Assembly (NCBI GenBank): GCA_964610095.1
Contig: CAZSUT010000001.1
Span: forward strand, 626-64,625
Source of the DNA: an uncultured Nitrospirales bacterium
GTDB lineage: Bacteria > Nitrospirota > Nitrospiria > Nitrospirales > NS-4
Length of the DNA stretch: 64,000 bases
Direction: 5' to 3'
Part shown: one piece after another, positions 1 to 64,000 of the stretch
Layout of the letters: each line of letters opens with the position of its first letter
How positions within the stretch are numbered: position 1 is the stretch's first letter
Made by a program: the position numbers and the translations under genes
The notes under the pieces: generated by a model
Told to the model about the DNA's origin: nothing
Database searches by the model: none
The model's input: only the letters and a program-made list of their open reading frames with translations

Positions 1-798
1 CGGCAGACGCAGTATCGCGTAGGCGCTCGGTTGTTGTTCGCGCAAAAAGTACATTTGCCCAAGCCCAATGGAAACAAGAACCAAAACTCCCTTCCGCTTC
101 CCGCCAGTGGATCCAGAGTGATGGTGAACGGCCGCAGGGATCGGATGAAACCAGATTCCCCAACCAGCACGACGAACACGCCAGGCGAAATCCATGTCCT
201 CAAAACCAAAGAAATAGCGGTTATCGAATCCTCCCACTGCTTCCCAAACGCTTCGGCGTACCAAAAAACAAGACCCCTCGACAGCATCCACGGGAAACGG
301 CTCCCCGCGTTGGAGGTGCCGCGCGTAGGGATGGATGATCGGAGAGTGTGTGAACACACGATTAAGTCTCGTTTCGTAAAGCAGGACTGAGGCAATGGTA
401 GGAAACGACGTCACGGAGACGTAGGGCCTGCCGTCTGACAGCAGCAACCGCGGCCCGACTACACCAACTTCCGGATGCTTCTCGATAAAATCAAAGAGGC
501 GGGTAAGACCACCAGGCACCAGCGTAGCATCGGGATTCAGTATGAGAAGATACTCCCCAGATGCCAGCGCGACCGCCTGATTTGCAGCCGTGGCGAAACC
601 TACGTTCTCTGCATTCTCCACCCACCGCACCTTCGGGAAACAGGGCTTTAATTGCCGAATGGTCCCGTCGCCCGATGCATTGTCCACCACGATGACTTCC
701 ATGTCTCCCTGTAATCCATTTTCGTCCACACTCCGTAAGCAGGCTTCAAGCAAGTTGCGGACTCGATAGGAAACTATTGCGACGCTTATCTTCGGCAA
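1..798 (-). CDS. Glycosyltransferase family 2 (C-terminus lies beyond left window edge)
   Basis: Not in ORF track (no stop in window). My minus-strand translation from TTG at 798 reads MPKISVAIVSYRVRNLLEACLRSVDENGLQGDMEVIVVDNASGDGT...NVGFATAANQA...LILNPDA, which are GT2/GT-A motifs. The frame stays open to nt 1 and overlaps the upstream stop by 13 nt. Confidence 0.8.
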   Translation of the reverse strand, partial: MPKISVAIVSYRVRNLLEACLRSVDENGLQGDMEVIVVDNASGDGTIRQLKPCFPKVRWVENAENVGFATAANQAVALASGEYLLILNPDATLVPGGLTRLFDFIEKHPEVGVVGPRLLLSDGRPYVSVTSFPTIASVLLYETRLNRVFTHSPIIHPYARHLQRGEPFPVDAVEGSCFLVRRSVWEAVGGFDNRYFFGFEDMDFAWRVRRAGWGIWFHPIPAAVHHHSGSTGGKRKGVLVLVSIGLGQMYFLREQQPSAYAILRLP

Positions 799-1730
799 AG
801 ATCTTCTTTCGTAATATGTGCTAGCCGGAGTCCTAATACGGATTCAAGAACCTCCCGATAGGCCCACCGTCGTGGATCGTTTCGTTTCGTGAGCAGCAGC
901 TTGAGAAGAAATTCGACGAGGATGAGACATTTCAACAGAAAAAGTTCAGCCACGCGCCGATGTTTCGCAAAGTACCGAAGCTCGCCGAGGGTCCCCGAGA
1001 GAGTGAGCAGGCCTCCTCTCACCTTTCCTTCGGACTGCCCTCCGTGATGGATGATCACGCCCCTGGGCACGTACTCGATCCGCCAGCCAGCCCGGCGGGC
1101 CCGCTCGCAGAGGTCGGTCTCTTCCATATAGAAGAAGTACCCTTCATCGAAGGGACCTACCTCCTCCAGCACGCGCCGACGCGCCATGAGACAGCCGCCG
1201 GACAGCCAGTCCACCGCCACCGGTTCTCCGCTCCGATGGGCGAGCTCCCAGATCTGCCGGTAGGGATTGATCCTGGGGTTGGTGTAGAAATAGTGCCGCA
1301 GGCCCGTGTGGGTGAGGAACAGGAACCACAGGTCCGGGGACGGGCAGATCGTGGGATATGCCGTCCCCTCCTCAAGCCGCTCGGTGGGTCCCACAATGCC
1401 GACTCCCTGCTGCTCTTTCAGTCGAGTGAGGAGCGGCCCGAGGGAATCAGGTAGCAGGCGGGTATCGGAGTTGAGGAAAAGAATGACCTCGCCCTTCGCC
1501 AGCGGCAAAGCCTGGTTGTTGGCGGCAGCGAACCCTCGATTGTCGGAGTTGGCAATGAGGCGCACCTCCGGAAACTGCTCCGTGACCAGCGCCGGACTCC
1601 CATCCGTGGAACCGTTGTCCACGACGAAGACTTCGTAGGATTCGGACGGCGGGTGGCGACGTATGGACTGGAGGCACTGCTCCAGCAACCCCTTGGTGTT
1701 GAAGCTGACGATAAGGATCGAGAGCGTCAC
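786..1730 (-). CDS. Glycosyltransferase family 2
   Basis: 314-aa ORF with LSILIVSFNTKGLLEQCL...EVFVVDNGSTDGS...NRGFAAANNQA...LNSDT (GT2 signature). 4-nt overlap with the upstream gene. Confidence 0.9.
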   Translation of the reverse strand: MTLSILIVSFNTKGLLEQCLQSIRRHPPSESYEVFVVDNGSTDGSPALVTEQFPEVRLIANSDNRGFAAANNQALPLAKGEVILFLNSDTRLLPDSLGPLLTRLKEQQGVGIVGPTERLEEGTAYPTICPSPDLWFLFLTHTGLRHYFYTNPRINPYRQIWELAHRSGEPVAVDWLSGGCLMARRRVLEEVGPFDEGYFFYMEETDLCERARRAGWRIEYVPRGVIIHHGGQSEGKVRGGLLTLSGTLGELRYFAKHRRVAELFLLKCLILVEFLLKLLLTKRNDPRRWAYREVLESVLGLRLAHITKEDLCRR

Positions 1731-2836
1731 CGCGTCTCCAACACTTCCCGGTATACCCGCTCGAACCGCTCTACGATCCGGTCCCAGCGGTACTTCGCCC
1801 CGGCCCTCTTTGCTCCTTGGCGCATGGCCTGTTGTAACGCCGGGTTCCCGAGGATAGTGCGCATCGCCTCGGCCAAGGCTTTTGGGTCGGCGGGCGGCAC
1901 GACGAATCCGCTTCGGCCCTGCTCCACGGCCATCGCGCTGCCGCAGGCCGTCGTCGCAACGACCGGACAGCCTTCATTGAGCGCTTCCACCACCACGATC
2001 CCGAAGGGTTCCATCACGCTCGAGAGCACGAACAGATCGACGTGCCGCATCAGGGCCAGAACAGTTGCGTGCGACAGCCAGCCATGGAACATCACGAGCG
2101 AGGCGATGCCGATCCGGGAGGCGAGGGTTTCCAGTTCGGCACGCTGCGGCCCATCGCCGACCATGTGCAGCGTCAGCCCTGGCCAGTCTTTGGCGAGCGC
2201 GCCAATGGCCGGTAAGAGGTAGGTTTCGCCCTTGTCCGGTTCCAGGTGCCCGACAAACAGCAGGTTCGGTCCGGTCCTTCTCAGCATCAGTTTGGCGGCC
2301 TCTTCGACCTCCGGCAGAACCCGTTCCGGCTGATAGCCGTGCGGGAGGGATTCAACCGGACCGGTGGCGTAGGGACTGATCGCGGTCGCGAAGAGATCGC
2401 TGACGGCCAGGGTCTTGGTGGCGTGACGGATTGCCGGGCCTACCTCAATCCTCCGGCGAAGCCGTCCGGCTTCATGAAAATCCATCCCCTGGATATAGGT
2501 GATGGCAGGAATCGATAGCAGCCTGCCGACAATAACCGCGAAGAGCCCGCAAGAGGCCGCCTGCCCCTGCACCAGGTCGGGACGGATCTTCCTGGCCAGC
2601 AGAAGAATCTGCAGAAGTCGCTGCACCGTCCCGGCGAAAGGCAGAGGCCAGACGCGCAGACGATGGACCCGGACCTGCCCCACCGTTTCTTCTGGCGGGA
2701 TCCCATCGGAGCGGGCCACGATCACTGACACCTCCCACCCGCGCCGGGTGAGGGCCTGGGCCAAGGAGGCCGTGGCCATGGCGGTCCCGCGGAGCTGCTG
2801 CGGTGGGAACTCGTTGACGATGAGGAGCAGCCTCAT
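1727..2836 (-). CDS. Glycosyltransferase family 4 (GT-B, GT1/GT4-type)
   Basis: 369 aa. MRLLLIVNEFPP N-terminus; C-terminal EPFGIVVVEALNEGCPVV region is typical of GT4. Confidence 0.85.
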   Translation of the reverse strand: MRLLLIVNEFPPQQLRGTAMATASLAQALTRRGWEVSVIVARSDGIPPEETVGQVRVHRLRVWPLPFAGTVQRLLQILLLARKIRPDLVQGQAASCGLFAVIVGRLLSIPAITYIQGMDFHEAGRLRRRIEVGPAIRHATKTLAVSDLFATAISPYATGPVESLPHGYQPERVLPEVEEAAKLMLRRTGPNLLFVGHLEPDKGETYLLPAIGALAKDWPGLTLHMVGDGPQRAELETLASRIGIASLVMFHGWLSHATVLALMRHVDLFVLSSVMEPFGIVVVEALNEGCPVVATTACGSAMAVEQGRSGFVVPPADPKALAEAMRTILGNPALQQAMRQGAKRAGAKYRWDRIVERFERVYREVLETR

Positions 2837-3969
2837 TTCAGTAAGTCTTTCGCCGCCGCATAGACCTCATCCACCGTGATGGCCCAGGGAAAGGCGGCGT
2901 CCTTCTGATCCCGGATGTTGAACGGGACGGGATTCAGGAGCATCACGGCCTCATCCGGCTCGTAGCGGTGGTAGCGGATTTGACCCGGGCCGATCAAGCC
3001 GATCGTCGGCCGCTGCCGTGCGATCGCGACGTGCATAGGCCCTGAGTCATTTCCGATAAAAAGGTGCGCGACGTCAATTAAGGCCGCCATCTGGAAGAGA
3101 TCCGTAGTGCCTGTCGTATTCAGGTAGCTTCCTTGGGGAAGCCCCTCGACGACCTGCTCAGTGAAAACGTACTCGTCGCGTGTTCCTACCAACACAATCC
3201 CGAACCCGTCCGCCACGAGCCGCTTTGCCAATTCCATGAATCGGTCAACAGGCCAAAGTTGGGCCGAATGCGTCGCACCGACATGCATACAGACCACGCG
3301 GTGGCGAGTGGGCATCGCTCGCCTGATACGATTCCGTGCCGCTTCAATCTCCTGAGGCTCAAGCGGACATTCTGTGGCAAGATCCTTACCGCAGTCGCCC
3401 AGAAGGCCTACCACGTCCAAGAAAAACGGCCGGTAGTGCCGACCGTCCAGGAGCGACTCCGGGACGGATCGATCAAAGACACCATGGCCGGACACATAGT
3501 CCGGGTTGATGCCGACTCGAAACCTCGCTTTCGAGCGCACCGCCAGCCAGAGCTCTAAAAGGTACCATTGGGGAAGCCAGGTATGGTGGAAGCTGATGTA
3601 AATATCAACCGGCGTTATCCGCATGAAGCGAATCGGCTTCATCAAGGCCCGCCAGAACGGCACGCTCCCAATCCGCCTCAACTCCAAATCAAAAAGAGGA
3701 AATTCGCATCCTTCCCCCACATAGGGAAACCGGAAGAGGAACGCCGCGTTCTTGACTCTGTACGTCACGATGTCGATGGTGGCCATAGGATACAAGCGGT
3801 GGAGAGCCCGGAGCGCCGGTGTGATAAGGAGCAGATCTCCAACCCCGCTCATCTGGAACACCACGATCCGGCGGACTGACTCTGGAACAGGCAGTGGCAT
3901 CCGTCCTCGCGCGATCTGCGACAGCGCAGAGAGCAGCCGGATGAGCCTCCTGACGGGCCTATCTTTCAC
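2833..3969 (-). CDS. Glycosyltransferase family 9 (heptosyltransferase-like)
   Basis: 378 aa. VFQMSGVGDLLLITPALRALHRLYP and FIGNDSGPMHVA are characteristic GT9 motifs. Confidence 0.8.
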   Translation of the reverse strand: MKDRPVRRLIRLLSALSQIARGRMPLPVPESVRRIVVFQMSGVGDLLLITPALRALHRLYPMATIDIVTYRVKNAAFLFRFPYVGEGCEFPLFDLELRRIGSVPFWRALMKPIRFMRITPVDIYISFHHTWLPQWYLLELWLAVRSKARFRVGINPDYVSGHGVFDRSVPESLLDGRHYRPFFLDVVGLLGDCGKDLATECPLEPQEIEAARNRIRRAMPTRHRVVCMHVGATHSAQLWPVDRFMELAKRLVADGFGIVLVGTRDEYVFTEQVVEGLPQGSYLNTTGTTDLFQMAALIDVAHLFIGNDSGPMHVAIARQRPTIGLIGPGQIRYHRYEPDEAVMLLNPVPFNIRDQKDAAFPWAITVDEVYAAAKDLLK

Positions 3970-4804
3970 AGTCCCCTACTTTTCGAGCTACAAGAATGGT
4001 GCCACCGGCAATCCCATCATGTACAGCCTCCTCCTGGTAGAAAAGAGTGATAAGCCGCAAAAAGATACGCTTCCAGAACCGCTCGCCGCCGATCCGGCGC
4101 AAAACGCCAGACATAAAATAGAAGGTGCCGTCGTTCGTCCAGAAACCAGGAAAAGGGAATGGTTGCTCAAAAATTGATTCCAGGAATGTGATGAACCGAG
4201 CGGTGCGAGGACTGAGGAAGGGGTCAAACCCGATCGGCTCAAAGCCAGCCTGCCGAAATCGCTTCGTCCACTCTACCGGTCCGAACAGATTCAGGTGTGC
4301 CATTCTCTGATCGTGGGCGTCCACGATCCTGCGGCCTAGTTTAGGGAATCCTAGCGTGGAGAGGACACTATTCCAGAAATAGAGGGCCTTCCAGTTAGAA
4401 CTGGGCACCGTGGCGATAAGGGTCCCGCCAGGACGAAGTACCCGAGCCGCTTCCGTAAGGCACGCGTCAATAGCCCAAAGGTGTTCGACAACGCAGATGC
4501 CTAAGATGGATCCGAAAGTCCCTGCCCGGAAGGGAAGATGGCGGGCATCTCCTTGGACGACCTTTTTCATGAATAGCTTCGCCTTTGGCAGCGGGGAAGG
4601 ATCCACATCGATCCCGACGGATTCGACATCTCCCAAGAAAAGATGGTGGATCGCACCGTCCCCACACCCAAGGTCAAGGATAGGAGGTGAGCACAGAGCC
4701 TGATAGTGATAGACACCGCGCCACTCCAAAGCCCGGAAGAGGGCGAGTGATACCTTCCACGGATACAAGTCAACCAATGCATCAAGCCTTGGATCCTTAA
4801 TCAA
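3959..4804 (-). CDS. Class I SAM-dependent methyltransferase
   Basis: 281 aa. ILDLGCGDG motif I and LRPGGTL. TTG start overlaps the upstream stop (TTGA). Confidence 0.8.
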   Translation of the reverse strand: MIKDPRLDALVDLYPWKVSLALFRALEWRGVYHYQALCSPPILDLGCGDGAIHHLFLGDVESVGIDVDPSPLPKAKLFMKKVVQGDARHLPFRAGTFGSILGICVVEHLWAIDACLTEAARVLRPGGTLIATVPSSNWKALYFWNSVLSTLGFPKLGRRIVDAHDQRMAHLNLFGPVEWTKRFRQAGFEPIGFDPFLSPRTARFITFLESIFEQPFPFPGFWTNDGTFYFMSGVLRRIGGERFWKRIFLRLITLFYQEEAVHDGIAGGTILVARKVGDCER

Positions 4805-5718
4805 TGGGGATTCTTTTTCGCAAGAAGGCGGATCACGTCTGATTCACCCTTCACTCCTGCCTTGTAGAGTTCATTCGCATACCGGGCCGCTCTGACCAAC
4901 ACTCCGAAGACTGGGTTGGCCTTGTTCCGTTCATAGAATCGCCTGGCCCTGTCCATGCTCCCACACGCAGCGTTGAGGAGCCCTGTACCTTCCACTTCAC
5001 GGTGAGCCGAACAGACCTCGAATCCCCGCCCGACAAGAAGCCGCGTGAGTGTCCGTTCGCTGAAATAAAAGAGATGCTCCGGCACCTTTATGTGCGTCCA
5101 GTGATTCCCCTCGCGCTTGGCTGTTCCAGAGTCGATATCCGGAGTTTCAATCCATAGCAGGCCGCCTGCAACCAACCAGCCCTTGATCCGTTGCACCATC
5201 CTCACTGGATCTCGGAAGTGTTCGATCACGTGCTGCAGAGTCACCACATCAAACGACTCCAAGGGGAACACGACCTCTTCCAGTGGACCGGTCAGAATTT
5301 CCTGGCTGCCGTACCGTTCCCGGGCGTAGGCAGTCGCAAAACTCGACACGTCCGCTCCCGCGGTCTTCCACCCCCTGTCCCGAGCCGCCTTCAAGAGAAA
5401 ACCAGGGCCGCATCCTAGGTCGAGGAGCCGTCCTTTGCCTCCCCGCACTCGCTCAATCTCATCCAGAATCCCGTGGCAACTTTCGAGCCGTCGCACAATC
5501 CGCGCAGGATCGAGCACATTCTCCTGCCCTCTCTCCTTCACTGCACAATCACCCCGGTAATAGCCCTCCGCGTAAAGAAGATCGTCAGGACAGGCAGGCT
5601 GGGGATTGAGCAGGACAAGCGAACAGGTTGAGCACCGGTCCACCCCTTGTCCTGCAATCTCAAACAAGGTGCCGAGCTTCTGCGAACCGCACAGCGGACA
5701 GCATGAGAAACGTGTCAT
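4801..5718 (-). CDS. SAM-dependent methyltransferase with N-terminal zinc ribbon
   Basis: 305 aa. CPLCGS...CSTCS zinc ribbon, then LLDLGCGPGFLL motif I. Confidence 0.8.
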   Translation of the reverse strand: MTRFSCCPLCGSQKLGTLFEIAGQGVDRCSTCSLVLLNPQPACPDDLLYAEGYYRGDCAVKERGQENVLDPARIVRRLESCHGILDEIERVRGGKGRLLDLGCGPGFLLKAARDRGWKTAGADVSSFATAYARERYGSQEILTGPLEEVVFPLESFDVVTLQHVIEHFRDPVRMVQRIKGWLVAGGLLWIETPDIDSGTAKREGNHWTHIKVPEHLFYFSERTLTRLLVGRGFEVCSAHREVEGTGLLNAACGSMDRARRFYERNKANPVFGVLVRAARYANELYKAGVKGESDVIRLLAKKNPH

Positions 5719-7301
5719 CCGGATTTCCGTACGAGCACCCGCACCATTGGAAGATAATCGCTCAGCAGCTCCCGATCGTGATGATCAAGAACACCGGCCA
5801 CACGAATGGTAATGAGATACACAGTCACGTACAGAATAATACAGCTGACGAGCGCGAGCAACGCCGGTCCACGTTCAGCCTCCCCCACCCAGCCCGCCGC
5901 CCATCCGATGAAAAGCAGCGAAACGACGGCCGGAGGAAAGTTTAGAAGAAAAATACCACCCGCCTGGCGTAACTGGTCGCCCCACGACCGCTTAAAATCC
6001 CGGCAAAAGAGAACCAACAGATACCCATTGCTCAGGATGAGGGCCACCGTGGTTCCGATCAAGACACCCGTGTAACCAAATGGGAATATCAAAGCCAGGG
6101 ACAGCAGGAGGTTGAGTCCACCTTGGATCAAAGAAATCCGCATGAGAGGCCCCACCCACCCGATACCAGCACCGATGGTCGTCACCATTCCCATGCTCAC
6201 CACTGTCCAATACCCAGTCGAGAGCAACAGAATCGCCAGGTGGACATCAGACAACACGTGGCCAAGCCACACCTGAAGAATCAGATGAGCGGTAAGCCAG
6301 GTGCCGACCAGCGTAGGAACGCTCAAGAGAAGGAGACACTTCGTTCCCAGCTCAAATAGCATCCAGAGACGCCTTTGATCCTCTTTGCCGGCAAGCGCTG
6401 AAGCAGCCGGGAATATGGCTCCCAGCATGATCTGCGGAAGATCGTGCAGCAAGTAGGAGACCTTCGCCCCGAGATCGTAGAAAGTGACATATCGTAGCGG
6501 CACGAAGAGTCCAAGCAGAATCTTATCAGCCTGATAACTGACCAGCTGAGCGACTTGGGAGATCTGGAAACGAATTCCATACCCGAAGAGAGCCTTGATG
6601 GCCGCAAACCGAAGGTCCTGTCTCCTCCAGGCCAAAGCCGGGAAGGCGATCTTAGCTTGAACGGCGAGAAGAAGGAGTTGGAGCAGATACACGATGCATG
6701 CAATCGTCACCAACCCTAAGAGTCCCCACCCGAGGCGCAACACAAGGTACGATCCCAGAAGATTGGGAATGGACACGGCGATCAGAGTCAAATTAACCAG
6801 ATCCATCCGCTGAAACCCTTTCAGCAACCCATCAAAGAGGGAAACAAGGTTCATGAGGAAGAGGACGACGAGGCCGACCTGAAACGTCCGCGCGGCTTCG
6901 GAGCGGAGACCTTCTGGTATGTAAAAGAGGGAGGCGATCCATCCCACCACCGGCCAAAGCAACATGACGACAACGGCCCCTAGCGCGAGATAGAAGAAAA
7001 GCGCGCTGGCAAGAACTCGGTTGATCGACAACGTATCGCCTTTTGACTGGTATTCAGAAAAGTACTTTACAAGCGCGGAGCCCAATCCCATATCAAGCAA
7101 GAGGAAGTACTGGGTGAGGGACCAGAAGAGGGCCCAGACGGCGAAGCGATCCTGGCCAAGATAGGAAAGGATAAGCGGGGTCAGAAGCAGATTGGTAGAG
7201 ATAAGCCAAAGGCGTCCCACCGCATTAAAAGCGGTGTTCCGCAGAATTCGTCTCGAAATCGGAGCGTCCGGTTCGTTCAGCGTAAACACGTTACCTGGCA
7301 A
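5715..7301 (-). CDS. wzx: Oligosaccharide/polysaccharide flippase (MOP superfamily, Wzx-like)
   Basis: 528 aa with more than 10 predicted TM helices. N-terminus RRILRNTAFNAVGRLWLISTNLLLTPLILSYLGQDRFAVWALF is typical of polysaccharide biosynthesis flippases. Confidence 0.75.
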   Translation of the reverse strand: MPGNVFTLNEPDAPISRRILRNTAFNAVGRLWLISTNLLLTPLILSYLGQDRFAVWALFWSLTQYFLLLDMGLGSALVKYFSEYQSKGDTLSINRVLASALFFYLALGAVVVMLLWPVVGWIASLFYIPEGLRSEAARTFQVGLVVLFLMNLVSLFDGLLKGFQRMDLVNLTLIAVSIPNLLGSYLVLRLGWGLLGLVTIACIVYLLQLLLLAVQAKIAFPALAWRRQDLRFAAIKALFGYGIRFQISQVAQLVSYQADKILLGLFVPLRYVTFYDLGAKVSYLLHDLPQIMLGAIFPAASALAGKEDQRRLWMLFELGTKCLLLLSVPTLVGTWLTAHLILQVWLGHVLSDVHLAILLLSTGYWTVVSMGMVTTIGAGIGWVGPLMRISLIQGGLNLLLSLALIFPFGYTGVLIGTTVALILSNGYLLVLFCRDFKRSWGDQLRQAGGIFLLNFPPAVVSLLFIGWAAGWVGEAERGPALLALVSCIILYVTVYLITIRVAGVLDHHDRELLSDYLPMVRVLVRKSG

Positions 7302-7338
7302 CCAGCCGATCCGAAACGGTATGCCTCTCCTGGCTCAT

Positions 7339-8109
7339 TCAAAAGAGTGGCCTCCTAGCATAAACAAGGAGCTGGAGGCACATCCTGTTTAAAACCGGCG
7401 TACGAGCCCAGCGATGGTCAAGCTGAATGAGTAAGCGAGTAATCGCAACATTCCAAGGGACATAGCGCAATAGGGGAAGGTGGTCCGGGAACCCTGCCAG
7501 GACATAGGCGCTGTAGCCGAACCGTTCCATCCGTATCTCCCGGAAGCCGGTCGTCTCGATGAGGTTCCGGAGCTGATCAGATAGGAAACCTTCATCCTCC
7601 TCATCGAACTTGTCGGAGAAGCGGTACATCAGCCTCCGCACCGTCCGTACAAACCACCAATCGTTGCTGGGCTCAGAGAGGATAAACTCTCCACCGGGAC
7701 GTAAAACCCGGTGTATTTCAGCAAGCGCAGCCCGACGGTCCGGAACATGATGCAGCACCCCCCGGCAGATCACGAGGTCAAAGGAGGCGCTCCCAAGCGG
7801 CAGGGCTGAGCCATCGCCCACAACCAGCGGCGTGTCTAGCTTCCGCGCTGCCTGCATCATCTCCTGCGAAACATCGGAGCCAACCACGAAGCGATACTTC
7901 TGCGTGAGGTCAGCAAGCAGGACGCCGGTTCCACATCCAAGCTCCAAAACTCGATCCGCCTGCATATGGTTCATTGCGAAAAGCGCTCGGTTCCACTCCT
8001 TCTGGAACACTTGGGAAAAAGCATCGCGGTAACGGATCGCGTAATTGCCCACAAGGCGCTTGTGTAATTCTTTTTCACGCTCGAAGCGGCTCTCTCTCCG
8101 TGAGATCAT
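7339..8109 (-). CDS. Class I SAM-dependent methyltransferase
   Basis: 256 aa. VLELGCGTGVLL motif I and LRPGGEF. ATGA overlap with the upstream GT2 stop. Confidence 0.8.
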   Translation of the reverse strand: MISRRESRFEREKELHKRLVGNYAIRYRDAFSQVFQKEWNRALFAMNHMQADRVLELGCGTGVLLADLTQKYRFVVGSDVSQEMMQAARKLDTPLVVGDGSALPLGSASFDLVICRGVLHHVPDRRAALAEIHRVLRPGGEFILSEPSNDWWFVRTVRRLMYRFSDKFDEEDEGFLSDQLRNLIETTGFREIRMERFGYSAYVLAGFPDHLPLLRYVPWNVAITRLLIQLDHRWARTPVLNRMCLQLLVYARRPLF

Positions 8110-8981
8110 CTTCTTCTCACGATGAGATCTGCCAAAATTCCGATGGCCGCCGTCAAAAAGGTCCCAACGAAAAGGATGATGGAGGTGTCGGCCAGATTGG
8201 CGAGCACGAAGACGTCGTAGCTCATGCGGGCGAGGGTCAGAAGCAACATGAAGAGACTCGCCGGCAAAAAGATACGCAACGGGTTGAAATACGTGATCGT
8301 GCGAACGATCAGAATCAAAAAATAGAGCGCGTCGGTAGCTCTAATCTTTGACCGCCCGACCCTCTTCTGGTAGTTGATCGGGACAAAACGGACGCCAAGC
8401 CCCTCTGAGAGAAAGGCCAGCGTGAGCGTCGTCGTGAAGGAGAACCGGTTGGGGAGGATGTGGATATACCGTAACGCGGCCTCCCTCCGGAACGCGCGCA
8501 GGCCAGAATTGAGGTCTGGAATCTTCCGCTCCGAAAGGTACTCCGCAAGCCTTCTCAACAGCCACTTCGCAGGTTTCCGAAAAAGCGGCATGCTCACATC
8601 TGGACCGGTCCTGGCCCCGACCACCATCTCAGTCCCCTCATCCCACCCATCTAGTAGGCGGGGAATCTCTTCCGTCGGATAAGTCCCGTCCGCGTCTATA
8701 ATGAGAGTAATGGGAAACCGCGCGGCATGGATCCCAGTCTTCAGGGCGGCGCCATAACCTCGGTTTTCCTCGTGTCGCAGGACTCGCACCTTCTCCGCAT
8801 ACGCGTTGATCCTTTCGCGCGTTCGATCGGTCGAACCATCATCGACGAGGAGGAGCTCATATAGCATTCCCGTCCGTCCCATTTCAGAAAGGAGCCGTTC
8901 AATGAGGGAACCAATCCCTCCCTCCTCGTTATACACAGGAACGATGATGCTGACGCCTGCAGCCTTACATTCCGTTCCCAA
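8106..8981 (-). CDS. Polyprenol-phosphate glycosyltransferase (GT2, ArnC/GtrB/DPM1-like) with C-terminal TM helices
   Basis: 291 aa. VSIIVPVYNEEGGIGSLIERL...LLLVDDGSTDRT...ENRGYGAALKTG, plus two hydrophobic C-terminal helices. Confidence 0.8.
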   Translation of the reverse strand: MGTECKAAGVSIIVPVYNEEGGIGSLIERLLSEMGRTGMLYELLLVDDGSTDRTRERINAYAEKVRVLRHEENRGYGAALKTGIHAARFPITLIIDADGTYPTEEIPRLLDGWDEGTEMVVGARTGPDVSMPLFRKPAKWLLRRLAEYLSERKIPDLNSGLRAFRREAALRYIHILPNRFSFTTTLTLAFLSEGLGVRFVPINYQKRVGRSKIRATDALYFLILIVRTITYFNPLRIFLPASLFMLLLTLARMSYDVFVLANLADTSIILFVGTFLTAAIGILADLIVRRR

Positions 8982-8984
8982 GTT

Positions 8985-9830
8985 CTACCCCTTCCAAGAA
9001 GACGCAATGGCAAGTAGACAGATCCTGTCATACGGAATACCATGTTGGATTTCTTGGCGAAACACTTGATAACCACACTGCTTCAGCAGATATGGATAAT
9101 TGTGATTGAACGCTATACTTCCACGAGGTCGTGAGACCACTTCGCTGGCCGCACTTGATTCAGCGAGCGCAAAGATGGCTATCGCGGCCGGACTGACTTT
9201 CTCTCGAACGCGACGAAATAATTCCTCCAACTCTTTCTGAGTAAAAAACTCAAACGTTTCACTCGCCACAAAAATAGTTCCTTCGTCGCATTGGCATTGA
9301 ATCCAATCGGTAATTTCTCCATGAACAAACTCTAATGCTGTGCCTTGATAGGTTCGCTGATCCTCCAGAATCTGTTCCTTGTTCAAATCGACACCGACAA
9401 ACCGTTTGACGGAGGGGAACTGCCTAGATAGATCATGCAAAAACATCCCGTTTCCTGTCCCTATTTCACAAATAGTCCGATACTGTCCAGAGGAGGCAAG
9501 AAGATCTGATATCTGGCGGGCAAGGAAGCGTCGTGGACGTAGAAATTCGCTGTTATGCGCGTCTTGCTCATCGTATCTTTCTTTCGTAAACTCATGCCAC
9601 CTTTTACCCGGCGTGGCCCCCCAGAACTCTTCTCTGCAGCGTCTTCTAAACTCCTCCTCCGTGTTCGACGAGTAATACTGTCTATTCAATTCAGCACGGA
9701 TAATATCGGCAATTACACCCGCGGGGCCTTTCCCTGTAAAAAACTCGTCGCGGACACGCGATTGATAAGACTCGGGTACGATCTTGACAATACACCGACC
9801 GACATACACATGCGGCCGCGTGCTGAACAT
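8985..9830 (-). CDS. SAM-dependent methyltransferase (start re-called)
   Basis: ICEIGTGNGMFL motif I. The ORF-track start 10034 would overlap the upstream gene by 176 nt, so I use the first ATG (9830) after the upstream stop at 9859. The region is visibly more A/T-rich. Confidence 0.65.
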   Translation of the reverse strand: MFSTRPHVYVGRCIVKIVPESYQSRVRDEFFTGKGPAGVIADIIRAELNRQYYSSNTEEEFRRRCREEFWGATPGKRWHEFTKERYDEQDAHNSEFLRPRRFLARQISDLLASSGQYRTICEIGTGNGMFLHDLSRQFPSVKRFVGVDLNKEQILEDQRTYQGTALEFVHGEITDWIQCQCDEGTIFVASETFEFFTQKELEELFRRVREKVSPAAIAIFALAESSAASEVVSRPRGSIAFNHNYPYLLKQCGYQVFRQEIQHGIPYDRICLLAIASSWKG

Positions 9831-9858
9831 CAAATGCCAGGTCTTCTTGAGAATCTGT

Positions 9859-11139
9859 TTAACGATGCAGAGATTCCTGTCCAAGACGCACACCCAGATG
9901 ATTGAGCGCTGCAGACCCGAACACGCACCACATCGGTTCAAGCACATACCCGTAACGTCGTATTGCGTGGACGAGCCCATAGACGACCAGCACGTAGGCA
10001 AACACCCCGATAAAAGGAAAAACCGTCGCATCAACCCGATACCTTCTGATCAAAAACAGGATCGAGACGCTTACAAACAGCGCATGCACCCCAAATGCTG
10101 ACCAAGCAAGGATCGGATGTACGCCCTGCAAGACGGAGCTTCCTGGTGGCGGCGAGACAAGGAGTATCAAGTCTCGGTTGAGAACGAGCATAAGATAGGC
10201 AATCGGGCGATCCCAAATTCGATCAGTGAGATCCTTCCTGTCTTTCGCCCTCCGCTCATCTAGTAGCAGGTGCGCATTGGTCTGCTCCCGTTGCCGGAGA
10301 AACCCCCTCGCCCTCTCCCGCTCTTCTTCAAGCTTGCGCATGCTAGAAAGAGTCCACCAGAAATCTCCGGAGAAAACCGGGTAATGGCCAAACATGATGG
10401 TGAAGTGCTGGTAGTCCTCTGCTTCAGCTTTGCTCTCTTCCGGAAGCAGGTTGTTGCGAATATGCCAAGGAAGCCACAGCGTCATCGCTACGAGGAGAAC
10501 ACCCACAAGCCGCTGCCAATGTGGACGGAGTCGCCGATCCAGGAAACTGAGCGACAAAAGGGCCAGCGGCAGGAAGATGTAGACAGGGCTCGTCAAAAGA
10601 AGCAGCCCGTAAAAGCACCCCGCCAGGATAAAGTAAACATTTCGGTCTTCTCTGGATCCTCGGACAAAGCAATAGATCGCACCAAGCAAAATTGGGATGA
10701 GTAGGTTCTCTCGATGTAGGCTCGTGACAATCTCATAAGATGGGTACAACGTGAATATACCCGCAGCCAAGAGCCCGACCGTTTCCGAGAATAACATCCG
10801 CCCTAGAGAGAAGATGAGAAAAACCAGGGAAGCGTTGAGTAGCGCCTGGGCGTACCAGACCACTCGGTAATCCTTCCCTAAGATCGCATACACCAGGGCA
10901 ATAAAGGCGGGATACACCGGCGGGAGGTACGTGGTCGGATGGCCGGGGTCTACGGCATAACCCTTTGCCTCAATGAGGTTCACAGCGATCCGATGATTAT
11001 CCAGTTCGTCCCGTTGGGGTGGTTCGGCAAGCCAGTGGATTGCGGCCACACGTACGACAACGGCCACCAGGAACAGAAGGATAAGCCATCGGAGTAATGC
11101 CCGTCTCGGAGAGGAAGTACCAGGCGAGGCCCCGCTCAT
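9859..11139 (-). CDS. GT-C fold membrane glycosyltransferase (ArnT/PMT-like, GT39/GT83-type)
   Basis: 426 aa, polytopic. First loop PPQRDELDNHRIAVNL carries a DE motif, followed by multiple TM helices, as in the dolichyl/undecaprenyl-phosphate-sugar dependent transferase family. Confidence 0.7.
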   Translation of the reverse strand: MSGASPGTSSPRRALLRWLILLFLVAVVVRVAAIHWLAEPPQRDELDNHRIAVNLIEAKGYAVDPGHPTTYLPPVYPAFIALVYAILGKDYRVVWYAQALLNASLVFLIFSLGRMLFSETVGLLAAGIFTLYPSYEIVTSLHRENLLIPILLGAIYCFVRGSREDRNVYFILAGCFYGLLLLTSPVYIFLPLALLSLSFLDRRLRPHWQRLVGVLLVAMTLWLPWHIRNNLLPEESKAEAEDYQHFTIMFGHYPVFSGDFWWTLSSMRKLEEERERARGFLRQREQTNAHLLLDERRAKDRKDLTDRIWDRPIAYLMLVLNRDLILLVSPPPGSSVLQGVHPILAWSAFGVHALFVSVSILFLIRRYRVDATVFPFIGVFAYVLVVYGLVHAIRRYGYVLEPMWCVFGSAALNHLGVRLGQESLHR

Positions 11140-11172
11140 CGGAGGCTCTCTACTCCAGATCGTCCAAGTCCG

Positions 11173-12675
11173 CTAGCCTCCTTGCCTTCTGGTACGATCC
11201 ATGGCGCTCTGTCGCCATTGGGGTCTGGTTCTGGCCGTCGGATACATAATGGGACTTTCCACCTCGTGCAAGCCTTCCGCAGCCTGAGCCTCTTGCTGAG
11301 CTCTCAACTTGTTACTGGTGGCGTGGTCTAGGTCTATCTGAGCGAGCGCATGACTTCTGGCTATCAATGCCGCAATAAGCCAAAACGGCTCCATGATCCT
11401 GACAATGATAAAAGTATTGGCTCCGACGGCATGCACGAGCAAGCCCACAAACCCAAGCAAAAACCCAAGCGCTACCCCCCGATTAAAAGGATCCACGGAT
11501 TCCTTGTACGTGGTCCTGCCAAGACGAAAGAGCGACCAAAGAAGGTAGGCAAAGCACACCGTTCCCAGGAGCCCGGTCTCTACCAGCACCCTTGGGTACA
11601 TAGCGTCCATGAAGTAGGGTCCTCCGGTTACCCCGGCCCCCCAAAGCGGAGCCCGGTAAAAGTATTTTAGCGACTTCTGCCATGATATGAGCCGCTCCGA
11701 GGTGGACGTATCCACCCTGACACCACCAAGCTTGATCTGACCCTCTTCTGGCGCCTGTGTGAGGGTAAACATAATCCGATCCTTTACGGCATCGGGGGCC
11801 CACCACGGAGAGAACAGCATACCCATCAACACGAATGCCACCACCACTGGTTTCCGGTAACTCAGCAGTCCCACCACCGCAAGAGCAACCACTAGAGCCG
11901 CCAAGAACGAAGCGCGCGAAAGGGTCGCCATTAGTGCAAGGCTTCCGGTTCCCAGAAGGATCAGGAACGGAAGGCGCGTGGGCACTGCTCCTGTAGTCAA
12001 CAAAAGTCCTGTCACAATCGCCAGCATGAACACAAGGTACCCACCCAGCGTGTTGGGCTCACCCTCACTCCCCTCGAATGGAGCCGACGCCCGTGCTCCG
12101 CTGGGAATCTGCGCGATAGCGAAGAGCGAGACCAGAAAACAGGTGACCAGGCTCGCGATCACCAGGGACTTGGCTTGCTTCTGACTGCTCACGGCGCTGA
12201 CGACCATGAAGTAAATAAAAACGTATTCGTAATACTTCATCATGTAGAAAAACCCGGTCATGGGTTTCACGCGTCCAGCCAGCACGCCGATCAGAGTCGC
12301 CAACACAGAAGCCGCAATATAGAGCATAATTGGCCCGTTCAATGGAGTCCTCGTGAACGGGGAGCTTTTAAAGAGCGCCATCTTCGCTAACCAGGCAAAC
12401 CCTATGACAACCAGAATAAAATCGTCGAAACGAAGGCTGATTCCTCGTCCTGCCGTTGCCCCAGCTAACGTTCCACCGACCAGAAATTCAGGGCCCAGGA
12501 GCATGGAGAAGACCAGCAGATAGAGGCTGATCGTGGTGGACACAAACGCCACCACCAAGACGAGGGTACCCAGAAAGATAGTCAAACGGAACGAGGTGTC
12601 ACTGGAAAAAATGAACAGGGACAGCGCAGCGGCTAGGGCTAACGGAATCACAACTATGAGCCCTTTAGGCTGCAT
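11173..12675 (-). CDS. O-antigen ligase / Wzy-like polymerase family membrane protein
   Basis: About 500 aa with more than 10 TM helices. LALMATLSRASFLAALVVAL is Wzy_C-like. I prefer ATG at 12675, preceded by GAGGAG 9 nt upstream, over the ORF-track TTG at 12726. Confidence 0.65.
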   Translation of the reverse strand: MQPKGLIVVIPLALAAALSLFIFSSDTSFRLTIFLGTLVLVVAFVSTTISLYLLVFSMLLGPEFLVGGTLAGATAGRGISLRFDDFILVVIGFAWLAKMALFKSSPFTRTPLNGPIMLYIAASVLATLIGVLAGRVKPMTGFFYMMKYYEYVFIYFMVVSAVSSQKQAKSLVIASLVTCFLVSLFAIAQIPSGARASAPFEGSEGEPNTLGGYLVFMLAIVTGLLLTTGAVPTRLPFLILLGTGSLALMATLSRASFLAALVVALAVVGLLSYRKPVVVAFVLMGMLFSPWWAPDAVKDRIMFTLTQAPEEGQIKLGGVRVDTSTSERLISWQKSLKYFYRAPLWGAGVTGGPYFMDAMYPRVLVETGLLGTVCFAYLLWSLFRLGRTTYKESVDPFNRGVALGFLLGFVGLLVHAVGANTFIIVRIMEPFWLIAALIARSHALAQIDLDHATSNKLRAQQEAQAAEGLHEVESPIMYPTARTRPQWRQSAMDRTRRQGG

Positions 12676-12753
12676 CGTACGCCACTCCTCAGCTAGGCCA
12701 CGGGATGGAAAACGGACTGATGCCAAATTGAACGGGCCCTGAAGTTGCCAGGA

Positions 12754-14907
12754 TCAGGACGATGAATAGCGATAGTACTGGTATTGGTGGTAATCAGGAG
12801 AAAATTCGGCGCTCACGTTGCTGAGCACCACCCCCACGATATGGGCCTGGGCATTCTCAAGGAGAGTCTTCGCTCGCAGCAATGGCGTCCGTCCAATTTT
12901 ACCAACTTGGTAGACCAAGACGACACCGTCGACTTTGGGACCGACCAGTACGGCATCAGCGACAGGCAGGATGGGTGGACAGTCAATCAAGACGAGATCA
13001 TAGTTTTCTTCACAGGCAGCGATCAGATCCACGAAGCGTTGAGAGTTGAAGAACTCGGACGGGTTGGGCGGCAGATGTCCGCTGGTGATGATACTCAGGT
13101 TGTCCACGCCGGGAGCGCTCAGGACCTGATCGAATCCCAGCTTGCCCAGCATCAGATCCGGAGCAGTCTGTACCACGTCCTGCCACTGCGCATTCCCGAC
13201 CAGAACCTCACTTAGGCCAGGCTCCCGCTTGAGCCCGAGCCGGCTGTGCACGGCCGGCTTTCTGAGGTCCGCGTCCACCACCAAGATCCGCCGTCCATCC
13301 TGCGCGATCGTGATAGCCAAGTTGATAACCGTCGTGGTCTTTCCTTCGCCGAGCCCGGCGCTGGCGAACGACAGGCTTTTGACCGTCCGGTCTAAGCAGG
13401 CGAATTGAAGGTTGACCTTCAATGACCGGTACCCCTCCGCGACCACACCTTTAAGATCGAACAACGGCGAGAGCCGCGACAGCAATTCCATGGATTCAGA
13501 ATCGAGCGTTTCAGGAAAGACCTTTTTAATCTCCTGCTCAACTTCCTTGTGGTCTACCCGCGGGATGACTCCGAGGACTGGGACTTTCAGGAACTCTTCA
13601 ACACCCTCAATCGTGCCGATAGAGGTATCAAAGGATTCTCGGACAAAGGCCAGGACGAATCCCAGCAACACGCCAATCAGGGAGCTCAGCAAGAGATTGA
13701 GGGTGGCTTTGGGCGCGTTCTTGGGTGAGCCCGGGGTGACGGCCGGTTCGATAATCGAGACTTCCTCGATGCGCTCAGCGCCCCGGATCAAAAACTCCTG
13801 GTGTTTCTGCTTCAAATTGGCATACAGGTCTCCATTGATCTTCACCTCGCGCTCCAGGCTGGCCTGCTCCAGGGCGGCCTTCGGCAAGGTGATGTACCGT
13901 TCCTTGAATCGGCCAATGGACTCTTTAATGGCGTTTTCCCGATCGGTCATCGTCCGCAGCTTGGACTCAAGCTCCTTGATCATTTCCTGCTTGACGCTCA
14001 GGATTTTGGCATCAAGCTCAACGACCAGGGGATGCTTGGGCATGTAGTTGATCAACAGGGCGGCGCGATCCGTATTCAGATCGACCAGCTTCTGGTTCAG
14101 TTTGGCGATCAGGGCCTGCACATCGTCGGAAAAGACACGCACGGGGCTGGCATCAGGGAGTGCCTCATTTGCTTTCAAGAGCCGGAGCTGGTTCGACGCT
14201 TCGCGTTTGACCTGTCCTAGCTTCTCGAGCTCGGCATCCAGGTGACTATAATTCTCCAACGCTTGGCGCGCTTCTTCGTTTAAGAAGACCTTTCCTTCAT
14301 GTTCCCGAAAGACAAGTAAGGCCTGCTCCGATTTTCTCAGCGCCTCTTCCACCGTCTTGAGCTGGTCCTCCACGAACCGCTTGGCGTCGTCCACTTGCCG
14401 GTTCCGGCTTGTAATGTTTTCTTCACGATAGCCCTCGGCGACCGCGTTGGCCAACCGTGCCGCAAACTCGGGCTCACCCGATGTGACGCTAATATTGAGG
14501 ATATTGGCGCTCTCCTCCTTGCTCACTGATACCAGGCTCTTTAACTCGTAGATCTTGGCAAGGGAGTCCGGAGAGGTACGCGCCTCATTGTTGTCGATCT
14601 CTTTCGCGACTACTCCTAGCTTCTTCGCCGCACGTAACATGACAGAAACACTCCGAATGACTTCCGCCTGCGTGGTCATGGCGTTGCCCTCCGAGGGAGC
14701 GGAGAGCACTTCCGTCAACAGACCCGACATCGAGGTGGAGCGATCATACTTCACTCTGGCAGAAGCTTCGTAGGTCGGTGTGGGGCCAAAGACCTCGGTG
14801 GTGAAAAAGGTGAAGCCCGCGACCAGGAAAACTGTGAGGGCGATAATCCACTTCCGCTTGCGGAGGATCAGCCAATAGTCCCGGAGATTCAGTTCGTACT
14901 GGGCCAT
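12754..14907 (-). CDS. wzc: Polysaccharide co-polymerase fused to BY-kinase (Wzc/GumC-like tyrosine autokinase)
   Basis: 717 aa. N-terminal Wzz-type TM plus coiled coil; Walker A SAGLGEGKTTTVINLA..VVDADLRKP; Tyr-rich tail SPDYHQYQYYRYSSS. Confidence 0.9.
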   Translation of the reverse strand: MAQYELNLRDYWLILRKRKWIIALTVFLVAGFTFFTTEVFGPTPTYEASARVKYDRSTSMSGLLTEVLSAPSEGNAMTTQAEVIRSVSVMLRAAKKLGVVAKEIDNNEARTSPDSLAKIYELKSLVSVSKEESANILNISVTSGEPEFAARLANAVAEGYREENITSRNRQVDDAKRFVEDQLKTVEEALRKSEQALLVFREHEGKVFLNEEARQALENYSHLDAELEKLGQVKREASNQLRLLKANEALPDASPVRVFSDDVQALIAKLNQKLVDLNTDRAALLINYMPKHPLVVELDAKILSVKQEMIKELESKLRTMTDRENAIKESIGRFKERYITLPKAALEQASLEREVKINGDLYANLKQKHQEFLIRGAERIEEVSIIEPAVTPGSPKNAPKATLNLLLSSLIGVLLGFVLAFVRESFDTSIGTIEGVEEFLKVPVLGVIPRVDHKEVEQEIKKVFPETLDSESMELLSRLSPLFDLKGVVAEGYRSLKVNLQFACLDRTVKSLSFASAGLGEGKTTTVINLAITIAQDGRRILVVDADLRKPAVHSRLGLKREPGLSEVLVGNAQWQDVVQTAPDLMLGKLGFDQVLSAPGVDNLSIITSGHLPPNPSEFFNSQRFVDLIAACEENYDLVLIDCPPILPVADAVLVGPKVDGVVLVYQVGKIGRTPLLRAKTLLENAQAHIVGVVLSNVSAEFSPDYHQYQYYRYSSS

Positions 14908-14920
14908 CGGATCACGTGCC

Positions 14921-15808
14921 CTATCGCGGCGACACAGTGGTGATGCTTGGGATTTGGACAGGTTGGATATTGTTCCGTTGCAGAAAATCCGTCAGTTCCT
15001 TCGGGCTCAACGTCTGCGTGCCCAGAAGCAGGAGGAGTGTCGAATTAATTTTGGCCAGGAAGGCATTCCAGTCAGCGATGCGCTGGCGCGGCACGAACAC
15101 AATATCGTTGTCCTTCAACACGATATCCTGGCTCCGGTCGCCATACTGAAAGAACCGCTGGAGGTCCACGGGAATGACCTCTGGTTTCCGGGCATCTCCA
15201 CGGATGACCCGAATGTCGTCCAACACCGCATAGTCATTGAACCCGATCTGCGCGAGGAGTTGGCCCACCGTCGTCTTTCTGTCCAACTCCGCCATCTTCG
15301 CCGCGCCCGCCGCTAAGAATGTGCCGGTCCCCGGTTGCCCGAATCCCCCTCCCAATAAAAAGACCCTTTGCTTGCGAAGCAGAAGCTTCTTCTGCTTTAT
15401 CGAGAGCTCTACGCGGGGATTGCGGATGATCGTAGCCGCTTGCTCGGTGATCCGAGCTTCGGCTTCGGGGACCGTCAGGTTCTTCACATCGATGTCCAGC
15501 GAGCCCACATAGACCCGGCCATTATCCCGAACCGTCACGAGCGAGCGCTCCTCCCCCGAGCCTCGCCGGACCACCACTTCCAAGCTGTCCCCCGGTTCTA
15601 TTTTGGACAGTCCCCCGTCAGAGACCTCTTCAACGTACAGATCGTCCGGCTTGACCGGACGGGCAAAGGGGGAATCGCCGGACGCGTTGTACGGAACGGG
15701 CGAGCAGGCGAACGACATACCCAGCATTACGAAAAGCGCGCAGTGCAGGCCGACGGCTCTGGAGACAGAAGCGAGTATTCTGACGCACCCTGCCAACGCC
15801 ATTCTCAC
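14921..15808 (-). CDS. wza: Polysaccharide export outer-membrane lipoprotein (Wza-like, Poly_export/SLBB)
   Basis: 295 aa. Lipobox-like LGMSFAC; IEPGDSLEVVV Poly_export motif. The start overlaps the HD-GYP stop. Confidence 0.8.
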   Translation of the reverse strand: MRMALAGCVRILASVSRAVGLHCALFVMLGMSFACSPVPYNASGDSPFARPVKPDDLYVEEVSDGGLSKIEPGDSLEVVVRRGSGEERSLVTVRDNGRVYVGSLDIDVKNLTVPEAEARITEQAATIIRNPRVELSIKQKKLLLRKQRVFLLGGGFGQPGTGTFLAAGAAKMAELDRKTTVGQLLAQIGFNDYAVLDDIRVIRGDARKPEVIPVDLQRFFQYGDRSQDIVLKDNDIVFVPRQRIADWNAFLAKINSTLLLLLGTQTLSPKELTDFLQRNNIQPVQIPSITTVSPR

Positions 15809-16833
15809 TGAACGTCCTGGACTACCTCAGTGACGTGGACCAACGACGACTTGCTGAGATCAAGCGTGCGTGTCTCTTTCGGCGAGAGACCATGCGCCTC
15901 CTTGTGCACCTTCACGACCGGCCTGAGCGGATACTGCGGGTTCAACTCGACGACTTCCGCGGTCTCCCCCGTGTTCAACCGGACGTGCGTTCCCAACGGA
16001 AACACGGAAAACTGCTGGATTAGGCACTTCAACGTCCTCGTCGAGAACGACGTCTTTTCCTTCGTCACTAACTCCCTGACCGCTTCATGTGGGAGGAAAC
16101 GCTTCCGGTACGGACGCGAGTGAAGGAGCGCCTCGAAGGTGTCGGCGAGTCCGATGACCTGCGCGAACTCATGAATCTCCTCCCCCTTGAGCCCACGCGG
16201 ATACCCCTGCCCGCCCAACCGCTCGTGCTCCTGAAGGACAAGCTCCGCGATCCAGTCGGCGTCCGGGCACAGCCTTCGGAGCGCCTGGGCGCCCGACTCG
16301 GGGTGTCGCTTGATGAGGGTCCGCTCCTCGTGGCTCAGCGGGCCCGGCTTGTTCAAGATCTCCTCGGGGATCAGGCACATCCCGACATCATGAAGGATCG
16401 CCGCGACTCCCAAGCGCATGAGATCCTGCCTCGAATACTGCAGCCCCATTCCGATCTTGATCGCGATGATGGCCGTGTTGATCAAGTTCGTGATGATTAG
16501 CCCGCCTCGCTCGGCAGTGATGGCCTTCACCAGCAGCCGGTCGCCTTGAGCGAGTGAATTGACGAACCCGTCCACTACTTGGGTGACGCCACCCAATGAA
16601 AACGTGTCGCCCGAGCGGACAGCACCGAGGATGGAGGGCAATTCCATCTCTGCCTGGGCATGCCATAGATCCGCATCCAGAACCAACTGGGCCTGCTGCT
16701 CCACGGAAACCTGGGCAGCGGTCGTATCGACGCTCTTGAATGAGGCTTTGTTCGGTTCCCCTTTCGGGCGAGGGCCAGGTCCTCCCTCCTGGGGTGAGCC
16801 TTCATTCCGCACGAGTTCATTGAGACGCGCCAT
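15805..16833 (-). CDS. HD-GYP domain protein (putative c-di-GMP phosphodiesterase) with unassigned N-terminal region
   Basis: 342 aa. AAILHDVGM and HERLGGQGYPRGL motifs. I recognise no domain in the N-terminal ~130 aa. Confidence 0.8.
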   Translation of the reverse strand: MARLNELVRNEGSPQEGGPGPRPKGEPNKASFKSVDTTAAQVSVEQQAQLVLDADLWHAQAEMELPSILGAVRSGDTFSLGGVTQVVDGFVNSLAQGDRLLVKAITAERGGLIITNLINTAIIAIKIGMGLQYSRQDLMRLGVAAILHDVGMCLIPEEILNKPGPLSHEERTLIKRHPESGAQALRRLCPDADWIAELVLQEHERLGGQGYPRGLKGEEIHEFAQVIGLADTFEALLHSRPYRKRFLPHEAVRELVTKEKTSFSTRTLKCLIQQFSVFPLGTHVRLNTGETAEVVELNPQYPLRPVVKVHKEAHGLSPKETRTLDLSKSSLVHVTEVVQDVQ

Positions 16834-16839
16834 GATTGA

Positions 16840-17637
16840 CTACTGCGCTTCCTTGAACGCCTTTTTCACCACATCAGGCCCGATCTGTTTGCACCGCTCC
16901 ATGAATCCGATTAACAACGCCAGATCCGCAATCGTATTGACTCTCCGCGGAACCCCGCCGCTGGCCTCATAGATCGCCGGTATGGCCTCCGGCATAAAGA
17001 CCATCTTGGCGGCACCCGCTGCCTGCATCCGGAAATCGACATAGTCGCCTACTTCTTCGGCAGAGAACGGTGTCAGGTGATAGCGTATCACAATCCGTTG
17101 AGATAGTTGCACGAAAGCATCGATCTTGGTACTCAATTCAGGCTGCCCCAGCAGGATAAAGGTGAGTAGAAAGCGATCATTGAGCTGAAAATTCAAAAGC
17201 AGTCGCAATTCCTCGAAAATCCCAACATCATGAATGGCCTGGGCCTCGTCCACGACAAGAACGGTGTCCCTGCCCTTATTCATATTCTGCAGCAGGTGAT
17301 CGTTCAGGGCATGGACCAAGTCCAGCTTGGTTCCATTCTGATTGACACCGAGCTGGTAGAGAATTTCCTTAATGAAGTCAGTTACTTCAAAGCTGGGATT
17401 GGCTATCAGCGCCAAATCATATCGTTCGTTGGAGAGATGTTGGATCAGGGTACGACTCAACAGGGTTTTCCCGCAGCCAATCTCCCCTGTCAACATTATG
17501 GCCCCTTTCCTCGCCTCTACCCCGTAAAGAAGGCGATGGAGCCCTTCCTCATGCCGTGTGGAGGGGAAATAGAAACGGGGGTCGGGAACGTTTTCGAAGG
17601 GAGCCTTTTTTAGCCCCCAGTAGTCTTCGTAATGCAA
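16840..17637 (-). CDS. ExeA-like AAA+ ATPase (EPS-locus/PEP-CTERM-type secretion ATPase family)
   Basis: Walker A LTGEIGCGKTLL and VLVVDEAQ Walker B. The ORF-track GTG start (17694) abuts a -10 box, so I prefer TTG at 17637, giving MHYEDYWGLKKAPF, an ExeA-like N-terminus. The start remains uncertain. Confidence 0.7.
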   Translation of the reverse strand: MHYEDYWGLKKAPFENVPDPRFYFPSTRHEEGLHRLLYGVEARKGAIMLTGEIGCGKTLLSRTLIQHLSNERYDLALIANPSFEVTDFIKEILYQLGVNQNGTKLDLVHALNDHLLQNMNKGRDTVLVVDEAQAIHDVGIFEELRLLLNFQLNDRFLLTFILLGQPELSTKIDAFVQLSQRIVIRYHLTPFSAEEVGDYVDFRMQAAGAAKMVFMPEAIPAIYEASGGVPRRVNTIADLALLIGFMERCKQIGPDVVKKAFKEAQ

Positions 17638-17694
17638 TGTTTTTTCTCGGGTAACCCCTTTATGTCTAAGGTAAACCCTTACACTGCCGGCCAC

Positions 17695-17723
17695 ACTATA
17701 TCATTGAAAACTGAGAGTGTCAA
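17695..17723 (-). promoter_or_regulatory. Near-consensus sigma70 promoter for the polysaccharide operon
   Basis: Minus strand reads TTGACA (17723-17718) - 17 nt - TATAGT (17700-17695). The -35 box overlaps the comEC stop codon (17720-17722). Confidence 0.55.
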
Positions 17724-20296
17724 GAAACATCGAGTAAAAATAAGGAGTTATCGCAGCTAGCAGATGAACCCAACCATCTTTTGAGGTTTCGCGCTTCACT
17801 TTCCTCCTTCCGCCTGTCTCCTCTACTCCCCAAGACAACCCTCTTGAACTGACGACCTGACTGGCAGTTCGCCTGAAGTCCGAATGGGGTGCCGATGACC
17901 GAGACAGCGCCATGTCGATCGGTGCGGAGCAGCGGGATGCCAAGCCGGGCATAGGCTTCCGTCATGGTGGGAGATGGGTGCCCATAGGCGTTCGCGTGGC
18001 CGACTGAAACCACTGCCAGCTGTGGATGCACGGCCCGGAGGAACGGCTCGTACACGGATCCCTTAGCCCCATGGTGGGGCACCTTCAGCACAGCTGTCTC
18101 CAGCCGTTCAGATAGCTGGGTCAGCCTGCTCTCGGCTTCTGATTCGATATCCCCGGTGAAGAGAAAGGCGGCTGACCCGCAGACCAAGCGCAAGACGACC
18201 GATCGATTGTTCAAGCGTGCTCCCTCAGCCTGTGCTGTGCCAATTCCCTCGGATGCGTCCGGATTGAGCACGCGAGCCTGACAGCTTCCTAGCGCCAGGG
18301 CTCTGTCGGCAGCGGAGACGGCCCGGACATCCACTTGGCGTTCGGTCACGATGCGCTCGAGTCGTTGAAGGAAGGCGGCTTCGCGTGCCACGCCGTTCGT
18401 CCAGAGTTGCCCCACGTCGAACTTGCTCAGAACAAAGGCCAGGCCGCCGACGTGATCCAGCTGAGGGTGCGTGGCCACGACCACATCAAGCCGCCGAATG
18501 CCTCGATCCCAGAGCACCGGCGCGATCACAATGCGTCCCGCATCATAGGCGTCGGTTGCGCCTCCTCCATCAATGAGCATGGCGCGGCCATCCGCCGTCT
18601 CGACCAAGGCAGCATCCCCCTGCCCCACGTCGAGGAACGTGACCCGGAACGACCCCGCAGCCGGCAGATCACGCGGCGACCAGACCCAGAGCAGCAACAT
18701 CCCCCCAGCCAACACTCCGGCGAGACGACCAGTCCCACGCCGCCACCAGAGCAATGCGGCCCCGAGCAGCAGAAAGAACCCGGCCATTTGCCAGAGCGGC
18801 GGCGAAGCGACCCTGAGCTCAGCGCCAGGCACAGCAGCGAACGTCTGCACGATCCACACGAACACCTCCAGCAGGGGACGCATCACGGCGGCGCCGACCA
18901 ACTCCCCTCCTGTTCCGCTCAACAGGGTCGCCAGACACACCAGCAGCCCGACAGGCAGCACGATGAACCCGACAAACGGGACGACCAGCAGATTCGACAG
19001 CCCTCCGACCCACGCCAGCTGATTGAAATAGGTCGCCACGAGGGGAGCGGTTGCCAGAGTGACGACCAAGCTCACGAGCAGGACCTCCACCGTTCCAGCC
19101 TTCACGGTCTCCCACGTCCTGCGTTCTCGGGAAGCACCGAGAATCATCTCCTGGTCACGCTGGCGACGGATCTTCGTCAGCATGACGATGACCAGCACCG
19201 AGAGGAACGACAACTGGGATGAAATGTCGAACGGCGCCAGGGGGGCCCACCCCACAATGACCACGAGCGCCAGCGCGAGGCCGTACCCGATGCTGTGGCT
19301 TCGGCCTACCAGCACGGCAGCGAGGGCAACAAGGGTCATGATCAGTGACCGGACCGTTGCCACTTCTGCGCCACCCAAGAGGGCGTAGCCTGTGACTGGC
19401 AGGATCGTCGCGGCTGCGGCCACGCGCGTGGCCGTCGTGCGCCGGCTCAGGCGCAGCACCCACCGCGGCGGGAGCGCCAGCAACACCCGGTGTACTCCCC
19501 AGAATACCACGACCCCGATCAACCCCAAGTGCGATCCCGAGATCGAGAGGATGTGCGTAGTACCGGACGCCATGAACGCATCCCGGATGTCCTGGCTCAG
19601 GTAACCGCTTTCCCCGGTCACCAGAGCCAGGTAAATCCCCGCAATCGGATCCTCCAGTGTCCGGAGTGCCGCGTCACGAATCCGGGCGCGCCCTTGATCT
19701 ACTGCGGCCATCAACGAAGAAAACCCGTGCGCCAGAATCCTGAGCCCGGTTCCATCACGATGCAACGTGACGCTTCCGACCGCGTGGACGCCGGCACGCC
19801 GCAGATGCGCGCCGTAATCGTAGCCGGCAGGGTTCCACAGTCCCCTGGGCGGATAGAGGCGCGTCGTGAACTCGATCACATCGCCGACGACTAAGGGCGG
19901 GACCGCGCCGCGGACCGTCAGCCTGATTCGGCCATCGACCGGCACCGTCCGATTCGGCAGGGCCAGTCGCTGGACGGATACGATGGCCACAGCACGATCA
20001 GGCCCGAAACGGACCGGCTCTTCGACCACCCCGATTACATCGACCTTGTGCGAGCCGGCCGCTCGGATCCAGGCAGGCGGTTCGGCCTTCATCTGCGCCA
20101 GCGCGGCGCTCGCCAAGCCGGACAGCAAGACCCCGAACACCAGGCAGCCGAACCCGGGGGAGCATCGGCCCAATGAGGACAGCCACAGGACGCTGCCGAG
20201 GATCAGCACGACGAGGCTGGCAATGGAAAAGGGGAAGTACGCGACGCCTGAACCGAGGAAAACTCCGAGGAGCAGCGCGCACGACAGGACAGCCAA
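17720..20296 (-). CDS. comEC: DNA internalization competence protein ComEC/Rec2
   Basis: 858 aa. Polytopic competence domain plus a C-terminal metallo-beta-lactamase domain (VTFLDVGQGDAALVET, HPQLDHVGGL). Confidence 0.9.
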   Translation of the reverse strand: MAVLSCALLLGVFLGSGVAYFPFSIASLVVLILGSVLWLSSLGRCSPGFGCLVFGVLLSGLASAALAQMKAEPPAWIRAAGSHKVDVIGVVEEPVRFGPDRAVAIVSVQRLALPNRTVPVDGRIRLTVRGAVPPLVVGDVIEFTTRLYPPRGLWNPAGYDYGAHLRRAGVHAVGSVTLHRDGTGLRILAHGFSSLMAAVDQGRARIRDAALRTLEDPIAGIYLALVTGESGYLSQDIRDAFMASGTTHILSISGSHLGLIGVVVFWGVHRVLLALPPRWVLRLSRRTTATRVAAAATILPVTGYALLGGAEVATVRSLIMTLVALAAVLVGRSHSIGYGLALALVVIVGWAPLAPFDISSQLSFLSVLVIVMLTKIRRQRDQEMILGASRERRTWETVKAGTVEVLLVSLVVTLATAPLVATYFNQLAWVGGLSNLLVVPFVGFIVLPVGLLVCLATLLSGTGGELVGAAVMRPLLEVFVWIVQTFAAVPGAELRVASPPLWQMAGFFLLLGAALLWWRRGTGRLAGVLAGGMLLLWVWSPRDLPAAGSFRVTFLDVGQGDAALVETADGRAMLIDGGGATDAYDAGRIVIAPVLWDRGIRRLDVVVATHPQLDHVGGLAFVLSKFDVGQLWTNGVAREAAFLQRLERIVTERQVDVRAVSAADRALALGSCQARVLNPDASEGIGTAQAEGARLNNRSVVLRLVCGSAAFLFTGDIESEAESRLTQLSERLETAVLKVPHHGAKGSVYEPFLRAVHPQLAVVSVGHANAYGHPSPTMTEAYARLGIPLLRTDRHGAVSVIGTPFGLQANCQSGRQFKRVVLGSRGDRRKEESEARNLKRWLGSSASCDNSLFLLDVS

Positions 20297-20340
20297 GGGA
20301 CGGGCCGCGAGCGCATGCGCGGGGGGTGTCGAAGGCGGGA

Positions 20341-21699
20341 TCAGGCTTCGCCAACCTCCGTGCGGAGGACGTGGGCCAGATGCTGGGCGATCTCCTGGAC
20401 GCGGTGAGGGTCTTCCGCTTCAACCATGATACGGACCAGCGGCTCCGTGCCCGAGTACCGGACCAGGATGCGCCCGCACCCGTTCAATGAGGCATCATGC
20501 GTGCGCAAGGCCTGCTGGAAGGCCGCAATGCCGGCCAGGTCTTTCTTCTCACGGACGCGGACATTCACCAGCGTTTGCGGGTAGAGCGGGATCTGCTCGG
20601 CAAGACGGGACAGCGACTTTTCCGTGCGTCGCATCAGGGCCATCACCTGAAGCGCCGAAATGAGCCCGTCGCCCGTGGTGTTGTGGTCGAGGAAGATGAT
20701 GTGCCCCGACTGCTCGCCGCCGAAGTTGTAGTCTTCAGTCAACATGCGCTCCAGAATGTAGCGGTCCCCCACGGCCGTCCGGACCACCTTGATCCCGGCG
20801 TTGTCCATCGCCTGCTCCAAGCCCAGGTTGCTCATGACGGTCGTGACCATGGTCTTGCGAGCCAGCTGGTCGGTTTTTTTCAAGTCCAGGGCCAGCGCGC
20901 CCAGGATCTGATCGCCGTCCACGATACGTCCGTCTTCAGAGACGAAGACGGCCCGATCCGCATCCCCATCGTGGGCGACGCCAAGCGCGGCTCCCTCCGT
21001 CTTGATGGTTTCTTGGAGGACACGGGGGGACACCGACCCGCACTCGCGGTTGATGTTCATCCCGTCTGGCTTGTCGCCCAGCACGGTCACTTGCGCCCCC
21101 AGTTCCCGGTAGATATGCGGCGCAACCTTGTACGCGGCCCCGTGTGCGCAGTCCACCACCACCTTGAGCCCTTCCAGGTCAAACCCCTTAGGCAGGGACC
21201 GTTTGACGAACTCAATGTAGCGCCCTTCCGCGTCATCAATCCGGAAGGCCTTTCCGATATCGGACGCCGTCGGGCGCAGGGAATCAATGCTCCCCGAGAC
21301 GACCAGTTCCTCGATCTGTCGCTCGACCTCGTCGGGAAGCTTCAGTCCATCGCGGGAGAAGAATTTGATGCCATTATCTTCATAGGGATTGTGGGAGGCT
21401 GAGATCATGACGCCCGCGTCAGCACGCAGGCTTCTCGCTAAAAACGCAATGGCGGGTGTCGGCATAGGGCCGACCAGCAAGAAATCCACGCCCATCGAGC
21501 AGATGCCTGACGTCAGCGCGGACTCGATCATGTAACCGGAGAGCCGCGTGTCCTTTCCGATGACGATGCGATGGCGACCCGGCCTGGTCTTGAACACATG
21601 CGCCGCCGCACGTCCCAGTTTTAAGGCCGTCTCGCTGGTCATGGGTTCGACGTTGGCAACGCCTCTGATCCCATCGGTCCCGAAAAGCTGACGCATCAC
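20341..21699 (-). CDS. glmM: Phosphoglucosamine mutase
   Basis: 452 aa. FGTDGIRG and the [15 protein letters not shown] phosphoserine loop. Confidence 0.95.
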
Positions 21700-21732
21700 C
21701 GCCTCCTTCCTATGCCTACACCCGCGTGACGA

Positions 21733-22632
21733 CTACGATGCGTTCAACGAGTATCGGCCCGCCGGCACCTGTACCGCGTCTCGGAGGGCCTGGGCCACGC
21801 GGGCCGCGTCCTTCATCTGCCTAACGGAATGAACGCGGACCACATGGGCTCCTTGGAAGACTCCGACCGCCACCGCAGCAGCTGTCCCCCACTCGCGCTC
21901 CTCCACCGGACGCCCCAGAATACCACCCACAAAGGACTTGCGCGACGGCCCGATGACGATCGGGCGGTCCAGCACGCGAAGAGCAGGGAGACTGCCAAGG
22001 AGCGCGAGGTTGTGGTCGGAGGTTTTTCCAAAGCCGAACCCGGGATCGACGGCGATCCGCTCGCCCTCGATGCCGGCCGCCACAGCCGCTTCCACCCTCG
22101 ACCGGAGGAAGTCACAGACCTCTTCCACAACCGCGGTGTAGGCCGGATGGTGCTGCATCGTCGCCGGGGTTCCCTGCATGTGCATGAGGATGAGACCGGC
22201 TTGCGCCTTGGCCACCACATCGGCCATATCCGGATCATTCCGCAGTGCGCTCACGTCGTTGATGATCGCCGCTCCGGCGTCCAGCGCCCGCCGGGCCACT
22301 TCCGCCTTCGTCGTATCCACCGAGATGGGAATCCGGATCCGACCGGCCAGAGCTGCGAGCACCGGTAGGATGCGGGCCAGCTCAACGTCCAAGGGAACCG
22401 GCTGGGAGCCGGGGCGCGACGACTCGCCCCCGAGGTCCAGCAGATCGGCTCCTTCCGCCTCAATCTCCTCTGCCCGGACAACGGCTGCCCCAACGCCGAG
22501 ATAGCGCCCGCCATCGGAGAACGAGTCCGGGGTGACGTTCAGCACCCCCATGATCAACACCCGTTCCTGCAACGGGAGGGTATGCTCTCGTGTCCTCCAT
22601 TTCGTTGGCGTCGCGGAGAGGTCCATCGACAA
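21733..22632 (-). CDS. folP: Dihydropteroate synthase
   Basis: 299 aa. IMGVLNVTPDSFSDGG and DLGGESSRPG. Confidence 0.95.
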   Translation of the reverse strand: MSMDLSATPTKWRTREHTLPLQERVLIMGVLNVTPDSFSDGGRYLGVGAAVVRAEEIEAEGADLLDLGGESSRPGSQPVPLDVELARILPVLAALAGRIRIPISVDTTKAEVARRALDAGAAIINDVSALRNDPDMADVVAKAQAGLILMHMQGTPATMQHHPAYTAVVEEVCDFLRSRVEAAVAAGIEGERIAVDPGFGFGKTSDHNLALLGSLPALRVLDRPIVIGPSRKSFVGGILGRPVEEREWGTAAAVAVGVFQGAHVVRVHSVRQMKDAARVAQALRDAVQVPAGRYSLNAS

Positions 22633-22726
22633 CAGGCCTACGATTTATGAGACACCGGGAACCGGCAAAAGTTGCACGCAGGATGAGCAGTGCGAGATGG
22701 GAACGTCCCGGCGGGTGGGACAGGCG

Positions 22727-24547
<1,821 letters not shown>

Positions 24548-24612
24548 CCTAACCCCCCAAGAATCCTGTTCATCCTAACATACCATCCAGCCGGGACACA
24601 ATACGCCTGCCG

Positions 24613-25173
24613 TTACACCGGCTCTCCTTCCTCGCTCACTTTTTCCAGCACGGCTAGGTAGGGAAGGTTACGATACAGCTGCTGATAATCCAGCCCGTAC
24701 CCGACCACGAACTTGTTGGGGATATGGAACCCCACATAGTCCACCACCACGTCGACTTGGCGGCGAGCCGGCTTGTTCAGCAGCGCGCAGACCTTGATCG
24801 ACTTCGGTTTCTTGGCACCAAGTTTTTTCCGAAGGTGCTGGATCGTGCGGCCGGAGTCCACGATATCCTCGACTAGCAACACGTCCCGGCCGGCGATATC
24901 CTCCGTCAATTCGGTCAACACCTTGATCTTCCCCGACGACTTCGAGCGTCTCGTGTAGCTGGAGACCACCACGAAATCCACCCGGAGGGGAAGGCGGATC
25001 GCCCGAGCCAGGTCCGCGTAGAAGGCAAAAGCGCCCTTCAGAACACCGACCAGGATCAGGTCCTTCTGGGCATAATCAGCCGTAATCTGTCGTCCCAGTT
25101 CCCTGATGCGCGTCCGCATCTCTTCTTGGGTGACGATGGGTTTGCCGAAGATGCCTTCCTCGCCTGATACCAT
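24613..25173 (-). CDS. hpt: Hypoxanthine phosphoribosyltransferase
   Basis: 186 aa. LLVEDIVDSGRT PRPP-binding motif. Confidence 0.9.
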   Translation of the reverse strand: MVSGEEGIFGKPIVTQEEMRTRIRELGRQITADYAQKDLILVGVLKGAFAFYADLARAIRLPLRVDFVVVSSYTRRSKSSGKIKVLTELTEDIAGRDVLLVEDIVDSGRTIQHLRKKLGAKKPKSIKVCALLNKPARRQVDVVVDYVGFHIPNKFVVGYGLDYQQLYRNLPYLAVLEKVSEEGEPV

Positions 25174-25180
25174 TATTCCT

Positions 25181-26632
25181 TTATTCCTTCACCAGTTTCA
25201 GCGTCACGCCACGGGTGGTCGCCGTCCCGGCCAGGAACCGCTCATCCCCCCGATACCCGACTACCCAGACGATACCCGCCGGCACCATCACCAGCGGAAC
25301 TTCGGCGCGTCTCCTTTGCGGAACTTTCTGATCCACAAAGAAGTCTTGTAACTTCTTGCGATGCCCCTTCATGCCAGATGGGCAGAACCAGTCGCCCGGC
25401 CGCCAGTTCCGCACTGTCAGCGGACCACCCAGCCGGGCCACGTCCACGACCAACACAGAACGACCATCGGCTCGGCTTTTGACAGGACCGCAGCCCTCGA
25501 GCGCGAGGAGGCGCGGGCCCTCTTCACCGAGTTGGACCGCTCCGGGAATCAACAGCGGCACTCCAGTTGCCCAGTTCGCACCAGAACTGGCCTGTCCGTC
25601 CACACCGCTCCGTCCCACCGTGACGAGGGCTCCGTCACGTTCGACGACGATCCCGCCGGGCAGATCCAGTTTTCCACTGTAGCCTGCTCCCACGACGCGC
25701 GCGAGGATGTCACTCACATGGCGAAAGGTCAGGCCTGCTGCTGACCCGTGGACCACGCTCAGCGCCCGCCGGATCAGCCGCCGCCGGAGCCCGAGCGGTT
25801 CCCGCGCCAGCCGCTCGCCCTGCAAGACCACACGACCAGGGGCGATGTCCTTCACCACCGCCTTCCACCGCTCCCGCTCGAGATCATCCAGGAGAGCGGC
25901 TTCCGCCGCAAGGATCTCGGCCGCGCGGGCCAGACCCTGCACAATCCGGGGATTGAACGTGCGCAAGAGAGGCACAATCTCATGCCGGATCCGATTGCGG
26001 CGATAGATCCGCATCGCATTCGAGGCGTCCGTGCGATAGACAATCCCGCGCGAGGCCAGATAGTCCAGGACCTGTTCCCGGGTCACGTCCAGAAGCGGCC
26101 GAATGATGCCATCGCCACGTTGCACTGGAATGCCGGCCAAGCCACTCGTTCCCGAACCACGCAACAGCCAGAGCAAGACGGTTTCAGCCTGATCATCGGC
26201 CGTGTGGCCGGTCGCCACGGCGGTCAGGCCGCATTCCCGCCGCATGCGTGAAAAAAACGCGTAGCGCGCATCCCGAGCCTGGCTCTGCACTGTCTGGCCC
26301 GGTCGCGGCACCAGGTGCACCCGCTCAACATGCACGGGCAGGTTCAACGTTTTCCCCAGATCTCGAACGTACGCCTCATCCTTCTCCGATTCTGCGCCCC
26401 GCAGACCGTAATTGACATGGGCGACATGCAGGTCGAGCCCAGGCAAAACACGCCGTTGCTGCAACTCGTACAGGACCATGACGAGGCAAACGGAATCGGA
26501 TCCGCCGGAGACGGCCACGAGCACGCGGTCGTCGGGACGGAGCAGCTTCTTTTGCCGAACGGTCGCCGCCACCTGTCGGAAAACAGGATGAGGAGCAGTG
26601 TCGTGCCTGAGCGCCATCCCCTCCACCTTCAT
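25181..26632 (-). CDS. tilS: tRNA(Ile)-lysidine synthase
   Basis: 483 aa. VAVSGGSDS PP-loop. 4-nt overlap with ribF. Confidence 0.9.
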   Translation of the reverse strand: MKVEGMALRHDTAPHPVFRQVAATVRQKKLLRPDDRVLVAVSGGSDSVCLVMVLYELQQRRVLPGLDLHVAHVNYGLRGAESEKDEAYVRDLGKTLNLPVHVERVHLVPRPGQTVQSQARDARYAFFSRMRRECGLTAVATGHTADDQAETVLLWLLRGSGTSGLAGIPVQRGDGIIRPLLDVTREQVLDYLASRGIVYRTDASNAMRIYRRNRIRHEIVPLLRTFNPRIVQGLARAAEILAAEAALLDDLERERWKAVVKDIAPGRVVLQGERLAREPLGLRRRLIRRALSVVHGSAAGLTFRHVSDILARVVGAGYSGKLDLPGGIVVERDGALVTVGRSGVDGQASSGANWATGVPLLIPGAVQLGEEGPRLLALEGCGPVKSRADGRSVLVVDVARLGGPLTVRNWRPGDWFCPSGMKGHRKKLQDFFVDQKVPQRRRAEVPLVMVPAGIVWVVGYRGDERFLAGTATTRGVTLKLVKE

Positions 26633-27582
26633 GACGACGGCCGGGCCGGCACGCCGGCCAGCCCTCGCAGGATGTCACGCGTGCGGGCCACATCGACTGC
26701 AATTTGCCGAGCTAGATAGTCCGCTGATTCGAACGTCTGATCGTTCCGCAGCCGCTCATGAAACAGGATCGTCACGCGATACCCGTACAGGTCACGTCCG
26801 CCGTCCAAGAGATAGGTTTCGATCATCCGCGCTCCCTTGCCGAAGGTCGGCCGCGTGCCAATGTACGTCGCCGCACCCCACGTCTGAGTGTCCAACTTGA
26901 GCTGGGTCGCGTAAACCCCGTCCGGCGGCAGCACGCGTCCCTCCGGCGGGAGCAGATTCGCCGTCGGGTACCCCAACTCCCCGCCGCGCCGGTTTCCATG
27001 GATCACGGTTCCCCGTAGCGTGTACGGTCGCCCCAGCAGGGTGGCCGCTTCTGCCATCGCTCCGGCCTGCACCAGATCGCGAATCCTGGTCGAGCTCACC
27101 GGCGCGCCCCCCAGCACCACCGGCGAAATGGCATGCACGGTAAAACCAAGTCGGGGGCCCGCTTCCATCAGGGTCTGAATAGTCCCGAGCCTCTCCTTGC
27201 CGAACCGGAAGTTCTGTCCCACAAACAACTCCCGGGTCCCCAGCCCGTTTCGCAAGACCTGAACCATGAACTCGTCGGGCGTCTGCGCCGCGAACTCACG
27301 GGTAAAAGGCAGGCGAACCACGACATCCACGCCAGCTTCTTCGAGGAGGGTCAGCTTCTCCTCAGGATTACTCAGAAACTTGAGCTCTACGACAGGCGCC
27401 AGCACCCGGAGGGGATGCGGCTCGAAGGTCAGCACGACGGCGGTGCCCTGTTGCAACCGCACCCGGTCCCTGGCCAACTTCAACACGGCCTGGTGCCCGA
27501 CATGCACGCCATCGAAATTGCCGATGGTCACGACCGGGAAACGCAGGCCTGCGCAATCCTGGAGGCGCTCCAGCACCCTCAT
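26629..27582 (-). CDS. ribF: Bifunctional riboflavin kinase / FMN adenylyltransferase (start re-called)
   Basis: MRVLERL...VVTIGNFDGVHVGHQ. ATG at 27582 overlaps the hemB stop (ATGA). The ORF-track start 27798 would run 219 nt into hemB. Confidence 0.9.
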   Translation of the reverse strand: MRVLERLQDCAGLRFPVVTIGNFDGVHVGHQAVLKLARDRVRLQQGTAVVLTFEPHPLRVLAPVVELKFLSNPEEKLTLLEEAGVDVVVRLPFTREFAAQTPDEFMVQVLRNGLGTRELFVGQNFRFGKERLGTIQTLMEAGPRLGFTVHAISPVVLGGAPVSSTRIRDLVQAGAMAEAATLLGRPYTLRGTVIHGNRRGGELGYPTANLLPPEGRVLPPDGVYATQLKLDTQTWGAATYIGTRPTFGKGARMIETYLLDGGRDLYGYRVTILFHERLRNDQTFESADYLARQIAVDVARTRDILRGLAGVPARPSS

Positions 27583-28553
27583 TCGTGCAAGGCCCGGGCG
27601 GCTTCCTTGGCAAAATAGGTCAGGATCAGATCGGCACCGGCTCGACGGATGGACAGCAAGGTCTCGAGCATGGCCCGCCGTTCCTCCAGCCATCCGAGCT
27701 GAGCCGCCGCCTTGATCATGCTGTACTCCCCGCTCACCTGATAGGCTGCAATAGGCCTGTCGAAGGCTTGGCGCGCCGCATGGACGACATCCAAACACGG
27801 CAGCGCAGGCTTAACCAACACAATGTCGGCTCCTTCCTGAATGTCCAGCTCGATCTCCCGAAGCGCCTCACGCAGGTTGGCTGGATCCATCTGATAGGAC
27901 TGGCGGTCCCCAAACTTCGGGCTGGAGTCCGCCGCCTCTCGGAACGGCGCGTACAGGCAGGAGGCAAACTTGGCGGCATACGCGAGGATCGGCACATGGG
28001 AGAAGCCCTCGCCGTCCAGCGCCTGCCGGATCGCCCCGACGCGGCCATCCATCATATCGGACGGCGCCACCATGTCAGCGCCGGCCCGAGCATGGCTGAG
28101 AGCCATCTTCTGCAGACAGGCCAGCGTCTCATCGTTCACGACCTGGCCGTCTTTCACAATGCCGCAATGGCCGTGCGTCGTATACTCATCGACGCAGACA
28201 TCGGTGATCACCATCACGTCGGGAACCCGGTCTTTCACCGCGCGGACCGCGCGCGGCACGATGCCATCCGGCGCCCACGCCTCGCTGCCGATCTCGTCCT
28301 TGCGCGCGGGGATGCCGAACAGCAGGACGGCCGGCACGCCCAAGGCGTGGACCTCTCCCGCGTCCTTTATCAGATGATCCACGGACACCCGCCACTGCCC
28401 GGGCATGGAGGCGATCGGCTGGCGGACGTCGCGACCCTCGACAACGAAGAATGGCGCGATCAGGTTGTCCACCGACAACCGCGTCTCCCGCACCATGCGA
28501 CGGAACCCGGCAGTCGCCCGCAGGCGGCGCAATCGGTCTTGTGGAAAGGGCAT
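27579..28553 (-). CDS. hemB: Porphobilinogen synthase (delta-aminolevulinate dehydratase)
   Basis: 324 aa. MVAPSDMMDGRV, YQVSGEY and other ALAD-typical motifs. Confidence 0.95.
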   Translation of the reverse strand: MPFPQDRLRRLRATAGFRRMVRETRLSVDNLIAPFFVVEGRDVRQPIASMPGQWRVSVDHLIKDAGEVHALGVPAVLLFGIPARKDEIGSEAWAPDGIVPRAVRAVKDRVPDVMVITDVCVDEYTTHGHCGIVKDGQVVNDETLACLQKMALSHARAGADMVAPSDMMDGRVGAIRQALDGEGFSHVPILAYAAKFASCLYAPFREAADSSPKFGDRQSYQMDPANLREALREIELDIQEGADIVLVKPALPCLDVVHAARQAFDRPIAAYQVSGEYSMIKAAAQLGWLEERRAMLETLLSIRRAGADLILTYFAKEAARALHE

Positions 28554-28563
28554 GGACGCGCTC

Positions 28564-28956
28564 CTATTTGCGCGGCAGATTTGTCAAGAAGACCACGAGA
28601 TCCCGGACGGAGAGCATGCCCACGAGTTTTCCGCTGCGCGAGACGCCCAAATGGCGCACGTGGGAGTGGGCCATGAGATCGTTCGCGTCCAGGAGCGTCT
28701 TGTTCTCGTCGATCATCAGCACCGGCGCCGACATGATCTGCTCGACGGTGGCCTTGGCCGGATCGAGCCCGCCGGCCACGCATCGGCGGACGATATCCGT
28801 GTCGGTCAGGATCCCGATGATCTCGCTCCCCTTGGTGATGAACAGACTCCCGATGTTGTGGTCCCGCAACTGTACTGCCGCCGCTGTGATTGTCGTGTCC
28901 CGATCCACCCTCCGGATTTTCTCCACCGGGACCATCACCGATTTAACCGGCACCAT
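28564..28956 (-). CDS. Standalone CBS-pair domain protein
   Basis: About 130 aa. Two CBS repeats (IGILTDTDIVRR; GMLSVRDLV). ATG at 28956 is preceded by a GGAGGAGGGAG SD. The ORF-track start is 29004. Confidence 0.8.
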   Translation of the reverse strand: MVPVKSVMVPVEKIRRVDRDTTITAAAVQLRDHNIGSLFITKGSEIIGILTDTDIVRRCVAGGLDPAKATVEQIMSAPVLMIDENKTLLDANDLMAHSHVRHLGVSRSGKLVGMLSVRDLVVFLTNLPRK

Positions 28957-28993
28957 GCTGCTCCCTCCTCCCCCCTGTGCTGTTAATGAAGAC

Positions 28994-30532
28994 TCACACA
29001 TCACACGATGAATGGACGAAATGGCTGACGATGGCCTCCGCCAACGCCGGGATGGTGTTCTCCTTGGCTCGGATCCCCACCTTGAGCCCGTACGACTCCG
29101 CGGTCTCCGCTGTAATCGGACCGATGCAGGCCACGACCGCGTTCGCTGTCAAGGCGGACGCTTCCGCCCAGTCGGTGAACAGTTCGACATAGTTGCGAAC
29201 CGAGGACGAACTGGTAAACGTGACCACGCCGATCTCATGACGGCGGAGCCGCTCCTTCAATGCCGCCCCATCCGCCTCCGGACGGACTGTGCGGTAGGCG
29301 ACCGCCACCGTCACGTCGGCTCTTCGGGCCCGCAGTTCCTCCGGCAGGAGGTCACGGGCCATCTCGGCACGCGGAATGAGGACCCGGGCGCCTTTCATGT
29401 CCTCCTTTTTGATCGCCTCTAGCACCCCTTCCGCTTGATACTCTTTGGGAACCAAGTCAGCCTTGAATCCCTGCCCTGCCAAAGCCTCGGCTGTCCGCGG
29501 TCCGATCGCACAGAACCGTGCGCGCCCCAAGGCACGCGCGTCCCGACCGAGGGCGCGCAGCCGGTCGAAGAAAAACCGCACGCCATTGACGCTGGTAAAG
29601 ATCACCCAGTCGTACCGCGTGAGGTCGGCGATCGCCCGATCGAGCGGACCCCAATCGGCGGGCGGGACAATCGCAATCGTCGGCATGGTGAGGACGCGGG
29701 CGCCAGAGCCAGCCAACAGGTCGGCAAATTCTCCAGCCTGTTCGCGAGGGCGCGTGACGAGCACCGTCGTGCCGAACAGCGGCCGGGACTCGAACCAGTT
29801 GAGCTTCTCGCGCAAGCCCACGACCTCGCCTACCACGATGACGGTGGGAGGCTCCAGCCTCGCCTCGTCCGCTTTCCGCACGATGTCTGCCAGGGTCCCG
29901 ATCACGGTGCGCTGCTCGGCTCGCGTGCCCCACCGGATCAAGGCTACCGGGGTGGTCGCTGGACGGCCGGACGCGGTCAGGTGCGAGACGATCGCCGGCA
30001 AATTTTTCATCCCCATCAAGAAGACGACCGTGCCGCTCGTCGAGGCCAAGCGGTCCCATTCGACCGTCGGCGACGGCTTCAGTGGATCCTCGTGGCCGGT
30101 GACCAAGGCAACGCTCGAGGCCAGCGTGCGGTGCGTGACCGGGATGCCGGCATAGGCCGGGGCCGCAACCGCCGAGGTCACGCCCGGCACCACCTCAAAG
30201 GGAATTCCGGCCTCGGCGACCGTCTCGGCCTCCTCCCCGCCACGGCCGAACACGAAGGGGTCGCCCCCTTTCAATCGCACCACGATCTTGCCGGCCCGTG
30301 CGTGGTCGATCATCAGCCGGTTGATCTCCGCTTGATCGCCGTATTCCCCGCGGCCCCGCCGGCCCACGTAGATCAGCTCGGCCTCGGGCCGCACGTGCTC
30401 CAGCAGCGCCGGGTTGGCGAGGTAATCGTAGATGACCACCTCGGCCTGCTCCAGGCATTCCTTCCCGCGAAGGGTCAACAACTTCGGGTCCCCCGGCCCG
30501 GCGCCCACCAGATAGACTTTGCCGGTCTTCAT
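28994..30532 (-). CDS. cobA: Fused uroporphyrinogen-III C-methyltransferase / uroporphyrinogen-III synthase (CobA-HemD)
   Basis: MKTGKVYLVGAGPGDPKLLTLRG in the SUMT N-terminal half; the C-terminal half is HemD-like. ATG at 30532 shares 1 nt with the hemC stop (TGATG). The ORF-track start 30742 runs into hemC. Confidence 0.9.
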   Translation of the reverse strand: MKTGKVYLVGAGPGDPKLLTLRGKECLEQAEVVIYDYLANPALLEHVRPEAELIYVGRRGRGEYGDQAEINRLMIDHARAGKIVVRLKGGDPFVFGRGGEEAETVAEAGIPFEVVPGVTSAVAAPAYAGIPVTHRTLASSVALVTGHEDPLKPSPTVEWDRLASTSGTVVFLMGMKNLPAIVSHLTASGRPATTPVALIRWGTRAEQRTVIGTLADIVRKADEARLEPPTVIVVGEVVGLREKLNWFESRPLFGTTVLVTRPREQAGEFADLLAGSGARVLTMPTIAIVPPADWGPLDRAIADLTRYDWVIFTSVNGVRFFFDRLRALGRDARALGRARFCAIGPRTAEALAGQGFKADLVPKEYQAEGVLEAIKKEDMKGARVLIPRAEMARDLLPEELRARRADVTVAVAYRTVRPEADGAALKERLRRHEIGVVTFTSSSSVRNYVELFTDWAEASALTANAVVACIGPITAETAESYGLKVGIRAKENTIPALAEAIVSHFVHSSCDV

Positions 30533-31470
30533 CAGGCCCTTCCGTAGATCTCCTTGAGGATCTCGTCGCCCCCGTTTGCGAGCAACCGTTCCGCCAGTTC
30601 GACGCCGAGCCGATGCGCGTCGCGCATAGGGCCTTGGAGCGAATCGCGCACCAGGCGACGCCCATTCACCCCGGCAATGAGCGCGTTCAGCGTCAAGGTG
30701 CCGTTCGTGATCGCGGCGTGCGCCGCAATGGGGACCTGACACCCGCCTTCCAATCGCTCCAGGAGGGCCCGCTCGGCTGTCACCGTCATCCGGGTCGGAT
30801 GGTGATCCAGCCGCGTGACCACCGCCCGTACGAATCCGTCATCCGTGCGGCCCTCGAGCGCCAAGGCGCCCTGTCCGATGGCCGGCAGGCAGACGTCCGG
30901 CGAGAGGTATTCGGTCACGCGATCGCTCCAGCCCAACCGCTTGATGCCCGCAGCCGCAAGGATGATCCCGTCATACTCGCCGGCCTCGAGCTTGCGCAGC
31001 CGGGTATCCAGGTTGCCGCGCAAGATCTGGATGGACAGATCGGGGCGGTAATGCAGGAGCTGAGCCTGGCGTCGCAGGCTGCTGGTCCCGATCCGGGATC
31101 CAGGCATGAGCTGCTCAAGGGAAACTTTGTTGAGCGTGATGAGGACATCCCGCGGATCTTCCCGTTCCGGAATCGCCAGGATCTCGAGCCCAGCCGGCAG
31201 ACGCGTCGGGACATCCTTCATGCTGTGCACGGCCAGATCGATCTCGCCGCGCAACAGGGCGTCTTCAATTTCCTTGACGAACAGGCCCTTGCCTCCAATG
31301 GTGGCCAGCGGCGTGTCGAGGATCTTGTCTCCGACCGTCTTGATCCGCTTGAGCGACACCGCGAGCTCAGGCTCCAGCTCACGCAGGCGTGCATGCACCC
31401 ACTCGGCCTGCCAGAGAGCCAGCTTGCTCCTGCGGGTGCCGATCACCAGCTCTCGAACTGCCTGCGCCAT
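30532..31470 (-). CDS. hemC: Hydroxymethylbilane synthase (porphobilinogen deaminase)
   Basis: IGTRRSKLALWQA motif. I prefer ATG at 31470; the alternative is the ORF-track GTG at 31527. Confidence 0.9.
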   Translation of the reverse strand: MAQAVRELVIGTRRSKLALWQAEWVHARLRELEPELAVSLKRIKTVGDKILDTPLATIGGKGLFVKEIEDALLRGEIDLAVHSMKDVPTRLPAGLEILAIPEREDPRDVLITLNKVSLEQLMPGSRIGTSSLRRQAQLLHYRPDLSIQILRGNLDTRLRKLEAGEYDGIILAAAGIKRLGWSDRVTEYLSPDVCLPAIGQGALALEGRTDDGFVRAVVTRLDHHPTRMTVTAERALLERLEGGCQVPIAAHAAITNGTLTLNALIAGVNGRRLVRDSLQGPMRDAHRLGVELAERLLANGGDEILKEIYGRA

Positions 31471-31544
31471 ACCAACGCTAGCTGGACGCGGCACTTTGAT
31501 CACCTGTGCCGCGATATTCAATACCACACGTGATCATAATCATC

Positions 31545-31820
31545 CTACCGACCAGGGAGCTTCTCCGGTCGGTCCTCCTGGACCGCCTGGTGCTGTGACA
31601 ACCCTGCGACCCCGCTCCTGTAATTGGACGTGAGCAGCAAGAGTCCGACCATGGCGACAATCAGGATCATCAGAAAGAGAAGATCGAACCTGAAGCCTTC
31701 CCGGCTCCGATAGTCATACCCACAGTGGGGGCAATCGGGTAACTGTTCGTGCGGTCCTCCCAAGTACGACGCCTTACAGCGTGGGCAGGTAAAGACTCGA
31801 GGACGTGGCGTGTCGCTCAT
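31545..31820 (-). CDS. Small zinc-ribbon protein with one TM helix (hypothetical)
   Basis: 91 aa. CPRC...CPHC followed by LLFLMILIVAMVGLLLL. ATG overlaps the hemA stop (ATGA). GC3-rich codon usage resembles the neighbouring genes. Confidence 0.6.
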   Translation of the reverse strand: MSDTPRPRVFTCPRCKASYLGGPHEQLPDCPHCGYDYRSREGFRFDLLFLMILIVAMVGLLLLTSNYRSGVAGLSQHQAVQEDRPEKLPGR

Positions 31821-33133
31821 CCGTGCTCCTGTTCGCTCGATTGTGCCTTGGCGATGCTCTCCAGCTCCTTTTCGAGATCGAAGAGCCGTTGCGTGGTTTC
31901 CGCAAAGAGGGCACCGTTCGAGGAATCGGCTTCGGCCTTGAGCGCAATGAGCGGGCTGTGCAGGAACTTGTTGGTGATCGCAGTCGCAAGTTCTTGGACC
32001 AATTCGCGCTGCCGGGGGGACAACGGCCCCAGCTTGGCCAGTATCCGGTCGATTTCCTCCCGGAGGATGCTGTCGGCCTTGCGACGCAACGCCACAATGG
32101 TCGGCACGACCTCCAACGACTTCAGCCAGACCACCACCGACGGCACTTCCACCCGCACGATGTCTTCGGCTTTGAGCGCTTCCAGCCGGCGCTGTTCCAG
32201 ATTCGTCACGACCTGACTCTGCAGGTCATCGATGTTGTAGAGGTAGGCGTTGTCAAGCGTACCGACCGCAGGGTCGATGTTGCGGGGATCCGAGATGTCG
32301 ATCAGGAACATGGGGCGGTTCTTGCGGGACCGCAGCGCCCGGTGGACATCGTCGGGCCCGATCACGTAAGTGTCCGCCGCTGTCGCGCAGAGCACGATGT
32401 CGGCGCCCGACATTTCATGATGGACCTGGCTGAAGGGCACGGGCAGCGCGTTGAAACGCTTGGCCATGTCGATCGCACGCTCGTAGTTCCGGTTCGCGAT
32501 CATCACGCGACGCACGCCCGCACCGATGAGATGGCGGGCCGCTAGTTTGCCCATCTCGCCGACCCCAACGAGCAGGACCGTCTTCTCCGACAGATTCTGG
32601 AAGATCTTCTTGGCCAGTTCGACGGCAGCGTAACTGACCGACACGGCGTTTTCGGCAATGTCGGTTTCGGTGCGCACCCGTTTTCCGACGGAGATCGCCT
32701 TCTTCATCACTTTGTTCAGCACCACCCCGGTTGCTTTGTGGGTCAAGGCCGCGTCGTAGGCGTCCTTGACTTGCCCAAGGATCTGCGGCTCCCCCACCAC
32801 CATGGCATCCAGACTGGCCGCGACGCGGAAAAGATGGCGAATGGCTTCTGCCCCTTCGAGACAGTACAGGTGAGGCGCCAATTGCTCGAGACTGACGCCG
32901 GAGGCGAGCGACACCATGTAGTCTCTCAGCGACTCGACACCGTGCGCGGTCTCCTTGACGACGGCGTACAACTCGACCCGATTGCACGTCGAGAGAATGA
33001 CGCCCTCGTCGATGCCGGGCCAGCGTTTGAGACACGCCAGCGCTTCCGGCAGCCGACTTTCGGACACGGCAAACCGCTCCCGGAGTTCGACTGGAGCCGT
33101 TCGATGGTTCAATCCGACCGCGATGATATACAT
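31817..33133 (-). CDS. hemA: Glutamyl-tRNA reductase
   Basis: 438 aa. MYIIAVGLNHRTAPVELRE and STCNRVELY. Confidence 0.95.
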   Translation of the reverse strand: MYIIAVGLNHRTAPVELRERFAVSESRLPEALACLKRWPGIDEGVILSTCNRVELYAVVKETAHGVESLRDYMVSLASGVSLEQLAPHLYCLEGAEAIRHLFRVAASLDAMVVGEPQILGQVKDAYDAALTHKATGVVLNKVMKKAISVGKRVRTETDIAENAVSVSYAAVELAKKIFQNLSEKTVLLVGVGEMGKLAARHLIGAGVRRVMIANRNYERAIDMAKRFNALPVPFSQVHHEMSGADIVLCATAADTYVIGPDDVHRALRSRKNRPMFLIDISDPRNIDPAVGTLDNAYLYNIDDLQSQVVTNLEQRRLEALKAEDIVRVEVPSVVVWLKSLEVVPTIVALRRKADSILREEIDRILAKLGPLSPRQRELVQELATAITNKFLHSPLIALKAEADSSNGALFAETTQRLFDLEKELESIAKAQSSEQEHG

Positions 33134-33136
33134 CGG

Positions 33137-33940
33137 CTACGCGAAGGGATGCTGCCCCTTCAGAATCACGCCCACCAGCGTGAAGACCACGCCAGCAAAC
33201 CCGACAACCGTCAAATACGCCGCTTTCTTAGCCCGCCAGCCGACCGTGACACGCCCGAGCAACACGATCAGGTAGAACAGCCACGTCCCCAGCGCCCCAA
33301 TCTGCTCGGCGTTCCAGTTCAGGAAGGAGCCACGCGCGAACTCCGCAAACAACGCGCCGGTGATGATCCCCAACGTCAGCAGCGGAAACCCGAAGGAGAT
33401 GGCTTTGCCGTTCAGCTCGTCTAGGAAATCAAGCGCCGGGAGCTTGCGGTACAGACCGTCGAGGTGCTTGGACTTGAGCATGTGCTCTTGGATCAGATAC
33501 ATCAGGCCCGCGACGAACGCGACCGCAAAGGCCACAGTGCCCAGCAGGGAAAGCGTCACGTGCATCCACACGTTGCGGAAGATCGGCTCCAGCGCTCGGA
33601 TCTCCTTGGGCAAGGCGGCAGCCGAGATGAGGGAGACGAAGGCCATCGGCAGGATGAAGGAGCCCAGAATGTGCACACGATACCGGAGCTCGACGACCAG
33701 GAAGAACATGACCAGGGCCCAGGAAAAGAACGACAGCGCTTCGTGCATCGAGGTCAAGGGGATATGCCCCCCTTCGATCATCCGGGACACCAGAGCCAGC
33801 GTATGAAAGAAGAAGCCGATCCCGGCCACGACAAATGAGAGCTTCCAGATGCCCTCCCACCTTCCGGCCAACTGGACTAAAAACAGAGTGGTGCCCAGAA
33901 AATAGAAGAGCAGCGTGACCTCGAAAAAGAGAACGTTCAT
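33137..33940 (-). CDS. Cytochrome c assembly (CcsA) family membrane protein, HemX-like
   Basis: 267 aa, 8 TM. Sits directly upstream of hemA, as in hemAX operons. The W-rich WWD motif is degenerate (GSFLNWNAEQ). Confidence 0.7.
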   Translation of the reverse strand: MNVLFFEVTLLFYFLGTTLFLVQLAGRWEGIWKLSFVVAGIGFFFHTLALVSRMIEGGHIPLTSMHEALSFFSWALVMFFLVVELRYRVHILGSFILPMAFVSLISAAALPKEIRALEPIFRNVWMHVTLSLLGTVAFAVAFVAGLMYLIQEHMLKSKHLDGLYRKLPALDFLDELNGKAISFGFPLLTLGIITGALFAEFARGSFLNWNAEQIGALGTWLFYLIVLLGRVTVGWRAKKAAYLTVVGFAGVVFTLVGVILKGQHPFA

Positions 33941-34006
33941 GGCCTCACAAGTCCGCTGAATTTCGAGGGAATTTTCTTCAGCAGAGGACTACGCACCCCG
34001 ATTGGC

Positions 34007-34036
34007 ATTATAGAGACCGCAAGAGAGGGGAGTCAA
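34007..34036 (-). promoter_or_regulatory. Putative sigma70 promoter of the hem operon
   Basis: Minus strand reads TTGACT (34036-34031) - 18 nt - TATAAT (34012-34007), about 65 nt upstream of the HemX-like ATG. Confidence 0.5.
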
Positions 34037-34067
34037 GCAAACCAGGCTGCCGCAACGGCTGAAGCGC

Positions 34068-34853
34068 TCAGCCACCTGCGCCGGCTGTCGCACCTCCGCA
34101 GATGTTCAACGCCTGACCGGTAATGCCGGCGGCTCGCGGAGAAGCGAGGTACACGGCCAGGGCGCCGACTTCGGAGGCTTCGACCATGCGCTGAATCGGG
34201 ATCGCCTTGACCGCCCGGCGCCGAAACTCCTCGGCGCTCACGCCGAGGACAGCCGCGGTCTCGGTGATCCCCTTCCGGGCCATGTCCGTGTCCACCCAGG
34301 TCGGACAGATCGCGTTGACGGTGATCCCGCGTGACGCCACTTCGAGCGCGAGGGCCTTCGTCAAGCCGATGATCCCGTGCTTGGCGGCGCAGTACGCGGC
34401 GTAGCCGGGCACGCCAAACTGCCCGAGGACGGACGAGAGATTGATGATCCGTCCGTGCTCTCCGTCCTTCATAACGCGCAAGGCCTGCTTGGAACACAGG
34501 TAGGCGCCAGTCAAGTTCGTGTGGATGATCGCGAGCCAGCGAGTGTCGTCCGGATCGGTCATGGGGGTCTGGCCCGAGACCCCGGCATTGTTCACCAAGA
34601 TATCGATCCGGCCGTAACGGCTCATCACTGCGTCAACCGCGCTGCACACCGAGGCCGGATCAGTGACATCCAACTGGAGGGGCAAGACTTCATGACCGGC
34701 CGCACGGGCGGCCTCGCTTCCCCCCTTCAAATGAACGGGATTCCGCGACCCGATCGCCACCCGAGCGCCTTCGCGTAGGAAGGCCAAGGCGATTGCTAGG
34801 CCAATCCCCGTCCCCCCTCCGGTGACTAGCGCGACTCGATCCTTCAGGACCAT
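34068..34853 (-). CDS. Short-chain dehydrogenase/reductase (FabG-like)
   Basis: 261 aa. VTGGGTGIG, NNAG and YCAAK (YxxxK). Confidence 0.85.
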   Translation of the reverse strand: MVLKDRVALVTGGGTGIGLAIALAFLREGARVAIGSRNPVHLKGGSEAARAAGHEVLPLQLDVTDPASVCSAVDAVMSRYGRIDILVNNAGVSGQTPMTDPDDTRWLAIIHTNLTGAYLCSKQALRVMKDGEHGRIINLSSVLGQFGVPGYAAYCAAKHGIIGLTKALALEVASRGITVNAICPTWVDTDMARKGITETAAVLGVSAEEFRRRAVKAIPIQRMVEASEVGALAVYLASPRAAGITGQALNICGGATAGAGG

Positions 34854-34942
34854 GCTAAGACTCCCGCACGATCAGGTCGGCATCTTAGCATAACATCGCC
34901 TTGGCTGCGCCACGGCAATTAGGCTAGGATGCGGCCTCAATC

Positions 34943-35677
34943 ATGCCTGGCACCCTTTATATCGTCAGCACCCCGATCGGGAACCTGGAGGACATGACGT
35001 TCCGCGCGGTGCGCGTGCTCAAGGAAGTCGGTGTCATCGCCGCGGAGGATACCCGTCACACCAAACAGCTCTGCACGCATTTCGGCATCCACACATCCCT
35101 GACCAGCTATCATGACTTCAACAAGAAAGAGAAAACCGCTGTGCTGCTCGAGCGCCTGCAATCAGGCACCGATGTCGCCCTCGTCTCCGACGCGGGCACG
35201 CCGGTCGTCTCCGATCCCGGATTCTTCTTGATCACTCGCGCGATCGAGACAGGCATCCGGGTGGTGCCGGTTCCGGGTCCCTCGGCCGTCTTGGCCGCCC
35301 TTGCGGGGTCCGGCCTCCCCAGCGACTCGTTTCGTTTTGAAGGCTTCCTGCCGCGCAAAGAGGGGCCCCGGGCGAAGCGAATGGCGCGTTTCCGCGAGGA
35401 CCCCGCCTCCGTGATCTTGTTCGAGAGCCCTCATCGCATCGACAAGCTGCTGGCCTCGCTCCTTGCAGGCCTGGGCAATCGGCGGGCGGTGCTGGCCCGG
35501 GAACTGACCAAGCACTACGAAGAATTTCACCGCGGGACCCTAGAGGAACTGATCGCTCTGGTCCGAAGCCGTCCCGCGAAAGGCGAAATCACCCTCGTGG
35601 TCGAAGGGGCTGCGAAGAGGAGACGGTCAGAGCCAGGAGAAGACGCCGGCCAGGATCACGAACGCGAAGAAGATTGA
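34943..35677 (+). CDS. rsmI: 16S rRNA (cytidine1402-2'-O)-methyltransferase
   Basis: 244 aa. GTLYIVSTPIGNLEDMTFRAVRVLKEVGVIAAEDTRHT. Confidence 0.9.
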   Translation: MPGTLYIVSTPIGNLEDMTFRAVRVLKEVGVIAAEDTRHTKQLCTHFGIHTSLTSYHDFNKKEKTAVLLERLQSGTDVALVSDAGTPVVSDPGFFLITRAIETGIRVVPVPGPSAVLAALAGSGLPSDSFRFEGFLPRKEGPRAKRMARFREDPASVILFESPHRIDKLLASLLAGLGNRRAVLARELTKHYEEFHRGTLEELIALVRSRPAKGEITLVVEGAAKRRRSEPGEDAGQDHEREED

Positions 35678-35694
35678 AGACTGTGCAGGGCCTG

Positions 35695-35732
35695 AAAAAC
35701 AATCAGGCGGTGGTCGAAAGACCACCGCCTGA
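35695..35732 (-). terminator. Rho-independent terminator (possibly bidirectional)
   Basis: 13-bp perfect stem TCAGGCGGTGGTC / GACCACCGCCTGA with a GAAA loop (35703-35732). On the minus strand it is followed by TTGTTTTT. It lies between convergent genes. Confidence 0.7.
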
Positions 35733-35793
35733 ATCTGGAGAACCCACTGATCCGGTGTGTACGCGCGTCGCCACACCGAACCGCTTGCGCTAA

Positions 35794-36405
35794 TTATTTC
35801 TTCTTCTCGCCCTTCTCGTAATCCGTCCCGTACCCGGAATCCGGTGAATAGCAGTTCCAGCACTGTCCACCGACTCCGCCTAGGACGGAGCTACTCGGGG
35901 CGTTGATGCCGCGATCCGTATCCGGCTGATAGCCAGCTTGGGGCACCAACTGGGTCGGGGTGACGGCCTGACGGATGATGCCCAAATCCAAGATGAAGGC
36001 ATCACCTTCGGGAACGTCTGCTGCGAAGGCACCAGTTCCGAGCTTTCTATAGTTCCGCTCGGCCTGAACCTCAACATCGTTACCCAAGTCGATCGCCTTT
36101 ACGTTCTCTATGTTGGTCTTGGGACCAATCCGCAGCGTGACCAGCGCCCCTCCGCCGGTTTCGACGTAGATCTTCCCGCCGGGGATATCCTTGCCCCAGA
36201 GACGGCCATAGATTGTCTCGGGCTTCGACAGCAGCTCGCGCATGAACGTATTATCAATCCCACCACCCGGACCGCTGCCGATCTTGCCGGTCCCGATCCC
36301 CGAAAAACCCTCCTGCAAGACCGACCGCTCTTGGGCCACCGTCTCCCCTACAACCCACATGATGGAGACAAGGGCAACTGCACTGATTGTTAGGATCCGT
36401 ATCAT
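35794..36405 (-). CDS. Hypothetical secreted protein
   Basis: ATG at 36405 is preceded by GGGAGGTG. Signal peptide MIRILTISAVALVSIMWVVGETVA. No recognisable domain. Confidence 0.6.
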   Translation of the reverse strand: MIRILTISAVALVSIMWVVGETVAQERSVLQEGFSGIGTGKIGSGPGGGIDNTFMRELLSKPETIYGRLWGKDIPGGKIYVETGGGALVTLRIGPKTNIENVKAIDLGNDVEVQAERNYRKLGTGAFAADVPEGDAFILDLGIIRQAVTPTQLVPQAGYQPDTDRGINAPSSSVLGGVGGQCWNCYSPDSGYGTDYEKGEKKK

Positions 36406-36669
36406 AGGCTTCACCTCCCTCTGGGATAAATATAATAAGTTCCGACGACGCCTGAACGCCGCCACTTGCGCCTGAGCAGATACCCCTACTCAATCGAAAG
36501 GTGGGTCGTACTATAGCGCACGCCCCAAAGTTGTGTCAAGGGGTTAAATTGCCGGAAAACAGAAGAATTCTAGCTTAATTAACTTGAGGTATTGAATATC
36601 CGGCACATTTGATCGTTTCACCCGTTGCAACCGGTGAGCAACGGGTCCCCGGGTCCAGCAAGCTCGGAG

Positions 36670-36755
36670 TGGTGCCCGGGGGGAGGGTCGAACTCCCATG
36701 GTGTCGCCACCGGCGGATTTTGAGTCCGCTGCGTCTGCCATTCCGCCACCCGGGC
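36670..36755 (-). tRNA. tRNA-Leu (anticodon CAA), CCA encoded
   Basis: The reverse complement folds as a cloverleaf: acceptor GCCCGGG/CCCGGGC, anticodon stem GCGGA/TCCGC with loop CTCAAAA, a long variable arm, and T-arm GGGAG-TTCGACC-CTCCC, ending ACCA. Confidence 0.9.
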
Positions 36756-36775
36756 GCCGACAGGTCGCCACGCCG

Positions 36776-36804
36776 TTTCTAGCACGAGCCTTCCGAGGCG
36801 TCAA
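36776..36804 (-). promoter_or_regulatory. Putative promoter of tRNA-Leu
   Basis: Minus strand reads TTGACG - 17 nt - TAGAAA, preceded by TGc, about 20 nt upstream of the tRNA 5' end. Confidence 0.4.
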
Positions 36805-36836
36805 GGCAAGCATGTTTTCTTTTCCGTCGAAGGCTG

Positions 36837-36845
36837 TGCTAGAAT
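36837..36845 (+). promoter_or_regulatory. Extended -10 element (TGcTAGAAT) upstream of yggX
   Basis: TGCTAGAAT lies 21 nt upstream of the ATG at 36866. A GGGAGGG SD sits at 36851-36857. Confidence 0.4.
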
Positions 36846-36865
36846 CGCGCGGGAGGGATCCGGGC

Positions 36866-37117
36866 ATGGCACAGGTCCAATGCGTCCGTTGTGGCAATCA
36901 AGGGGAAGCAATCACCGAGCCCTTGTTCTTGGGCAAGCTTGAGACCCAGGTGAAGGCTAATATCTGCGCGCCGTGCTGGGCGGAATGGGTGAAAATGCGT
37001 GTGATGGTCATTAATGAATACCATGTGAACCTCGGCGACGAGAGCGGACGCGCCTTGGTCAGGGAACAGATGCTGAACTTCTTGAAACTGCCCAAACCGG
37101 AGCAACAGCCGCAATAG
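36866..37117 (+). CDS. yggX: Fe(2+)-trafficking / oxidative damage protection protein YggX
   Basis: 83 aa. MAQVQCVRCGNQGEAI...PCWAEWVKMRVMVINEYHVNL...MLNFL resembles YggX. The ORF-track start 36698 would overlap the tRNA. Confidence 0.8.
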   Translation: MAQVQCVRCGNQGEAITEPLFLGKLETQVKANICAPCWAEWVKMRVMVINEYHVNLGDESGRALVREQMLNFLKLPKPEQQPQ

Positions 37118-37217
37118 GCCGACGCTCCCGTCCTCACGTCGTTTCCGCCAGCCTCCATTCATTTGACAAGGGAGACGTGGAAGTGGTAGGTATGGTGACG
37201 CCTTTCGAGGGTGTCGC

Positions 37218-37673
37218 ATGCTGACTCAGATGCATGTCCAGGGGTTGATGTTCGACCCCTATACGAATGCCTACATCGTCATCCTCCGGGATGAGAGCAA
37301 CACCGAGATGCTCCCCATCTGGGTGGGCAAGCCTGAGGCTAGCGCCATCAGTTTTGCCATGGAGGGGATCACCACCCCTCGGCCGATGACCCATGATTTG
37401 ATGAAAGTCATTCTGGAGACAGCCGACGCCAAGGTCATCAGCGTGGTGGTCACTGACCTCAAGGACAACACCTACTACGCCAGGCTCCATCTCCTGTATG
37501 AGGATTCGGAGTACTCGATCGACGCCCGGCCCAGCGACGCGATCGCCCTGGCCTTGCGATCGAAAGCCCCTGTGTTCGTCAACGACAATGTTATCCGCAA
37601 GAACGGTAGCGAGGACATGGACCGCTGGTTGGAGAATCTCAAGCCCGAGGATTTCGGCAAGTACGACGCGTAA
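37218..37673 (+). CDS. Bifunctional nuclease (DUF151/BFN) family protein, paralog 1
   Basis: 151 aa. LPIWVGKPEASAI...PRPMTHDLM...VVVTDLKDNTYYARL...DARPSDAIALALR is the BFN core. Confidence 0.8.
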   Translation: MLTQMHVQGLMFDPYTNAYIVILRDESNTEMLPIWVGKPEASAISFAMEGITTPRPMTHDLMKVILETADAKVISVVVTDLKDNTYYARLHLLYEDSEYSIDARPSDAIALALRSKAPVFVNDNVIRKNGSEDMDRWLENLKPEDFGKYDA

Positions 37674-37786
37674 TCGGTCACTCATCCCAGTCAGTTACGG
37701 TTCCCGGTCTCAACCAGTCGACTCCCGCTGATGACGGATAACATTGGTTCAGCACGGCGGTAACGGTTGAAGGATCGCGCGACTCG

Positions 37787-38266
37787 ATGGAGGGCACGTT
37801 GATCAAGCTGACGGTACAGGGCGTGATGCCTGACGCCATCCCCAACTCGGAGAGCCAGGTGGTGATCCTGCAGGACGAGAGCAAGACCAATACCCTGCCC
37901 ATCTGGGTCGGTGTCGCCGAGGGGACCGCCATCAGGCTGGCCCTGGAAGGAGTGGTTCCTCCGCGGCCGCTTAGCCATGACCTGATCCGGAACCTGACCG
38001 AGCAACTGGGCTTGACAATCTCGAAGGTCGTCGTAACCGACGTCAAGAACAACACGTACTACGCCTCGATCTACCTGAGGAGCAAGCAGTCGGACACGCA
38101 ATCGGAACTGACGGTGGACTCCCGGCCGAGCGACGCGATCGCGTTGGCCTTGCGGACCAGCAGTCCGATCTACGTTACGCAAGAAGTCTTGGACCACCTG
38201 GCTCCTGAAAATGTCGATCCCTGGCTGAAGATGCTGGGATCGAAAGAGTTCGGCGGCACGGTCTAG
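37787..38266 (+). CDS. Bifunctional nuclease (DUF151/BFN) family protein, paralog 2
   Basis: 159 aa. LPIWVGVAEGTAI...PRPLSHDLI...VVVTDVKNNTYYASI...DSRPSDAIALALR. Confidence 0.8.
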   Translation: MEGTLIKLTVQGVMPDAIPNSESQVVILQDESKTNTLPIWVGVAEGTAIRLALEGVVPPRPLSHDLIRNLTEQLGLTISKVVVTDVKNNTYYASIYLRSKQSDTQSELTVDSRPSDAIALALRTSSPIYVTQEVLDHLAPENVDPWLKMLGSKEFGGTV

Positions 38267-38284
38267 CGCACGAGTGGGAGCCGC

Positions 38285-38716
38285 ATGACGAGAACCTATT
38301 CCGCCAAGAAGGCGGACATCACACGCAAGTGGTACGTGGTCGATGCGGATGGGAAGACACTGGGCCACTTGGCCTCGCAGGTCGCGATCGTGCTCCGGGG
38401 CAAGCACAAGCCGGTCTTCACCCCGCACGTGGACACCGGCGACCACGTGATCGTCATCAATGCTGAAAAAGTGCACCTGGCCGGCGACAAAGTCCGGACG
38501 AAGACATACTACCGCCATTCGGGCTACCCCGGCGGGTTGAAGACGGAAACCGTCAGAGAGGTTCTGAGCCGCAAGCCTGCTGCGGTGCTCGAACGGGCCA
38601 TTAAAGGCATGTTGCCCAAGACCCCACTCGGCAAGCAGATGGCTCGCAAGTTGAACGTGTATGCCGGTCCGACCCATCCGCACCGGGCGCAGCAGCCTGA
38701 GGCGTTGACCATCTGA
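38285..38716 (+). CDS. rplM: 50S ribosomal protein L13
   Basis: 143 aa. [29 protein letters not shown]. Confidence 0.97.
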
Positions 38717-38741
38717 TCTGCCACGAGGAGACTGAGCGTCC

Positions 38742-39137
38742 ATGTCCATGACAAACGCCACGAACGCGACGGGCAAACGGAAGCGGGCCGTCTGCCGAGC
38801 CTGGATCTGCGCGGGGTCCGGCCAGTTCACGATCAATGACTGCTCCCTGGAATCCTATTTTCCGCGAGCGACTCATCGGTCGACGGTCATCTATCCGATC
38901 GAGATCACCAACCTTCACGGGAAGCTGGACGTGAAGGCGACGATCGAAGGCGGCGGGAACAGCGGCCAAGCGGGCGCGCTCAGGCACGCCCTGTCGAAGG
39001 CCTTGGCCACGATGGATCCTGCGCTGCGCCCGATCCTCAAGAAGGAGGGGCTCCTCACCCGGGACTCGCGCACGAAGGAGCGGAAGAAATACGGACAGAA
39101 GGGAGCGCGCAAGCGCTTCCAGTTCTCGAAACGATAA
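38742..39137 (+). CDS. rpsI: 30S ribosomal protein S9
   Basis: 131 aa. GGGNSGQAGALRHALSKAL...KKYGQKGARKRFQFSKR. Confidence 0.97.
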   Translation: MSMTNATNATGKRKRAVCRAWICAGSGQFTINDCSLESYFPRATHRSTVIYPIEITNLHGKLDVKATIEGGGNSGQAGALRHALSKALATMDPALRPILKKEGLLTRDSRTKERKKYGQKGARKRFQFSKR

Positions 39138-39160
39138 CGGGGGCGACAACCTTTTCAAAA

Positions 39161-39188
39161 GGGAAGGCCCCTCGGCCTTCCCTTTTTT
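39161..39188 (+). terminator. Rho-independent terminator after rpsI
   Basis: GGGAAGGCC-cctc-GGCCTTCCC followed by TTTTTT. Confidence 0.85.
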
Positions 39189-39208
39189 ATTACTCGGAGC
39201 ATTGTCGG

Positions 39209-40225
39209 ATGACAACGGTCGCAGTAGTCGGGGCCAGTGGCTACGTCGGAGGGGAACTTCTGCGTCTCCTGTACCGCCACCCCAAGGTGCGGGTCACCGC
39301 CGTCACGTCGGAGCAATCCGCGGGCAAGCCGGTGCTGTCGCTGTTTCCCAACCTCGTGGGACCGGAACTGGTCTGCGAAGCCCTTGACCCTGACCGGATC
39401 GCCACCAGGGCCGACGCGATCTTCCTGGCGTTGCCCCATACCAAGTCAGCCGGTCCCGCACAACAGTTCCTCAAGGCCGGTCGCAAGGTCATCGACCTGA
39501 GCGCCGACTTCCGCCTCAAAAACGCGCAGGCCTACGAAACGTGGTACCAGACCACGCATCCCTGCCCGGACCTTCTGCAAATCGCCGTCTACGGCTTGCC
39601 CGAACTGCACCGCGACGCGATCCGATCGGCCACCCTGGTCGCCACACCCGGATGTTACGCGACCGCAGCGGTCCTCTCGCTGGCGCCGCTGGTCACGCAC
39701 CGGTTGCTGAGCGAGCCGGTCATCATCGATGCAAAATCTGGGATCTCCGGCGCGGGACGCACCCCAGCCCTCACCTATCATTTCCCGGAGGCGAACGAAT
39801 CCATCGTAGCGTACAAGCTAGGGTCCCACCGGCACATTCCGGAGATCGAACAAGAACTCGGCGTGACCGTCTCGTTCACCCCGCATCTGGTGCCCATGAC
39901 GCGGGGCATCCTCAGCACCGCCTACGTGCGCCTGCGGGAGGCCCGCACCACGGAACAGCTGACGGCGCTCTATCGGGACTTCTACAAGAACGAGCCGTTC
40001 GTGCGGGTGTTGGACCCGGGACAATCGCCGAATCCGCTGCATACCCGCGGCGCCAACCTCTGCGAGGTCTCGGTCTTCGTCGATCCGCGGACCGGCACGG
40101 CCACGCTGATAGCCGCCCTCGACAACCTAGTCAAGGGCGCAGCCGGTCAGGCCATCCAGGCGTTCAATCTCCTGCAGGGATGGGACGAAACGCTGGGGCT
40201 TCAGGACTCCGGCCTCTATCCATAA
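39209..40225 (+). CDS. argC: N-acetyl-gamma-glutamyl-phosphate reductase
   Basis: 338 aa. VAVVGASGYVGGELLRLL and the PGCYAT active-site Cys. Confidence 0.95.
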   Translation: MTTVAVVGASGYVGGELLRLLYRHPKVRVTAVTSEQSAGKPVLSLFPNLVGPELVCEALDPDRIATRADAIFLALPHTKSAGPAQQFLKAGRKVIDLSADFRLKNAQAYETWYQTTHPCPDLLQIAVYGLPELHRDAIRSATLVATPGCYATAAVLSLAPLVTHRLLSEPVIIDAKSGISGAGRTPALTYHFPEANESIVAYKLGSHRHIPEIEQELGVTVSFTPHLVPMTRGILSTAYVRLREARTTEQLTALYRDFYKNEPFVRVLDPGQSPNPLHTRGANLCEVSVFVDPRTGTATLIAALDNLVKGAAGQAIQAFNLLQGWDETLGLQDSGLYP

Positions 40226-40244
40226 AGATCCAAGAAGGATCGCG

Positions 40245-41453
<1,209 letters not shown>

Positions 41454-41468
41454 GCGGCAACATTTCGC

Positions 41469-41497
41469 TTGAAAAGCCAGGGGTGGCGTGTTAGTTT
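41469..41497 (+). promoter_or_regulatory. Putative sigma70 promoter of the rpsB-tsf operon
   Basis: TTGAAA (41469-41474) - 17 nt - TAGTTT (41492-41497). This leaves a leader of about 185 nt before the rpsB ATG. Confidence 0.4.
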
Positions 41498-41688
41498 TCA
41501 ACCGGTTAAATTCAGTGGTCGCAGTGACGGTCGTTCCTGCTGGCCATGAGGCCGGCCGGGCATTATCCACAATCTCTGGACGTCCGCCCAGGCGGACGGG
41601 ATATCGGCGCCCTAAGGACCTGAAAAATCCTCCCGCCCTGCTTTCCGATGAGGGCGGGTCGCGCCGGTACAAGAAAGGGGGTGACGGG

Positions 41689-42456
41689 ATGGGCGTGATC
41701 ACGGTCAAGGATCTACTGGAGGCAGGTGTGCACTTCGGCCACCAGACCAACCGATGGAACCCGAAGATGAAACGGTACATCTTCGGGGAGCGCAACGGCA
41801 TTTACATTATCGACCTGCAACAGACCCTCGCACGGTTCGAGGCCGCCTACGATTTCGTCCGGCAGACCGTCGCCCAAGGCGACTCTGCCCTCTTCGTCGG
41901 TACCAAGCGACAGACCAGCACGATCGTCACAGAAGAAGCCAAGCGTTGCCAGATGTTCAACGTCTCGCAGCGATGGCTGGGCGGCATGCTCACGAACTTC
42001 AACACGATCCGCAAGAGCATCGAAAAATTGCGCAAGATCGAGACCGCGGCGAGCGACGGCACGTTCGAACGCTTGCCCAAGAAGGAAGTGGCCCAGCTGG
42101 AAAAGGAGCGGCTGCGGCTCGAAGCGAGCCTGGGCGGCATCAAGGGCATGCACACCCTGCCTGGCTGCATCTATGTGGCCGACACGCGTGGCGAGCGCAT
42201 CGCCATCCTAGAGGCGAACCGGCTGGACATCCCCGTCGTCGCCATCGTGGACACCAACTGCGACCCGGACGGGATTGATTACCCCATCCCGGGCAACGAC
42301 GATGCGATCCGCTCCGTCAAATTGATCACCGCCAAGATCGCCGACGCCGTGATCGAAGGGCTACACCTGCGCGCCCAGCGCACCGAGGAGGAGAAGCCCG
42401 GGGCCATGTCCCCAGCCGACTTGCGGGCCGTCCAGGCCGCCGGCGCCGGAGTCTAA
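41689..42456 (+). CDS. rpsB: 30S ribosomal protein S2 (start re-called)
   Basis: [39 protein letters not shown] lies upstream of ATG 41689. The ORF-track start 41488 is an artefactual extension. Confidence 0.95.
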
Positions 42457-42498
42457 AGTCAGACCCGCAATCCGAAGTCATCAAGGAGTCAGAGGCCC

Positions 42499-43098
42499 AT
42501 GGCAGGAGACAGCGCACTCGTCAAGGAACTCCGGCAGAAGACCGGAGCCGGCATCATGGACTGCAAGCAGGCCCTGGTGGAAAACGGAGACGACATCAAC
42601 AAGGCCATCGACTGGCTGCGGCAGAAGGGCCTGGCCGCGGCCGGAAAAAAAGCGGGACGCGCCACGAACGAAGGCGTGATCGCTTCCTACATCCACCCTG
42701 GCAGCAAGGTTGGGGTGCTGATCGAGGTCAACTGCGAAACCGATTTCGTGGCCCGTAACGACGAATTTCAGGCCCTAGTCCGCGATCTGTCCCTCCAGAT
42801 CGCCGCGTCCAAGCCCCTGTACGTCCGGCGGGAGGACGTCCCGCAGTCCGTGATCGACAAAGAACTGGAAATCTATCGCGGCCAGGCGAAAGAGATGGGC
42901 AAGCCCCAAGCCGCGTGGGAAAAGATCGCCACGGGCAAGCTGGAAAAGTTCTATCAAGAAAATTGCCTGATGGAGCAGCTCTTCATCAAGGACCCGAGCC
43001 TCAAGATCGCCGACCTGATCAAGCAGAAGATCGCCAAGACCGGCGAGAACATCACCGTCCGCCGCTTCACCCGGTACCAACTCGGCGAGGAGGAATGA
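42499..43098 (+). CDS. tsf: Elongation factor Ts (short form)
   Basis: 199 aa. [20 protein letters not shown]. Confidence 0.95.
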
Positions 43099-43826
43099 GC
43101 CAGCCGGCCTACAAGCGCATCCTCCTGAAAATCAGCGGAGAAGTGCTTGCCGGCGACCAGGCGTTCGGCATCGACTCGCGGATGATCGAGTACATCGCCT
43201 CGGAGATCGCCGAGGTGGCCGCGATGGGCGTCGAGGTCGCGGTGGTTATCGGCGGAGGGAACATCTTCCGGGGGATCGACGCCGCCAACGGCGGCATGGA
43301 GCGGGCCTCGGCCGATTACATGGGTATGCTGGCCACCATCCTCAACGCGCTCGCCCTCCAGAACGCGCTCGAGAAGCAGGGCGCGGTCACCCGCGTCCAA
43401 TCCGCCATCGAGATGCGCCAGCTGGCCGAAGGCTACATCCGCCGGCGTGCGATCCGACACTTGGAAAAGAAGCGTGTGGTCATTTTCGCGGCAGGCACCG
43501 GCAATCCATATTTCTCCACCGACACGGCCGCCGCGCTTCGTGCAATGGAAATCGGGGCCGAGATCATCCTCAAGGGCACCAAGGTTTCCGGCATCTACGA
43601 CGACGATCCCATGAAGAATCCCCGCGCGACCAAATACACTAAGCTGTCCTTCCTCGCCGTCATCGACAAGCGCCTCAAAGTCATGGACTCGACCGCCATC
43701 TCCCTGTGCATGGACCACAACCTCCCCATCATCGTGTTCAACGTCAAGGAGAAGGGCAACATCAAGCGCATCGTCCAGGGAGAGCAACTCGGCACATTGG
43801 TCACAGACGAAGCCGCCCCAGCGTAG
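43095..43826 (+). CDS. pyrH: UMP kinase (start re-called)
   Basis: [16 protein letters not shown]. The ATG overlaps the tsf stop (ATGA). The ORF-track start is 42915. Confidence 0.95.
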
Positions 43827-43842
43827 CGCCGCGAGGGACGCC

Positions 43843-44400
43843 ATGGAATTCCCGCAGAAGAAAAAAGCCACGGAGAAAATGGAGGGCCAGCTCGAGCACC
43901 TGCGGCACGAGATGGCCGCGATCCGCACGGGCCGCGCCTCGATCGGCCTGCTGGATCACGTCCGGGTGGACTACTACGGCACGCCCACGCCCCTCAAGCA
44001 GGTCGCCTCGCTGGCCGCGCCCGAGAACCGGCTCCTCACCGTCCAGCCGTTCGATCCCAAGATGATCAAGGACATCGAGAAGGCGATTCTGGCCTCCGAC
44101 CTCGGTCTGAACCCAACCAACGACGGCAAGCTCATCCGCCTCCCGATCCCGCCGCTCACCGAGGAGCGCCGCAAGGAGCTGGTGAAGCTCGCGAAGAAGA
44201 TCGCGGAGGAAGTCCGGGTCCACATCCGCAACATCCGGCGGGACGTGCTCGAGGAGATCAAGAAGGCGCAGAAGGCCTCCCAGATGACCGAGGACGATTC
44301 CAAGAAAGCCCACGACGAGCTCCAGAAGCTGACGGATTCGTACATCACCAAAGTGGACGAGACCGTCAAGAAGAAGGAGGCGGAGATCACCGAAATTTGA
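43843..44400 (+). CDS. frr: Ribosome recycling factor
   Basis: 185 aa. Typical RRF sequence (IRTGRASIGLLDHVRVDYYG). Confidence 0.95.
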   Translation: MEFPQKKKATEKMEGQLEHLRHEMAAIRTGRASIGLLDHVRVDYYGTPTPLKQVASLAAPENRLLTVQPFDPKMIKDIEKAILASDLGLNPTNDGKLIRLPIPPLTEERRKELVKLAKKIAEEVRVHIRNIRRDVLEEIKKAQKASQMTEDDSKKAHDELQKLTDSYITKVDETVKKKEAEITEI

Positions 44401-45500
44401 ATTCCACCGTCGTCGAGATTTCCCTGCCTGCCCTCCGCCATAACTTCCGTCAAGTCGCGCGTCGCGTCGGGGCAGTACCTATCATCGCCGTCGTCAAGGC
44501 CAACGCGTACGGCCACGGGGTCGGGCCCGTCACGCGCACGCTCCTGACGGCCGGGGCGCACCAACTGGGCGTCGCCACGGTGGCGGAAGGCCAGGAGCTC
44601 CGGCACGCCGGCATCACCGCCCCGATCCTGGTGATGGGTGGCATATTCCCGGACGACATGCCGCTTCTCCAGGAACTCAATCTGACGCCGGTGCTGCCCT
44701 CGCGGGACGCCATCCTGATGGCCACCCGCCTCATGAAATCCCATTCCGCGCCCCTGCCCGTCCACCTCAAAGTGGACACCGGGATGAGCCGCCTGGGACT
44801 CACGCGGGAAGAATTCCTGGACATCCTCTGCTCCAACTGGCCTCCAACCCTGCGCCTCGAAGGCCTGATGAGCCATCTCGCCTCGGCCGACGCGCACGAT
44901 GGCGCGTCGGCCGAAAACCAACTGGCCCGCTTTCGCGAGCTGCTCGACGCAGCGAAGTCAGCCGGCCTAGCGGTGCCGGCTGCACACATCGCCAACAGCG
45001 CCGCCATCCTGCGCTTCCCGGCCAGCTACTTCGACCTCGTACGTCCCGGTCTCATGCTGTACGGGTACGTCAACGGGCCGACGGCCGCAGCCGATCTCCG
45101 TCCCGCGCTCTCATGGAAGACCCGCATCGTGCAGGTCAAACGCGTGGGCGCGGGCCAGTCGGTCAGCTACGGCGGGACGTTCGTCACGTCAAGTCCCTCG
45201 ACCCTGGCCATCCTGCCGGTCGGCTACGCCGACGGGTACAGCCGCGCCCTGTCCAACCGGGGGCACGTGCTGGTCGGCGGCAGGACGGTTCCGATCGTCG
45301 GGCGGATCTGCATGGACCTCACGGTGGTTGACGTGTCGGACCTCCCCGACGTCCGTCCCGGTGACGAGGCCGTGCTGTTGGGTAGACAGGGCGTCGCTGC
45401 GATCACGGCGGACGACTTGGCCGCCTGGCAGGACACCATCAGCTACGAAGTCCTCTGTCAGATCAGCCCCCGCCTCACGCGCGTCTATCTTGAAGACTGA
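44397..45500 (+). CDS. alr: Alanine racemase
   Basis: 367 aa. AVVKANAYGHG PLP-lysine motif. TTG start overlaps the frr stop. Confidence 0.9.
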   Translation: MNSTVVEISLPALRHNFRQVARRVGAVPIIAVVKANAYGHGVGPVTRTLLTAGAHQLGVATVAEGQELRHAGITAPILVMGGIFPDDMPLLQELNLTPVLPSRDAILMATRLMKSHSAPLPVHLKVDTGMSRLGLTREEFLDILCSNWPPTLRLEGLMSHLASADAHDGASAENQLARFRELLDAAKSAGLAVPAAHIANSAAILRFPASYFDLVRPGLMLYGYVNGPTAAADLRPALSWKTRIVQVKRVGAGQSVSYGGTFVTSSPSTLAILPVGYADGYSRALSNRGHVLVGGRTVPIVGRICMDLTVVDVSDLPDVRPGDEAVLLGRQGVAAITADDLAAWQDTISYEVLCQISPRLTRVYLED

Positions 45501-45515
45501 TCCCCGCGCCCCATC

Positions 45516-45544
45516 TTGCCAGGTCTGAATAAAACCGGTATAGT
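45516..45544 (+). promoter_or_regulatory. Putative sigma70 promoter of mlaEFD
   Basis: TTGCCA (45516-45521) - 17 nt - TATAGT (45539-45544), 33 nt upstream of the mlaE ATG. Confidence 0.5.
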
Positions 45545-45576
45545 CACGTCCGTCATTTCCCTGAAAGGGGCCGCGC

Positions 45577-46356
45577 ATGACCTCGTCAGTACTCCGTCTC
45601 GACGACACGCTCAAAGGCTACGTCTTAACTGTCCAAGAATTCGCCCTGCTCTGTGCGGCCGCGTTAGCTGGCGCGTTCCGGCGTCCCTGGTACCTCCGGG
45701 ATACGCTCTACCACATGGACCAGATCGGGGTGGGCTCTATTTTCATCGTCCTCTTGACGGGGATTTTCACCGGCATGGTCCTGGCCCTGCAAGGGTCCAT
45801 CCAGCTCGAGCCGTACGGCGCGGTCCAGTACATCTCCCGCCTGATCAGCACGTCCGTCGTGCGGGAACTCGGCCCGGTGCTCGCCGCCCTCATGATCGCC
45901 GGACGGGTCGGTTCCGGCATCGCCTCCGAGCTGGCGTCCATGCAAGTCACCGAGCAGATCGACGCGCTCAGGGCCGAAGGGACGGACCCCATCAAGAAAC
46001 TGGTCACCCCGCGACTGGTGGCCTCGGTAATCATGGTTCCTGTGCTGACCGTCATCACCAACGGGATCGCACTGCTCGGTGGGTTCCTGATCGCCAACCT
46101 CTACTTGAGCATCGACCCCTACTTCTATTGGACGTGGGCGTTCGAGGCCTTGCGCTTCCACGACCTGATTTACGGTCTCATCAAACCAGCCGTCTTCGGC
46201 TTCATCATCTGCATGGTCGGCTGCTACGCCGGCCTCAACACGGCCGGCGGGACTGTGGGAGTCGGTCAGTCGACGACCCAAGCGATGGTCACCTCCTCCA
46301 TCCTCATTCTCATGACCGACTTTTTCATGACCAAGCTGTTCGTCTTTCTCGGTTGA
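45577..46356 (+). CDS. mlaE: Phospholipid/lipid ABC transporter permease MlaE
   Basis: 259 aa. MlaE family motifs (IGVGSIFIVLLTGIFTGMVLALQ...EQIDALR). Confidence 0.9.
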   Translation: MTSSVLRLDDTLKGYVLTVQEFALLCAAALAGAFRRPWYLRDTLYHMDQIGVGSIFIVLLTGIFTGMVLALQGSIQLEPYGAVQYISRLISTSVVRELGPVLAALMIAGRVGSGIASELASMQVTEQIDALRAEGTDPIKKLVTPRLVASVIMVPVLTVITNGIALLGGFLIANLYLSIDPYFYWTWAFEALRFHDLIYGLIKPAVFGFIICMVGCYAGLNTAGGTVGVGQSTTQAMVTSSILILMTDFFMTKLFVFLG

Positions 46357-46363
46357 GGCGCCC

Positions 46364-47173
46364 GTGATCCGCTTCACCAACGTGTGCATGATGTTTCACG
46401 GCCGGCCGGTCGTCAAGGATTTCACCCTAGAGATTCCTTCCGGACACACGGTGGTGATCCTGGGGGGCAGCGGCGGCGGCAAGACGACCGTGCTGCGACT
46501 GATCCTGGGCCTGCTTCGCCCAGACTCCGGCTCCATCCGCGTCGACGGGCGGGAAATCGTCGGGCTTCCCGAACGAGACATGGCTCCGATCCGTGCCCGC
46601 ATGGCGATGGTCTTCCAAGGGTCCGCGTTGTTCGACTCGCTCACCGTCCGCGAGAACGTGGGCTATCGCCTCTACGAGGAGCAGGCCCTTCCGGACGACG
46701 CCATCGAACGGAAGATCATCGAGTCATTGTGTTTCGTCGGGCTTGAAGACACGCTTGAGAAAATGCCGGCCGAACTCAGCGGCGGCATGAAAAAGCGGGT
46801 CGCGATCGCGCGTGCCCTGGCCTGCAGTCCGAAGGTGATTCTCTATGATGAACCGACGGCGGGACTGGATCCGATCAACACCCACCTGATCAACGAGTTG
46901 ATCTGCCGGCTTCAGAAAGAGGAACGCCTCACGCAGGTGGTGGTGACGCACGACCTTGAAACGGCCTATCGCGTCGCGGACCGGCTGATCATGATCCATC
47001 GGGGCGAAAAACTCTTCGACGGCAACGTGGACATGCTGAAAACCGCGGACGACCCGCGCATCCGGACCTTCCTCCGCCCGCATGAAGTCCTGGCGGCGCC
47101 GGGATGCTTCCCAGATAAGGACGGCGGGATTCGCGTGGTCGCGCCGACCATGGACGAGGAGAGTCCGGCATGA
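46364..47173 (+). CDS. mlaF: ABC transporter ATP-binding protein MlaF
   Basis: 269 aa. GGSGGGKTT Walker A; LSGGMKKRVAIARAL signature. Confidence 0.9.
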   Translation: MIRFTNVCMMFHGRPVVKDFTLEIPSGHTVVILGGSGGGKTTVLRLILGLLRPDSGSIRVDGREIVGLPERDMAPIRARMAMVFQGSALFDSLTVRENVGYRLYEEQALPDDAIERKIIESLCFVGLEDTLEKMPAELSGGMKKRVAIARALACSPKVILYDEPTAGLDPINTHLINELICRLQKEERLTQVVVTHDLETAYRVADRLIMIHRGEKLFDGNVDMLKTADDPRIRTFLRPHEVLAAPGCFPDKDGGIRVVAPTMDEESPA

Positions 47174-48150
47174 GGCCCCGCGCGCAGGTGCGTTGGTTGC
47201 AGCTCAAGGTCGGCCTGGTCATCCTCGTCGCCGTCGCCGGGATCCTGGTCGCCATCATGAACCTCAACGAGGGCATGGGGATCTTCGGTGGTCGCGCGAC
47301 CTTCCGCGCCCTGGTGGCGGACAGTCACGGCATCAAGGTCGGGGCACCCGTCCGCCTCAACGGAGTGGACACAGGCAACATCATCCGCATCGCCATCGAC
47401 AGCAGCAGCGGCAAAGTGTCGCTCACCTTCACCGTCAACGACGACATTCGCCCGCTCCTGCGCCGCGACGCCGCCGTGCTGATCCGGCCGATGGGGCTGC
47501 TCGGCGACAAATATCTGGAACTCCTCCCCGGGACCCCCAAGGAGCTGCCCCTCCAGGATGGCGCGGTCCTCACCGGGCAAGCCGAGAGCGACATTACCGG
47601 CCTGGCCGACAGTGCGACGGCCACGCTGGAGAGCGTGAACCGCAGCCTCAAGGACCTCCAGACAATTCTCACCGGCTTGAAGGAAGGCAAAGGCACCGCG
47701 GGCAAGCTCGTGACCGACCCGGACCTCTACGACCACACGTCAGCGCTTCTTCGCAAGGCGGAGGCGCTCTCCGACAAGACCGCCCAATTGCTCGCCAGGA
47801 TCGAAAAGGGAGAAGGGACGCTGGGCCAGTTGGTCATGGACCGGACGTTCTATGACCGGGCCACTGCCGCCGTGGATAAATTGCAGAAGGTTGCCGCTTT
47901 GCTCAATCAGCCCAACGGCAGCCTGGGACGGCTGGCACGCGACCCGTCGTTGTACCAGCGATTGGAGGGCATCACCACGAAAAGCGAGGCCTTGGTCGGG
48001 AAGATCGAACGTGGCGACGGCACCCTCGGCAAGCTGGTCACCCAGGACCAGCTTTACCAGCGGGCCGATAAGGTGTTGACCGAGATGGAGACCCTGCTGA
48101 CGGACGTCAAGAAGAATCCAACCAAGTACTTCAAGTTCTCCGTGTTCTAG
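47170..48150 (+). CDS. mlaD: MCE-domain substrate-binding protein MlaD
   Basis: 326 aa. N-terminal TM, an MCE domain, and repeated GTxGKLV motifs. ATGA overlap with mlaF. Confidence 0.85.
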   Translation: MRPRAQVRWLQLKVGLVILVAVAGILVAIMNLNEGMGIFGGRATFRALVADSHGIKVGAPVRLNGVDTGNIIRIAIDSSSGKVSLTFTVNDDIRPLLRRDAAVLIRPMGLLGDKYLELLPGTPKELPLQDGAVLTGQAESDITGLADSATATLESVNRSLKDLQTILTGLKEGKGTAGKLVTDPDLYDHTSALLRKAEALSDKTAQLLARIEKGEGTLGQLVMDRTFYDRATAAVDKLQKVAALLNQPNGSLGRLARDPSLYQRLEGITTKSEALVGKIERGDGTLGKLVTQDQLYQRADKVLTEMETLLTDVKKNPTKYFKFSVF

Positions 48151-48455
48151 GTCTTGAGTTTCTTTCCTAGTCTCTTCTCCACGCTTGCGACCTTGGCGTG
48201 CAGGCGCCCCTGGGCCCCCTTGCGATAGTCCACCTTGATCGAACACGAGATGCGGTTGCAGTCCTTCCGCATCCGCTCAAAGCACTGCTTCACAACGCCG
48301 AACACGTCGTCCCAGTTGCCTTCCATGACCGTCCCCATCGGGTTGAGACGATAATCCACCCCGCTCTTGTCCACGATTTCCAGAGACCGGGCCACGTACT
48401 TGCCGACGCTCTCGCCTTTACCGAGGGGCGACATGCTGAACTCCAAGAGCAACAT
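48147..48455 (-). CDS. MTH1187/YkoF-like (UPF0045, DUF77) small protein
   Basis: 102 aa. MLLLEFSMSPLGKGESVGKYVA...GTVMEGNWDDVF. Confidence 0.75.
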   Translation of the reverse strand: MLLLEFSMSPLGKGESVGKYVARSLEIVDKSGVDYRLNPMGTVMEGNWDDVFGVVKQCFERMRKDCNRISCSIKVDYRKGAQGRLHAKVASVEKRLGKKLKT

Positions 48456-48458
48456 CGT

Positions 48459-49100
48459 TCAGGTTCCTTTCTCTTCGACCTTCTTCTCGACCTTGGGGAA
48501 TTCAATCTTCGCGTGAAGCTTGACCTTTGCTACTGCATCTCGCAGTAATTGCTGTCGCTTTTCAATATGAGGCTCGGTCGCCATGAGATGCGTCCGGTAC
48601 GCGTCCAGCCATTCCAAAAACACCTCGAAGCGCTCATCGAACAGGGGCTCGAGGTCCTCGCGTAACCGCTTGGCCAACGCGGGCGACACGCCGCTCGTGC
48701 TGATCGCGATCCGGAGCGGTCCCCGTGCCACGAGAGCCGGCATGGTGAAGGTCGAACAGTCCGGCTGGTCGGTGGAGCAGAGCAGGAAGCCCTTCTGCTT
48801 GGCCAGATTGTAGAGATCGCGGCTCAGGATGTCGTCGGTTCGCACCGTGTTGATCACGAGCCAGATCCCTCCGTCCACATCGGAGGCCTTGAAGCGCCGG
48901 CCTCTATGGAGGACTCTCGCCGAGGCCGCAAGGACCTTGAGCTCATCGGACAGGTTGGGGCTGATGACCGTCACCCTGGCGCCGGCGTCCAGGAGTTTCT
49001 TGGTCTTCTCGGTCGCCTCACCGCCGCCGCCTACTACAATGCACGGCCGGTCCTTCACGTCAAGATTGATCTGAAAGCCGAATTTCATCGATTCCTCCAC
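48459..49100 (-). CDS. sirC: Precorrin-2 dehydrogenase / sirohydrochlorin ferrochelatase (SirC / CysG N-terminal type)
   Basis: 213 aa. CIVVGGGGEATEKTKKLLDAGARVTVISP Rossmann motif of the siroheme synthase N-domain. The start may instead be the M at 49088. Confidence 0.8.
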   Translation of the reverse strand: MEESMKFGFQINLDVKDRPCIVVGGGGEATEKTKKLLDAGARVTVISPNLSDELKVLAASARVLHRGRRFKASDVDGGIWLVINTVRTDDILSRDLYNLAKQKGFLLCSTDQPDCSTFTMPALVARGPLRIAISTSGVSPALAKRLREDLEPLFDERFEVFLEWLDAYRTHLMATEPHIEKRQQLLRDAVAKVKLHAKIEFPKVEKKVEEKGT

Positions 49101-49159
49101 CTGACACCATCAGTGAACGCGGGCGCATCTTACCGCACGGCAGGACGCAGGTAAATACG

Positions 49160-49188
49160 TTGTTCCCTCGGAAGACCTCAGTTATAAT
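49160..49188 (+). promoter_or_regulatory. Putative sigma70 promoter
   Basis: TTGTTC (49160-49165) - 17 nt - TATAAT (49183-49188), upstream of SD GGGAGGAGG and GTG 49216. Confidence 0.45.
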
Positions 49189-49215
49189 CTTGTCGCAACA
49201 ACATTGGGAGGAGGC

Positions 49216-49659
49216 GTGAACAAGAAGCCGTTCGTACCGCTTCTCTTCATCGGGATCATCCTGCTTGCCGGCGTGGCGGCCTGGCAGGGTCTCCTCCACG
49301 GCGGCAAGGCAGCCGCCAGTTCGATCGCGGGGGTCGTCACGATCGACCCAGCGCTGGCCTCCAAGGTGGCCCCCACCGACGTGCTCTTCGTGATCGTCAA
49401 AAGGCCGAGCGGGCCGCCGCGACCCCTCGCCGCCGTCCGGATCGACCACCCGAAGTTCCCCCAGCCCTTCGAGGTGACCAACGCCGACGTGATGCTCCAA
49501 GGCTCCGAGCTCAAAGGCGTGGTGTCCATCATCGCCCGGCTAGACAAGGACGGCAACGCCGGTCCGGCGCAACCCGGCGACATCGAGGGAGAGTACGCCA
49601 GGAACCCGACCATGGTGGGCGCCAAAAACGTCGAGATCGTCCTCAACGCGGTCAAGTAA
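49216..49659 (+). CDS. Hypothetical membrane-anchored periplasmic protein (faint resemblance to the CcmI C-terminal domain)
   Basis: GTG at 49216 follows a GGGAGGAGG SD. MNKKPFVPLLFIGIILLAGVAAW is the anchor. The pattern VLFVIVKRPSGPPRPLAAVRI...FEVTNADVM recalls the CcmI/CycH C-terminus. This is memory-based and weak. Confidence 0.5.
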   Translation: MNKKPFVPLLFIGIILLAGVAAWQGLLHGGKAAASSIAGVVTIDPALASKVAPTDVLFVIVKRPSGPPRPLAAVRIDHPKFPQPFEVTNADVMLQGSELKGVVSIIARLDKDGNAGPAQPGDIEGEYARNPTMVGAKNVEIVLNAVK

Positions 49660-49660
49660 C

Positions 49661-49693
49661 AAAAAAAGGGAGGACGCCGCTCGGCGTCCTCCC
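49661..49693 (-). terminator. Rho-independent terminator of the HNH gene
   Basis: 11-bp perfect stem GGGAGGACGCC/GGCGTCCTCCC with loop GCTC. On the minus strand it is followed by TTTTTTT. Confidence 0.8.
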
Positions 49694-49715
49694 CTGCGCA
49701 CAGAGCACAAGACCG

Positions 49716-50261
49716 CTACGGCTCGGGAATGTCCGAGTCCAGTTCCACGTTCCAGTATAGGTAGTCCCGCCAGCTCTGCGGCGTGTTCCGGACCCCGACC
49801 GTGATCGTCACCACCGGGTTCCACTTCGGCTTGAGCGGCTTCCGCATCAGTTGCATGCCCGCCTCCTCCGGCATCCGCCCGCTCTTCCGATTGTTGCACC
49901 CCCAGCAAGCCGTGACGATGTTCTCCCAGGTCTTTTTCCCGCCCTTGGCGATCGGAATCACATGATCGAAGGTGAGGTCCTCCGTTCGGAACTTCCGCCG
50001 GCAGTATTGGCAGCGGTTCCCGTCCCGGGTGAAGATATTGATCCGGGAGAACTTCACAGAGCGGTGGGCCTCGCGGATCTTGACCAACTTCAACAGCCGC
50101 ATGACCGCGGGCAACTTGAAGGAGATCGACACCCCGTGGATCTCACGGTCATAGACCTCCAGCACCTCGACCTTCCCCTGCCACAGCAGGGTAATGGCCT
50201 TCTGCCAATTCACCACGCGGAGTGGTTCGTAGGTGGCGTTCAAGAGTAGAGTCAGCTCCAT
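49716..50261 (-). CDS. HNH endonuclease (start re-called)
   Basis: 181 aa. CQYCRR...DHVIPIAKGG...CWGCNNRK HNH motif. ATG at 50261 is preceded by AAGGGGG. The ORF-track start is 50408. Confidence 0.85.
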   Translation of the reverse strand: MELTLLLNATYEPLRVVNWQKAITLLWQGKVEVLEVYDREIHGVSISFKLPAVMRLLKLVKIREAHRSVKFSRINIFTRDGNRCQYCRRKFRTEDLTFDHVIPIAKGGKKTWENIVTACWGCNNRKSGRMPEEAGMQLMRKPLKPKWNPVVTITVGVRNTPQSWRDYLYWNVELDSDIPEP

Positions 50262-50451
50262 AGACCCCCTTTCACCAATGACGACATCCGACCAATTCCG
50301 CCCCCGTGCGTAAGGGGCGGCCGCTATGATGCAGGTTCGTATAGCATAGTTGGTAGGAGAAAATCCAGCCTCTTCCCGCGGTTGCGAGGGTCCAGCAAGC
50401 CGGGGCACACCCCGCCTTGAAGTTGCGTCTGCTGCCGATTACAATTCTGCC

Positions 50452-50763
50452 ATGCCGAACTTCATTCAGGTCGCGGACCTCAAAGACATCCCTCCCGGCA
50501 CGGCCAAGGTCGTCGCGGTGCAGAATGTGGAGGTGGCGCTGTTCAACCTCGAGGGATCGATCTACGCCCTCGACAACATGTGCCAACACGCCGGAGGGCC
50601 CTTGGGCGAGGGCAAGATCACGGGCGACATCGTGATCTGTCCATGGCACGGGTACCGCTATCACATCAAGACCGGCCAGTACGTCAAAAACCCGGAGATG
50701 CGCGTCGCCTGCTACCCGTTGAAGGTCGAAGACGGCAAGATCTCGGTCGCGGTCGCGCCATGA
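50452..50763 (+). CDS. Small Rieske [2Fe-2S] ferredoxin (NirD-like)
   Basis: 103 aa. CQHAGGPL...CPWHGYRY (CxH...CxxH). Confidence 0.85.
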   Translation: MPNFIQVADLKDIPPGTAKVVAVQNVEVALFNLEGSIYALDNMCQHAGGPLGEGKITGDIVICPWHGYRYHIKTGQYVKNPEMRVACYPLKVEDGKISVAVAP

Positions 50764-51281
50764 GCCGTCTTCTCCTCATCGTTCTCACCATGGCATGGCT
50801 GGCATGGTCTGCGTCGTCCCAGTCTGACGCCTTGCCCGGCAAAGAGGTTCCTGATCTCGGGAACGCCCACCTTCAGCGCCCGGGCGACCCGCATGCCCCT
50901 TACAACAGCGCCCCGCCCACGTCGGGACCACACATGCCGGGCATCGCCCCGTGGGGCTTCTACGACAAGCCCATTCCCACGGAATACCAAGTCCACAACC
51001 TGGAGGACGGCGGCGTGCTCATCCAGTACAACTGCCCGCAGGGATGTTCGGATCTGCTCAAAAAGCTTGAGGGTGTCTTTTTCAAATACAAGAAACGAGC
51101 GGAAAAAGAGAAGCGCTACATGCACCTGATCGTTGCGCCATACCCCGACATGAACGCCCGGATCGCCCTCACGGCCTGGACACGGATCGACACCTTCATC
51201 GAGTTCGACGAGGCACGCATCGACCGCTTCATCGAAGCCTACGTCGGGATCGATCACCACAAAAAAGAAGGCGGCAAGTGA
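50760..51281 (+). CDS. Secreted DUF3105-like protein
   Basis: 173 aa. Signal peptide MSRLLLIVLTMAWLAWSASS. TSGPH...VHNLEDGGVLIQY...LTAW pattern as I recall for DUF3105. ATGA overlap with the Rieske stop. Confidence 0.6.
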   Translation: MSRLLLIVLTMAWLAWSASSQSDALPGKEVPDLGNAHLQRPGDPHAPYNSAPPTSGPHMPGIAPWGFYDKPIPTEYQVHNLEDGGVLIQYNCPQGCSDLLKKLEGVFFKYKKRAEKEKRYMHLIVAPYPDMNARIALTAWTRIDTFIEFDEARIDRFIEAYVGIDHHKKEGGK

Positions 51282-51704
51282 CTAAGGCATGACCTCCACT
51301 GCCGGCCTCGAAAGCGGGATCACGGTCTGGGGAGACAGCCGCACACGCCACAGATAGTCCCACTCAACCCAGCGGTGCTTCTCGTCACCGGGCAGCCGCA
51401 CCACGACCCGCACCAGATACTCGTTCCGCTCGTCCGCCCGCACCGACCAGTCCCCGACCACGGGTGTCCGGTCGCCCTTCCGGTTGGCCTTCACGATGGC
51501 GTCAATGGCCTGACGGATCGTCGGGGCCTCGCGGGCCGGATGGGTCTGTGCCAGCGCGAGCGCCTGGGCAGCGCGAGGATCGGCCATCGGGTCCAGCGGC
51601 TTCCATACCAAGTAAGCCGCGACGCCGACGAGAAGGAGCACGGCCGCCCCCCACTCGAGCCAGACGATGGCGCGGGCGCGAGGCTGCGCATCGCGTTCAT
51701 CCAT
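51282..51704 (-). CDS. Hypothetical membrane-anchored protein
   Basis: ATG at 51704 is preceded by a GGAGG SD. One TM helix (WLEWGAAVLLLVGVAAYLVW). No known domain. Confidence 0.5.
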   Translation of the reverse strand: MDERDAQPRARAIVWLEWGAAVLLLVGVAAYLVWKPLDPMADPRAAQALALAQTHPAREAPTIRQAIDAIVKANRKGDRTPVVGDWSVRADERNEYLVRVVVRLPGDEKHRWVEWDYLWRVRLSPQTVIPLSRPAVEVMP

Positions 51705-51759
51705 GTGCGGCCTCCGCTGACTTGACAACCCGAAAGACCATTCTGTACAAGTAGCACCG

Positions 51760-52221
51760 GTGAAATACTTTATCTACAGCGAAACTCTGCACCCGAACCA
51801 ATTGAAAGAGCGCGCGCCGGAAGCCACCTTCCTCTTCCGCGCGTACCTGCCCGCTCATACCCTGACCTTTCCACGCTGGTCGTCGCAGTGGCGGTGCGGG
51901 CTGGCCAGCATCACCCCGTCTGTCGGCGACCGGGTCTGGGGGGTGGTCTTCGAAATCACGCCGGAAGACCTCAAGATCATCGACCAGTACGGCGGCGAGG
52001 TGCCGCCGGGCGGCTTCCGCCATTGCACCATCAACGTCTACCCGGAGCACGAGACCGAGCAAGTCCCCCAGAAAGAGATGGCCACGACCCACGTGGCCAA
52101 GCCGGCCGGTAAGTTCAAGCCTCAGGACCATTATATCGACTTCGTCATCGCTGGGATCAAACACTGGAAACTCCCCCAGGAATGCATTGACTGGTGGGAG
52201 GACCAGCGACCACGACGCTAG
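51760..52221 (+). CDS. Gamma-glutamylcyclotransferase (AIG2/GGCT-like) family protein
   Basis: 153 aa. MKYFIYSETLHPNQL...VWGVVFEI pattern. GTG start. Confidence 0.6.
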   Translation: MKYFIYSETLHPNQLKERAPEATFLFRAYLPAHTLTFPRWSSQWRCGLASITPSVGDRVWGVVFEITPEDLKIIDQYGGEVPPGGFRHCTINVYPEHETEQVPQKEMATTHVAKPAGKFKPQDHYIDFVIAGIKHWKLPQECIDWWEDQRPRR

Positions 52222-52248
52222 GAACGAATCCCGCAAAGGAGCGTCATC

Positions 52249-52575
52249 ATGCCGAAGCCCAAGTACCACATCCTCGTGTGCAAAAATACCCGTCCCCCCG
52301 GCCATCCCAAGGGTTCCTGCGGAGAGAAAGGCGCCATGGGCGTCCTCAACCAGTTCAACTTTGGGGTGATGGAGCGCAATCTGCTCGGCCAGGTCATCGT
52401 GACCCCAACGGATTGCCTGGGTCCCTGCCAGTTGGGGCCCACCGTGGTCGTCTATCCAGACGGCGTCTGGTACAAGAGCGTGACCGAAGCTGATGTTGCC
52501 GCCATCCTCGACGAGCATATCGGCAAGGGCAAGCCGGTCGATCGCCTCAAATTGCCGGATGAGGTCTGGGGGTAG
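52249..52575 (+). CDS. Thioredoxin-like [2Fe-2S] ferredoxin
   Basis: 108 aa. HILVCKN...GSCGEKG...DCLGPCQLGPTVVVYPDGVWY. Confidence 0.8.
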   Translation: MPKPKYHILVCKNTRPPGHPKGSCGEKGAMGVLNQFNFGVMERNLLGQVIVTPTDCLGPCQLGPTVVVYPDGVWYKSVTEADVAAILDEHIGKGKPVDRLKLPDEVWG

Positions 52576-52583
52576 CCCGCCCG

Positions 52584-53111
52584 ATGCCGGTGGCGCACCG
52601 CGAGAAAGCGTCTCACCAGCAGCACAAGGCGGCCGCGCCGAGGTCTGTCTCCTGCATGGTGATCACCTGCAGCGACACCCGGACACCCGAGACCGACACC
52701 AGCGGCGCGCTGATCATGAACGCCTTGAAGGAACGCGGCCACTCGATCGCGTCCTACCACCTCGTCAAGGACGAGCCGTCGGTCATTAGGAAGCTGATCA
52801 AGCAGGGTGCGAAGGACCGCCACGTCCAGGCGATCATCGTGAACGGCGGAACGGGAATCTCGCGGCGGGACTCCACCTTCGAAGCGATCGACGGCCTCTT
52901 GGAAAAACGGTTGGACGGATTCGGCGAGATCTTCCGCTATCTCAGCTACCAGGACATCGGGTCCGCGGCGATCATGAGCCGCGCCACGGCCGGCCTATAC
53001 AAGGGCACGGTTGTGATCTCGATCCCCGGTTCGGAAAAAGCCGCCCTCTTGGCGATGGACAAACTCATCCTCAACGAGCTGGGCCATATGGTCCACGAAA
53101 TGACAAAGTAG
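52584..53111 (+). CDS. moaB: Molybdenum cofactor biosynthesis protein B (MoaB/Mog family)
   Basis: 175 aa. IIVNGGTGISRRDST...PGSEKA. Confidence 0.85.
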   Translation: MPVAHREKASHQQHKAAAPRSVSCMVITCSDTRTPETDTSGALIMNALKERGHSIASYHLVKDEPSVIRKLIKQGAKDRHVQAIIVNGGTGISRRDSTFEAIDGLLEKRLDGFGEIFRYLSYQDIGSAAIMSRATAGLYKGTVVISIPGSEKAALLAMDKLILNELGHMVHEMTK

Positions 53112-53126
53112 CCGGCGAGGACTCCC

Positions 53127-53528
53127 TTAGTCCTGAGTGATCCTCGGTTCCGAGACCCGCTTAAAGTACACCAGCAGATCCCGCACCGATAGCAACCCCA
53201 CGATCTTCCCGGCATCGGTCACGGCCAAGTGGCGCACGCCGAGATCCGCCATCATGTCATGGGCGTCCTGCGGCGTCCGATGGATGTCGATCGCGGCGAC
53301 CGGCGCCGACATGATGGCCTCCACCTTCTCCTTGCCAAGGTCGGCTCCCTTCGCCACGGCCTTGCGGACGATGTCGGTCTCCGTCACGATTCCCACGATC
53401 TGCCCGCCCCGCTCCACCAGCAACGACCCCACCTTCTCCGCCTGCATCCGGCGCGCCGCCTCTTGCACGGACACACTGTGAAGAATCGTCTTGAGGTTTT
53501 TGGTCATCGCTTCGCGGAGCGTTTGCAT
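53127..53528 (-). CDS. Standalone CBS-pair domain protein
   Basis: 133 aa. Two CBS repeats. Paralogous to 28564-28956 (shared IMSAPV...VRHL.V...GK.VG.LSVRDL). Confidence 0.8.
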   Translation of the reverse strand: MQTLREAMTKNLKTILHSVSVQEAARRMQAEKVGSLLVERGGQIVGIVTETDIVRKAVAKGADLGKEKVEAIMSAPVAAIDIHRTPQDAHDMMADLGVRHLAVTDAGKIVGLLSVRDLLVYFKRVSEPRITQD

Positions 53529-53581
53529 GGAGTACCTCCTAGGAGAACCGGATTTAGTTCTATTCTAGCACGGTATGCGGG

Positions 53582-54610
53582 TTACGGGATCAGGACGATC
53601 TTCCCGAAGAGCTTGCGCTCGAGCATCCGTTCGTGGGCCGCGCGGACGTCCTGGAGAGGCAGCACCGAATCGATCACGGCCCGGATTCGCCCCTCGCCCA
53701 TCCACTTGGCTGCGGCCAGCAGCTCGTCCCGCGTGCCCATGAACGAGCCCATGACGGTGGTCTGCCGCATGTAGAGGTAGCGCAGGTCGACCCGCACTTC
53801 CGGTCCCGACGTGGCTCCGCAGGTGACGAGCCGGCCGCCCTTGGCCAGCGAGCGGAGGCTTTGTTCCCACGTGGCCGGCCCGATGTGCTCGATGACCACG
53901 CCCACGCCTCGCCCGTCCGTCTCGCGCTTGACGCCGTCCGCGATCACGTCCCGCGTGTGGTTCAGCACGACATCCGCGCCCAGCCCCTTGGCCTTCTCGA
54001 CCTTGTCGTCCGAGCCCACCGTCGTGATCACCCGCGCGCCGGCGGCCTTTGCCATCTGCACCGCCATGCTGCCCACGCCGCTGCTGGCCCCCAGCACCAG
54101 CACATCCTCCGCCGGCTGCAGCCGGGCAAGACCGAACAGCATGTGCCAAGCGGTGACTGCCGTCAGGGGGAACGCCGCGGCCTGCTCAAACGAGAGCGAA
54201 CCGGGGATTGGAATCACATTGAGGGCTGGCACCTTCACAAACTCCGCCAGCCCGCCGTCCACCTGGGCGCCGAGGATGCGGTACGAGATGCAGAGGTTGT
54301 CCTGCCCGCCCAGGCAGAACTCGCACCGCCAGCACGAGAGCCCCGGCGCGATGTACACGCGGTCGCCCGGCTTCAGGCCCGTCCCCTCGCCCCCGACCCG
54401 CTCCACCACACCGGCGACATCGCACCCGCCGATATGGGGCAGCGGGACCTGAAAGGCCGGGATGCCTTGGCGGATCCAGATATCGAGATGGTTCAGCGCG
54501 CAGGCTTTGACCCGGACCAGGATCTCGCTCGGGTCGGGCTTGGGCTCCGGAGCGTCTTCATACCGGAGCACCTCCGGCCCGCCGTGCTGGTGAAAGCGCG
54601 CCGCTTTCAT
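53582..54610 (-). CDS. Zinc-type alcohol dehydrogenase / quinone oxidoreductase (MDR superfamily)
   Basis: 342 aa. GGCDVAGVV and LVLGASSGVGS. Confidence 0.85.
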   Translation of the reverse strand: MKAARFHQHGGPEVLRYEDAPEPKPDPSEILVRVKACALNHLDIWIRQGIPAFQVPLPHIGGCDVAGVVERVGGEGTGLKPGDRVYIAPGLSCWRCEFCLGGQDNLCISYRILGAQVDGGLAEFVKVPALNVIPIPGSLSFEQAAAFPLTAVTAWHMLFGLARLQPAEDVLVLGASSGVGSMAVQMAKAAGARVITTVGSDDKVEKAKGLGADVVLNHTRDVIADGVKRETDGRGVGVVIEHIGPATWEQSLRSLAKGGRLVTCGATSGPEVRVDLRYLYMRQTTVMGSFMGTRDELLAAAKWMGEGRIRAVIDSVLPLQDVRAAHERMLERKLFGKIVLIP

Positions 54611-54614
54611 CCGT

Positions 54615-55544
54615 TCAGAACGTCACGGACCCTTCGATCACCATGACGGCGCGCCCGCCCACGGTGACGTACTGGATCTCATCGTCATCTGAGTGGACAT
54701 GCACGGTCAGGCGGGACGGGCGGTCGATCTCATAGCCCTGCTCGCAGATGATCTCAGTCGTCGGACCGACGTCCACCACCCCGTGCTTGACGAGGTACGC
54801 GCCGAGCGCGCCGCTCGCAGATCCCGTGGCCGGATCCTCGAGCACTCCGACCGGCGAGGCGAACATCCGGGTGTGCACCGTGGACTGTTCCTCCACCGTG
54901 ACCGTCGTGAACAGCATGAGGCCCTGGGCTTTGTGCTGCTCACAGACGCCGTTGAGCAGCCCGATGTTAGGGCTGGCCTTGGACACCGCCGTCAGGGTGC
55001 GGACCGGCACGATCATCACCGGAAACCCCGTGGAGACGACTTCCACCGGCAGGCCGGTGCCCGTGATCTGGGTCTTGGGCACCGAGATGGCCTTGGCGAC
55101 TTCGAAGAGGTCCCGCAACGGCTCCACCATCCCAATGAATTCCGGCTTGGGCTGGTTCATCATGATCTGCCGGACATGCCCGTCCCGCACCGTCAACTCG
55201 AGGGGGAACACGCCGACGCTGGTCTCCTGATGGATGCGGGTGACCGGCTCCTGCAGCCGTAGGACGCCGAGATGCGCCAGCACGTAGAAGGCACCGATGA
55301 CCGGATGGCCTGCGAACGGAATCTCCCGCGCAGGGGTGAAGAACCGGAGCCGGTATTCGGCGGAGGGATCGGTCGGCGGGAGCACGAAGACGGTTTCGGA
55401 GAGGTTCATCTCCCGGGCGATCTTCTGCATCTCCCAGGCGTCCAAGTTGCCCGCGTCCGGAACCACGGCCACTGGATTGCCCCCGAACACGGTGTCGGTG
55501 AACACATCCGCCTGGTAGAACTTGACGGTGCGCCGTTCGGACAT
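54615..55544 (-). CDS. PhzF-family isomerase
   Basis: 309 aa. FYQADVFTDTVFGGNPVAVV...NLSETVFV. Confidence 0.85.
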   Translation of the reverse strand: MSERRTVKFYQADVFTDTVFGGNPVAVVPDAGNLDAWEMQKIAREMNLSETVFVLPPTDPSAEYRLRFFTPAREIPFAGHPVIGAFYVLAHLGVLRLQEPVTRIHQETSVGVFPLELTVRDGHVRQIMMNQPKPEFIGMVEPLRDLFEVAKAISVPKTQITGTGLPVEVVSTGFPVMIVPVRTLTAVSKASPNIGLLNGVCEQHKAQGLMLFTTVTVEEQSTVHTRMFASPVGVLEDPATGSASGALGAYLVKHGVVDVGPTTEIICEQGYEIDRPSRLTVHVHSDDDEIQYVTVGGRAVMVIEGSVTF

Positions 55545-55587
55545 CCGCCACCCCCGAGGCGGCTTACTCTATGGGATACCCCCCTAA

Positions 55588-55618
55588 TTGTCAACGCGAC
55601 CAGAGGGTATGCTAGAAT
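55588..55618 (+). promoter_or_regulatory. Putative promoter with extended -10 (TGcTAGAAT)
   Basis: TTGTCA (55588-55593) - 19 nt - TAGAAT (55613-55618), preceded by TGc. It overlaps the first candidate ATG (55617) of the downstream small ORF. Confidence 0.35.
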
Positions 55619-55871
55619 GCGCCGCATCATCATAATGAAGCCACCGCTGCCGAAAGACGTGACGTTCGACCAGATCAATCGGATCCTGGAGGTCACGGAC
55701 GCGTTCGCGCTGGACCGCGAGTGGATCGAGATTCCCTTGAGCGCCGCGAGCCCCGGCAAGATCCACAAACTCCCCAACGGCAAGATCGAGATCGTCGTGG
55801 ACGCCGATGTGCCCTTTGATGAATGGCTCACCGCAGCCAGGCTGCAACTTCGACAGGTCGCCGGGTGTTAA
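55617..55871 (+). CDS. Small hypothetical protein (78-84 aa)
   Basis: In-frame part of ORF 55272..55871 lying outside PhzF. Candidate starts are ATG 55617 and ATG 55635 (MKPPLPKDV...). The stop TAA is immediately followed by the ATG of the next gene. Confidence 0.5.
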   Translation: MRRIIIMKPPLPKDVTFDQINRILEVTDAFALDREWIEIPLSAASPGKIHKLPNGKIEIVVDADVPFDEWLTAARLQLRQVAGC

Positions 55872-56684
55872 ATGGATGACGGAACGGTCGAGCTTGGTGC
55901 TGCGCACACGCCGTCGGACGGCTCATCCGTCGCGTCGCCGCAAGGCGATCCGCCTCTGCCGACGGACGCAGCGCCCGCACCGGCGAAAGACGAGTCCATT
56001 GCGGAGACTGCCCAGGTCATCGCGAAGGCGGTCCGGTACGTCAAGGCGAAACGCGGGGGGGACTTGGCCGCCATCGTCCTGGCTGGCTCGGCCGCACGGG
56101 ACGCCATGACGAGCCACAGCGATGTGGACCTGCTGGTCCTGGTCCTGGGCTCGGACAACAGTCACGAGTTGGTCCGGATACTCTCCCGCATCGTCGAGAT
56201 CCGCTATCTCGGCGTGTCCGAGTCCGAGGAGCAGGTCAACACGTCGCCGCGCCTGCCTATCATCCTGCGCAAGGCCCGCGTCCTCTACGAACTTGAAGCA
56301 GCCGGATCGCAATTACTACAGAAAGCCTATGCACGCTTCCGGCAGGGACCACCCTCTTTGACAATTCACGAGAAGATCCGGCTCCGCGCGACCGTCCTCC
56401 ACTGGCTGGGCAAGGCGGAAGACCAACAGGCCGACATGGCGATCGCCAGGCATCTCCTCTCGATCTTTCTCGATGAAGCCATGAGCGCCTTCTACCAACT
56501 GCGCGGGTTCTGGCCGGCCTCACCCGTCGAGCACCTCCGCTTCATCAGCCAGCGCGACCATGCCATGGGGGACCTCCTGCACCAGGCCTTCACGGCCACC
56601 GACCTCTTCGATCAACTGGCGACGGCCCGGCGTATCGCCGACCACCTGTTCAAGGACATCCCCGCCCCGGCGCGAATCGACTGA
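55872..56684 (+). CDS. Nucleotidyltransferase-domain protein with C-terminal helical (possibly HEPN/KNTase_C-like) domain
   Basis: 270 aa. LAGSAARDAMTSHSDVDLLVLV (GS...DxD Pol-beta NTase motif). The C-terminal region contains RATVLH (Rx4H). Confidence 0.7.
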   Translation: MDDGTVELGAAHTPSDGSSVASPQGDPPLPTDAAPAPAKDESIAETAQVIAKAVRYVKAKRGGDLAAIVLAGSAARDAMTSHSDVDLLVLVLGSDNSHELVRILSRIVEIRYLGVSESEEQVNTSPRLPIILRKARVLYELEAAGSQLLQKAYARFRQGPPSLTIHEKIRLRATVLHWLGKAEDQQADMAIARHLLSIFLDEAMSAFYQLRGFWPASPVEHLRFISQRDHAMGDLLHQAFTATDLFDQLATARRIADHLFKDIPAPARID

Positions 56685-56702
56685 TCCACTGCCGCCCAGC
56701 TT

Positions 56703-56809
56703 GTCACCCTGAACCCTTCGCTTGTCATCCTGAGCGGAGCGAAGGATCTCGGTTGCTCGCTCAGAGTAAACTCCGTGAGGGCAGGATTCTTCACTTCGCT
56801 CAGAATGAC
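56703..56809. repeat. REP/MITE-like intergenic inverted-repeat element
   Basis: Arms GTCATCCTGAGCGGAGCGAAGGA (56724-56746) and the reverse complement of 56788-56809 (GTCATTCTGAGCGAAGTGAAGA). An additional half-site GTCACCCTGAAC lies at 56703. The element sits between convergent genes. Confidence 0.7.
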
Positions 56810-56811
56810 AG

Positions 56812-57402
56812 CTAGATGTCTTTGAACACCTGCTCGTAGAGCAGCAGGGCGAGCAGATCGTAGCCGGCTTTCGTAAGGTGCAGCCCGTCGTTCGAGTACG
56901 GGGCCGCCAGCCGGTGGGTATCCGGCTCGGCTGTCGCGGTGAAGAGATCGACGCAGGGCAGGTTCCTGCGGGCGCAATAATCGGCGATCAGCACGTTCAG
57001 CTCGGGCCGCCGCGGAATATGGTCGTCGAGTCCGCGGATGGATGGCACCGTCACCGCTGCCACCCTGATGCCGGCCTTGGCGGCCCGCTCGTACATCGCA
57101 GCGAGATTGCGCATGATCTCCGCCGGCTGGAGGTTGCAGCCCAGATCGTTGGTCCCTCCGAGGATGACCGCCCAGGCAGGCCGGTGACGCACCACGTCGC
57201 GCTCGAAGCGTTCGACCATTTCCGCCGTCAGCTCTCCGCAGACTCCGCTGATCCGGACGCGCGCGCGATCCCCGAGCCGCTCCGCCAGGGAACGGCCGTA
57301 GGGCGTCTCCTGGTAGTCGGGGCATTCAGCGGTCGGAGATTGGAACCCGGCGGTAAGGCTGTCGCCGAAGCAAATGAGGAGGGGAAGCGTGGGGGCGGGC
57401 AC
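56812..57402 (-). CDS. SGNH/GDSL hydrolase family protein
   Basis: 196 aa. CFGDSLTAGF block I, ILGGTNDLG block III, and a C-terminal DGLHLT block V. Confidence 0.85.
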   Translation of the reverse strand: MPAPTLPLLICFGDSLTAGFQSPTAECPDYQETPYGRSLAERLGDRARVRISGVCGELTAEMVERFERDVVRHRPAWAVILGGTNDLGCNLQPAEIMRNLAAMYERAAKAGIRVAAVTVPSIRGLDDHIPRRPELNVLIADYCARRNLPCVDLFTATAEPDTHRLAAPYSNDGLHLTKAGYDLLALLLYEQVFKDI

Positions 57403-57412
57403 GCGGCCGGAG

Positions 57413-57826
57413 CTACTTGGTCTTCTCGTCGCTGCCCTCTAAGGAAGCAGTCCCGACCTGGGCGGTCACGACACCGGCGAAATTCACCTGGATACTCATT
57501 TTATAGTCGGAGTCCTCATCCAGGGTTCCGACTTGCCGCTCCACGGGCTCCGACCCGTATCTGAACTTGATGATGACGGCGGTGGTATCGCTGAGACGGG
57601 GCGTCTTGAGGTTCTTGGCCGCGTCCTTCCTGATGGTCCCCAGCGGGTGCGGCACCGACCAGACGACCAGCGTCACATCCGAAAGGTCCTGGCCCGAGTT
57701 GTTCTGCACGGTGATCATCGTATCGGTCGTTTTCCAGAACTGGAACCGCGGTGGGATATTGCTCCGACCCACCCACACAAAGAACACCAACAGCGCGAAA
57801 ATCAGGTACTCTTTCTTCATTGGCAT
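57413..57826 (-). CDS. Hypothetical secreted/anchored protein
   Basis: 137 aa. N-terminal hydrophobic helix MKKEYLIFALLVFFVWVG. No known domain. Confidence 0.5.
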   Translation of the reverse strand: MPMKKEYLIFALLVFFVWVGRSNIPPRFQFWKTTDTMITVQNNSGQDLSDVTLVVWSVPHPLGTIRKDAAKNLKTPRLSDTTAVIIKFRYGSEPVERQVGTLDEDSDYKMSIQVNFAGVVTAQVGTASLEGSDEKTK

Positions 57827-57866
57827 ACCCTTTCGCTACAGGGCAACGTAGTGCTACAGGCTTCAC

Positions 57867-57894
57867 AGTATACAGAGTTACGGGACAGGGTCAA
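57867..57894 (-). promoter_or_regulatory. Putative sigma70 promoter
   Basis: Minus strand reads TTGACC (57894-57889) - 16 nt - TATACT (57872-57867), upstream of the 57826 start. Confidence 0.45.
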
Positions 57895-57914
57895 CCTTCA
57901 GATGAATTCGAGGC

Positions 57915-58880
57915 TCACGGTTCTCGGTACCGGCGCACGAGGGGATTCAGCTCGCGGGCTCTTTTGATCAAGGCCTCCCCTGCCTCCTGCTGGCCCAGAA
58001 ACATGAGACACGCCCCTTTCAGGGCGTAGCCTTCAGCCCCGTCCGGAACTTGGCTCAGGTACGCGTCGGTGTAGGCGATCGCCGTCGGGAAGTCCTGGTC
58101 CAGAAAGGCCACCTCGGCCTGTGCGAAGTCCACCCACCGCCGCAGGAGCACGGCCTCCGCTCCTCCCACGCCGCGATCCAGGAGTTGCCGGACCGTGGCA
58201 AACCTGCTCCGCGCCCGGTCACGGCGCCCGTTATAGTACAGATCCAGGCGGGCCTGGAGGTAATGGGCGCGGAGGTTGTCCCGTTCCAGCGCGAGTGCGC
58301 GCGCGATGAACGAACGGGCCTTGTCAACATCCCCGTAGGCCAGCGGCGGCAGGTAGGGTGCCGCCATGTAGTACTCGGCCTGTCCGAGCAACGCCCCAAC
58401 ATGCTCCGGCGCCTGCGCCAGGACTTGCTCGTACAGATCCAGCGCAGCCATGATCGCGCGCCGGCTCTTGATCACACCGTCCAGAATGGAGTGCCGGTAG
58501 TACCACGCCAGGGCAGCCTTCAAGGAGTAAGCGCGAGCGCTCCAGTACAGGCAATCGAGTCGCTGTGGGGGCACGCTCTGATCCCGGCCCTCGAGAGCCA
58601 GGCACGCGTCGAACATCGACAGCGCTCGATCGGGATCATAGAGTAGGAAGTGGGCTAGCCCGAGGAGGTAGGGTGTCTCGCTGTCAGTGGGCAGGTCCGC
58701 CCACATGCCTTCGAGATGACGTAGGGCCAGGCCGGGATCTTTCCGGTCGAAGAGCGCGCTCCGCGCCGCTTGGACGGCCTCTTGATGAGGCTTCGTGTGG
58801 TGCGCATCGACCGACGTGGCCGGGCCGAGAGCCCCACACAAAAGCCACGCGCACGATGCGGAGACCGCCCGCGCCATCAT
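57915..58880 (-). CDS. Secreted TPR-repeat protein
   Basis: Start re-called to MMARAVSASCAWLLCGALG (signal peptide). Several A/Y/L-rich TPR-like helical repeats. Confidence 0.65.
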   Translation of the reverse strand: MMARAVSASCAWLLCGALGPATSVDAHHTKPHQEAVQAARSALFDRKDPGLALRHLEGMWADLPTDSETPYLLGLAHFLLYDPDRALSMFDACLALEGRDQSVPPQRLDCLYWSARAYSLKAALAWYYRHSILDGVIKSRRAIMAALDLYEQVLAQAPEHVGALLGQAEYYMAAPYLPPLAYGDVDKARSFIARALALERDNLRAHYLQARLDLYYNGRRDRARSRFATVRQLLDRGVGGAEAVLLRRWVDFAQAEVAFLDQDFPTAIAYTDAYLSQVPDGAEGYALKGACLMFLGQQEAGEALIKRARELNPLVRRYREP

Positions 58881-58893
58881 GGGGCAACCGCGC

Positions 58894-59223
58894 TCAGTAC
58901 TTGTCATAGGTCTTGATGCGCCCGTCACCGCAATCGATTTCCATGACCACGTCGTCGCGCACGTTCACGACCGCCCGGATGGGCTTCTCGGCAAGGAGCG
59001 GGCTGGTAAACGTGAGGACCACGCGCGTCTTGGCCTGGTTGGCCTTGATGGTGGTCGGCGCGCCCAGGACCTGAACGAGGTCCGCCCGCTGACCGCCCGG
59101 CTCCAGGACTCCACAGGCCTTGAGATTGACCTCGCCCTGCTGGTGCGTTCGCCAGACCCACGCGCCAGCCAGCGCGACCACGCACGCGAGCCCCAGGACC
59201 AGCCCACCCCGACGGCGCGTCAC
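58894..59223 (-). CDS. Hypothetical membrane-anchored small protein
   Basis: GTG at 59223 gives MTRRRGGLVLGLACVVALAGAWVW, a signal anchor. The ORF-track start 59379 would overlap the OPT gene. Confidence 0.45.
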   Translation of the reverse strand: MTRRRGGLVLGLACVVALAGAWVWRTHQQGEVNLKACGVLEPGGQRADLVQVLGAPTTIKANQAKTRVVLTFTSPLLAEKPIRAVVNVRDDVVMEIDCGDGRIKTYDKY

Positions 59224-59302
59224 TGACAGGACACCTGCTCCCACAGCTGTAACGACCACTCGATCATGTCCGCCAGATGGTACAGGAGTAAGAAGCTTGT
59301 CA

Positions 59303-61255
59303 TCAACGACTCCGTGCGGTCGCCGTTCGGTGCAACAGCACGGCAACCGCCGCCAGCACGACCAGTCCCGGCCATCCACCCAGCGGTGGTGTCTCGAAGA
59401 GCTGGAAGGGATCCGCGCCCAGCGTCGGCCAGAGCCCGCTCAGGGCGATCGGCACTGCCAGCAGGATTCCCATGAGCGCTTCGCCGGTCACGAGACCGGC
59501 GGCGAACAGGAGACCTCGCGAACTCCCTGCCGCCGCGGGCTCGCCTGCTCTTCGCTTCGCCAACGCGCCGACCAAGCCGCCGGCCAGAATCGCCGCGGAG
59601 AGCTTCAACGGTAGATACATACCCAAGGCGACCGCGAGTACCGGCATCCGGAAGTCAGAGCCGCGCGCCGCCAGCCGCCGGTCCACCAGAATGATGGCGA
59701 TGCCGATGGCCGCGCCCAAGCCGACCAACTCCCACGGGAGCGTACCCCCGAACACGCCGCGCGCCAGGCTGGCCATGAGCATGGCCTGCGGCGCGCTCAA
59801 GGGATGGGGATGATTCACTGTCACCTCGCCGATACCATACTTGGCCTGCAGCAGGACCAGCACCGGCACGATCACTACCGCGGCAGTCGCCACCCCGACC
59901 ACTTGCATGATTTGCTGCTTCCACGGCGTGGATCCCACGATGTAACCCGTCTTGAGGTCTTGCAGGTTGTCCCCACCCATCGCCGCCGCGCAACACACGA
60001 CCGCGCCGATCAGGAGCGCTGCCGCCGGCCCGGCCGGATGGCCGCCCCCCATCACCGGCACCAGCACCAAGGCCGCCAGCCCGATCGTCGCGATCGTCAC
60101 CCCGGACACGGGATTGCTTGAGCTGCCCACGAGTCCCGCCATGTAGGCGGCCACGGCGGAAAAGAGAAACGCCGCGCCGGCCATGAGCACCGTCATCACC
60201 AGAGCGACGCCGCCGTCCCGCACGACCGTGTGATAAATGAGCGCCATCGGCACCAGCACCAGCCCGAACGGCACCAGCACCCAGAGCAGCGGCGCATCAT
60301 AGTCCGTCCGGAGGATGACGTCCTTCTGCAGACGCCCCCCGGTCGAGGCGTCGCGATAGGCAGCGACCGACTGCCGCACCCCTTCGAGCAAGGGCCCGCG
60401 AAGCTGGACGAGGGTCCAGAGCCCGCCGACGAGCATGGCGCCGATGCCGACGTACCGGATGCGGGTGCTGCCGATGGACTAAGCTGCCTCGATCGCGGCC
60501 ACATTGCCCGGGGCACCCGCCCATGCTCCGTACAATGGCAACAGCACAAGCCAGCCCAGCGCCCCACCCAGAAACACCACGCTGGCCGTGTTCGGGCCGA
60601 TGATGAAACCAACCGCGAGCAAGGCCGGCGAGAGGTTGATGCCGCCATAGACAACAGATCGTCCCACGCGCGCGGCGCCCTCCAGGGCCTCCGCCCAGAG
60701 CCGCAAGCCGCTCTCGCCCAGCTTGACGAGCCCGCCGATGATCGCCGCGGAAAGCAGCGTGCGAAAGCCGGCCACCGCCGTCCCCCCGCACGATCCGACC
60801 TTGAGGACTTCGGCCGTCGCGATCCCTTCTGGGTACCGAAGTCGCTGGGTCACGATCAGGACGCGCCGAAAGGGAATCGTGAACAGCACGCCCAGGAGCC
60901 CCCCCGCCGTGGCGATGGCCGCAGTCTGGCCGTAGTCGAAGCTCGTCCAGTAGCCGATGAGCAGGAGGGCAGGGATGGTGAAGATCACGCCGGCGGCGAG
61001 GGCTTCGCCGGAGGACGCGGCGGTCTGCACGATGTTGTTCTCGAGGATGTTCGACTTACGAAAGAGGCGGAGCACCGCCATCGAGACCACCGCCGCCGGG
61101 ATAGACGCCGACACCGTCATCCCGGCAAACAGGCCAAGGTAGGCGTTGGCCCCGGCCAGTACGGCGGCGAGCACGACCGAGAGGATCACGGCTTTGGGCG
61201 TGATCTCCGGAAGGACAACCTCCGGCGGAATGACTGGGCCCGGATCAGAACTCAT
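59303..61255 (-). pseudogene. OPT-family oligopeptide transporter interrupted by one in-frame TAG
   Basis: ORFs 60479..61255 and 59303..60436 are in the same frame. Translation across the junction reads ...NVAAIEAA*SIGSTRIRYVGIGAMLVGGLWTL. The TAG is at 60479-60481. Apart from that stop it is a continuous 650-codon polytopic protein (651 codons with the terminal stop). Confidence 0.8.
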
Positions 61256-61623
61256 CCCTTCTCGATCGGATACCCCGCCTCGCGCCAGGCCCGGATGCCT
61301 CCGTCCATCGAAGAGACGTCGGTATAGCCCATCTTCCGGAGATTGTCGGCGGCCAGCGCGGACCGGAATCCCCCGCCGCAGTACAGGACGATTTCGGCAT
61401 GCTTGTCCGGGATCACGGTTTCGATGTCCCGTTCGAGGATACCGCGCCCTAGATGCACGGCGCTCTTGGCATGGTCGGTCGCGAACTCGTTGTCCTCACG
61501 CACGTCGATGAAGTGGAACCGCTCGCCACGGTCCAGCTTGGCCTTCACCTCGGAGACTGTGCATTCTTTGATGTGCTTCTTCGCTACTTCGACCAGTTTC
61601 AGAAACCCCGGATTGTGCTTCAT
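61252..61623 (-). CDS. Rhodanese-domain sulfurtransferase
   Basis: 123 aa. LYCGGGFRS active-site loop. The stop overlaps the OPT start (ATGA). Confidence 0.85.
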   Translation of the reverse strand: MKHNPGFLKLVEVAKKHIKECTVSEVKAKLDRGERFHFIDVREDNEFATDHAKSAVHLGRGILERDIETVIPDKHAEIVLYCGGGFRSALAADNLRKMGYTDVSSMDGGIRAWREAGYPIEKG

Positions 61624-61702
61624 CGTTCCCTCACGTCTTCAATACCACAAATCCATTTGAACGTTGAGCTTACCCGAACATTCGGCGGAAGGCAAAATGG
61701 GC

Positions 61703-61732
61703 TTGTCAATCATCGGACGGTTCGGGTAGACT
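61703..61732 (+). promoter_or_regulatory. Putative sigma70 promoter
   Basis: TTGTCA (61703-61708) - 18 nt - TAGACT (61727-61732). A GAGGAGG SD precedes ATG 61758. Confidence 0.4.
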
Positions 61733-61757
61733 GACGCGGTTTTTCGAGGAGGACCGC

Positions 61758-62108
61758 ATGGCGACACACAAGATCACACTGACCAGGTACGGGATCGCCG
61801 AGGTGCTCAAGTGGTGCATCGAGCGCAATCACAAAAACATTCCCGGAACGGACAGTGCCGCGTTTCGACGGTTGCAGGAGGAACTGAAGAAGAAGCCAGA
61901 CACAGCGGATTACTTCACCCTCCACCAGTTCTGGAAAGAGCCGGTGACCATCGAGTTCACGGACGAAGAGATCCACACCGTGGACCCCGGTCTGGACGAC
62001 AACCCCACCGCCGAGAACAACCAGAACCCCCCGATCCGCTACCGCTTCTGGGTTGCCACGGAGAACGCCAAGGAAGAGGAAACGCAGATGGAGAAGAAAG
62101 GGCATTGA
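61758..62108 (+). CDS. Hypothetical protein
   Basis: 116 aa with a good SD. No recognisable domain. The stop overlaps the next start (TGATG). Confidence 0.55.
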   Translation: MATHKITLTRYGIAEVLKWCIERNHKNIPGTDSAAFRRLQEELKKKPDTADYFTLHQFWKEPVTIEFTDEEIHTVDPGLDDNPTAENNQNPPIRYRFWVATENAKEEETQMEKKGH

Positions 62109-62476
62109 TGCTGCTCCCTGCCGCGGTCGCACTCGCCCTGTGCTTGACTGTACCCCCCATAGCGGCTGCCGCCGATACACCGGCCCCCAAAGTGCCCCCC
62201 GCCTTCGTCAAGGGAGAGGCCCTGTTCAATGCCAACTGCTCCGTGTGTCATGGCGTCTGGGCACGAGGCACCAAGCAGGGGCCGCCGTTTCTCGACAAGA
62301 TCTACGAGCCTAATCACCACGCGGACACCGCCTTTTACCGCGCCGCAGAACTGGGAGTGCGTGCCCATCATTGGACGTTCGGCGACATGCCGAAGATTCC
62401 GGGCATCACCCGGGACGACCTCACCCAGATCATCGCGTACATCCGGTGGCTTCAACAGCAGGCCGGCATCTTCTAG
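62108..62476 (+). CDS. Monoheme c-type cytochrome (class I-like)
   Basis: 122 aa. Signal peptide MLLPAAVALALCLTVPPIAAAA, CSVCH heme-binding motif, and a distal Met in FGDMPKIPG. Confidence 0.8.
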   Translation: MLLPAAVALALCLTVPPIAAAADTPAPKVPPAFVKGEALFNANCSVCHGVWARGTKQGPPFLDKIYEPNHHADTAFYRAAELGVRAHHWTFGDMPKIPGITRDDLTQIIAYIRWLQQQAGIF

Positions 62477-62505
62477 CAGCGCGCCGCGTCTACGCCCGTC
62501 ACGGG

Positions 62506-63204
62506 GTGCCCCCTCCGTCCGCTTTCACCCGCAAAGAATGGGCGGTGATCCAGAAGCACAGGACCCCGCAGCACGTTCAACGCTTCATTGATTCCCTCCC
62601 CTATAACTGGGAAAAACCCAAGGAGACGCTCCGCTCGTTCCGGGGCGTGATCGCCATCGGGACTGCCCATTGTCTGGAAGCGGCCATTACGGCCGCAGTG
62701 CTCCTGGAGCAGCGCGGCTATCCCCCGCTCATGCTGAGCCTCGAGTCGGCAGACAAGCTTGACCACGTCCTGTATCTTTTCAAGCAGAACGGGCGCTGGG
62801 GGACCATCGCCCGCTCGCGCGAGGCCGGCCTGCACGGGCGTCAGCCGGTCTTCCGGACAGTCCGTGACCTCGTGCTCACATACGTGGAGCCCTACGTCGA
62901 CTTCACCGGCCGGCTGACCGGGTACGGCGTGGGGAACCTGTATGAACTCGGCGACTACGACTGGCGGTTCTCACCGAGGAACGTCTGGAAGGTCGAACAG
63001 TATCTCCTCAAGATGCCGCACAAGAAGTATCACATGTCGAAGCGGCGCTATGAGCAGGTGTTGCGCGACTACAAGGCTTTCCGCGGCGCCGATCCAGACG
63101 CGCCCGTCAATTACTACGACAGCCGCCCCACCTGGATGGGCAATCCCAACTTCCCCTCACCGCCGATCCCGAAGAAGCTGTTGCAGGAGATCAGGTCCTC
63201 TTGA
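62506..63204 (+). CDS. Hypothetical protein with a possible papain/transglutaminase-like Cys-His signature
   Basis: GTG at 62506 is the first start after the cytochrome stop. GTAHCLEAA and LDHVLYLF could be catalytic Cys and His. This is a low-confidence fold guess. Confidence 0.45.
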   Translation: MPPPSAFTRKEWAVIQKHRTPQHVQRFIDSLPYNWEKPKETLRSFRGVIAIGTAHCLEAAITAAVLLEQRGYPPLMLSLESADKLDHVLYLFKQNGRWGTIARSREAGLHGRQPVFRTVRDLVLTYVEPYVDFTGRLTGYGVGNLYELGDYDWRFSPRNVWKVEQYLLKMPHKKYHMSKRRYEQVLRDYKAFRGADPDAPVNYYDSRPTWMGNPNFPSPPIPKKLLQEIRSS

Positions 63205-63211
63205 GCAGCTT

Positions 63212-63238
63212 GTCGTCCTGAGCGCATCGCCGATTCTC
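63212..63238. repeat. Degenerate partial copy of the 56.7-kb repeat element
   Basis: GTCGTCCTGAGCGCATCGCCGATTCTC versus GTCATCCTGAGCGGAGCGAAGGATCTC: 20 of 27 nt identical, plus a shared 5' GCTTGTC. Confidence 0.5.
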
Positions 63239-63356
63239 TTTTCTGACATCCTTTGACAGGTTTCATCAAACGACATCCGGCCTTGGCATCGCACTTGCTT
63301 GCCTTCTGTGGTAACGTAGTCGCGAACACCATCGATTGACAGGTAACAGTACTGCG

Positions 63357-64000
63357 GTGAGAGACAAAAGATTCCCAGCCATCTTGGGCGCCTGCGTTCT
63401 GTTGTTCATGGTCTCGGAAGTCCCCGCGCAGAATGTGTTGTTGTCGGAGTGGCACGTGGACAGCGGCAAGCGAGCCGTGAAGGAACGCAACTTTGGTGAA
63501 GCGGAACAGCATTATGTTGCTGCCCTCAAGGAGGCGGCCGGCGCTCCGGGCACTCGTGTGACCGCTAGTATTGCCTCACTGGCAGAGCTGTACCTCGCAG
63601 AAAGGAAGCCCCAGGCGTCGGAGCGCCTCTTCAGGCAGGCGCTCGCCGTCCAGGAGCGAATGTTGGGTCGGGAGCATCCGGCCGTCGCCGAGACCCTAAA
63701 GAGCTGGGCAACCCTGAATGCCGATCACGGGCAGGACGAGGCGGCAGAGCGTCTCTACAGGCAGGCGCTCGCCATCCAGGAGAAAACTCTGGGGCTTGAA
63801 CATCCGGATGTGGCCGATACCCTGAACAATTTAGCTCTCCTGTACAAGAACCAGAGGAAGTACGACATGGCTGAACGCCTGTACGCGAGGGCGATCGCCA
63901 TTCAAGAAAAGGCGCTGGGGCCCGAGCATCTGGACATGGCCGATACCCTGAACAACCTGGCAGTCCTCTACAAGACCCAAAAGCGGTACGCAGAGGCAGA
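63357..64000 (+). CDS. Secreted TPR protein (TPR_10/12, kinesin-light-chain-like repeats), 3'-truncated by window edge
   Basis: Not in ORF track. My translation from GTG 63357 reads VRDKRFPAILGACVLLFMVSEVPAQN... followed by repeats AERLYRQALAIQEKTLGLEHPDVADTLNNLALLYKNQRKY. The frame stays open to the window end. Confidence 0.75.
   Translation, partial: MRDKRFPAILGACVLLFMVSEVPAQNVLLSEWHVDSGKRAVKERNFGEAEQHYVAALKEAAGAPGTRVTASIASLAELYLAERKPQASERLFRQALAVQERMLGREHPAVAETLKSWATLNADHGQDEAAERLYRQALAIQEKTLGLEHPDVADTLNNLALLYKNQRKYDMAERLYARAIAIQEKALGPEHLDMADTLNNLAVLYKTQKRYAEA

Follow-up and report, generated by a model that had tools for sequence, protein, structure and literature searches.

The left end of the window, a 64,000-nucleotide stretch of DNA from an uncultured Nitrospirales bacterium, carries a surface-glycan locus. 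Sixteen tightly packed ORFs (positions 1-17694), all encoded on the minus strand, make up the part of the locus that lies in the window. Eight junctions between neighbouring genes overlap by 4-13 nt: 798/786 (13 nt), 1730/1727, 2836/2833, 3969/3959 (11 nt), 4804/4801, 5718/5715, 8109/8106, and 15808/15805; this count becomes 7-9 according to the start codons chosen. The widest intergenic gap in the set is 37 nt. The GC content is 0.52-0.61 across 1-18 kb, versus 0.60-0.66 in most of the remaining window. A preliminary description of this DNA had reported the surface-glycan locus, the eight overlaps, and a minus-strand run from a promoter at 17.7 kb to the left edge, all of which were confirmed; the run does not end at the promoter, as the upstream genes ComEC, GlmM, FolP, FtsH, Hpt, TilS, and RibF are on the same strand. 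The gene families it had listed agree with the Pfam assignments, and two genes that it had left unnamed encode an ExeA-like AAA ATPase and a variant HD-GYP protein.

A near-consensus sigma-70-type promoter (TTGACA-17 nt-TATAGT, with an extended -10 TG) is located at 17695..17723 on the minus strand. It matches 11 of 12 positions and is the sole 11/12 match in 19 kb. Its -35 hexamer overlaps the ComEC stop codon (17722-17720). Promoter-like sites as a class were about as frequent as chance predicts (7 against 6.7), so their number is no proof by itself. A TTGAC(A/G)-17-TACAGT/CACAAT pair was also found upstream of the ATPase gene in three sequence-divergent Nitrospira loci (L085, L084, and L166), two of which have different left flanks. 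The match and these equivalent pairs uphold the promoter proposed earlier, and the genes are probably co-transcribed as one unit starting at 17.7 kb. With no terminator between ComEC and the locus, transcription may also read through from upstream.

The first five genes form a conserved 5' module. The first locus gene (16840..17637, minus strand) encodes a 265-aa ExeA-like AAA_22 ATPase (PF13401, 84.8 bits), which is kept at 63-92% identity in L084, L085, L166, and L169. A GTG start at 17694 was rejected in favour of TTG at 17637, which gives a product 100% identical to the database protein P0121. By analogy, the ATPase may help in assembling or regulating the export machinery. The next gene (15805..16833, minus strand) encodes a 342-aa HD-GYP-family protein with an HD_5 domain (PF13487, 104.9 bits), whose PDB matches include V-cGAP3 (5z7c, 5.7e-21) and PmGH (4mcw, 5.7e-19). 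The HD and GYP elements are both present, but EHERxGGxGYP replaces HHExxDGxGYP: the first His is changed to Glu, and the Asp to Gly or Asn. The window protein reads EHERLGGQGYP, and the variant motif is identical in four Nitrospira homologues. Judged by its sequence, this protein is a candidate cyclic-dinucleotide phosphodiesterase or sensor.

The export proteins follow. A short Wza-type outer-membrane polysaccharide export protein (14921..15808, minus strand; 293-295 aa) scored 32.3 bits against PF02563 (cutoff 28) and has an N-terminal signal peptide and a cysteine. Its subfamily is narrow, with the best 120 of 140 matches all showing at least 64% identity. No outer-membrane beta-barrel partner for this protein was identified. 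The fused Wzc (12754..14907, minus strand) combines a Wzz/GNVR periplasmic domain with a bacterial tyrosine autokinase domain (PF02706, PF13807, and PF13614), and exceeds the TIGR01007 cutoff (159 bits against 108). It contains the P-loop AGLGEGKT and five Tyr among its last 13 residues. Neither the window nor the related loci showed a Wzb or LMW-PTP phosphatase domain; the sole phosphatase candidate, a weak one, is encoded in the 3' module described below, a PHP/CehA-like protein of 542 aa (PF02811, 26.5 bits). The module is closed by a Wzy_C-domain membrane protein of about 11 TM helices (11173..12726, minus strand; PF04932, 42.8 bits, cutoff 31.7), which could be a polymerase or a ligase, as the Wzy_C domain does not tell the two apart.

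The variable region begins at the gene for a 426-aa glycosyltransferase of the GT-C fold (PMT_2/ArnT-like; 9859..11139, minus strand; PF13231, 60.8 bits), which is 49% identical in L001 and absent in L169, L085, and L084. All the remaining genes are likewise on the minus strand. A class-I SAM methyltransferase (8985..9893, the start being uncertain among 9893, 9884, and 9830; PF13649, 37.3 bits) separates it from a GT2 enzyme of the polyprenyl-phosphate-sugar synthase type (8106..8981; PF00535, 113.9 bits). This GT2 has NCBIfam matches to AglJ, ArnC, and dolichyl-P-hexose transferase, and PDB matches to ArnC (9hwj, 9e-22), GtrB (5ekp, 3e-18), and DPMS (5mlz, 6e-18); it has two C-terminal TM helices, at residues 232 and 257. 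A second class-I SAM methyltransferase (7339..8109; PF08241, 92.7 bits) is followed by a Wzx-type flippase of the MOP superfamily (5715..7301; about 10 TM helices), which is over both the PF13440 and PF01943 cutoffs (53.8 and 44 bits) and matches NF041503 (WZX_like) weakly. The flippase is type-specific, with 61% identity in L001 and no match in L169, L085, or L084. Two further class-I SAM methyltransferases (4801..5718, PF13489, 87.5 bits; 3959..4804, PF08241, 61.4 bits) precede a GT9 heptosyltransferase-family enzyme (2833..3969; PF01075, 81.8 bits), for which every heptosyltransferase model scored under its cutoff. The last three genes encode a GT4 (1727..2836; PF00534, 118.4 bits), a GT2 (786..1730; PF00535, 90.3 bits) that is 100% identical to protein P0001 of a 120,953-bp NCBI contig, and a GT2 cut by the window edge (1..798, TTG start at 798; 266 of about 315-352 aa; PF00535, 79.7 bits), which has full-length orthologues in L001 and L086.

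The locus had been expected to continue past nt 1, and syntenic relatives bear this out. From relatives at 76-78% identity we infer the continuation in the source genome. Relatives that share the gene order have a locus extending about 13 kb past nt 1, up to the housekeeping gene mtnA, and this stretch encodes two methyltransferases, two GT2, an AsnB-like amidotransferase, two GT4, a PHP hydrolase, WbqC, a PIG-L deacetylase, a DegT aminotransferase, and a WecA-type transferase. L001 (GT2 identity 78%) matches the window gene for gene from Wzy to the cut GT2, beyond which it has methyltransferases, GT2, AsnB, GT4, and GT4. L086 has variable genes in common with the window (62-80% identity), and its downstream order is MT, MT, GT2, GT2, AsnB, GT4, GT4, PHP, WbqC, PIG-L, DegT, WecA, and then MtnA. 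In L002, Pfam identified Asn_synthase, DegT (PF01041), PIG-L (PF02585), and WbqC (PF08889), and the locus ends with WecA (PF00953, 115.9 bits), of which homologues in L086 and L087 are 90% identical. On the contig Ga0194120_10000537, which carries both locus ends, the ATPase lies at 19,245 and, on the same strand, AsnB-WecA-MtnA spans about 46,550-57,200.

The window itself contains neither a WbaP/WecA-type gene nor a dedicated nucleotide-sugar gene, and to that extent the earlier observation of their absence is correct. The absence probably does not extend to the whole locus, since in the relatives L001, L086, and L002 the WecA-type, DegT, PIG-L, WbqC, and AsnB-like genes lie downstream on the same strand. 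The missing initiating transferase and sugar-modifying genes are probably explained by the window truncating the locus. Nor is the window strictly free of sugar-precursor genes, because GlmM (20341-21699, minus strand), a housekeeping UDP-GlcNAc precursor enzyme, is encoded within it.

Close matches of the window proteins were all from Nitrospirae/Nitrospira metagenome-assembled genomes, and with the fully identical P0001 and P0121 they place the source as a Nitrospira metagenome-assembled genome. The comparison of loci showed three parts: the conserved 5' module (ATPase, HD-GYP, Wza, Wzc, and Wzy_C), a conserved 3' module (AsnB to WecA), and a variable centre. The low-GC centre (about 1-11.1 kb in the window) contains Wzx, glycosyltransferases, and one to six methyltransferases, and is swapped between genomes; methyltransferase-like ORFs, at 1-6 per locus, are recurrent among Nitrospira loci. 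About 45 species-level Nitrospira genomes retain the 3' block, at 55-90% identity. In pairwise tblastx comparisons (at least 50% identity), coverage was 90% for the 3' block, versus a median of 3% for the 9 kb upstream. The 14 loci compared fell into seven variable-region groups. The closest 5' module is that of L169 (ATPase 92%, Wzc 86%), which has no orthologues of the window Wzx, GT-C, and GT2 genes. This layout is the classic cassette of Wzx/Wzy-dependent capsule and O-antigen loci. The enzyme mix had been called atypical, a view not sustained by a standard Wzx/Wzy/Wza/Wzc pathway in cassette layout.

The Nitrospira locus resembles the Wzx/Wzy group 1/4 capsule and EPS loci (E. coli, Klebsiella cps, and colanic acid) in having Wzx, a Wzy-family protein, a Wza-type protein, and a fused Wzc, as well as conserved flanks around a low-GC variable glycosyltransferase centre, with overlapping genes on one strand. 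It differs in that the Wzy_C gene is in the conserved module, the initiating transferase is WecA-type and at the far 3' end, and LMW-PTP Wzb and Wzi are lacking. The operon is also headed by an ExeA-like ATPase and an HD-GYP variant, the methyltransferases number four to six, and the Wza-type protein has just about 290 aa.

The location of the Wzy_C gene in the conserved module is odd for a repeat-unit polymerase and would suit a ligase just as well. The locus might serve LPS O-antigen, or else an O-antigen capsule like those of E. coli group 4, with Wzy_C as a WaaL-type ligase that transfers a WecA-initiated glycan to lipid A-core; the same repeat, in a high-molecular-weight form, would be exported by Wza/Wzc. 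The Wzy_C (O-antigen ligase) domain is kept at 51-67% identity across loci with different variable regions, and a WecA-type initiator, a GT9 of the LPS-core family, and a hypervariable centre are all compatible with this arrangement. WbqC, DegT, and AsnB-like genes are a typical feature of O-antigen clusters: those of E. coli O121 / Shigella dysenteriae 7 and P. aeruginosa O6, like the 3' module of the relatives, combine WbqC with a sugar aminotransferase and an AsnB-like amidotransferase. However, these clusters are not known to carry Wza/Wzc, the ATPase, HD-GYP, and multiple methyltransferases, or to share gene-for-gene synteny with the Nitrospira locus. Moreover, a full Wza and BY-kinase Wzc pair marks capsule/EPS export rather than LPS ligation, no second Wzy-like gene that could be the polymerase was seen in loci of the window type, and a Wzz-only chain-length regulator is absent. 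An O-antigen role is therefore a possible but unlikely reading. It is highly improbable that the locus serves general protein O-glycosylation, with the Wzy_C-family protein as a PglL-like oligosaccharyltransferase. PglL and PilO are members of the Wzy_C family, and WecA, Wzx, and cytoplasmic glycosyltransferases would be compatible with such a pathway; but Wza and BY-kinase Wzc are foreign to known O-glycosylation systems, and about 28 genes are far beyond the need of a short glycan.

The preliminary description had also suggested PEP-CTERM-locus models. These are the closest named families for four locus proteins, being the top NCBIfam matches for the ATPase (TIGR03015), the Wza-type protein (TIGR03027), the amidotransferase (TIGR03108), and one GT4 (TIGR03088). 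TIGR03007 (chain-length) and TIGR03018 (kinase) also match Wzc, below the generic Wzc and EPS-transport models. The XrtA/PEP-CTERM EPS loci (Haft et al. 2006, PMC1569441) similarly combine an AAA_22 ATPase, an export protein, a chain-length determinant, a tyrosine kinase, an AsnB-like amidotransferase, and GT4. The locus could accordingly be the EPS arm of an XrtA-type system whose exosortase and PEP-CTERM proteins are encoded elsewhere, as in floc-forming activated-sludge bacteria. Every score, however, was far under its curated cutoff: 235 against 324.5 for TIGR03015 (pepcterm_ATPase), 154 against 279 for TIGR03007, 110 against 231 for TIGR03018, 55 against 180 for TIGR03027, 540 against 817 for TIGR03108, and 104 against 409 for TIGR03088. 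In addition, chain-length determinant and kinase form a single fused protein, the primer enzyme belongs to the WecA type rather than the Bac_transf type of XrtA loci, and an HD-GYP gene is present. No exosortase (PF09721) or PEP-CTERM protein was found in the Pfam lists of L001, L084, L085, L166, and L169 or among the window ORFs examined, and thus none in or near the locus; no literature linking Nitrospira to exosortase was found. An exosortase connection is thus improbable.

The two-TM GT2 and the PMT_2 GT-C, one methyltransferase gene apart, resemble the ArnC/ArnT and GtrB/GtrC modules, and L166 carries a similar GT2-MT-GT-C trio. Unlike those modules, there is no GtrA-type small flippase, the GT-C is short (426 aa), and the acceptor would be a polysaccharide instead of lipid A or O-antigen.

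Taken together, these analyses make it fairly likely that the window covers the 16 genes nearest the promoter of a Nitrospira locus that spans about 31 kb with about 28 genes and directs, through the Wzx/Wzy-dependent pathway, the synthesis of a heteropolysaccharide that is secreted or forms a capsule. The gene families, order, synteny, and conservation suggest the following steps. The WecA-type enzyme, whose gene presumably lies about 13 kb past nt 1, would load a HexNAc-type sugar-1-phosphate onto undecaprenyl phosphate, and the cytoplasmic GT4, GT2, and GT9 would lengthen the repeat unit. Sugars may be O-methylated by the SAM methyltransferases, and amidated or unusual amino sugars may come from the downstream AsnB-like, DegT, PIG-L, and WbqC enzymes. 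Wzx would flip the repeat unit over the inner membrane, and the Wzy_C protein would polymerise it. A side sugar might be added in the periplasm by the ArnC/GtrB-like GT2 and the GT-C: the former (8106..8981) would supply the lipid-linked sugar, and the latter would use this polyprenyl-phosphate donor at the periplasmic face. The Wzc tyrosine autokinase and the Wza-type protein would then export the polymer. The ExeA-like ATPase and variant HD-GYP at the operon head may be a conserved accessory or regulatory pair, possibly cyclic-dinucleotide-linked.

No characterised cluster with gene-for-gene synteny was found, in agreement with the earlier remark that the combination could be matched to no characterised EPS or O-antigen pathway, and no literature description of the Nitrospira locus was found. 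The locus is nevertheless ordinary in kind. Its surface polysaccharide is probably methylated, and since the low-GC centre is exchanged between genomes, strain-specific glycans are expected in Nitrospira.

The left end of the window is occupied by 16 minus-strand genes, which form an unbroken row from nt 1 to 17,694 in the ORF listing, with no intergenic gap larger than 37 nt. From the promoter end, Pfam assigned them to an AAA_22 ATPase (16840-17637), an HD_5/HD-GYP protein (15805-16833), a Wza-type Poly_export protein (14921-15808), a fused Wzz/GNVR/P-loop kinase, Wzc (12754-14907), a Wzy_C protein (11173-12726), a PMT_2 enzyme of the GT-C type (9859-11139), a methyltransferase (8985-~9890), a GT2 (8106-8981), a second methyltransferase (7339-8109), Wzx (5715-7301), two further methyltransferases (4801-5718 and 3959-4804), a GT9 (2833-3969), a GT4 (1727-2836), and two GT2 enzymes (786-1730 and 1-798), the last of which is cut by the window edge. 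The preliminary description had listed the same genes, and only the ATPase and the HD-GYP protein had been left unnamed. The overlaps of 4-13 nt that it gave for eight junctions were found again; two junctions depend on the choice of start codon. The single-strand run holds for the 16 genes up to 17.7 kb, but minus-strand genes continue beyond this point, including ComEC, GlmM, FolP, FtsH, Hpt, TilS, and RibF. The GC content is 0.52-0.61 over 1-18 kb, compared with 0.60-0.66 in most of the remaining window.

The 5' border is marked by a TTGACA-17-TATAGT site with an extended -10 TG (17723-17695, minus strand), whose -35 hexamer shares bases with the stop codon of ComEC. No other site in the first 19 kb matches sigma-70 at 11 of 12 positions. 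Promoter-like sites were no more frequent overall than expected by chance (7 found, 6.7 expected), so the count by itself is no proof. Three further Nitrospira loci have TTGAC(A/G)-17-TACAGT or CACAAT 5' of the ATPase gene; among the loci with such an equivalent promoter, L084 and L166 have a left flank entirely different from that of the window. The presence of the promoter in these three loci establishes the 5' border, and the ATPase start shifts to the TTG at 17637. The resulting product of 265 aa is 100% identical to the database protein P0121. No terminator was found between ComEC and the locus. The internal terminator-like sites (22, with 19 ± 4 expected) are near expectation, and thus give no signal for or against internal termination. 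A small ORF (96-183 aa, no Pfam match) precedes the ATPase promoter region in L084 (9182-9733) and L166 (9570-9860). It belongs to a Nitrospira lineage in which the locus lies beside citrate synthase, and has no counterpart in the window.

The continuation of the locus past nt 1 was inferred from the loci of relatives. All close matches to the window products are from Nitrospirae or Nitrospira metagenome-assembled genomes. P0001, the database protein matching the GT2 at 786-1730, is also 100% identical to the window product, and comes from the same 120,953-bp NCBI contig as P0121. The P0121 matches in Logan are contigs of 7-8 kb, spanning ComEC to Wzc. From Wzy as far as the GT2 that is cut in the window, the locus L001 (GCA_004296885.1, a 577-kb contig; 78% GT2 identity) is syntenic with the window gene for gene. 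Next on that strand of L001 come two methyltransferases, a GT2, an AsnB-like amidotransferase (AsnB), a methyltransferase, two GT4 enzymes, and a 530-aa protein. The second of these GT4 enzymes served as the anchor for searching a species-representative genome collection, and 173 stretches with relatives were obtained; the labels of the best 80 of the 173 are, with few exceptions, Nitrospira, Nitrospiraceae, or Nitrospirota. In one related locus, L002, the GT4 pair is followed by a PHP/CehA-like hydrolase (PHP), WbqC (PF08889), a PIG-L deacetylase, a DegT aminotransferase, and a Glycos_transf_4 protein of the WecA/MraY type (PF00953, 115.9 bits, about 10 TM helices). Beyond the WecA-type gene lie the housekeeping gene mtnA and then a TPR gene.

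A second relative, L086 (SXGU01268307.1), shares the variable genes of the window (two methyltransferases, GT9, GT4, and two GT2) at 62-80% identity. It continues on one contig and strand with two methyltransferases, two GT2, AsnB, two GT4, PHP, WbqC, PIG-L, DegT, WecA, and MtnA. L001 and L086 therefore bear out the earlier view that the locus runs past nt 1. Judged by L086, the window locus would span ~31 kb with about 28 genes, its WecA-type gene being expected to end ~13 kb left of nt 1. Pfam analysis of the window ORFs identified no initiating transferase or sugar-modifying genes of the locus within the window. The absence of the initiating transferase had been recorded correctly, but it is a truncation artefact, as is that of the sugar-modifying genes, since L002 and L086 carry the WecA-type gene and the sugar-modifying genes downstream. 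The mtnA gene (methylthioribose-1-phosphate isomerase, methionine salvage) lies ~30 nt after the WecA-type gene on the same strand in L002 (16464-17495) and L086 (19756-20787), and this order is kept in nearly all Nitrospira loci read.

Comparison among the Nitrospira loci showed conserved ends around a variable centre. In about 45 of the 173 stretches, all loci of at least 20 kb, the 3' block AsnB-GT4-GT4-PHP-WbqC-PIG-L-DegT-WecA(-MtnA) is kept with identities of 55-90%; it also occurs in metagenome contigs. The 5' module (ATPase-HD-GYP-Wza-Wzc-Wzy_C) is kept in L169, L085, L084, and L166, with ATPase identities to the window of 92% (L169), 80% (L085), and 63-64% (L084 and L166). The AsnB query did not match the L085 JGI contig, and contiguity was taken from the contig Ga0194120_10000537 instead. 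This contig carries the ATPase at 19,245 and AsnB to MtnA at ~46,550-57,200 on the same strand, which shows the two modules to be the ends of one locus of ~37 kb. In pairwise tblastx of 14 loci (at least 50% identity), the 3' block was 90% covered, compared with a median of 3% for the 9 kb upstream, and the variable regions fell into seven groups. L169 has the closest 5' module and also the ComEC-GlmM-FolP-FtsH flank of the window. It contains no orthologues of the Wzx, GT-C, or GT2 genes of the window, and its identity to the window, 86% in Wzc, is down to 67% in Wzy. These two features place the border between conserved and variable regions in the window at ~11.1 kb. Methyltransferase-like ORFs are present in every variant (1-6 per locus, mean 3.3). 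A second, divergent AsnB-like gene (36-39% identical) lies in the variable region of L087 (~2717) and L094 (~3945), besides the conserved one.

Several proteins have informative sequence features. Wzc contains the P-loop AGLGEGKT, and a C-terminal tyrosine cluster in which five of the final 13 residues are Tyr. V-cGAP3 and PmGH can be aligned to the HD-GYP protein, whose motif reads EHERxGGxGYP in place of HHExxDGxGYP; the substitutions affect the Asp and one metal-binding His. This change is kept in four Nitrospira homologues, including those of L084, L085, and L166; the protein may thus act as a sensor, or as a phosphodiesterase whose metal site is altered. The GT2 at 8106-8981 has two C-terminal TM helices, and matches the structures of ArnC, GtrB, and dolichol-P-mannose synthase. 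One methyltransferase gene separates it from the GT-C enzyme, and L166 holds a similar trio. The ArnC-like GT2 and the GT-C enzyme are consistent with a scheme in which a polyprenyl-phosphate donor supplies a side sugar that is attached in the periplasm. The Wza-type protein (~290 aa) has no sequence match in the PDB, and its AlphaFold2 model (22-sequence alignment) has a pLDDT of only 50.8, which is unusable for classing.

The locus parts fit a Wzx/Wzy-dependent pathway. The WecA-type enzyme would start the glycan on undecaprenyl phosphate, and the GT4, GT2, and GT9 enzymes would extend the repeat in the cytoplasm. The SAM methyltransferases may carry out O-methylation, and the AsnB-like, DegT, PIG-L, and WbqC enzymes may produce amidated or unusual amino sugars. 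Amidation of uronic acids by AsnB-like enzymes occurs in other O-antigen clusters. Wzx would flip the repeat unit, the Wzy_C protein (a candidate polymerase or ligase) would polymerise the units, and Wzc and the Wza-type protein would export the polymer. Whether Wzy_C acts as polymerase or ligase bears on the choice between EPS/capsule and O-antigen. A more speculative reading, which we regard as improbable, is that the ExeA-like ATPase and the variant HD-GYP protein form a Nitrospira-specific checkpoint on Wzc/Wza export that responds to cyclic dinucleotides, the product being a capsule that is hypervariable, hydrophobic, and O-methylated to an unusual degree. If real, this capsule might underlie microcolony and floc formation of Nitrospira in water-treatment systems, and strain-level diversity, such as escape from phages or grazers.

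The cassette layout is the same as in group 1/4 capsule and O-antigen loci. The Nitrospira locus differs from these in several ways: Wzy_C occupies a conserved position, the WecA-type primer enzyme is encoded at the 3' end, an LMW-PTP Wzb is lacking, the Wza-type protein is short, the ATPase and HD-GYP genes stand at the head, and methyltransferases are numerous. The atypical enzyme mix proposed in the preliminary description is not borne out. Its suggested comparison with PEP-CTERM-locus models was run against NCBIfam. Four proteins (ATPase, Wza-type protein, amidotransferase, and one GT4) had such a model as their best match, and Wzc was also matched. All scores were well under the curated cutoffs, none of the loci read showed an exosortase gene, and the primer belongs to another enzyme family; membership was therefore rejected, and a distant relationship to the PEP-CTERM loci is plausible. 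No locus protein reached an NCBIfam equivalog model of any characterised EPS or O-antigen enzyme. No description of the locus was found in the literature on Nitrospira exopolysaccharide, PEP-CTERM/exosortase, Wzc, and O-antigen; the "Nitrospira multiformis" in Haft 2006 (PMC1569441) is a misprint for Nitrosospira.

Other features were observed elsewhere in the window. An OPT-family oligopeptide transporter (59303-61255, minus strand) is split into two adjacent ORFs, 60479-61255 (profile positions 1-259) and 59303-60436 (positions 296-622), which could be explained by a frameshift, by an error in the assembly, or by the gene being a pseudogene. Two tandem paralogous ORFs of ~150 aa (37218-37673 and 37787-38266, plus strand) lie upstream of rplM-rpsI and share the motifs LPIWVG, PRP.THDL, and SRPSDAIALAL; they presumably resemble DUF151/bifunctional-nuclease-domain proteins. 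The long, odd minus-strand ORFs at 37.1-38.8 kb were rejected as reverse-frame artefacts over ordinary plus-strand genes. A tRNA-Leu(CAA) (36670-36755, minus strand) is the only RNA gene identified in the window by Rfam and ARAGORN. A 277-aa ORF (62371-63204, plus strand) has a weak Pfam Vasohibin match (27.2 bits, cutoff 24), which is unusual for a bacterium; the Vasohibin family comprises eukaryotic tubulin carboxypeptidases with a transglutaminase-like fold.

In summary, the preliminary observation is confirmed, and its interpretation is right in part. This is an uncharacterised yet conventional Nitrospira Wzx/Wzy/Wza/Wzc polysaccharide locus, whose methyltransferase-rich centre can be swapped. 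The system is standard, and adds no new mechanistic principle. Nitrospira live as microcolonies embedded in a matrix, and are central to nitrification in wastewater, drinking-water filters, soils, and groundwater. No publication was found on the genes that specify their matrix or capsule. With its conserved ends and exchanged, methyltransferase-rich centre, the locus offers a concrete target for studies of aggregation, and also for the study of strain microdiversity and of interactions with phages or grazers.

Follow-up and report, generated by a model that had tools for sequence, protein, structure and literature searches.

Control of matrix polysaccharides by cyclic di-GMP (c-di-GMP) is well worked out for the synthase-dependent cellulose, Pel and alginate systems. 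Known c-di-GMP receptors encoded inside EPS operons include PelD, BcsA-PilZ, BcsE and Alg44; in Caulobacter, HfsJ serves the holdfast pathway, and in E. coli, PdeK/DgcC signal locally at the cellulose synthase. Wzx/Wzy-dependent systems, equipped with an OPX protein and Wzc, are very common, and what is known of their control is mostly transcriptional.

Described HD-GYP proteins include the active phosphodiesterases PmGH (4MCW), PA4781 (4R8Z) and V-cGAP3 (5Z7C). An acidic residue at the position of PmGH E185 marks the trinuclear class, which takes c-di-GMP through to GMP; the binuclear class, without a Glu of this type, stops at pGpG (bioRxiv 10.1101/2021.11.05.467447). In the Bd1817 family, which includes PA4108, VC2497 and Borrelia PdeB, HD-GYP is preceded by a DUF3391 region (Galperin & Chou, bioRxiv 10.1101/2021.11.05.467447). 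For the HD-GYP protein DvhD from the adhesin system of Desulfovibrio vulgaris, metal-free binding of c-di-GMP and a receptor role have been described (PMC13090378), a precedent for an HD-GYP acting by binding as opposed to hydrolysis.

Here we describe an HD-GYP gene placed among EPS export genes in a 64,000-nt stretch of a contig from an uncultured Nitrospirales bacterium (hereafter, the window); all features given below lie on its minus strand. The original prediction gave 15805-17694 as the coordinates of the HD-GYP protein. This span in fact holds two ORFs, encoding an ExeA-like P-loop ATPase and, at 15805-16833, a 342-aa HD-GYP protein. Direct reading of the junctions bore out the tight spacing that had been proposed: 6 nt (TCAATC) separate the ATPase stop (TAG) from the HD-GYP ATG, and the HD-GYP stop (TGA) shares a 4-nt overlap, GTGA, with the GTG opening the wza-like ORF; an ATG lies 2 nt past the HD-GYP stop. 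A sigma-70-like promoter (17695..17723; TTGACA-17 nt-TATAGT with a TG extension) has 11 of 12 matches and is the sole strong site within 10500-18500. This site, which overlaps the stop codon of ComEC, probably marks the beginning of the EPS operon.

The genes that follow encode an OPX (wza-like) polysaccharide export protein of 295 aa (14921..15808; Pfam Poly_export, with a TIGR03027 score under the cut-off), a Wzc-like PCP-2a/BY-kinase of 717 aa (12754..14907; Wzz, GNVR and P-loop kinase domains) with a Tyr cluster (DYHQYQYYRY) at its C-terminus, and a Wzy_C-family polymerase/ligase-like membrane protein (11173..12726; Pfam). The remaining EPS cluster (786..11139) contributes a PMT_2 GT-C enzyme, two GT2, one GT4 and one GT9 glycosyltransferase, four SAM methyltransferases and a Wzx-type flippase. 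GC content is 52-57% in the EPS cluster as compared to 60-65% in the flanks. Poly_export, the Wzz, GNVR and kinase domains, Wzy_C and Polysacc_synt/MatE thus occur together, placing the locus in the Wzx/Wzy-dependent pathway, and its gene content reads as that of a plain Wzx/Wzy-type EPS cluster.

The ATPase (16840..17637, 265 aa; Pfam AAA_22, E 8e-24) carries the Walker A motif GEIGCGKT and the Walker B motif VLVVDEAQ. Its mechanically called ORF reaches up to GTG 17694 (16840-17694), but the real start is most likely TTG 17637, because the -10 box of the promoter ends at 17695, homologues are 265 aa long and the exact 265-aa form is recorded in public gene calls. The best NCBIfam match of the protein, near full length and at E 8.7e-70, is TIGR03015, the XrtA/PEP-CTERM ATPase, with which it shares the AAA_22 P-loop and the EPS setting. 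At 235.2 bits, however, it stays under the family cut-off of 324.5, and exosortases were absent (0 matches) from a Pfam scan of all 16 locus genes and an NCBIfam scan of six, as were PEP-CTERM proteins among the 16 locus genes. A PEP-CTERM/exosortase reading of the locus is therefore rejected, and the PEP-CTERM connection that had been drawn through the ATPase is weak. An AAA_22 P-loop is also found in ExeA/GspA, the T2SS assembly ATPase, whose TM and peptidoglycan-binding parts the window ATPase lacks. The one crude match to a PEP motif at a C-terminus in the window is an HNH nuclease.

The HD-GYP identity was confirmed. The protein matches Pfam HD_5 (E 5e-30, residues 123-261) and Pfam HD, profile searches against the PDB returned HD-GYP structures at E 1e-30 to 5e-12, and Foldseek linked the AF2 model with probability 1.0 to five HD-GYP structures, including DvhD (9RBZ; the best structural match), PA4781, PmGH and Bd1817. 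The motifs HDVGM and HERLGGQGYP occupy residues 148-152 and 203-212. While the HD-GYP domain had been thought to fill the C-terminal ~200 aa, in the AF2 model its core is central (about residues 107-274; 16012..16515; delimited by Pfam, PDB profile matches, alignments and Foldseek) and a separate beta domain of 68 aa comes after it.

The N-terminus had been described as showing no recognisable REC, GAF or PAS signature, and Pfam is indeed silent on residues 1-131, even at E <= 10. Rather than an unassigned domain, however, this part of the protein comprises a conserved peptide of nine residues (MARLNELVR, residues 1-9; 16807..16833), a low-complexity linker predicted to be disordered (residues 10-41; 16711..16806) and three helices of the DUF3391/S-helix type (residues 42-106; 16516..16710; AF2, hhalign and Foldseek). 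The peptide follows the pattern M-x-R-[LM]-[NST]-[DE]-[LI]-[IV]-[RK], which in its strict form occurs in 28 of 44 EPS-linked homologues versus 1 of 40 unlinked ones; it is also present in 20 of 39 metagenomic homologues encoded next to the ATPase. AF2 pLDDT is below 50 across residues 1-41, and linker length among homologues varies widely, between about 10 residues and over 100. In the AF2 model, helices span residues 37-74, 81-96 and 99-106. Aligning N-terminal profiles with DUF3391-type N-termini (hhalign) gave a probability of 90% at E 1.6e-6 for residues 53-102, and residues 42-106 share homology with the DUF3391 helical half plus S-helix of Bd1817-family proteins. By eye, the N-terminal peptide may be a remnant of DUF3391 strand 1 (compare MKKIKVSDLKPGM), but hhalign aligned the helical part only.

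Among known systems, the Bd1817 family is one of the closest to the window protein: the Bd1817 fold aligned over 247 columns in Foldseek (TM 0.52 normalised to the query), and a complete DUF3391 is present in more distant relatives that have the C-terminal motifs in common (Pfam E 2.6e-23). DUF3391 consists of four beta-strands and two long helices. In the window protein, the beta half is missing from the AF2 model, its place being taken by the nine-residue peptide and disordered linker, and there is no Pfam DUF3391 match even at E <= 10. The window protein further differs from the Bd1817 family in two metal ligands (see below) and in being encoded in an EPS locus beside an ATPase.

The domain without a family assignment is instead the C-terminal one, a five-stranded small beta-barrel in AF2 models (residues 275-342; 15808..16011). 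Segment 250-342 has no Pfam match, and a profile search of the domain against the PDB returned nothing, both at E <= 10; Foldseek with the isolated domain model returned Sm/SH3-like barrels only, insignificantly (best E 0.15). A PilZ-like domain had been suspected here, but nothing in the sequence or Foldseek searches supports PilZ. Residues P279, R304 and P305 of the barrel are conserved throughout the wider family.

We compared the metal site of the core with the canonical ligands, represented by PmGH H189, H221, D222, H250, H276, H277 and D305 (HHDHHHD). The corresponding set in the window protein is N116, H148, D149, H177, E202, H203 and D231. HD, H177, H203, D231, GYP and an RxxK-like motif are shared with PmGH, PA4781 and V-cGAP3, which resemble the window protein in sequence and fold. 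Two of the seven ligands are nonetheless substituted, PmGH H189 by Asn116 and PmGH H276, the first His of the HHE motif, by Glu202, so that the full His/Asp set of a competent HD-GYP phosphodiesterase is not present. H148-D149 and G210-Y211-P212 are invariant, and R240-P-Y-R243 is an RxxR variant of the RxxK-type motif; within the clade of the window protein, GYP, R240 and R243 show little or no variation. The residue equivalent to PmGH E185 is L112 (L, V, P or Y within the clade), which places the protein outside the trinuclear subclass, and no third metal site is expected. In addition, the window protein lacks the GAF or REC sensor domain of the three phosphodiesterases and has the extra C-terminal beta-barrel.

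These observations bear on the proposal of local c-di-GMP turnover, according to which an active phosphodiesterase beside the export machinery would convert c-di-GMP to pGpG, holding the local signal down as a brake or feedback on EPS; they have no bearing on cGAMP, which had been named as an alternative nucleotide. The intact HD, H177, H203, D231, GYP and RxxR speak for it, and the missing Glu at the E185 position fits the binuclear class that stops at pGpG. As judged from residue chemistry, Asn and Glu at the two ligand positions could coordinate metal, and both are under strong purifying selection, Asn116 and Glu202 being strictly conserved in 26 Nitrospirota species. Six of the 43 linked relatives even keep H116, with the E202 change alone. 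On the other side, no characterised active HD-GYP among those compared has these two first-shell ligands, and most linked relatives are clearly disabled by substitution while holding the same position in the locus, so catalysis is not what the synteny conserves. We therefore do not regard turnover as the best reading and consider an active phosphodiesterase rather unlikely; catalysis by the window protein itself appears doubtful.

The linked relatives illustrate how far this degeneration goes. Of two sets of linked relatives, one has the canonical HHDHHHD ligands in 0 of 43 members and the other, metagenomic, in 2 of 38; 24 of these 38 have a substitution unable to bind metal. The HD histidine itself, or H177 along with H203, is gone in many linked relatives: in one clade, HD is replaced by ID, FD or LD; another combines H177R, E202V and H203Y; and the linked members L126, L135 and L148 show extreme degeneration. 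Losses of metal ligands have thus recurred in a family that retains its fold, N-terminal peptide, C-terminal domain and genomic neighbourhood. Since canonical ligands are nearly absent among linked relatives, hydrolysis is not what keeps the gene in these loci. A conserved role in sensing nucleotides, or as a scaffold, on the Wzx/Wzy export machinery is more likely than one in c-di-GMP turnover.

DvhD offers the closest structural parallel, and both proteins are encoded in an operon for surface machinery. The two also differ: DvhD is a PAS-containing membrane protein, while the window protein is soluble; DvhD is fully degenerate (HD to SQ, HH to MN), while the window protein retains HD, with EH in place of HH; and DvhD controls adhesin proteolysis, whereas the locus described here serves EPS export.

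A more radical reading dispenses with the nucleotide altogether and casts the HD-GYP fold as a pseudoenzyme, an adaptor or assembly factor joining the ATPase to Wzc/OPX. Several linked clades indeed lack metal ligands and putative nucleotide contacts: in the ID-type clade, the GYP Tyr is replaced by Phe (GFP) and R240 by Pro, and L126, L135 and L148 belong here, too. Moreover, no accessory features are better kept than the N-terminal peptide and the C-terminal barrel, both of which probably make protein contacts. A ligand-free protein is nonetheless hard to reconcile with the window clade, where GYP, RxxR and five ligands do not vary among members 43-93% identical, and we deem this reading improbable.

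Genomic co-occurrence of the HD-GYP gene with ATPase and export genes proved conserved, reciprocal and not accidental. Among the 37 best species-representative loci, 35 have the ATPase and/or OPX/Wzc/Wzy within 7 kb of HD-GYP; of the two exceptions, one is truncated and one is without such neighbours. Only 4 of 43 more distant HD-GYP loci have neighbours of this kind. Metagenomic contexts at 44-61% identity show HD-GYP followed by OPX, Wzc and Wzy, and the gene order persists in relatives down to about 30-40% identity. Linked loci carry nine phylum labels, as given in the records: Nitrospirota, Desulfobacterota, Methylomirabilales, Nitrospinota, Brocadiaceae, Omnitrophica, Latescibacterota, Neomarinimicrobiota and Pseudomonadota. 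In the reciprocal search, seeded with the ATPase, HD-GYP adjoined in 24 of 35 informative metagenomic loci, with gaps of mostly 10-350 nt. This amounted to 19 of 21 loci for ATPases at least 44% identical, compared with only 5 of 14 below about 44%. The ATPase is not adjacent to HD-GYP in Nitrospiraceae and is thus not the sole partner.

In a neighbour-joining tree, the linked HD-GYP members form coherent clades, and on sequence grounds they constitute a distinct subfamily resident in EPS loci. This subfamily, with accessory elements of its own, argues against a generic cytoplasmic phosphodiesterase co-transcribed with the EPS genes but uncoupled from export both physically and functionally. 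HD-GYP proteins are, admittedly, common and often sit beside unrelated genes. The present association, however, is reciprocal, spans many phyla and outlasts rearrangement, with the ATPase upstream or downstream, HD-GYP directly before Wzc with or without OPX, and tandem duplicated HD-GYP-Wzc pairs in one locus (L075). A generic enzyme is accordingly a very unlikely explanation. The original prediction had regarded the arrangement as undescribed, and our literature searches (HD-GYP with Nitrospira, PEP-CTERM, Wzc or ExeA) found no account of the ATPase/HD-GYP/export-gene order.

The frequent position of HD-GYP directly upstream of Wzc raises a further candidate function, that of an HD-fold phosphohydrolase repurposed for a non-nucleotide substrate, for example the Wzc phosphotyrosines, in place of the missing Wzb/CpsB. 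The Tyr cluster of Wzc would provide the substrate; a motif scan found no Wzb-type LMW-PTP anywhere in the window and the EPS locus has no PHP-domain gene; and the altered metal site could mean a new substrate. Such a role is pure inference, and to our knowledge no HD-GYP protein phosphatase is known. The nucleotide-binding motifs GYP and RxxR are kept, related loci with a PHP protein (cluster c27) retain the HD-GYP gene, and many relatives are without any metal site. We give this function very little credence.

Taken together, an EPS-locus HD-GYP subfamily forming a module with the ATPase and exerting nucleotide-sensing control over export is the best explanation overall, and we hold it with about even confidence. 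HD-GYP and the upstream ExeA-like ATPase would constitute a two-gene regulatory module heading a Wzx/Wzy-dependent EPS operon, behind one strong promoter and in translational coupling to the OPX and Wzc genes. The HD-GYP core, of the binuclear type, would bind c-di-GMP and, in the lineage of the window, hydrolyse it slowly or not at all, in the manner of a trigger enzyme or receptor. The nucleotide state might then be relayed to the cytoplasmic side of the export machinery, that is, to the ATPase and/or the Wzc kinase domain, via contacts of the N-terminal peptide and the C-terminal barrel, such that EPS polymerisation and export would be gated post-translationally. Fold, motifs, substitutions, operon structure and reciprocal synteny across phyla are established by the analysis; ligand identity, partners and direction of control are what we infer here, the physical partners from gene order alone.

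Several points run counter to such a sensor. With five of seven ligands kept and N116 and E202 conserved, the window protein may yet be competent as a phosphodiesterase, its metal site being altered; the altered GYP Tyr and R240 of the ID-type clade may mean that nucleotide binding is non-universal in the subfamily; and a motif scan detected neither a diguanylate cyclase nor a second c-di-GMP gene encoded in the window. Only tentatively, with somewhat less than even confidence, do we propose the fuller version, in which ATPase and HD-GYP would form a previously unrecognised post-translational checkpoint on Wzc/OPX in many phyla, the HD-GYP having turned from enzyme to c-di-GMP receptor or adaptor and docking via peptide and barrel.

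Like PelD, BcsA-PilZ, BcsE, Alg44, HfsJ and PdeK/DgcC, the proposed module would hard-wire a nucleotide-sensing part into polysaccharide machinery for post-translational control. It differs from PelD, BcsA, BcsE, Alg44 and HfsJ in fold, these being PilZ, degenerate GGDEF, GIL or glycosyltransferase proteins as opposed to HD-GYP, and in setting, since they are mostly synthase-dependent whereas the present system is Wzx/Wzy-dependent, with OPX and Wzc and with an AAA_22 ATPase as constant partner.

The HD-GYP and ATPase pair at the operon head, present in Nitrospirota and, by record labels, in eight other mostly uncultured phyla, is a concrete candidate, open to testing, for a regulator acting directly on the export machinery. 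Within one syntenic context, the subfamily also provides a natural series of metal sites, ranging from nearly complete ones to others that are fully degenerate, which is useful for studying how an enzyme fold becomes a receptor or pseudoenzyme. The candidate module would have practical relevance as well: in the biofilm and granule reactors where nitrification and nitrogen removal are driven by Nitrospira and anammox-type organisms, it is EPS production that governs aggregation.

The minus-strand interval 15805-17694, originally assigned to the HD-GYP gene, holds two ORFs: an upstream ExeA-like ATPase (16840-17694 as a mechanical ORF; Pfam AAA_22, E 8e-24) and a downstream 342-aa HD-GYP protein (15805-16833; Pfam HD_5, E 5e-30 at residues 123-261, and Pfam HD). 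The predicted junctions are borne out by the sequence, with 6 nt separating the ATPase TAG from the HD-GYP ATG, and with the HD-GYP TGA overlapping, within GTGA, the GTG start of the following ORF (for which an alternative ATG is found 2 nt past the stop). This next gene encodes a wza-like OPX protein (14921-15808; Pfam Poly_export) and is followed by genes for a Wzc-type co-polymerase/tyrosine kinase (12754-14907) and a Wzy_C protein (Pfam). Upstream of the ATPase lie ComEC, GlmM, FolP, FtsH, Hpt and TilS. The sole strong sigma-70-like site within 10.5-18.5 kb, TTGACA-17-TATAGT with a TG extension (17723-17695), overlaps the ComEC stop codon. Since its -10 box ends one base ahead of GTG 17694, this GTG is unlikely to start the ATPase; the promoter position rather implies a start at TTG 17637, from which public gene calls record exactly the 265-aa product, and ATPase homologues are likewise 265 aa long, beginning MHYED/MYEEYWGL. 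Judging from promoter, ATPase start and gene junctions, the four genes for ATPase, HD-GYP, OPX and Wzc appear to be closely packed into a single transcription unit. The HD-GYP gene is transcriptionally and translationally coupled to the OPX and Wzc genes.

Eleven more genes make up the rest of the EPS locus (Pfam/NCBIfam), including a PMT_2 enzyme, two GT2, one GT4, one GT9, four SAM methyltransferases and a Wzx flippase. By gene content this is a Wzx/Wzy-type cluster. The suggestion of a PEP-CTERM-type locus found no support: the ATPase resembles the XrtA/PEP-CTERM-associated ATPase TIGR03015, its closest NCBIfam model, but at 235 bits falls short of the 324.5 cut-off, and Pfam scans of all 16 locus genes, with NCBIfam scans of six of them, returned no exosortase. 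GC content is 52-57% in the EPS block versus 60-65% in the housekeeping flanks (window 1-18000), and the cluster is possibly of horizontal origin. Its methyltransferase complement suggests a heavily methylated polysaccharide as the product. Two mechanical ORFs (8985-10034 and 9859-11139) overlap by 176 nt; in the downstream ORF the methyltransferase domain begins only at residue 188, so the true start of this ORF is probably much later. Elsewhere in the window, 49716-50408 (minus strand), picked up by a crude PEP-at-C-terminus pattern as a PEP-CTERM protein, was rejected on its HNH-endonuclease-like translation.

By sequence and fold, the HD-GYP protein matches the solved HD-GYPs V-cGAP3, PmGH, PA4781, DvhD and Bd1817 (Foldseek probability 1.0). 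In an AlphaFold2 model (37 homologues, mean pLDDT 80.5, pTM 0.75), residues 1-41 are disordered, 37-74, 81-96 and 99-106 are helical, ~107-274 make up the HD-GYP helical core and 283-339 form a five-stranded beta domain of their own; the proposal that the catalytic motifs take up the whole C-terminal ~200 aa therefore does not hold. The N-terminal region had been described as unassigned, and indeed a Pfam scan at E <= 10 gave no match; profile-profile alignment nevertheless paired residues 53-102 with the helical half of the N-terminus of DUF3391-bearing relatives (probability 90%, E 1.6e-6). DUF3391-HD-GYP proteins are the Bd1817 family of Galperin and Chou, featuring four beta-strands, two long helices and an S-helix according to their survey (bioRxiv 10.1101/2021.11.05.467447). 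The protein is related to this family by fold and motifs, but has no Pfam-detectable DUF3391; rather than a new sensor domain, its N-terminal region thus appears to be a DUF3391 region stripped of the beta-sheet half.

Ahead of this region, the first nine residues, MARLNELVR, follow the pattern M-x-R-[LM]-[NST]-[DE]-[LI]-[IV]-[RK], which in its strict form occurs in 28/44 EPS-linked homologues from several phyla versus 1/40 unlinked ones, with near variants in several more of the former. Among ATPase-adjacent metagenomic homologues, 20 of 39 carry it. Behind the peptide runs a low-complexity linker of highly variable length. At the other end, residues 275-342 (15808-16011) are predicted to form a small five-stranded beta-barrel. 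It had no Pfam or PDB sequence match, showed merely insignificant Foldseek similarity to Sm/SH3-like barrels, and goes unmentioned in the accessible text of the HD-GYP domain survey. Its signature residues P279, R304 and P305 are retained throughout the wider family, members with DUF3391 or REC included. The barrel is also conserved in many DUF3391/REC-HD-GYP proteins of other phyla, including homologue loci L045-L087.

The predicted coupling to export is supported by gene order, which is strongly conserved from both the HD-GYP and the ATPase seed. With each species represented by a single genome, the ATPase and/or OPX/Wzc/Wzy lay within 7 kb in 35 of the 37 best HD-GYP loci, the exceptions being one truncated locus and one devoid of such neighbours. 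Only 4/43 more distant loci (Gemmatimonadota, Spirochaetota, Bacillota, Oceanospirillum) had them, and the members of these groups that were scanned or read have a DUF3391 or REC N-terminus. In metagenomic contexts, homologues 44-61% identical to the HD-GYP protein are encoded together with OPX, Wzc and Wzy, in some cases with the ATPase and in others not. Seeding with the ATPase, we found an adjoining HD-GYP gene in 24 of the 35 metagenomic loci whose sequence extended at least 1.5 kb in each direction (19/21 at >= 44% ATPase identity, 5/14 below 44%), mostly across gaps of 10-350 nt. Nitrospiraceae show the order ComEC-HDGYP-OPX-Wzc-Wzy, with the ATPase not adjacent. The two genes adjoin each other in the window's own clade and in MAGs labelled Desulfobacterales, Syntrophales, Methylomirabilales, Nitrospinota, Brocadiaceae, Omnitrophica, Latescibacterota, Neomarinimicrobiota and Pseudomonadota, often amid GT4, DegT, PIG-L, WbqC, OPX, Wzc and Wzy genes. 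Linked proteins fall in coherent clades of a neighbour-joining tree of the HD-GYP core. The arrangement is real and non-random, and a coincidental placement of the HD-GYP gene is very improbable. Loci L015, L026, L027, L038 and L057, from outside Nitrospirota, combine the module with a P-loop protein (protein cluster c33, no Pfam match), a radical-SAM protein and an NTP_transf_5 nucleotidyltransferase, a trio that looks like a putative peptide- or EPS-modification set.

The catalytic site departs from the canonical one. Both predicted motifs, HDVGM (148-152) and HERLGGQGYP (203-212), are present, but mapping onto PmGH by profile alignment and the fixed 32-residue spacing from first His to HD His (H189, H221, D222, H250, H276, H277 and D305 to N116, H148, D149, H177, E202, H203 and D231) leaves N116 and E202 at two His positions, and hence an incomplete ligand set. 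The canonical HS-x-x-V His occupies the N116 column in EPS-linked homologues of other phyla, which supports the alignment. N116 and E202 occur together without variation in 26 species of Nitrospirota and in four metagenomic relatives, arguing that the pair is selected for rather than a product of decay. An acidic residue at PmGH E185 builds the third metal site, a criterion from bioRxiv 10.1101/2021.11.05.467447; with L112 there, the window protein would at best be a binuclear-type enzyme stopping at pGpG.

Asn and Glu are both able to bind metals, which leaves a minor share of the probability to a local phosphodiesterase that is truly active. The predicted local c-di-GMP turnover is nonetheless doubtful, as the complete canonical set occurs in 0/43 EPS-linked genomic and 2/38 ATPase-adjacent metagenomic homologues, 24/38 of the latter having at least one substitution unable to bind metal. 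One clade, with the N-terminal peptide MVRMSDLVR (metagenomic loci L096, L099, L103, L105, L106, L111, L114 and L129), has HD changed to ID, FD or LD, GYP to GFP and R240 to Pro; its genes are ATPase-adjacent, each immediately 5' of Wzc, and its members are, from their residues, almost certainly pseudoenzymes. A second clade combines H177R with E202V and H203Y, N or C, and a few linked homologues are nearly unrecognisable at ligand positions. All degenerate members retain the fold, the C-terminal barrel motifs and their place beside ATPase and export genes, and often the N-terminal peptide; hydrolysis, it would follow, cannot be what holds the gene in EPS loci. A ligand-free scaffold is an improbable explanation. 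The DvhD structure shows an HD-GYP domain binding c-di-GMP without metals, purely as a receptor (PMC13090378), and further inactive HD-GYPs acting via protein contacts are listed by Galperin and Chou (bioRxiv 10.1101/2021.11.05.467447).

In locus L075, from a Nitrospirae MAG, two HD-GYP-Wzc gene pairs stand in tandem (3619-9821), which points to Wzc as functional partner. The window's Wzc-like kinase has a cluster of Tyr residues, DYHQYQYYRY, at its C-terminus; we found no LMW-PTP (Wzb) motif in the entire window, nor any PHP-type phosphatase in the EPS locus. This combination would suit a re-purposed phosphatase, a reading to which we give only slight credence. Related loci of other phyla start with a PHP-domain protein. 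The OPX protein is short, at 295 aa, with Poly_export its sole domain above Pfam threshold; E. coli Wza has ~380 aa. Possibly it is one of the short OPX proteins, a class that depends on a separate outer-membrane beta-barrel partner (PMC9601211), none being evident in the locus.

What is established is a stand-alone HD-GYP-fold protein with altered ligands, reciprocally linked to one ATPase clade over many phyla. We give about an even chance to a sensor or trigger enzyme. As such, the HD-GYP protein would be the subunit that senses the nucleotide in a regulatory module of two proteins, binding c-di-GMP (in Nitrospirales perhaps with slow turnover) and relaying its nucleotide state to the ATPase, to the cytoplasmic kinase domain of Wzc, or to both. 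The N-terminal peptide on its tether and the C-terminal barrel would provide the contacts, and EPS polymerisation and export would thereby be gated. PelD, BcsA-PilZ and Alg44 are c-di-GMP receptors built into EPS operons; the module's logic resembles theirs and that of DvhD, but fold, partner and pathway class differ. In line with the original prediction, our literature search found no description of an HD-GYP between such an ATPase and export genes. The proposed role of the module is readily testable.

Follow-up and report, generated by a model that had tools for sequence, protein, structure and literature searches.

Proteins of the DUF151 family, also known as BFN proteins, are widespread in bacteria, archaea, and plants. 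A DUF151 structure was reportedly solved in 2004, and one member of the family is said to be required for virulence of Mycobacterium tuberculosis. Two of the described bacterial proteins, TM0160 of Thermotoga maritima and Cor/Rv1829 of M. tuberculosis, form homodimers via DUF151 (PMC7249048). The site proposed for TM0160 combines Asp115 and His58 from one monomer with Thr57 from the other (PMC7249048), and a conserved cleft lies at the dimer interface of Cor (PMC3870250). Plant BBD/UVR2-4 proteins (OmBBD, AtBBD1/2) occur as paralogues within one genome and combine the DUF151 core with HCR and UVR domains; AtBBD1 and AtBBD2 each homodimerize and form no heterodimer, and dimerization there is mediated by the plant-specific HCR (PMC7249048). 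UVR2-4 proteins are trapped by CLPC1 (PMC8889267). [quoted passage not shown]

Here, we analyzed a 64,000-nt stretch of DNA (the window) from an uncultured Nitrospirales bacterium (NS-4; assembly GCA_964610095.1, contig CAZSUT010000001.1, positions 626 to 64,625, forward strand), in which two diverged BFN genes, bfnA and bfnB, stand in tandem. A preliminary description of the window had reported two adjacent genes, each with the full BFN core, between yggX and rplM-rpsI. Their lengths, spacing, and coordinates were reproduced (Table 1), as were the flanking genes by Pfam matches, and the matches to PF02577 (cutoff, 27 bits) span nearly the whole 112-position profile in both proteins (bfnA, 137.8 bits, positions 1 to 109; bfnB, 131.6 bits, positions 1 to 106). 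For the yggX-like gene, the NCBIfam equivalog score is below the cutoff (58.8 versus 74 bits). BfnA and BfnB are 45% identical (69/152 residues). A Pfam scan (E ≤ 0.01) that recognized a BFN+UVR protein (P0283) as a positive control found the BFN domain alone in both, with no HCR or UVR (PF02151). The pair resembles the plant proteins in its DUF151 core and in being paralogues within one genome but differs from them in domain content and in HCR-mediated dimerization.

Table 1. Positions, in the 64,000-nt window, of the tandem BFN genes and associated features.
Feature	Position	Strand	Description
yggX-like Fe(2+)-trafficking gene	36866..37117	+	PF04362, E 1e-14; conserved neighbor 5' of bfnA
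Likely promoter	37163..37192	+	-35 TTGACA at 37163-37168, 18-nt spacer, extended -10 TGgTAGGTA at 37184-37192
bfnA	37218..37673	+	151 aa; BFN/DUF151, PF02577, E 1.7e-40
A-B spacer	37674..37786	+	113 nt; no detectable element
bfnB	37787..38266	+	159 aa; BFN/DUF151, PF02577, E 1.4e-38
rplM (ribosomal protein L13)	38285..38716	+	PF00572, E 1.9e-48; 18 nt 3' of the bfnB stop codon
rpsI (ribosomal protein S9)	38742..39137	+	PF00380, E 5.3e-47
Intrinsic terminator (predicted)	39157..39186	+	13-bp stem followed by a T-run; would close the unit after rpsI

The closest structural reference is TM0160 (PDB 1VJL/1SJ5), the prototype structure of the family, which shares its fold and signature motifs with BfnA and BfnB but comes from one gene only and was crystallized as a homodimer, in chains lacking the C-terminal tail region. 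BfnA matches the crystal-structure sequence with an E value of 1.8e-29 and BfnB with 2.2e-26, the latter being a sequence match only. An AlphaFold2 (AF2) model of BfnA (pLDDT 85, pTM 0.81) matched TM0160 in a fold search of the PDB (E 6e-16, TM-score 0.78 to 0.86); this search returned no other match with E ≤ 0.001 and no likeness to any known nuclease fold. TM0160 residues Thr57, His58, and Asp115 correspond to T58, H59, and D107 of BfnA and to S63, H64, and D116 of BfnB, and the set of cleft motifs is complete in both copies in this window. Both copies keep the residues proposed to line the site; what the preliminary description termed a putative active-site region is a conserved motif, but the site is one proposed from the TM0160 structure, and Cor shows no nuclease activity. 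By description, Cor resembles the two proteins in being small and dimeric, with the BFN domain alone and a cleft at the interface, and differs from them in being single-copy and reported outside an operon, in an actinobacterial neighborhood, with a CO-sensitivity phenotype and no known rplM-rpsI link.

All 14 Nitrospirales loci examined carry the tandem BFN pair followed by rplM, and rpsI, argC, and argJ follow rplM wherever the contig is long enough. The yggX gene is upstream in most of these loci, with none detected in two (L006 and L011). In the 66 loci from other lineages (±5 kb examined), the pair is absent without exception: each has a single BFN gene and no rplM. That gene lies directly 3' of miaB in 51 of the 66 (TIGR01574 above the cutoff); these neighbors were found by targeted phmmer searches with MiaB and LptF/G queries, used in place of single-linkage clustering of neighboring open reading frames, which was too coarse in GC-rich loci. 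Among single-copy homologues, the miaB-linked proteins of Acidobacteriota, Desulfobacterota, Methylomirabilota, and Nitrospinota come closest (∼45 to 55% identical to BfnA), and they have the same C-terminal peptide and a translation-related operon; unlike the pair, they are encoded by one BFN gene next to that of a tRNA methylthiotransferase, and their linker is 9 aa longer. The statement that BFN proteins are usually single-copy therefore holds for these 66 related loci, but other lineages do have fused BFN-BFN proteins.

The fused proteins (P0247, P0266, P0267, P0270, P0280, P0352, and P0390) are ∼300 to 370 aa long with diverged halves and are encoded on contigs of up to 8 Mb; other forms are linked to Clp_N, CHAT, or ECF-sigma domains (P0336, P0344, and P0350). 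Like BfnA and BfnB, they bring together two diverged, coproduced domains, in some cases with one half partly degenerate. They differ in having both domains in one polypeptide, some with Tat or other signal peptides or extra domains, and none ends in the WLxxLxPEDFGK tail. BfnA and BfnB are not fused, as their frames differ (the 569-nt offset between starts cannot be divided by 3) and a stop codon and the spacer intervene. P0399 and P0403, considered as natural unfused pairs, look like frameshift artifacts of one fused cluster and were set aside, and two apparent two-BFN proteins (P0241 and P0245) contain exact internal repeats and were treated as assembly artifacts. The preliminary description gave no known account of a heteromeric BFN pair beside a ribosomal operon and yggX, and none of the papers in the literature that we searched describes a tandem BFN pair; a “DUF151” match in a mutant-fitness preprint (10.1101/072470) is actually DUF1513.

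The two copies differ in what they have kept. BfnA is exactly 151 aa long in 11 of 11 orthologues, which share a mean identity of 72%, and it retains the family-wide C-terminal peptide WLENLKPEDFGK (W137-LENLKPEDFGK-148; tail WLENLKPEDFG). BfnA stays near the single-copy ancestral type. The B orthologues share a mean identity of 54%, and in all of them the Thr of the cleft is replaced by Ser in PRPxSHDL, a conservative change; BfnB also has a lineage-specific 4-aa loop insertion (SDTQ). Its tail reads WLKMLGSKEFG, and 11/11 A orthologues but 3/11 B orthologues have the complete tail motif, the end of the peptide having been lost in the other 8 B lineages. The tail noted earlier as common to both proteins is indeed there in both, but it belongs to the family as a whole and not to the pair in particular: single-copy homologues in other phyla end in PEDFGKYKM, and the miaB-linked proteins in GKYKM. 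Within the genus Nitrospira, B proteins depart even from otherwise invariant motifs (LPIWVG to FMVWVG and DAIALA to DAFALA).

Several features suggest that bfnA, bfnB, rplM, and rpsI form one transcription unit: a conserved promoter, short gaps between genes, and a terminator after rpsI. The pattern TTGACA-N15-TGnTAnnn[TA], which was derived after viewing the alignment, has one match per locus in 10 of 11 Nitrospirales loci, one in the whole 64-kb window, and 10 in 213 kb (both strands), always 52 to 150 nt 5' of bfnA, in surroundings that are otherwise not alignable across loci. A generic sigma-70 scan missed this promoter because its -10 hexamer ends in A. The terminator is the only credible plus-strand site of its kind 3' of yggX, two other terminator-like sites being within a tRNA-Leu gene region, and no terminator was found in the unit before rpsI. 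For the loci with a placeable start (8 of 11), the gap between bfnB and rplM is 15 to 42 nt. The A-B spacer varies between -1 and 114 nt in the order as a whole and between -1 and 21 nt in the genus Nitrospira. A regulatory RNA, attenuator, or terminator in this spacer was rejected: its RNA fold has a z-score of +0.85 relative to shuffles, it has no Rfam match and no terminator or promoter consensus, and neither its length nor its sequence is conserved. An rplM promoter may lie inside bfnB, and no conserved one was evident in the alignment of bfnB 3' ends. Transcription would start at the extended -10 promoter and end at the terminator, and BfnA and BfnB would then be coproduced with L13 and S9. 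Adjacency to yggX was borne out; however, yggX is probably outside the unit because the conserved promoter lies 3' of it.

With moderate confidence, we read the pair as a Nitrospirales tandem duplication in which both copies are functional, heading the rplM-rpsI operon and most likely acting as an A/B heterodimer. The heterodimer itself is plausible by analogy, because the family forms obligate dimers with a composite cleft and because fused BFN-BFN proteins occur elsewhere. It would combine one conserved cleft with a single docking tail, contributed by BfnA. The strongest alternative, possible but clearly less probable, is that the copies are sub- or neofunctionalized paralogues that act apart, as an A2 homodimer with the docking tail and a B2 homodimer with a Ser-altered cleft and a different or lost partner. 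Since each copy in the window keeps all of the cleft motifs, each could form a complete homodimer, and in this respect two separate homodimers are equally compatible with the sequences; moreover, known family members are homodimeric, AtBBD1 and AtBBD2 form no heterodimer, and divergence of the B tail and N terminus would fit a changed partner. Against this, the motif changes in the genus Nitrospira would leave a B2 homodimer with a doubly altered cleft, strict adjacency with spacers as short as those of that genus suggests coupled, equimolar synthesis, and the repeated fusion of two BFN domains in other lineages speaks for the viability of mixed pairs. The asymmetry of the pair offers a natural experiment on which half of the dimer requires the cleft and which the tail.

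The fact that the pair heads the rplM-rpsI operon, taken with the pairing of BFN with miaB in other phyla, points to translation rather than to bulk nucleic acid degradation. The nuclease label of the family is weak, and we consider a role in binding or processing, connected with translation or protein quality control, more likely than that of a general DNase or RNase. The sharply conserved C-terminal peptide resembles a docking motif. A bolder proposal, improbable when taken as a whole, is that BFN proteins, instead of being general nucleases, are dimeric translation or Clp-type quality-control adaptors or processing factors that dock through the WLENLxPEDFGKY(KM) tail, with Nitrospirales using an obligate, single-tail A/B heterodimer stoichiometric with L13 and S9. 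Were this correct, the pair would represent a naturally occurring “half-site” form of the family and could help to find the partner and function of DUF151. Membership in an anti-phage defense system was rejected, as PADLOC protein models gave no match for either protein at E ≤ 0.01. The pair represents a modest, lineage-specific variation on a known family; it does not constitute a new system, and no new mechanism is shown. Its value lies in the hypotheses that it offers for an old family, in a group of nitrifiers for which genetic manipulation is difficult.

On sequence grounds, bfnA and bfnB stem from an ancient, Nitrospirales-specific tandem duplication of a BFN (DUF151/COG1259) gene, in agreement with the old duplication under constraint on the signature motif that was suggested at the outset. 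In a neighbor-joining (NJ) tree, A sequences group with single-copy Nitrospirota sequences, and B sequences form a monophyletic clade of their own that is not sister to A, possibly because of its long branch. A 9-aa linker deletion is common to A, B, and the Nitrospirota single-copy proteins and is not seen in the displayed representatives of other phyla; this deletion and the adjacency of the genes are the main reasons for placing the origin of bfnB within the lineage. Horizontal acquisition of bfnB, with insertion beside bfnA, would account for the tree and for the near-equal identity of B to A (40%), to Nitrospirota single-copy proteins (36 to 40%), and to other phyla (38%). We nevertheless regard it as quite improbable: the equal distances follow from the long B branch, the shared deletion and the tandem placement in the same orientation speak for duplication, and the best database matches listed for B (down to 57% identity), where named, are all Nitrospirota.

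Gene conversion had been offered, as an alternative to constraint, for a 39-nt stretch that is 34/39 identical between the copies (37521-37559 and 38117-38155, coding for DARPSDAIALALR and DSRPSDAIALALR, respectively). The identity was reproduced, and the stretch ranks first among the 39-nt windows of the bfnA-bfnB alignment. It is accounted for, however, by 12 of 13 identical residues in the signature motif, the most conserved of the whole family, together with codon bias. Identical residues use the same codon in 8 of 12 cases inside the stretch and in 26 of 54 outside, which is not a significant difference (Fisher p = 0.34). From local codon usage, 5.0 of 12 shared codons are expected, and the probability of 8 or more (P = 0.06), which hints at an excess, is uncorrected for the choice of the best window. 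Synonymous divergence between A and B approaches saturation (pS 0.60), and the A clade is fully separate from the B clade across the order. From codon identity inside and outside the stretch, the codon-usage expectation, and the clade separation, we rejected ongoing homogenization of the motif DNA between the copies, which we consider very improbable.

The dN/dS ratio is 0.02 to 0.07 for bfnA and, where dS is unsaturated, 0.04 to 0.17 for bfnB, with dN of B ∼2 to 3 times that of A, a pattern that indicates strong purifying selection on both copies with asymmetric divergence. Decay of bfnB toward a pseudogene, to which its faster rate, the lost tail ends, and the motif drift in the genus Nitrospira might point, is scarcely credible and was rejected on its dN/dS and motif conservation, given that PRPxSHDL, TYYA, and RPSDA do not vary within the B clade, all 14 loci have an intact reading frame, and the gene has been kept since the base of the order.

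Two neighboring genes of the bifunctional nuclease (BFN/DUF151) family, bfnA and bfnB, lie between yggX and the ribosomal protein genes rplM and rpsI, with no third BFN open reading frame (ORF) in the 64 kb. Their products (A and B) are 45% identical and match the crystal structure sequence of TM0160, the Thermotoga maritima prototype of the family, at E 1.8e-29 and 2.2e-26, respectively. Each number in the preliminary description of the pair (ORFs, 113-nt spacer, a 39-nt stretch with 34 identities) was reproduced. We consider it highly probable that the pair reflects an ancient, order-wide tandem duplication in which both genes remain functional, have diverged asymmetrically, and head an rplM-rpsI unit.

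Features of the bfnA-bfnB locus
Feature	Position	Strand	Remarks
tRNA-Leu(CAA)	36670-36755	-	opposite strand to yggX-rpsI
yggX	36866-37117	+	PF04362
bfnA	37218-37673	+	151 aa; complete BFN/DUF151 domain (PF02577, E 1.7e-40)
bfnB	37787-38266	+	159 aa; complete BFN/DUF151 domain (PF02577, E 1.4e-38)
rplM	38285-38716	+	
rpsI	38742-39137	+	
Intrinsic terminator	39157-39186	+	strong; 13-bp stem; 3' of rpsI

Where named, the best database matches to both proteins come from Nitrospirota (Nitrospira, Nitrospiraceae, and Nitrospirales metagenome-assembled genomes), and one carries the label Phycisphaerales. A close bfnA orthologue was present on four contigs, all with the order yggX-BFN-BFN-rplM-rpsI and, as far as the contig reaches, argC-argJ-rpsB-tsf next. 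Scanning one genome per species yielded 80 loci, which were screened with a hidden Markov model made from both paralogues. This count of copies and arrangements bears out the earlier statement that BFN genes are usually single copy: two neighboring BFN genes with rplM behind them were found in all 14 Nitrospirales/Nitrospiraceae loci (among them Nitrospira sp. RSF12 and the comammox bin UW-LDO-01), with rpsI, argC, and argJ next wherever the contig is long enough, and in none of the remaining 66, where a lone BFN gene lacks rplM within 5 kb (Acidobacteriota, Methylomirabilota/Rokubacteria, Desulfobacterota, Nitrospinota, Thermodesulfovibrionia, and others). Given this distribution, we date both the duplication and the move beside rplM to the base of the Nitrospirales. 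Single copies in Nitrospirota outside the order neighbor genes for a NuoF-like protein and Lon (locus L013) or PfkB and RecO (L032).

Among 11 genomes analyzed, sequence comparison indicates that divergence is asymmetric, with bfnA the conservative and bfnB the fast copy. A is 151 aa long in all 11 (mean identity among orthologues, 72%), and its clade joins single-copy Nitrospirota sequences in a neighbor-joining tree; B ranges from 155 to 171 aa (mean identity, 54%) and forms a monophyletic clade on a long branch. At unsaturated synonymous sites dN/dS is 0.02 to 0.07 for A and 0.04 to 0.17 for B, the dN of B usually being 2 to 3 times that of A. Such values argue that bfnB is functional; pseudogenization, the decaying duplicate contemplated earlier, is unlikely, as PRPxSHDL, TYYA, and (S/A)RPSDA are also retained in every B sequence. 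Nor have proposed catalytic residues been lost in the window, where each copy retains every motif (proposed site residues by alignment, T58/H59/D107 in A and S63/H64/D116 in B). All B sequences have Ser in place of the Thr of PRPxTHDL, and in B of the genus Nitrospira the otherwise invariant LPIWVG and DAIALA have become FMVWVG and DAFALA. A horizontal origin of bfnB is likewise unlikely: A, B, and Nitrospirota single copies all lack 9 linker residues ahead of the C-terminal tail, a deletion not seen in the displayed representatives of other phyla, and this argues that bfnB arose within the phylum and was not imported. The window's B has a 4-aa insertion (SDTQ, ∼38091-38114) relative to its closest orthologue (L002), within the near-repeat CAGTCGGACACG / CAATCGGAACTG in a loop before the signature motif; most of the extra length of this B over the 155- to 156-aa orthologues lies here.

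The preliminary description attributed the 34/39-nt identity (37521-37559 versus 38117-38155) to an old duplication with constraint or gene conversion on the putative active-site region. The stretch encodes the family signature D(A/S)RPSDAIALALR, in which 12 of 13 residues are identical. Identical residues share a codon in 8 of 12 cases within the stretch versus 26 of 54 outside (Fisher p = 0.34); from local codon usage, 5.0 of the 12 would be expected to match (P for ≥8, 0.06, uncorrected for choice of the best window), and over the whole genes 34 of 66 codons are shared versus 29 expected. At synonymous sites A and B are nearly saturated with differences (pS 0.60), and across the order the two form clean clades with no grouping by genome. 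Gene conversion between the genes is thus unlikely, and the codon tests, pS, and clade separation argue against reading this stretch as a sign of it. Amino acid constraint plus codon bias is enough to account for the stretch, and the old duplication under constraint stands.

A conserved TTGACA-N15-TGnTAnnn(T/A) lies 5' of bfnA in an otherwise unalignable intergenic region. Ten of 11 Nitrospirales loci contain it, each a single time, and these 10 matches in 213 kb (both strands) all fall 52 to 150 nt upstream of bfnA, a descriptive count since the pattern was defined after the alignment was inspected; the only match in the 64-kb window is at 37163-37192. Given this uniqueness and fixed position, a putative promoter is the obvious reading. 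The gap from the bfnB stop to the rplM start is 18 nt in the window and 15 to 42 nt in 8 of 11 genomes with a placeable rplM start, within the order the A-B spacer spans -1 to 114 nt (17 to 21 nt or overlapping in the genus Nitrospira), and no terminator-like sites occur between yggX and rpsI. Promoter position, short gaps, and a terminator only after rpsI make bfnA-bfnB-rplM-rpsI the most likely unit, with yggX upstream of the predicted promoter. The window's own spacer is unstructured (RNA fold z = +0.85), has no Rfam match, and does not align with relatives' spacers. Overlapping the rpsI terminator is a weak match to the Rfam Pseudomonas rpsL leader (39121-39231, +; 26.7 bits, gathering score 70), most likely due to chance.

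The C-terminal tail noted earlier is present in both copies but is not peculiar to the pair, as single-copy homologues from other phyla (L015-L084) share a strikingly conserved end, typically ...(W/F)LE(N/S)L(S/D/K)PEDFGKYKM-COOH. All 11 A orthologues have the motif W[LI]xx[LIVM]xxx[DE][FL]G in full; of the 11 B orthologues only 3 do, and the other eight keep W-L-x-x-L alone. In an AlphaFold2 model of A (pLDDT 85, pTM 0.81), residues 1 to 130 are confident and the tail, a region outside the crystallized TM0160 chains, comprises a short helix (132-139) and then a segment of low confidence, from which we infer a putative short terminal docking motif.

A profile search of 1.84 billion representatives returned 14,025 BFN clusters (E ≤ 0.001). 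The best 150 include chains of ∼300 to 370 aa that contain two diverged BFN domains (P0247, P0266, P0267, P0270, P0280, P0352, and P0390); of larger double-BFN proteins, P0336 also contains four Clp_N repeats, P0344 a CHAT protease domain, and P0350 an ECF sigma factor, and single-BFN forms carry PDZ (P0269 and P0303) or UVR (P0283). Several fused proteins are on long contigs (up to 8 Mb). Partial motif loss affects one half in some (His to Phe in the first half of P0247; ATTLTHPL in that of P0390). These fusions show that pairing of two nonidentical BFN domains evolved repeatedly. A fused protein of the P0390/P0394 cluster has a twin-arginine-type signal (RRQFLRILAFGG), which predicts an exported BFN pair. 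P0241 and P0245 were rejected as true double-BFN proteins (exact internal repeats of ∼90 residues, probably assembly or gene-calling artifacts), as were short P0390-cluster members, which look like frameshifts.

TM0160 and Rv1829 (Cor, the BFN-only protein of Mycobacterium tuberculosis) dimerize via the DUF151 domain (PMC7249048), Cor with a conserved cleft at the interface (PMC3870250); AtBBD1 and AtBBD2 form homodimers and no heterodimer (PMC7249048). We put the chance that A and B form a heterodimer at about even, because BFN proteins are obligate dimers whose cleft is composite, bfnA and bfnB are invariably neighbors and often nearly overlap, B alone tolerates invariant-motif changes and tail loss as if A supplied both, and fused BFN-BFN proteins follow a like logic, with both domains in one chain there and in separate genes here. 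A would contribute the intact half-site and single docking peptide. The main rival, two separate homodimers (A2 and B2) with diverged roles, draws on the full motif set of both copies in the window and seems to us the less probable, though a real possibility. "Bifunctional nuclease" is considered an annotation of convenience. As MBP fusions, plant HCR-DUF151-UVR proteins cleaved both DNA and RNA in vitro (PMC7249048), and DNase/RNase activity was not detected for Cor, which is needed for CO resistance and virulence (PMC3870250). Foldseek against the PDB returned no fold match except TM0160, so a nuclease has no independent structural support. A CLPC1 substrate trap strongly enriched the plant DUF151-UVR proteins UVR2-4 (PMC8889267), a Mycobacterium smegmatis BFN protein is in the ClpC1 interactome (PMC10433963), and Clp_N, PDZ, CHAT, and UVR are protein-recognition or proteolysis modules, not nucleic acid enzymes. 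Together with genomic context (miaB, rplM-rpsI), the fusion partners point to a possible role in translation or protein quality control.

Taken singly, the two genes belong to a known Pfam family and are ordinary within it; NCBI records of the orthologues already read "bifunctional nuclease family protein." The limited literature found on DUF151 mentions no tandem BFN genes, Nitrospira BFN genes, or miaB link. The tandem pair, its asymmetric divergence, and its operon-head position thus appear to lack prior description, as first supposed for a pair beside a ribosomal operon, and so do the family-wide C-terminal peptide and miaB-BFN pairing; these are useful leads on BFN function and show no new kind of system.

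In 51 of the 66 non-Nitrospirales loci (within L015-L084; e.g., L021:3567-5483, L044:3567-5483, and L069:3645-5498) the single BFN gene is directly 3' of a radical-SAM methylthiotransferase gene, and all five methylthiotransferases tested exceeded the curated cutoff of TIGR01574, the MiaB equivalog. Acidobacteriota, Desulfobacterota, Methylomirabilota, and Nitrospinota are among the phyla with this arrangement; miaB and BFN frequently overlap, and LptF/G genes often lie a few kb away or less.

At the locus itself, an in-frame TTG at bfnB codon 5 (37799; region 37787-37801) is preceded by GGAGG at ideal spacing, and 12 nt ahead of the annotated ATG there is only AAGGA; we retained the ATG as the putative start because N-terminal MEnGL/MDSSL residues are conserved in close orthologues. 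YggX passed the Pfam cutoff and failed the NCBIfam equivalog cutoff (58.8 versus 74 bits). Its real start is the ATG at 36866; a mechanical 139-aa ORF (36698-37117, +) extends it 5' and overlaps tRNA-Leu(CAA). A 223-aa ORF (35794-36465, -) without Pfam or NCBIfam match is next to yggX in most Nitrospirales loci, and upstream of it is a near-consensus sigma-70 promoter, TTGACA-18-TATAGT (11/12; 36510-36539, -).
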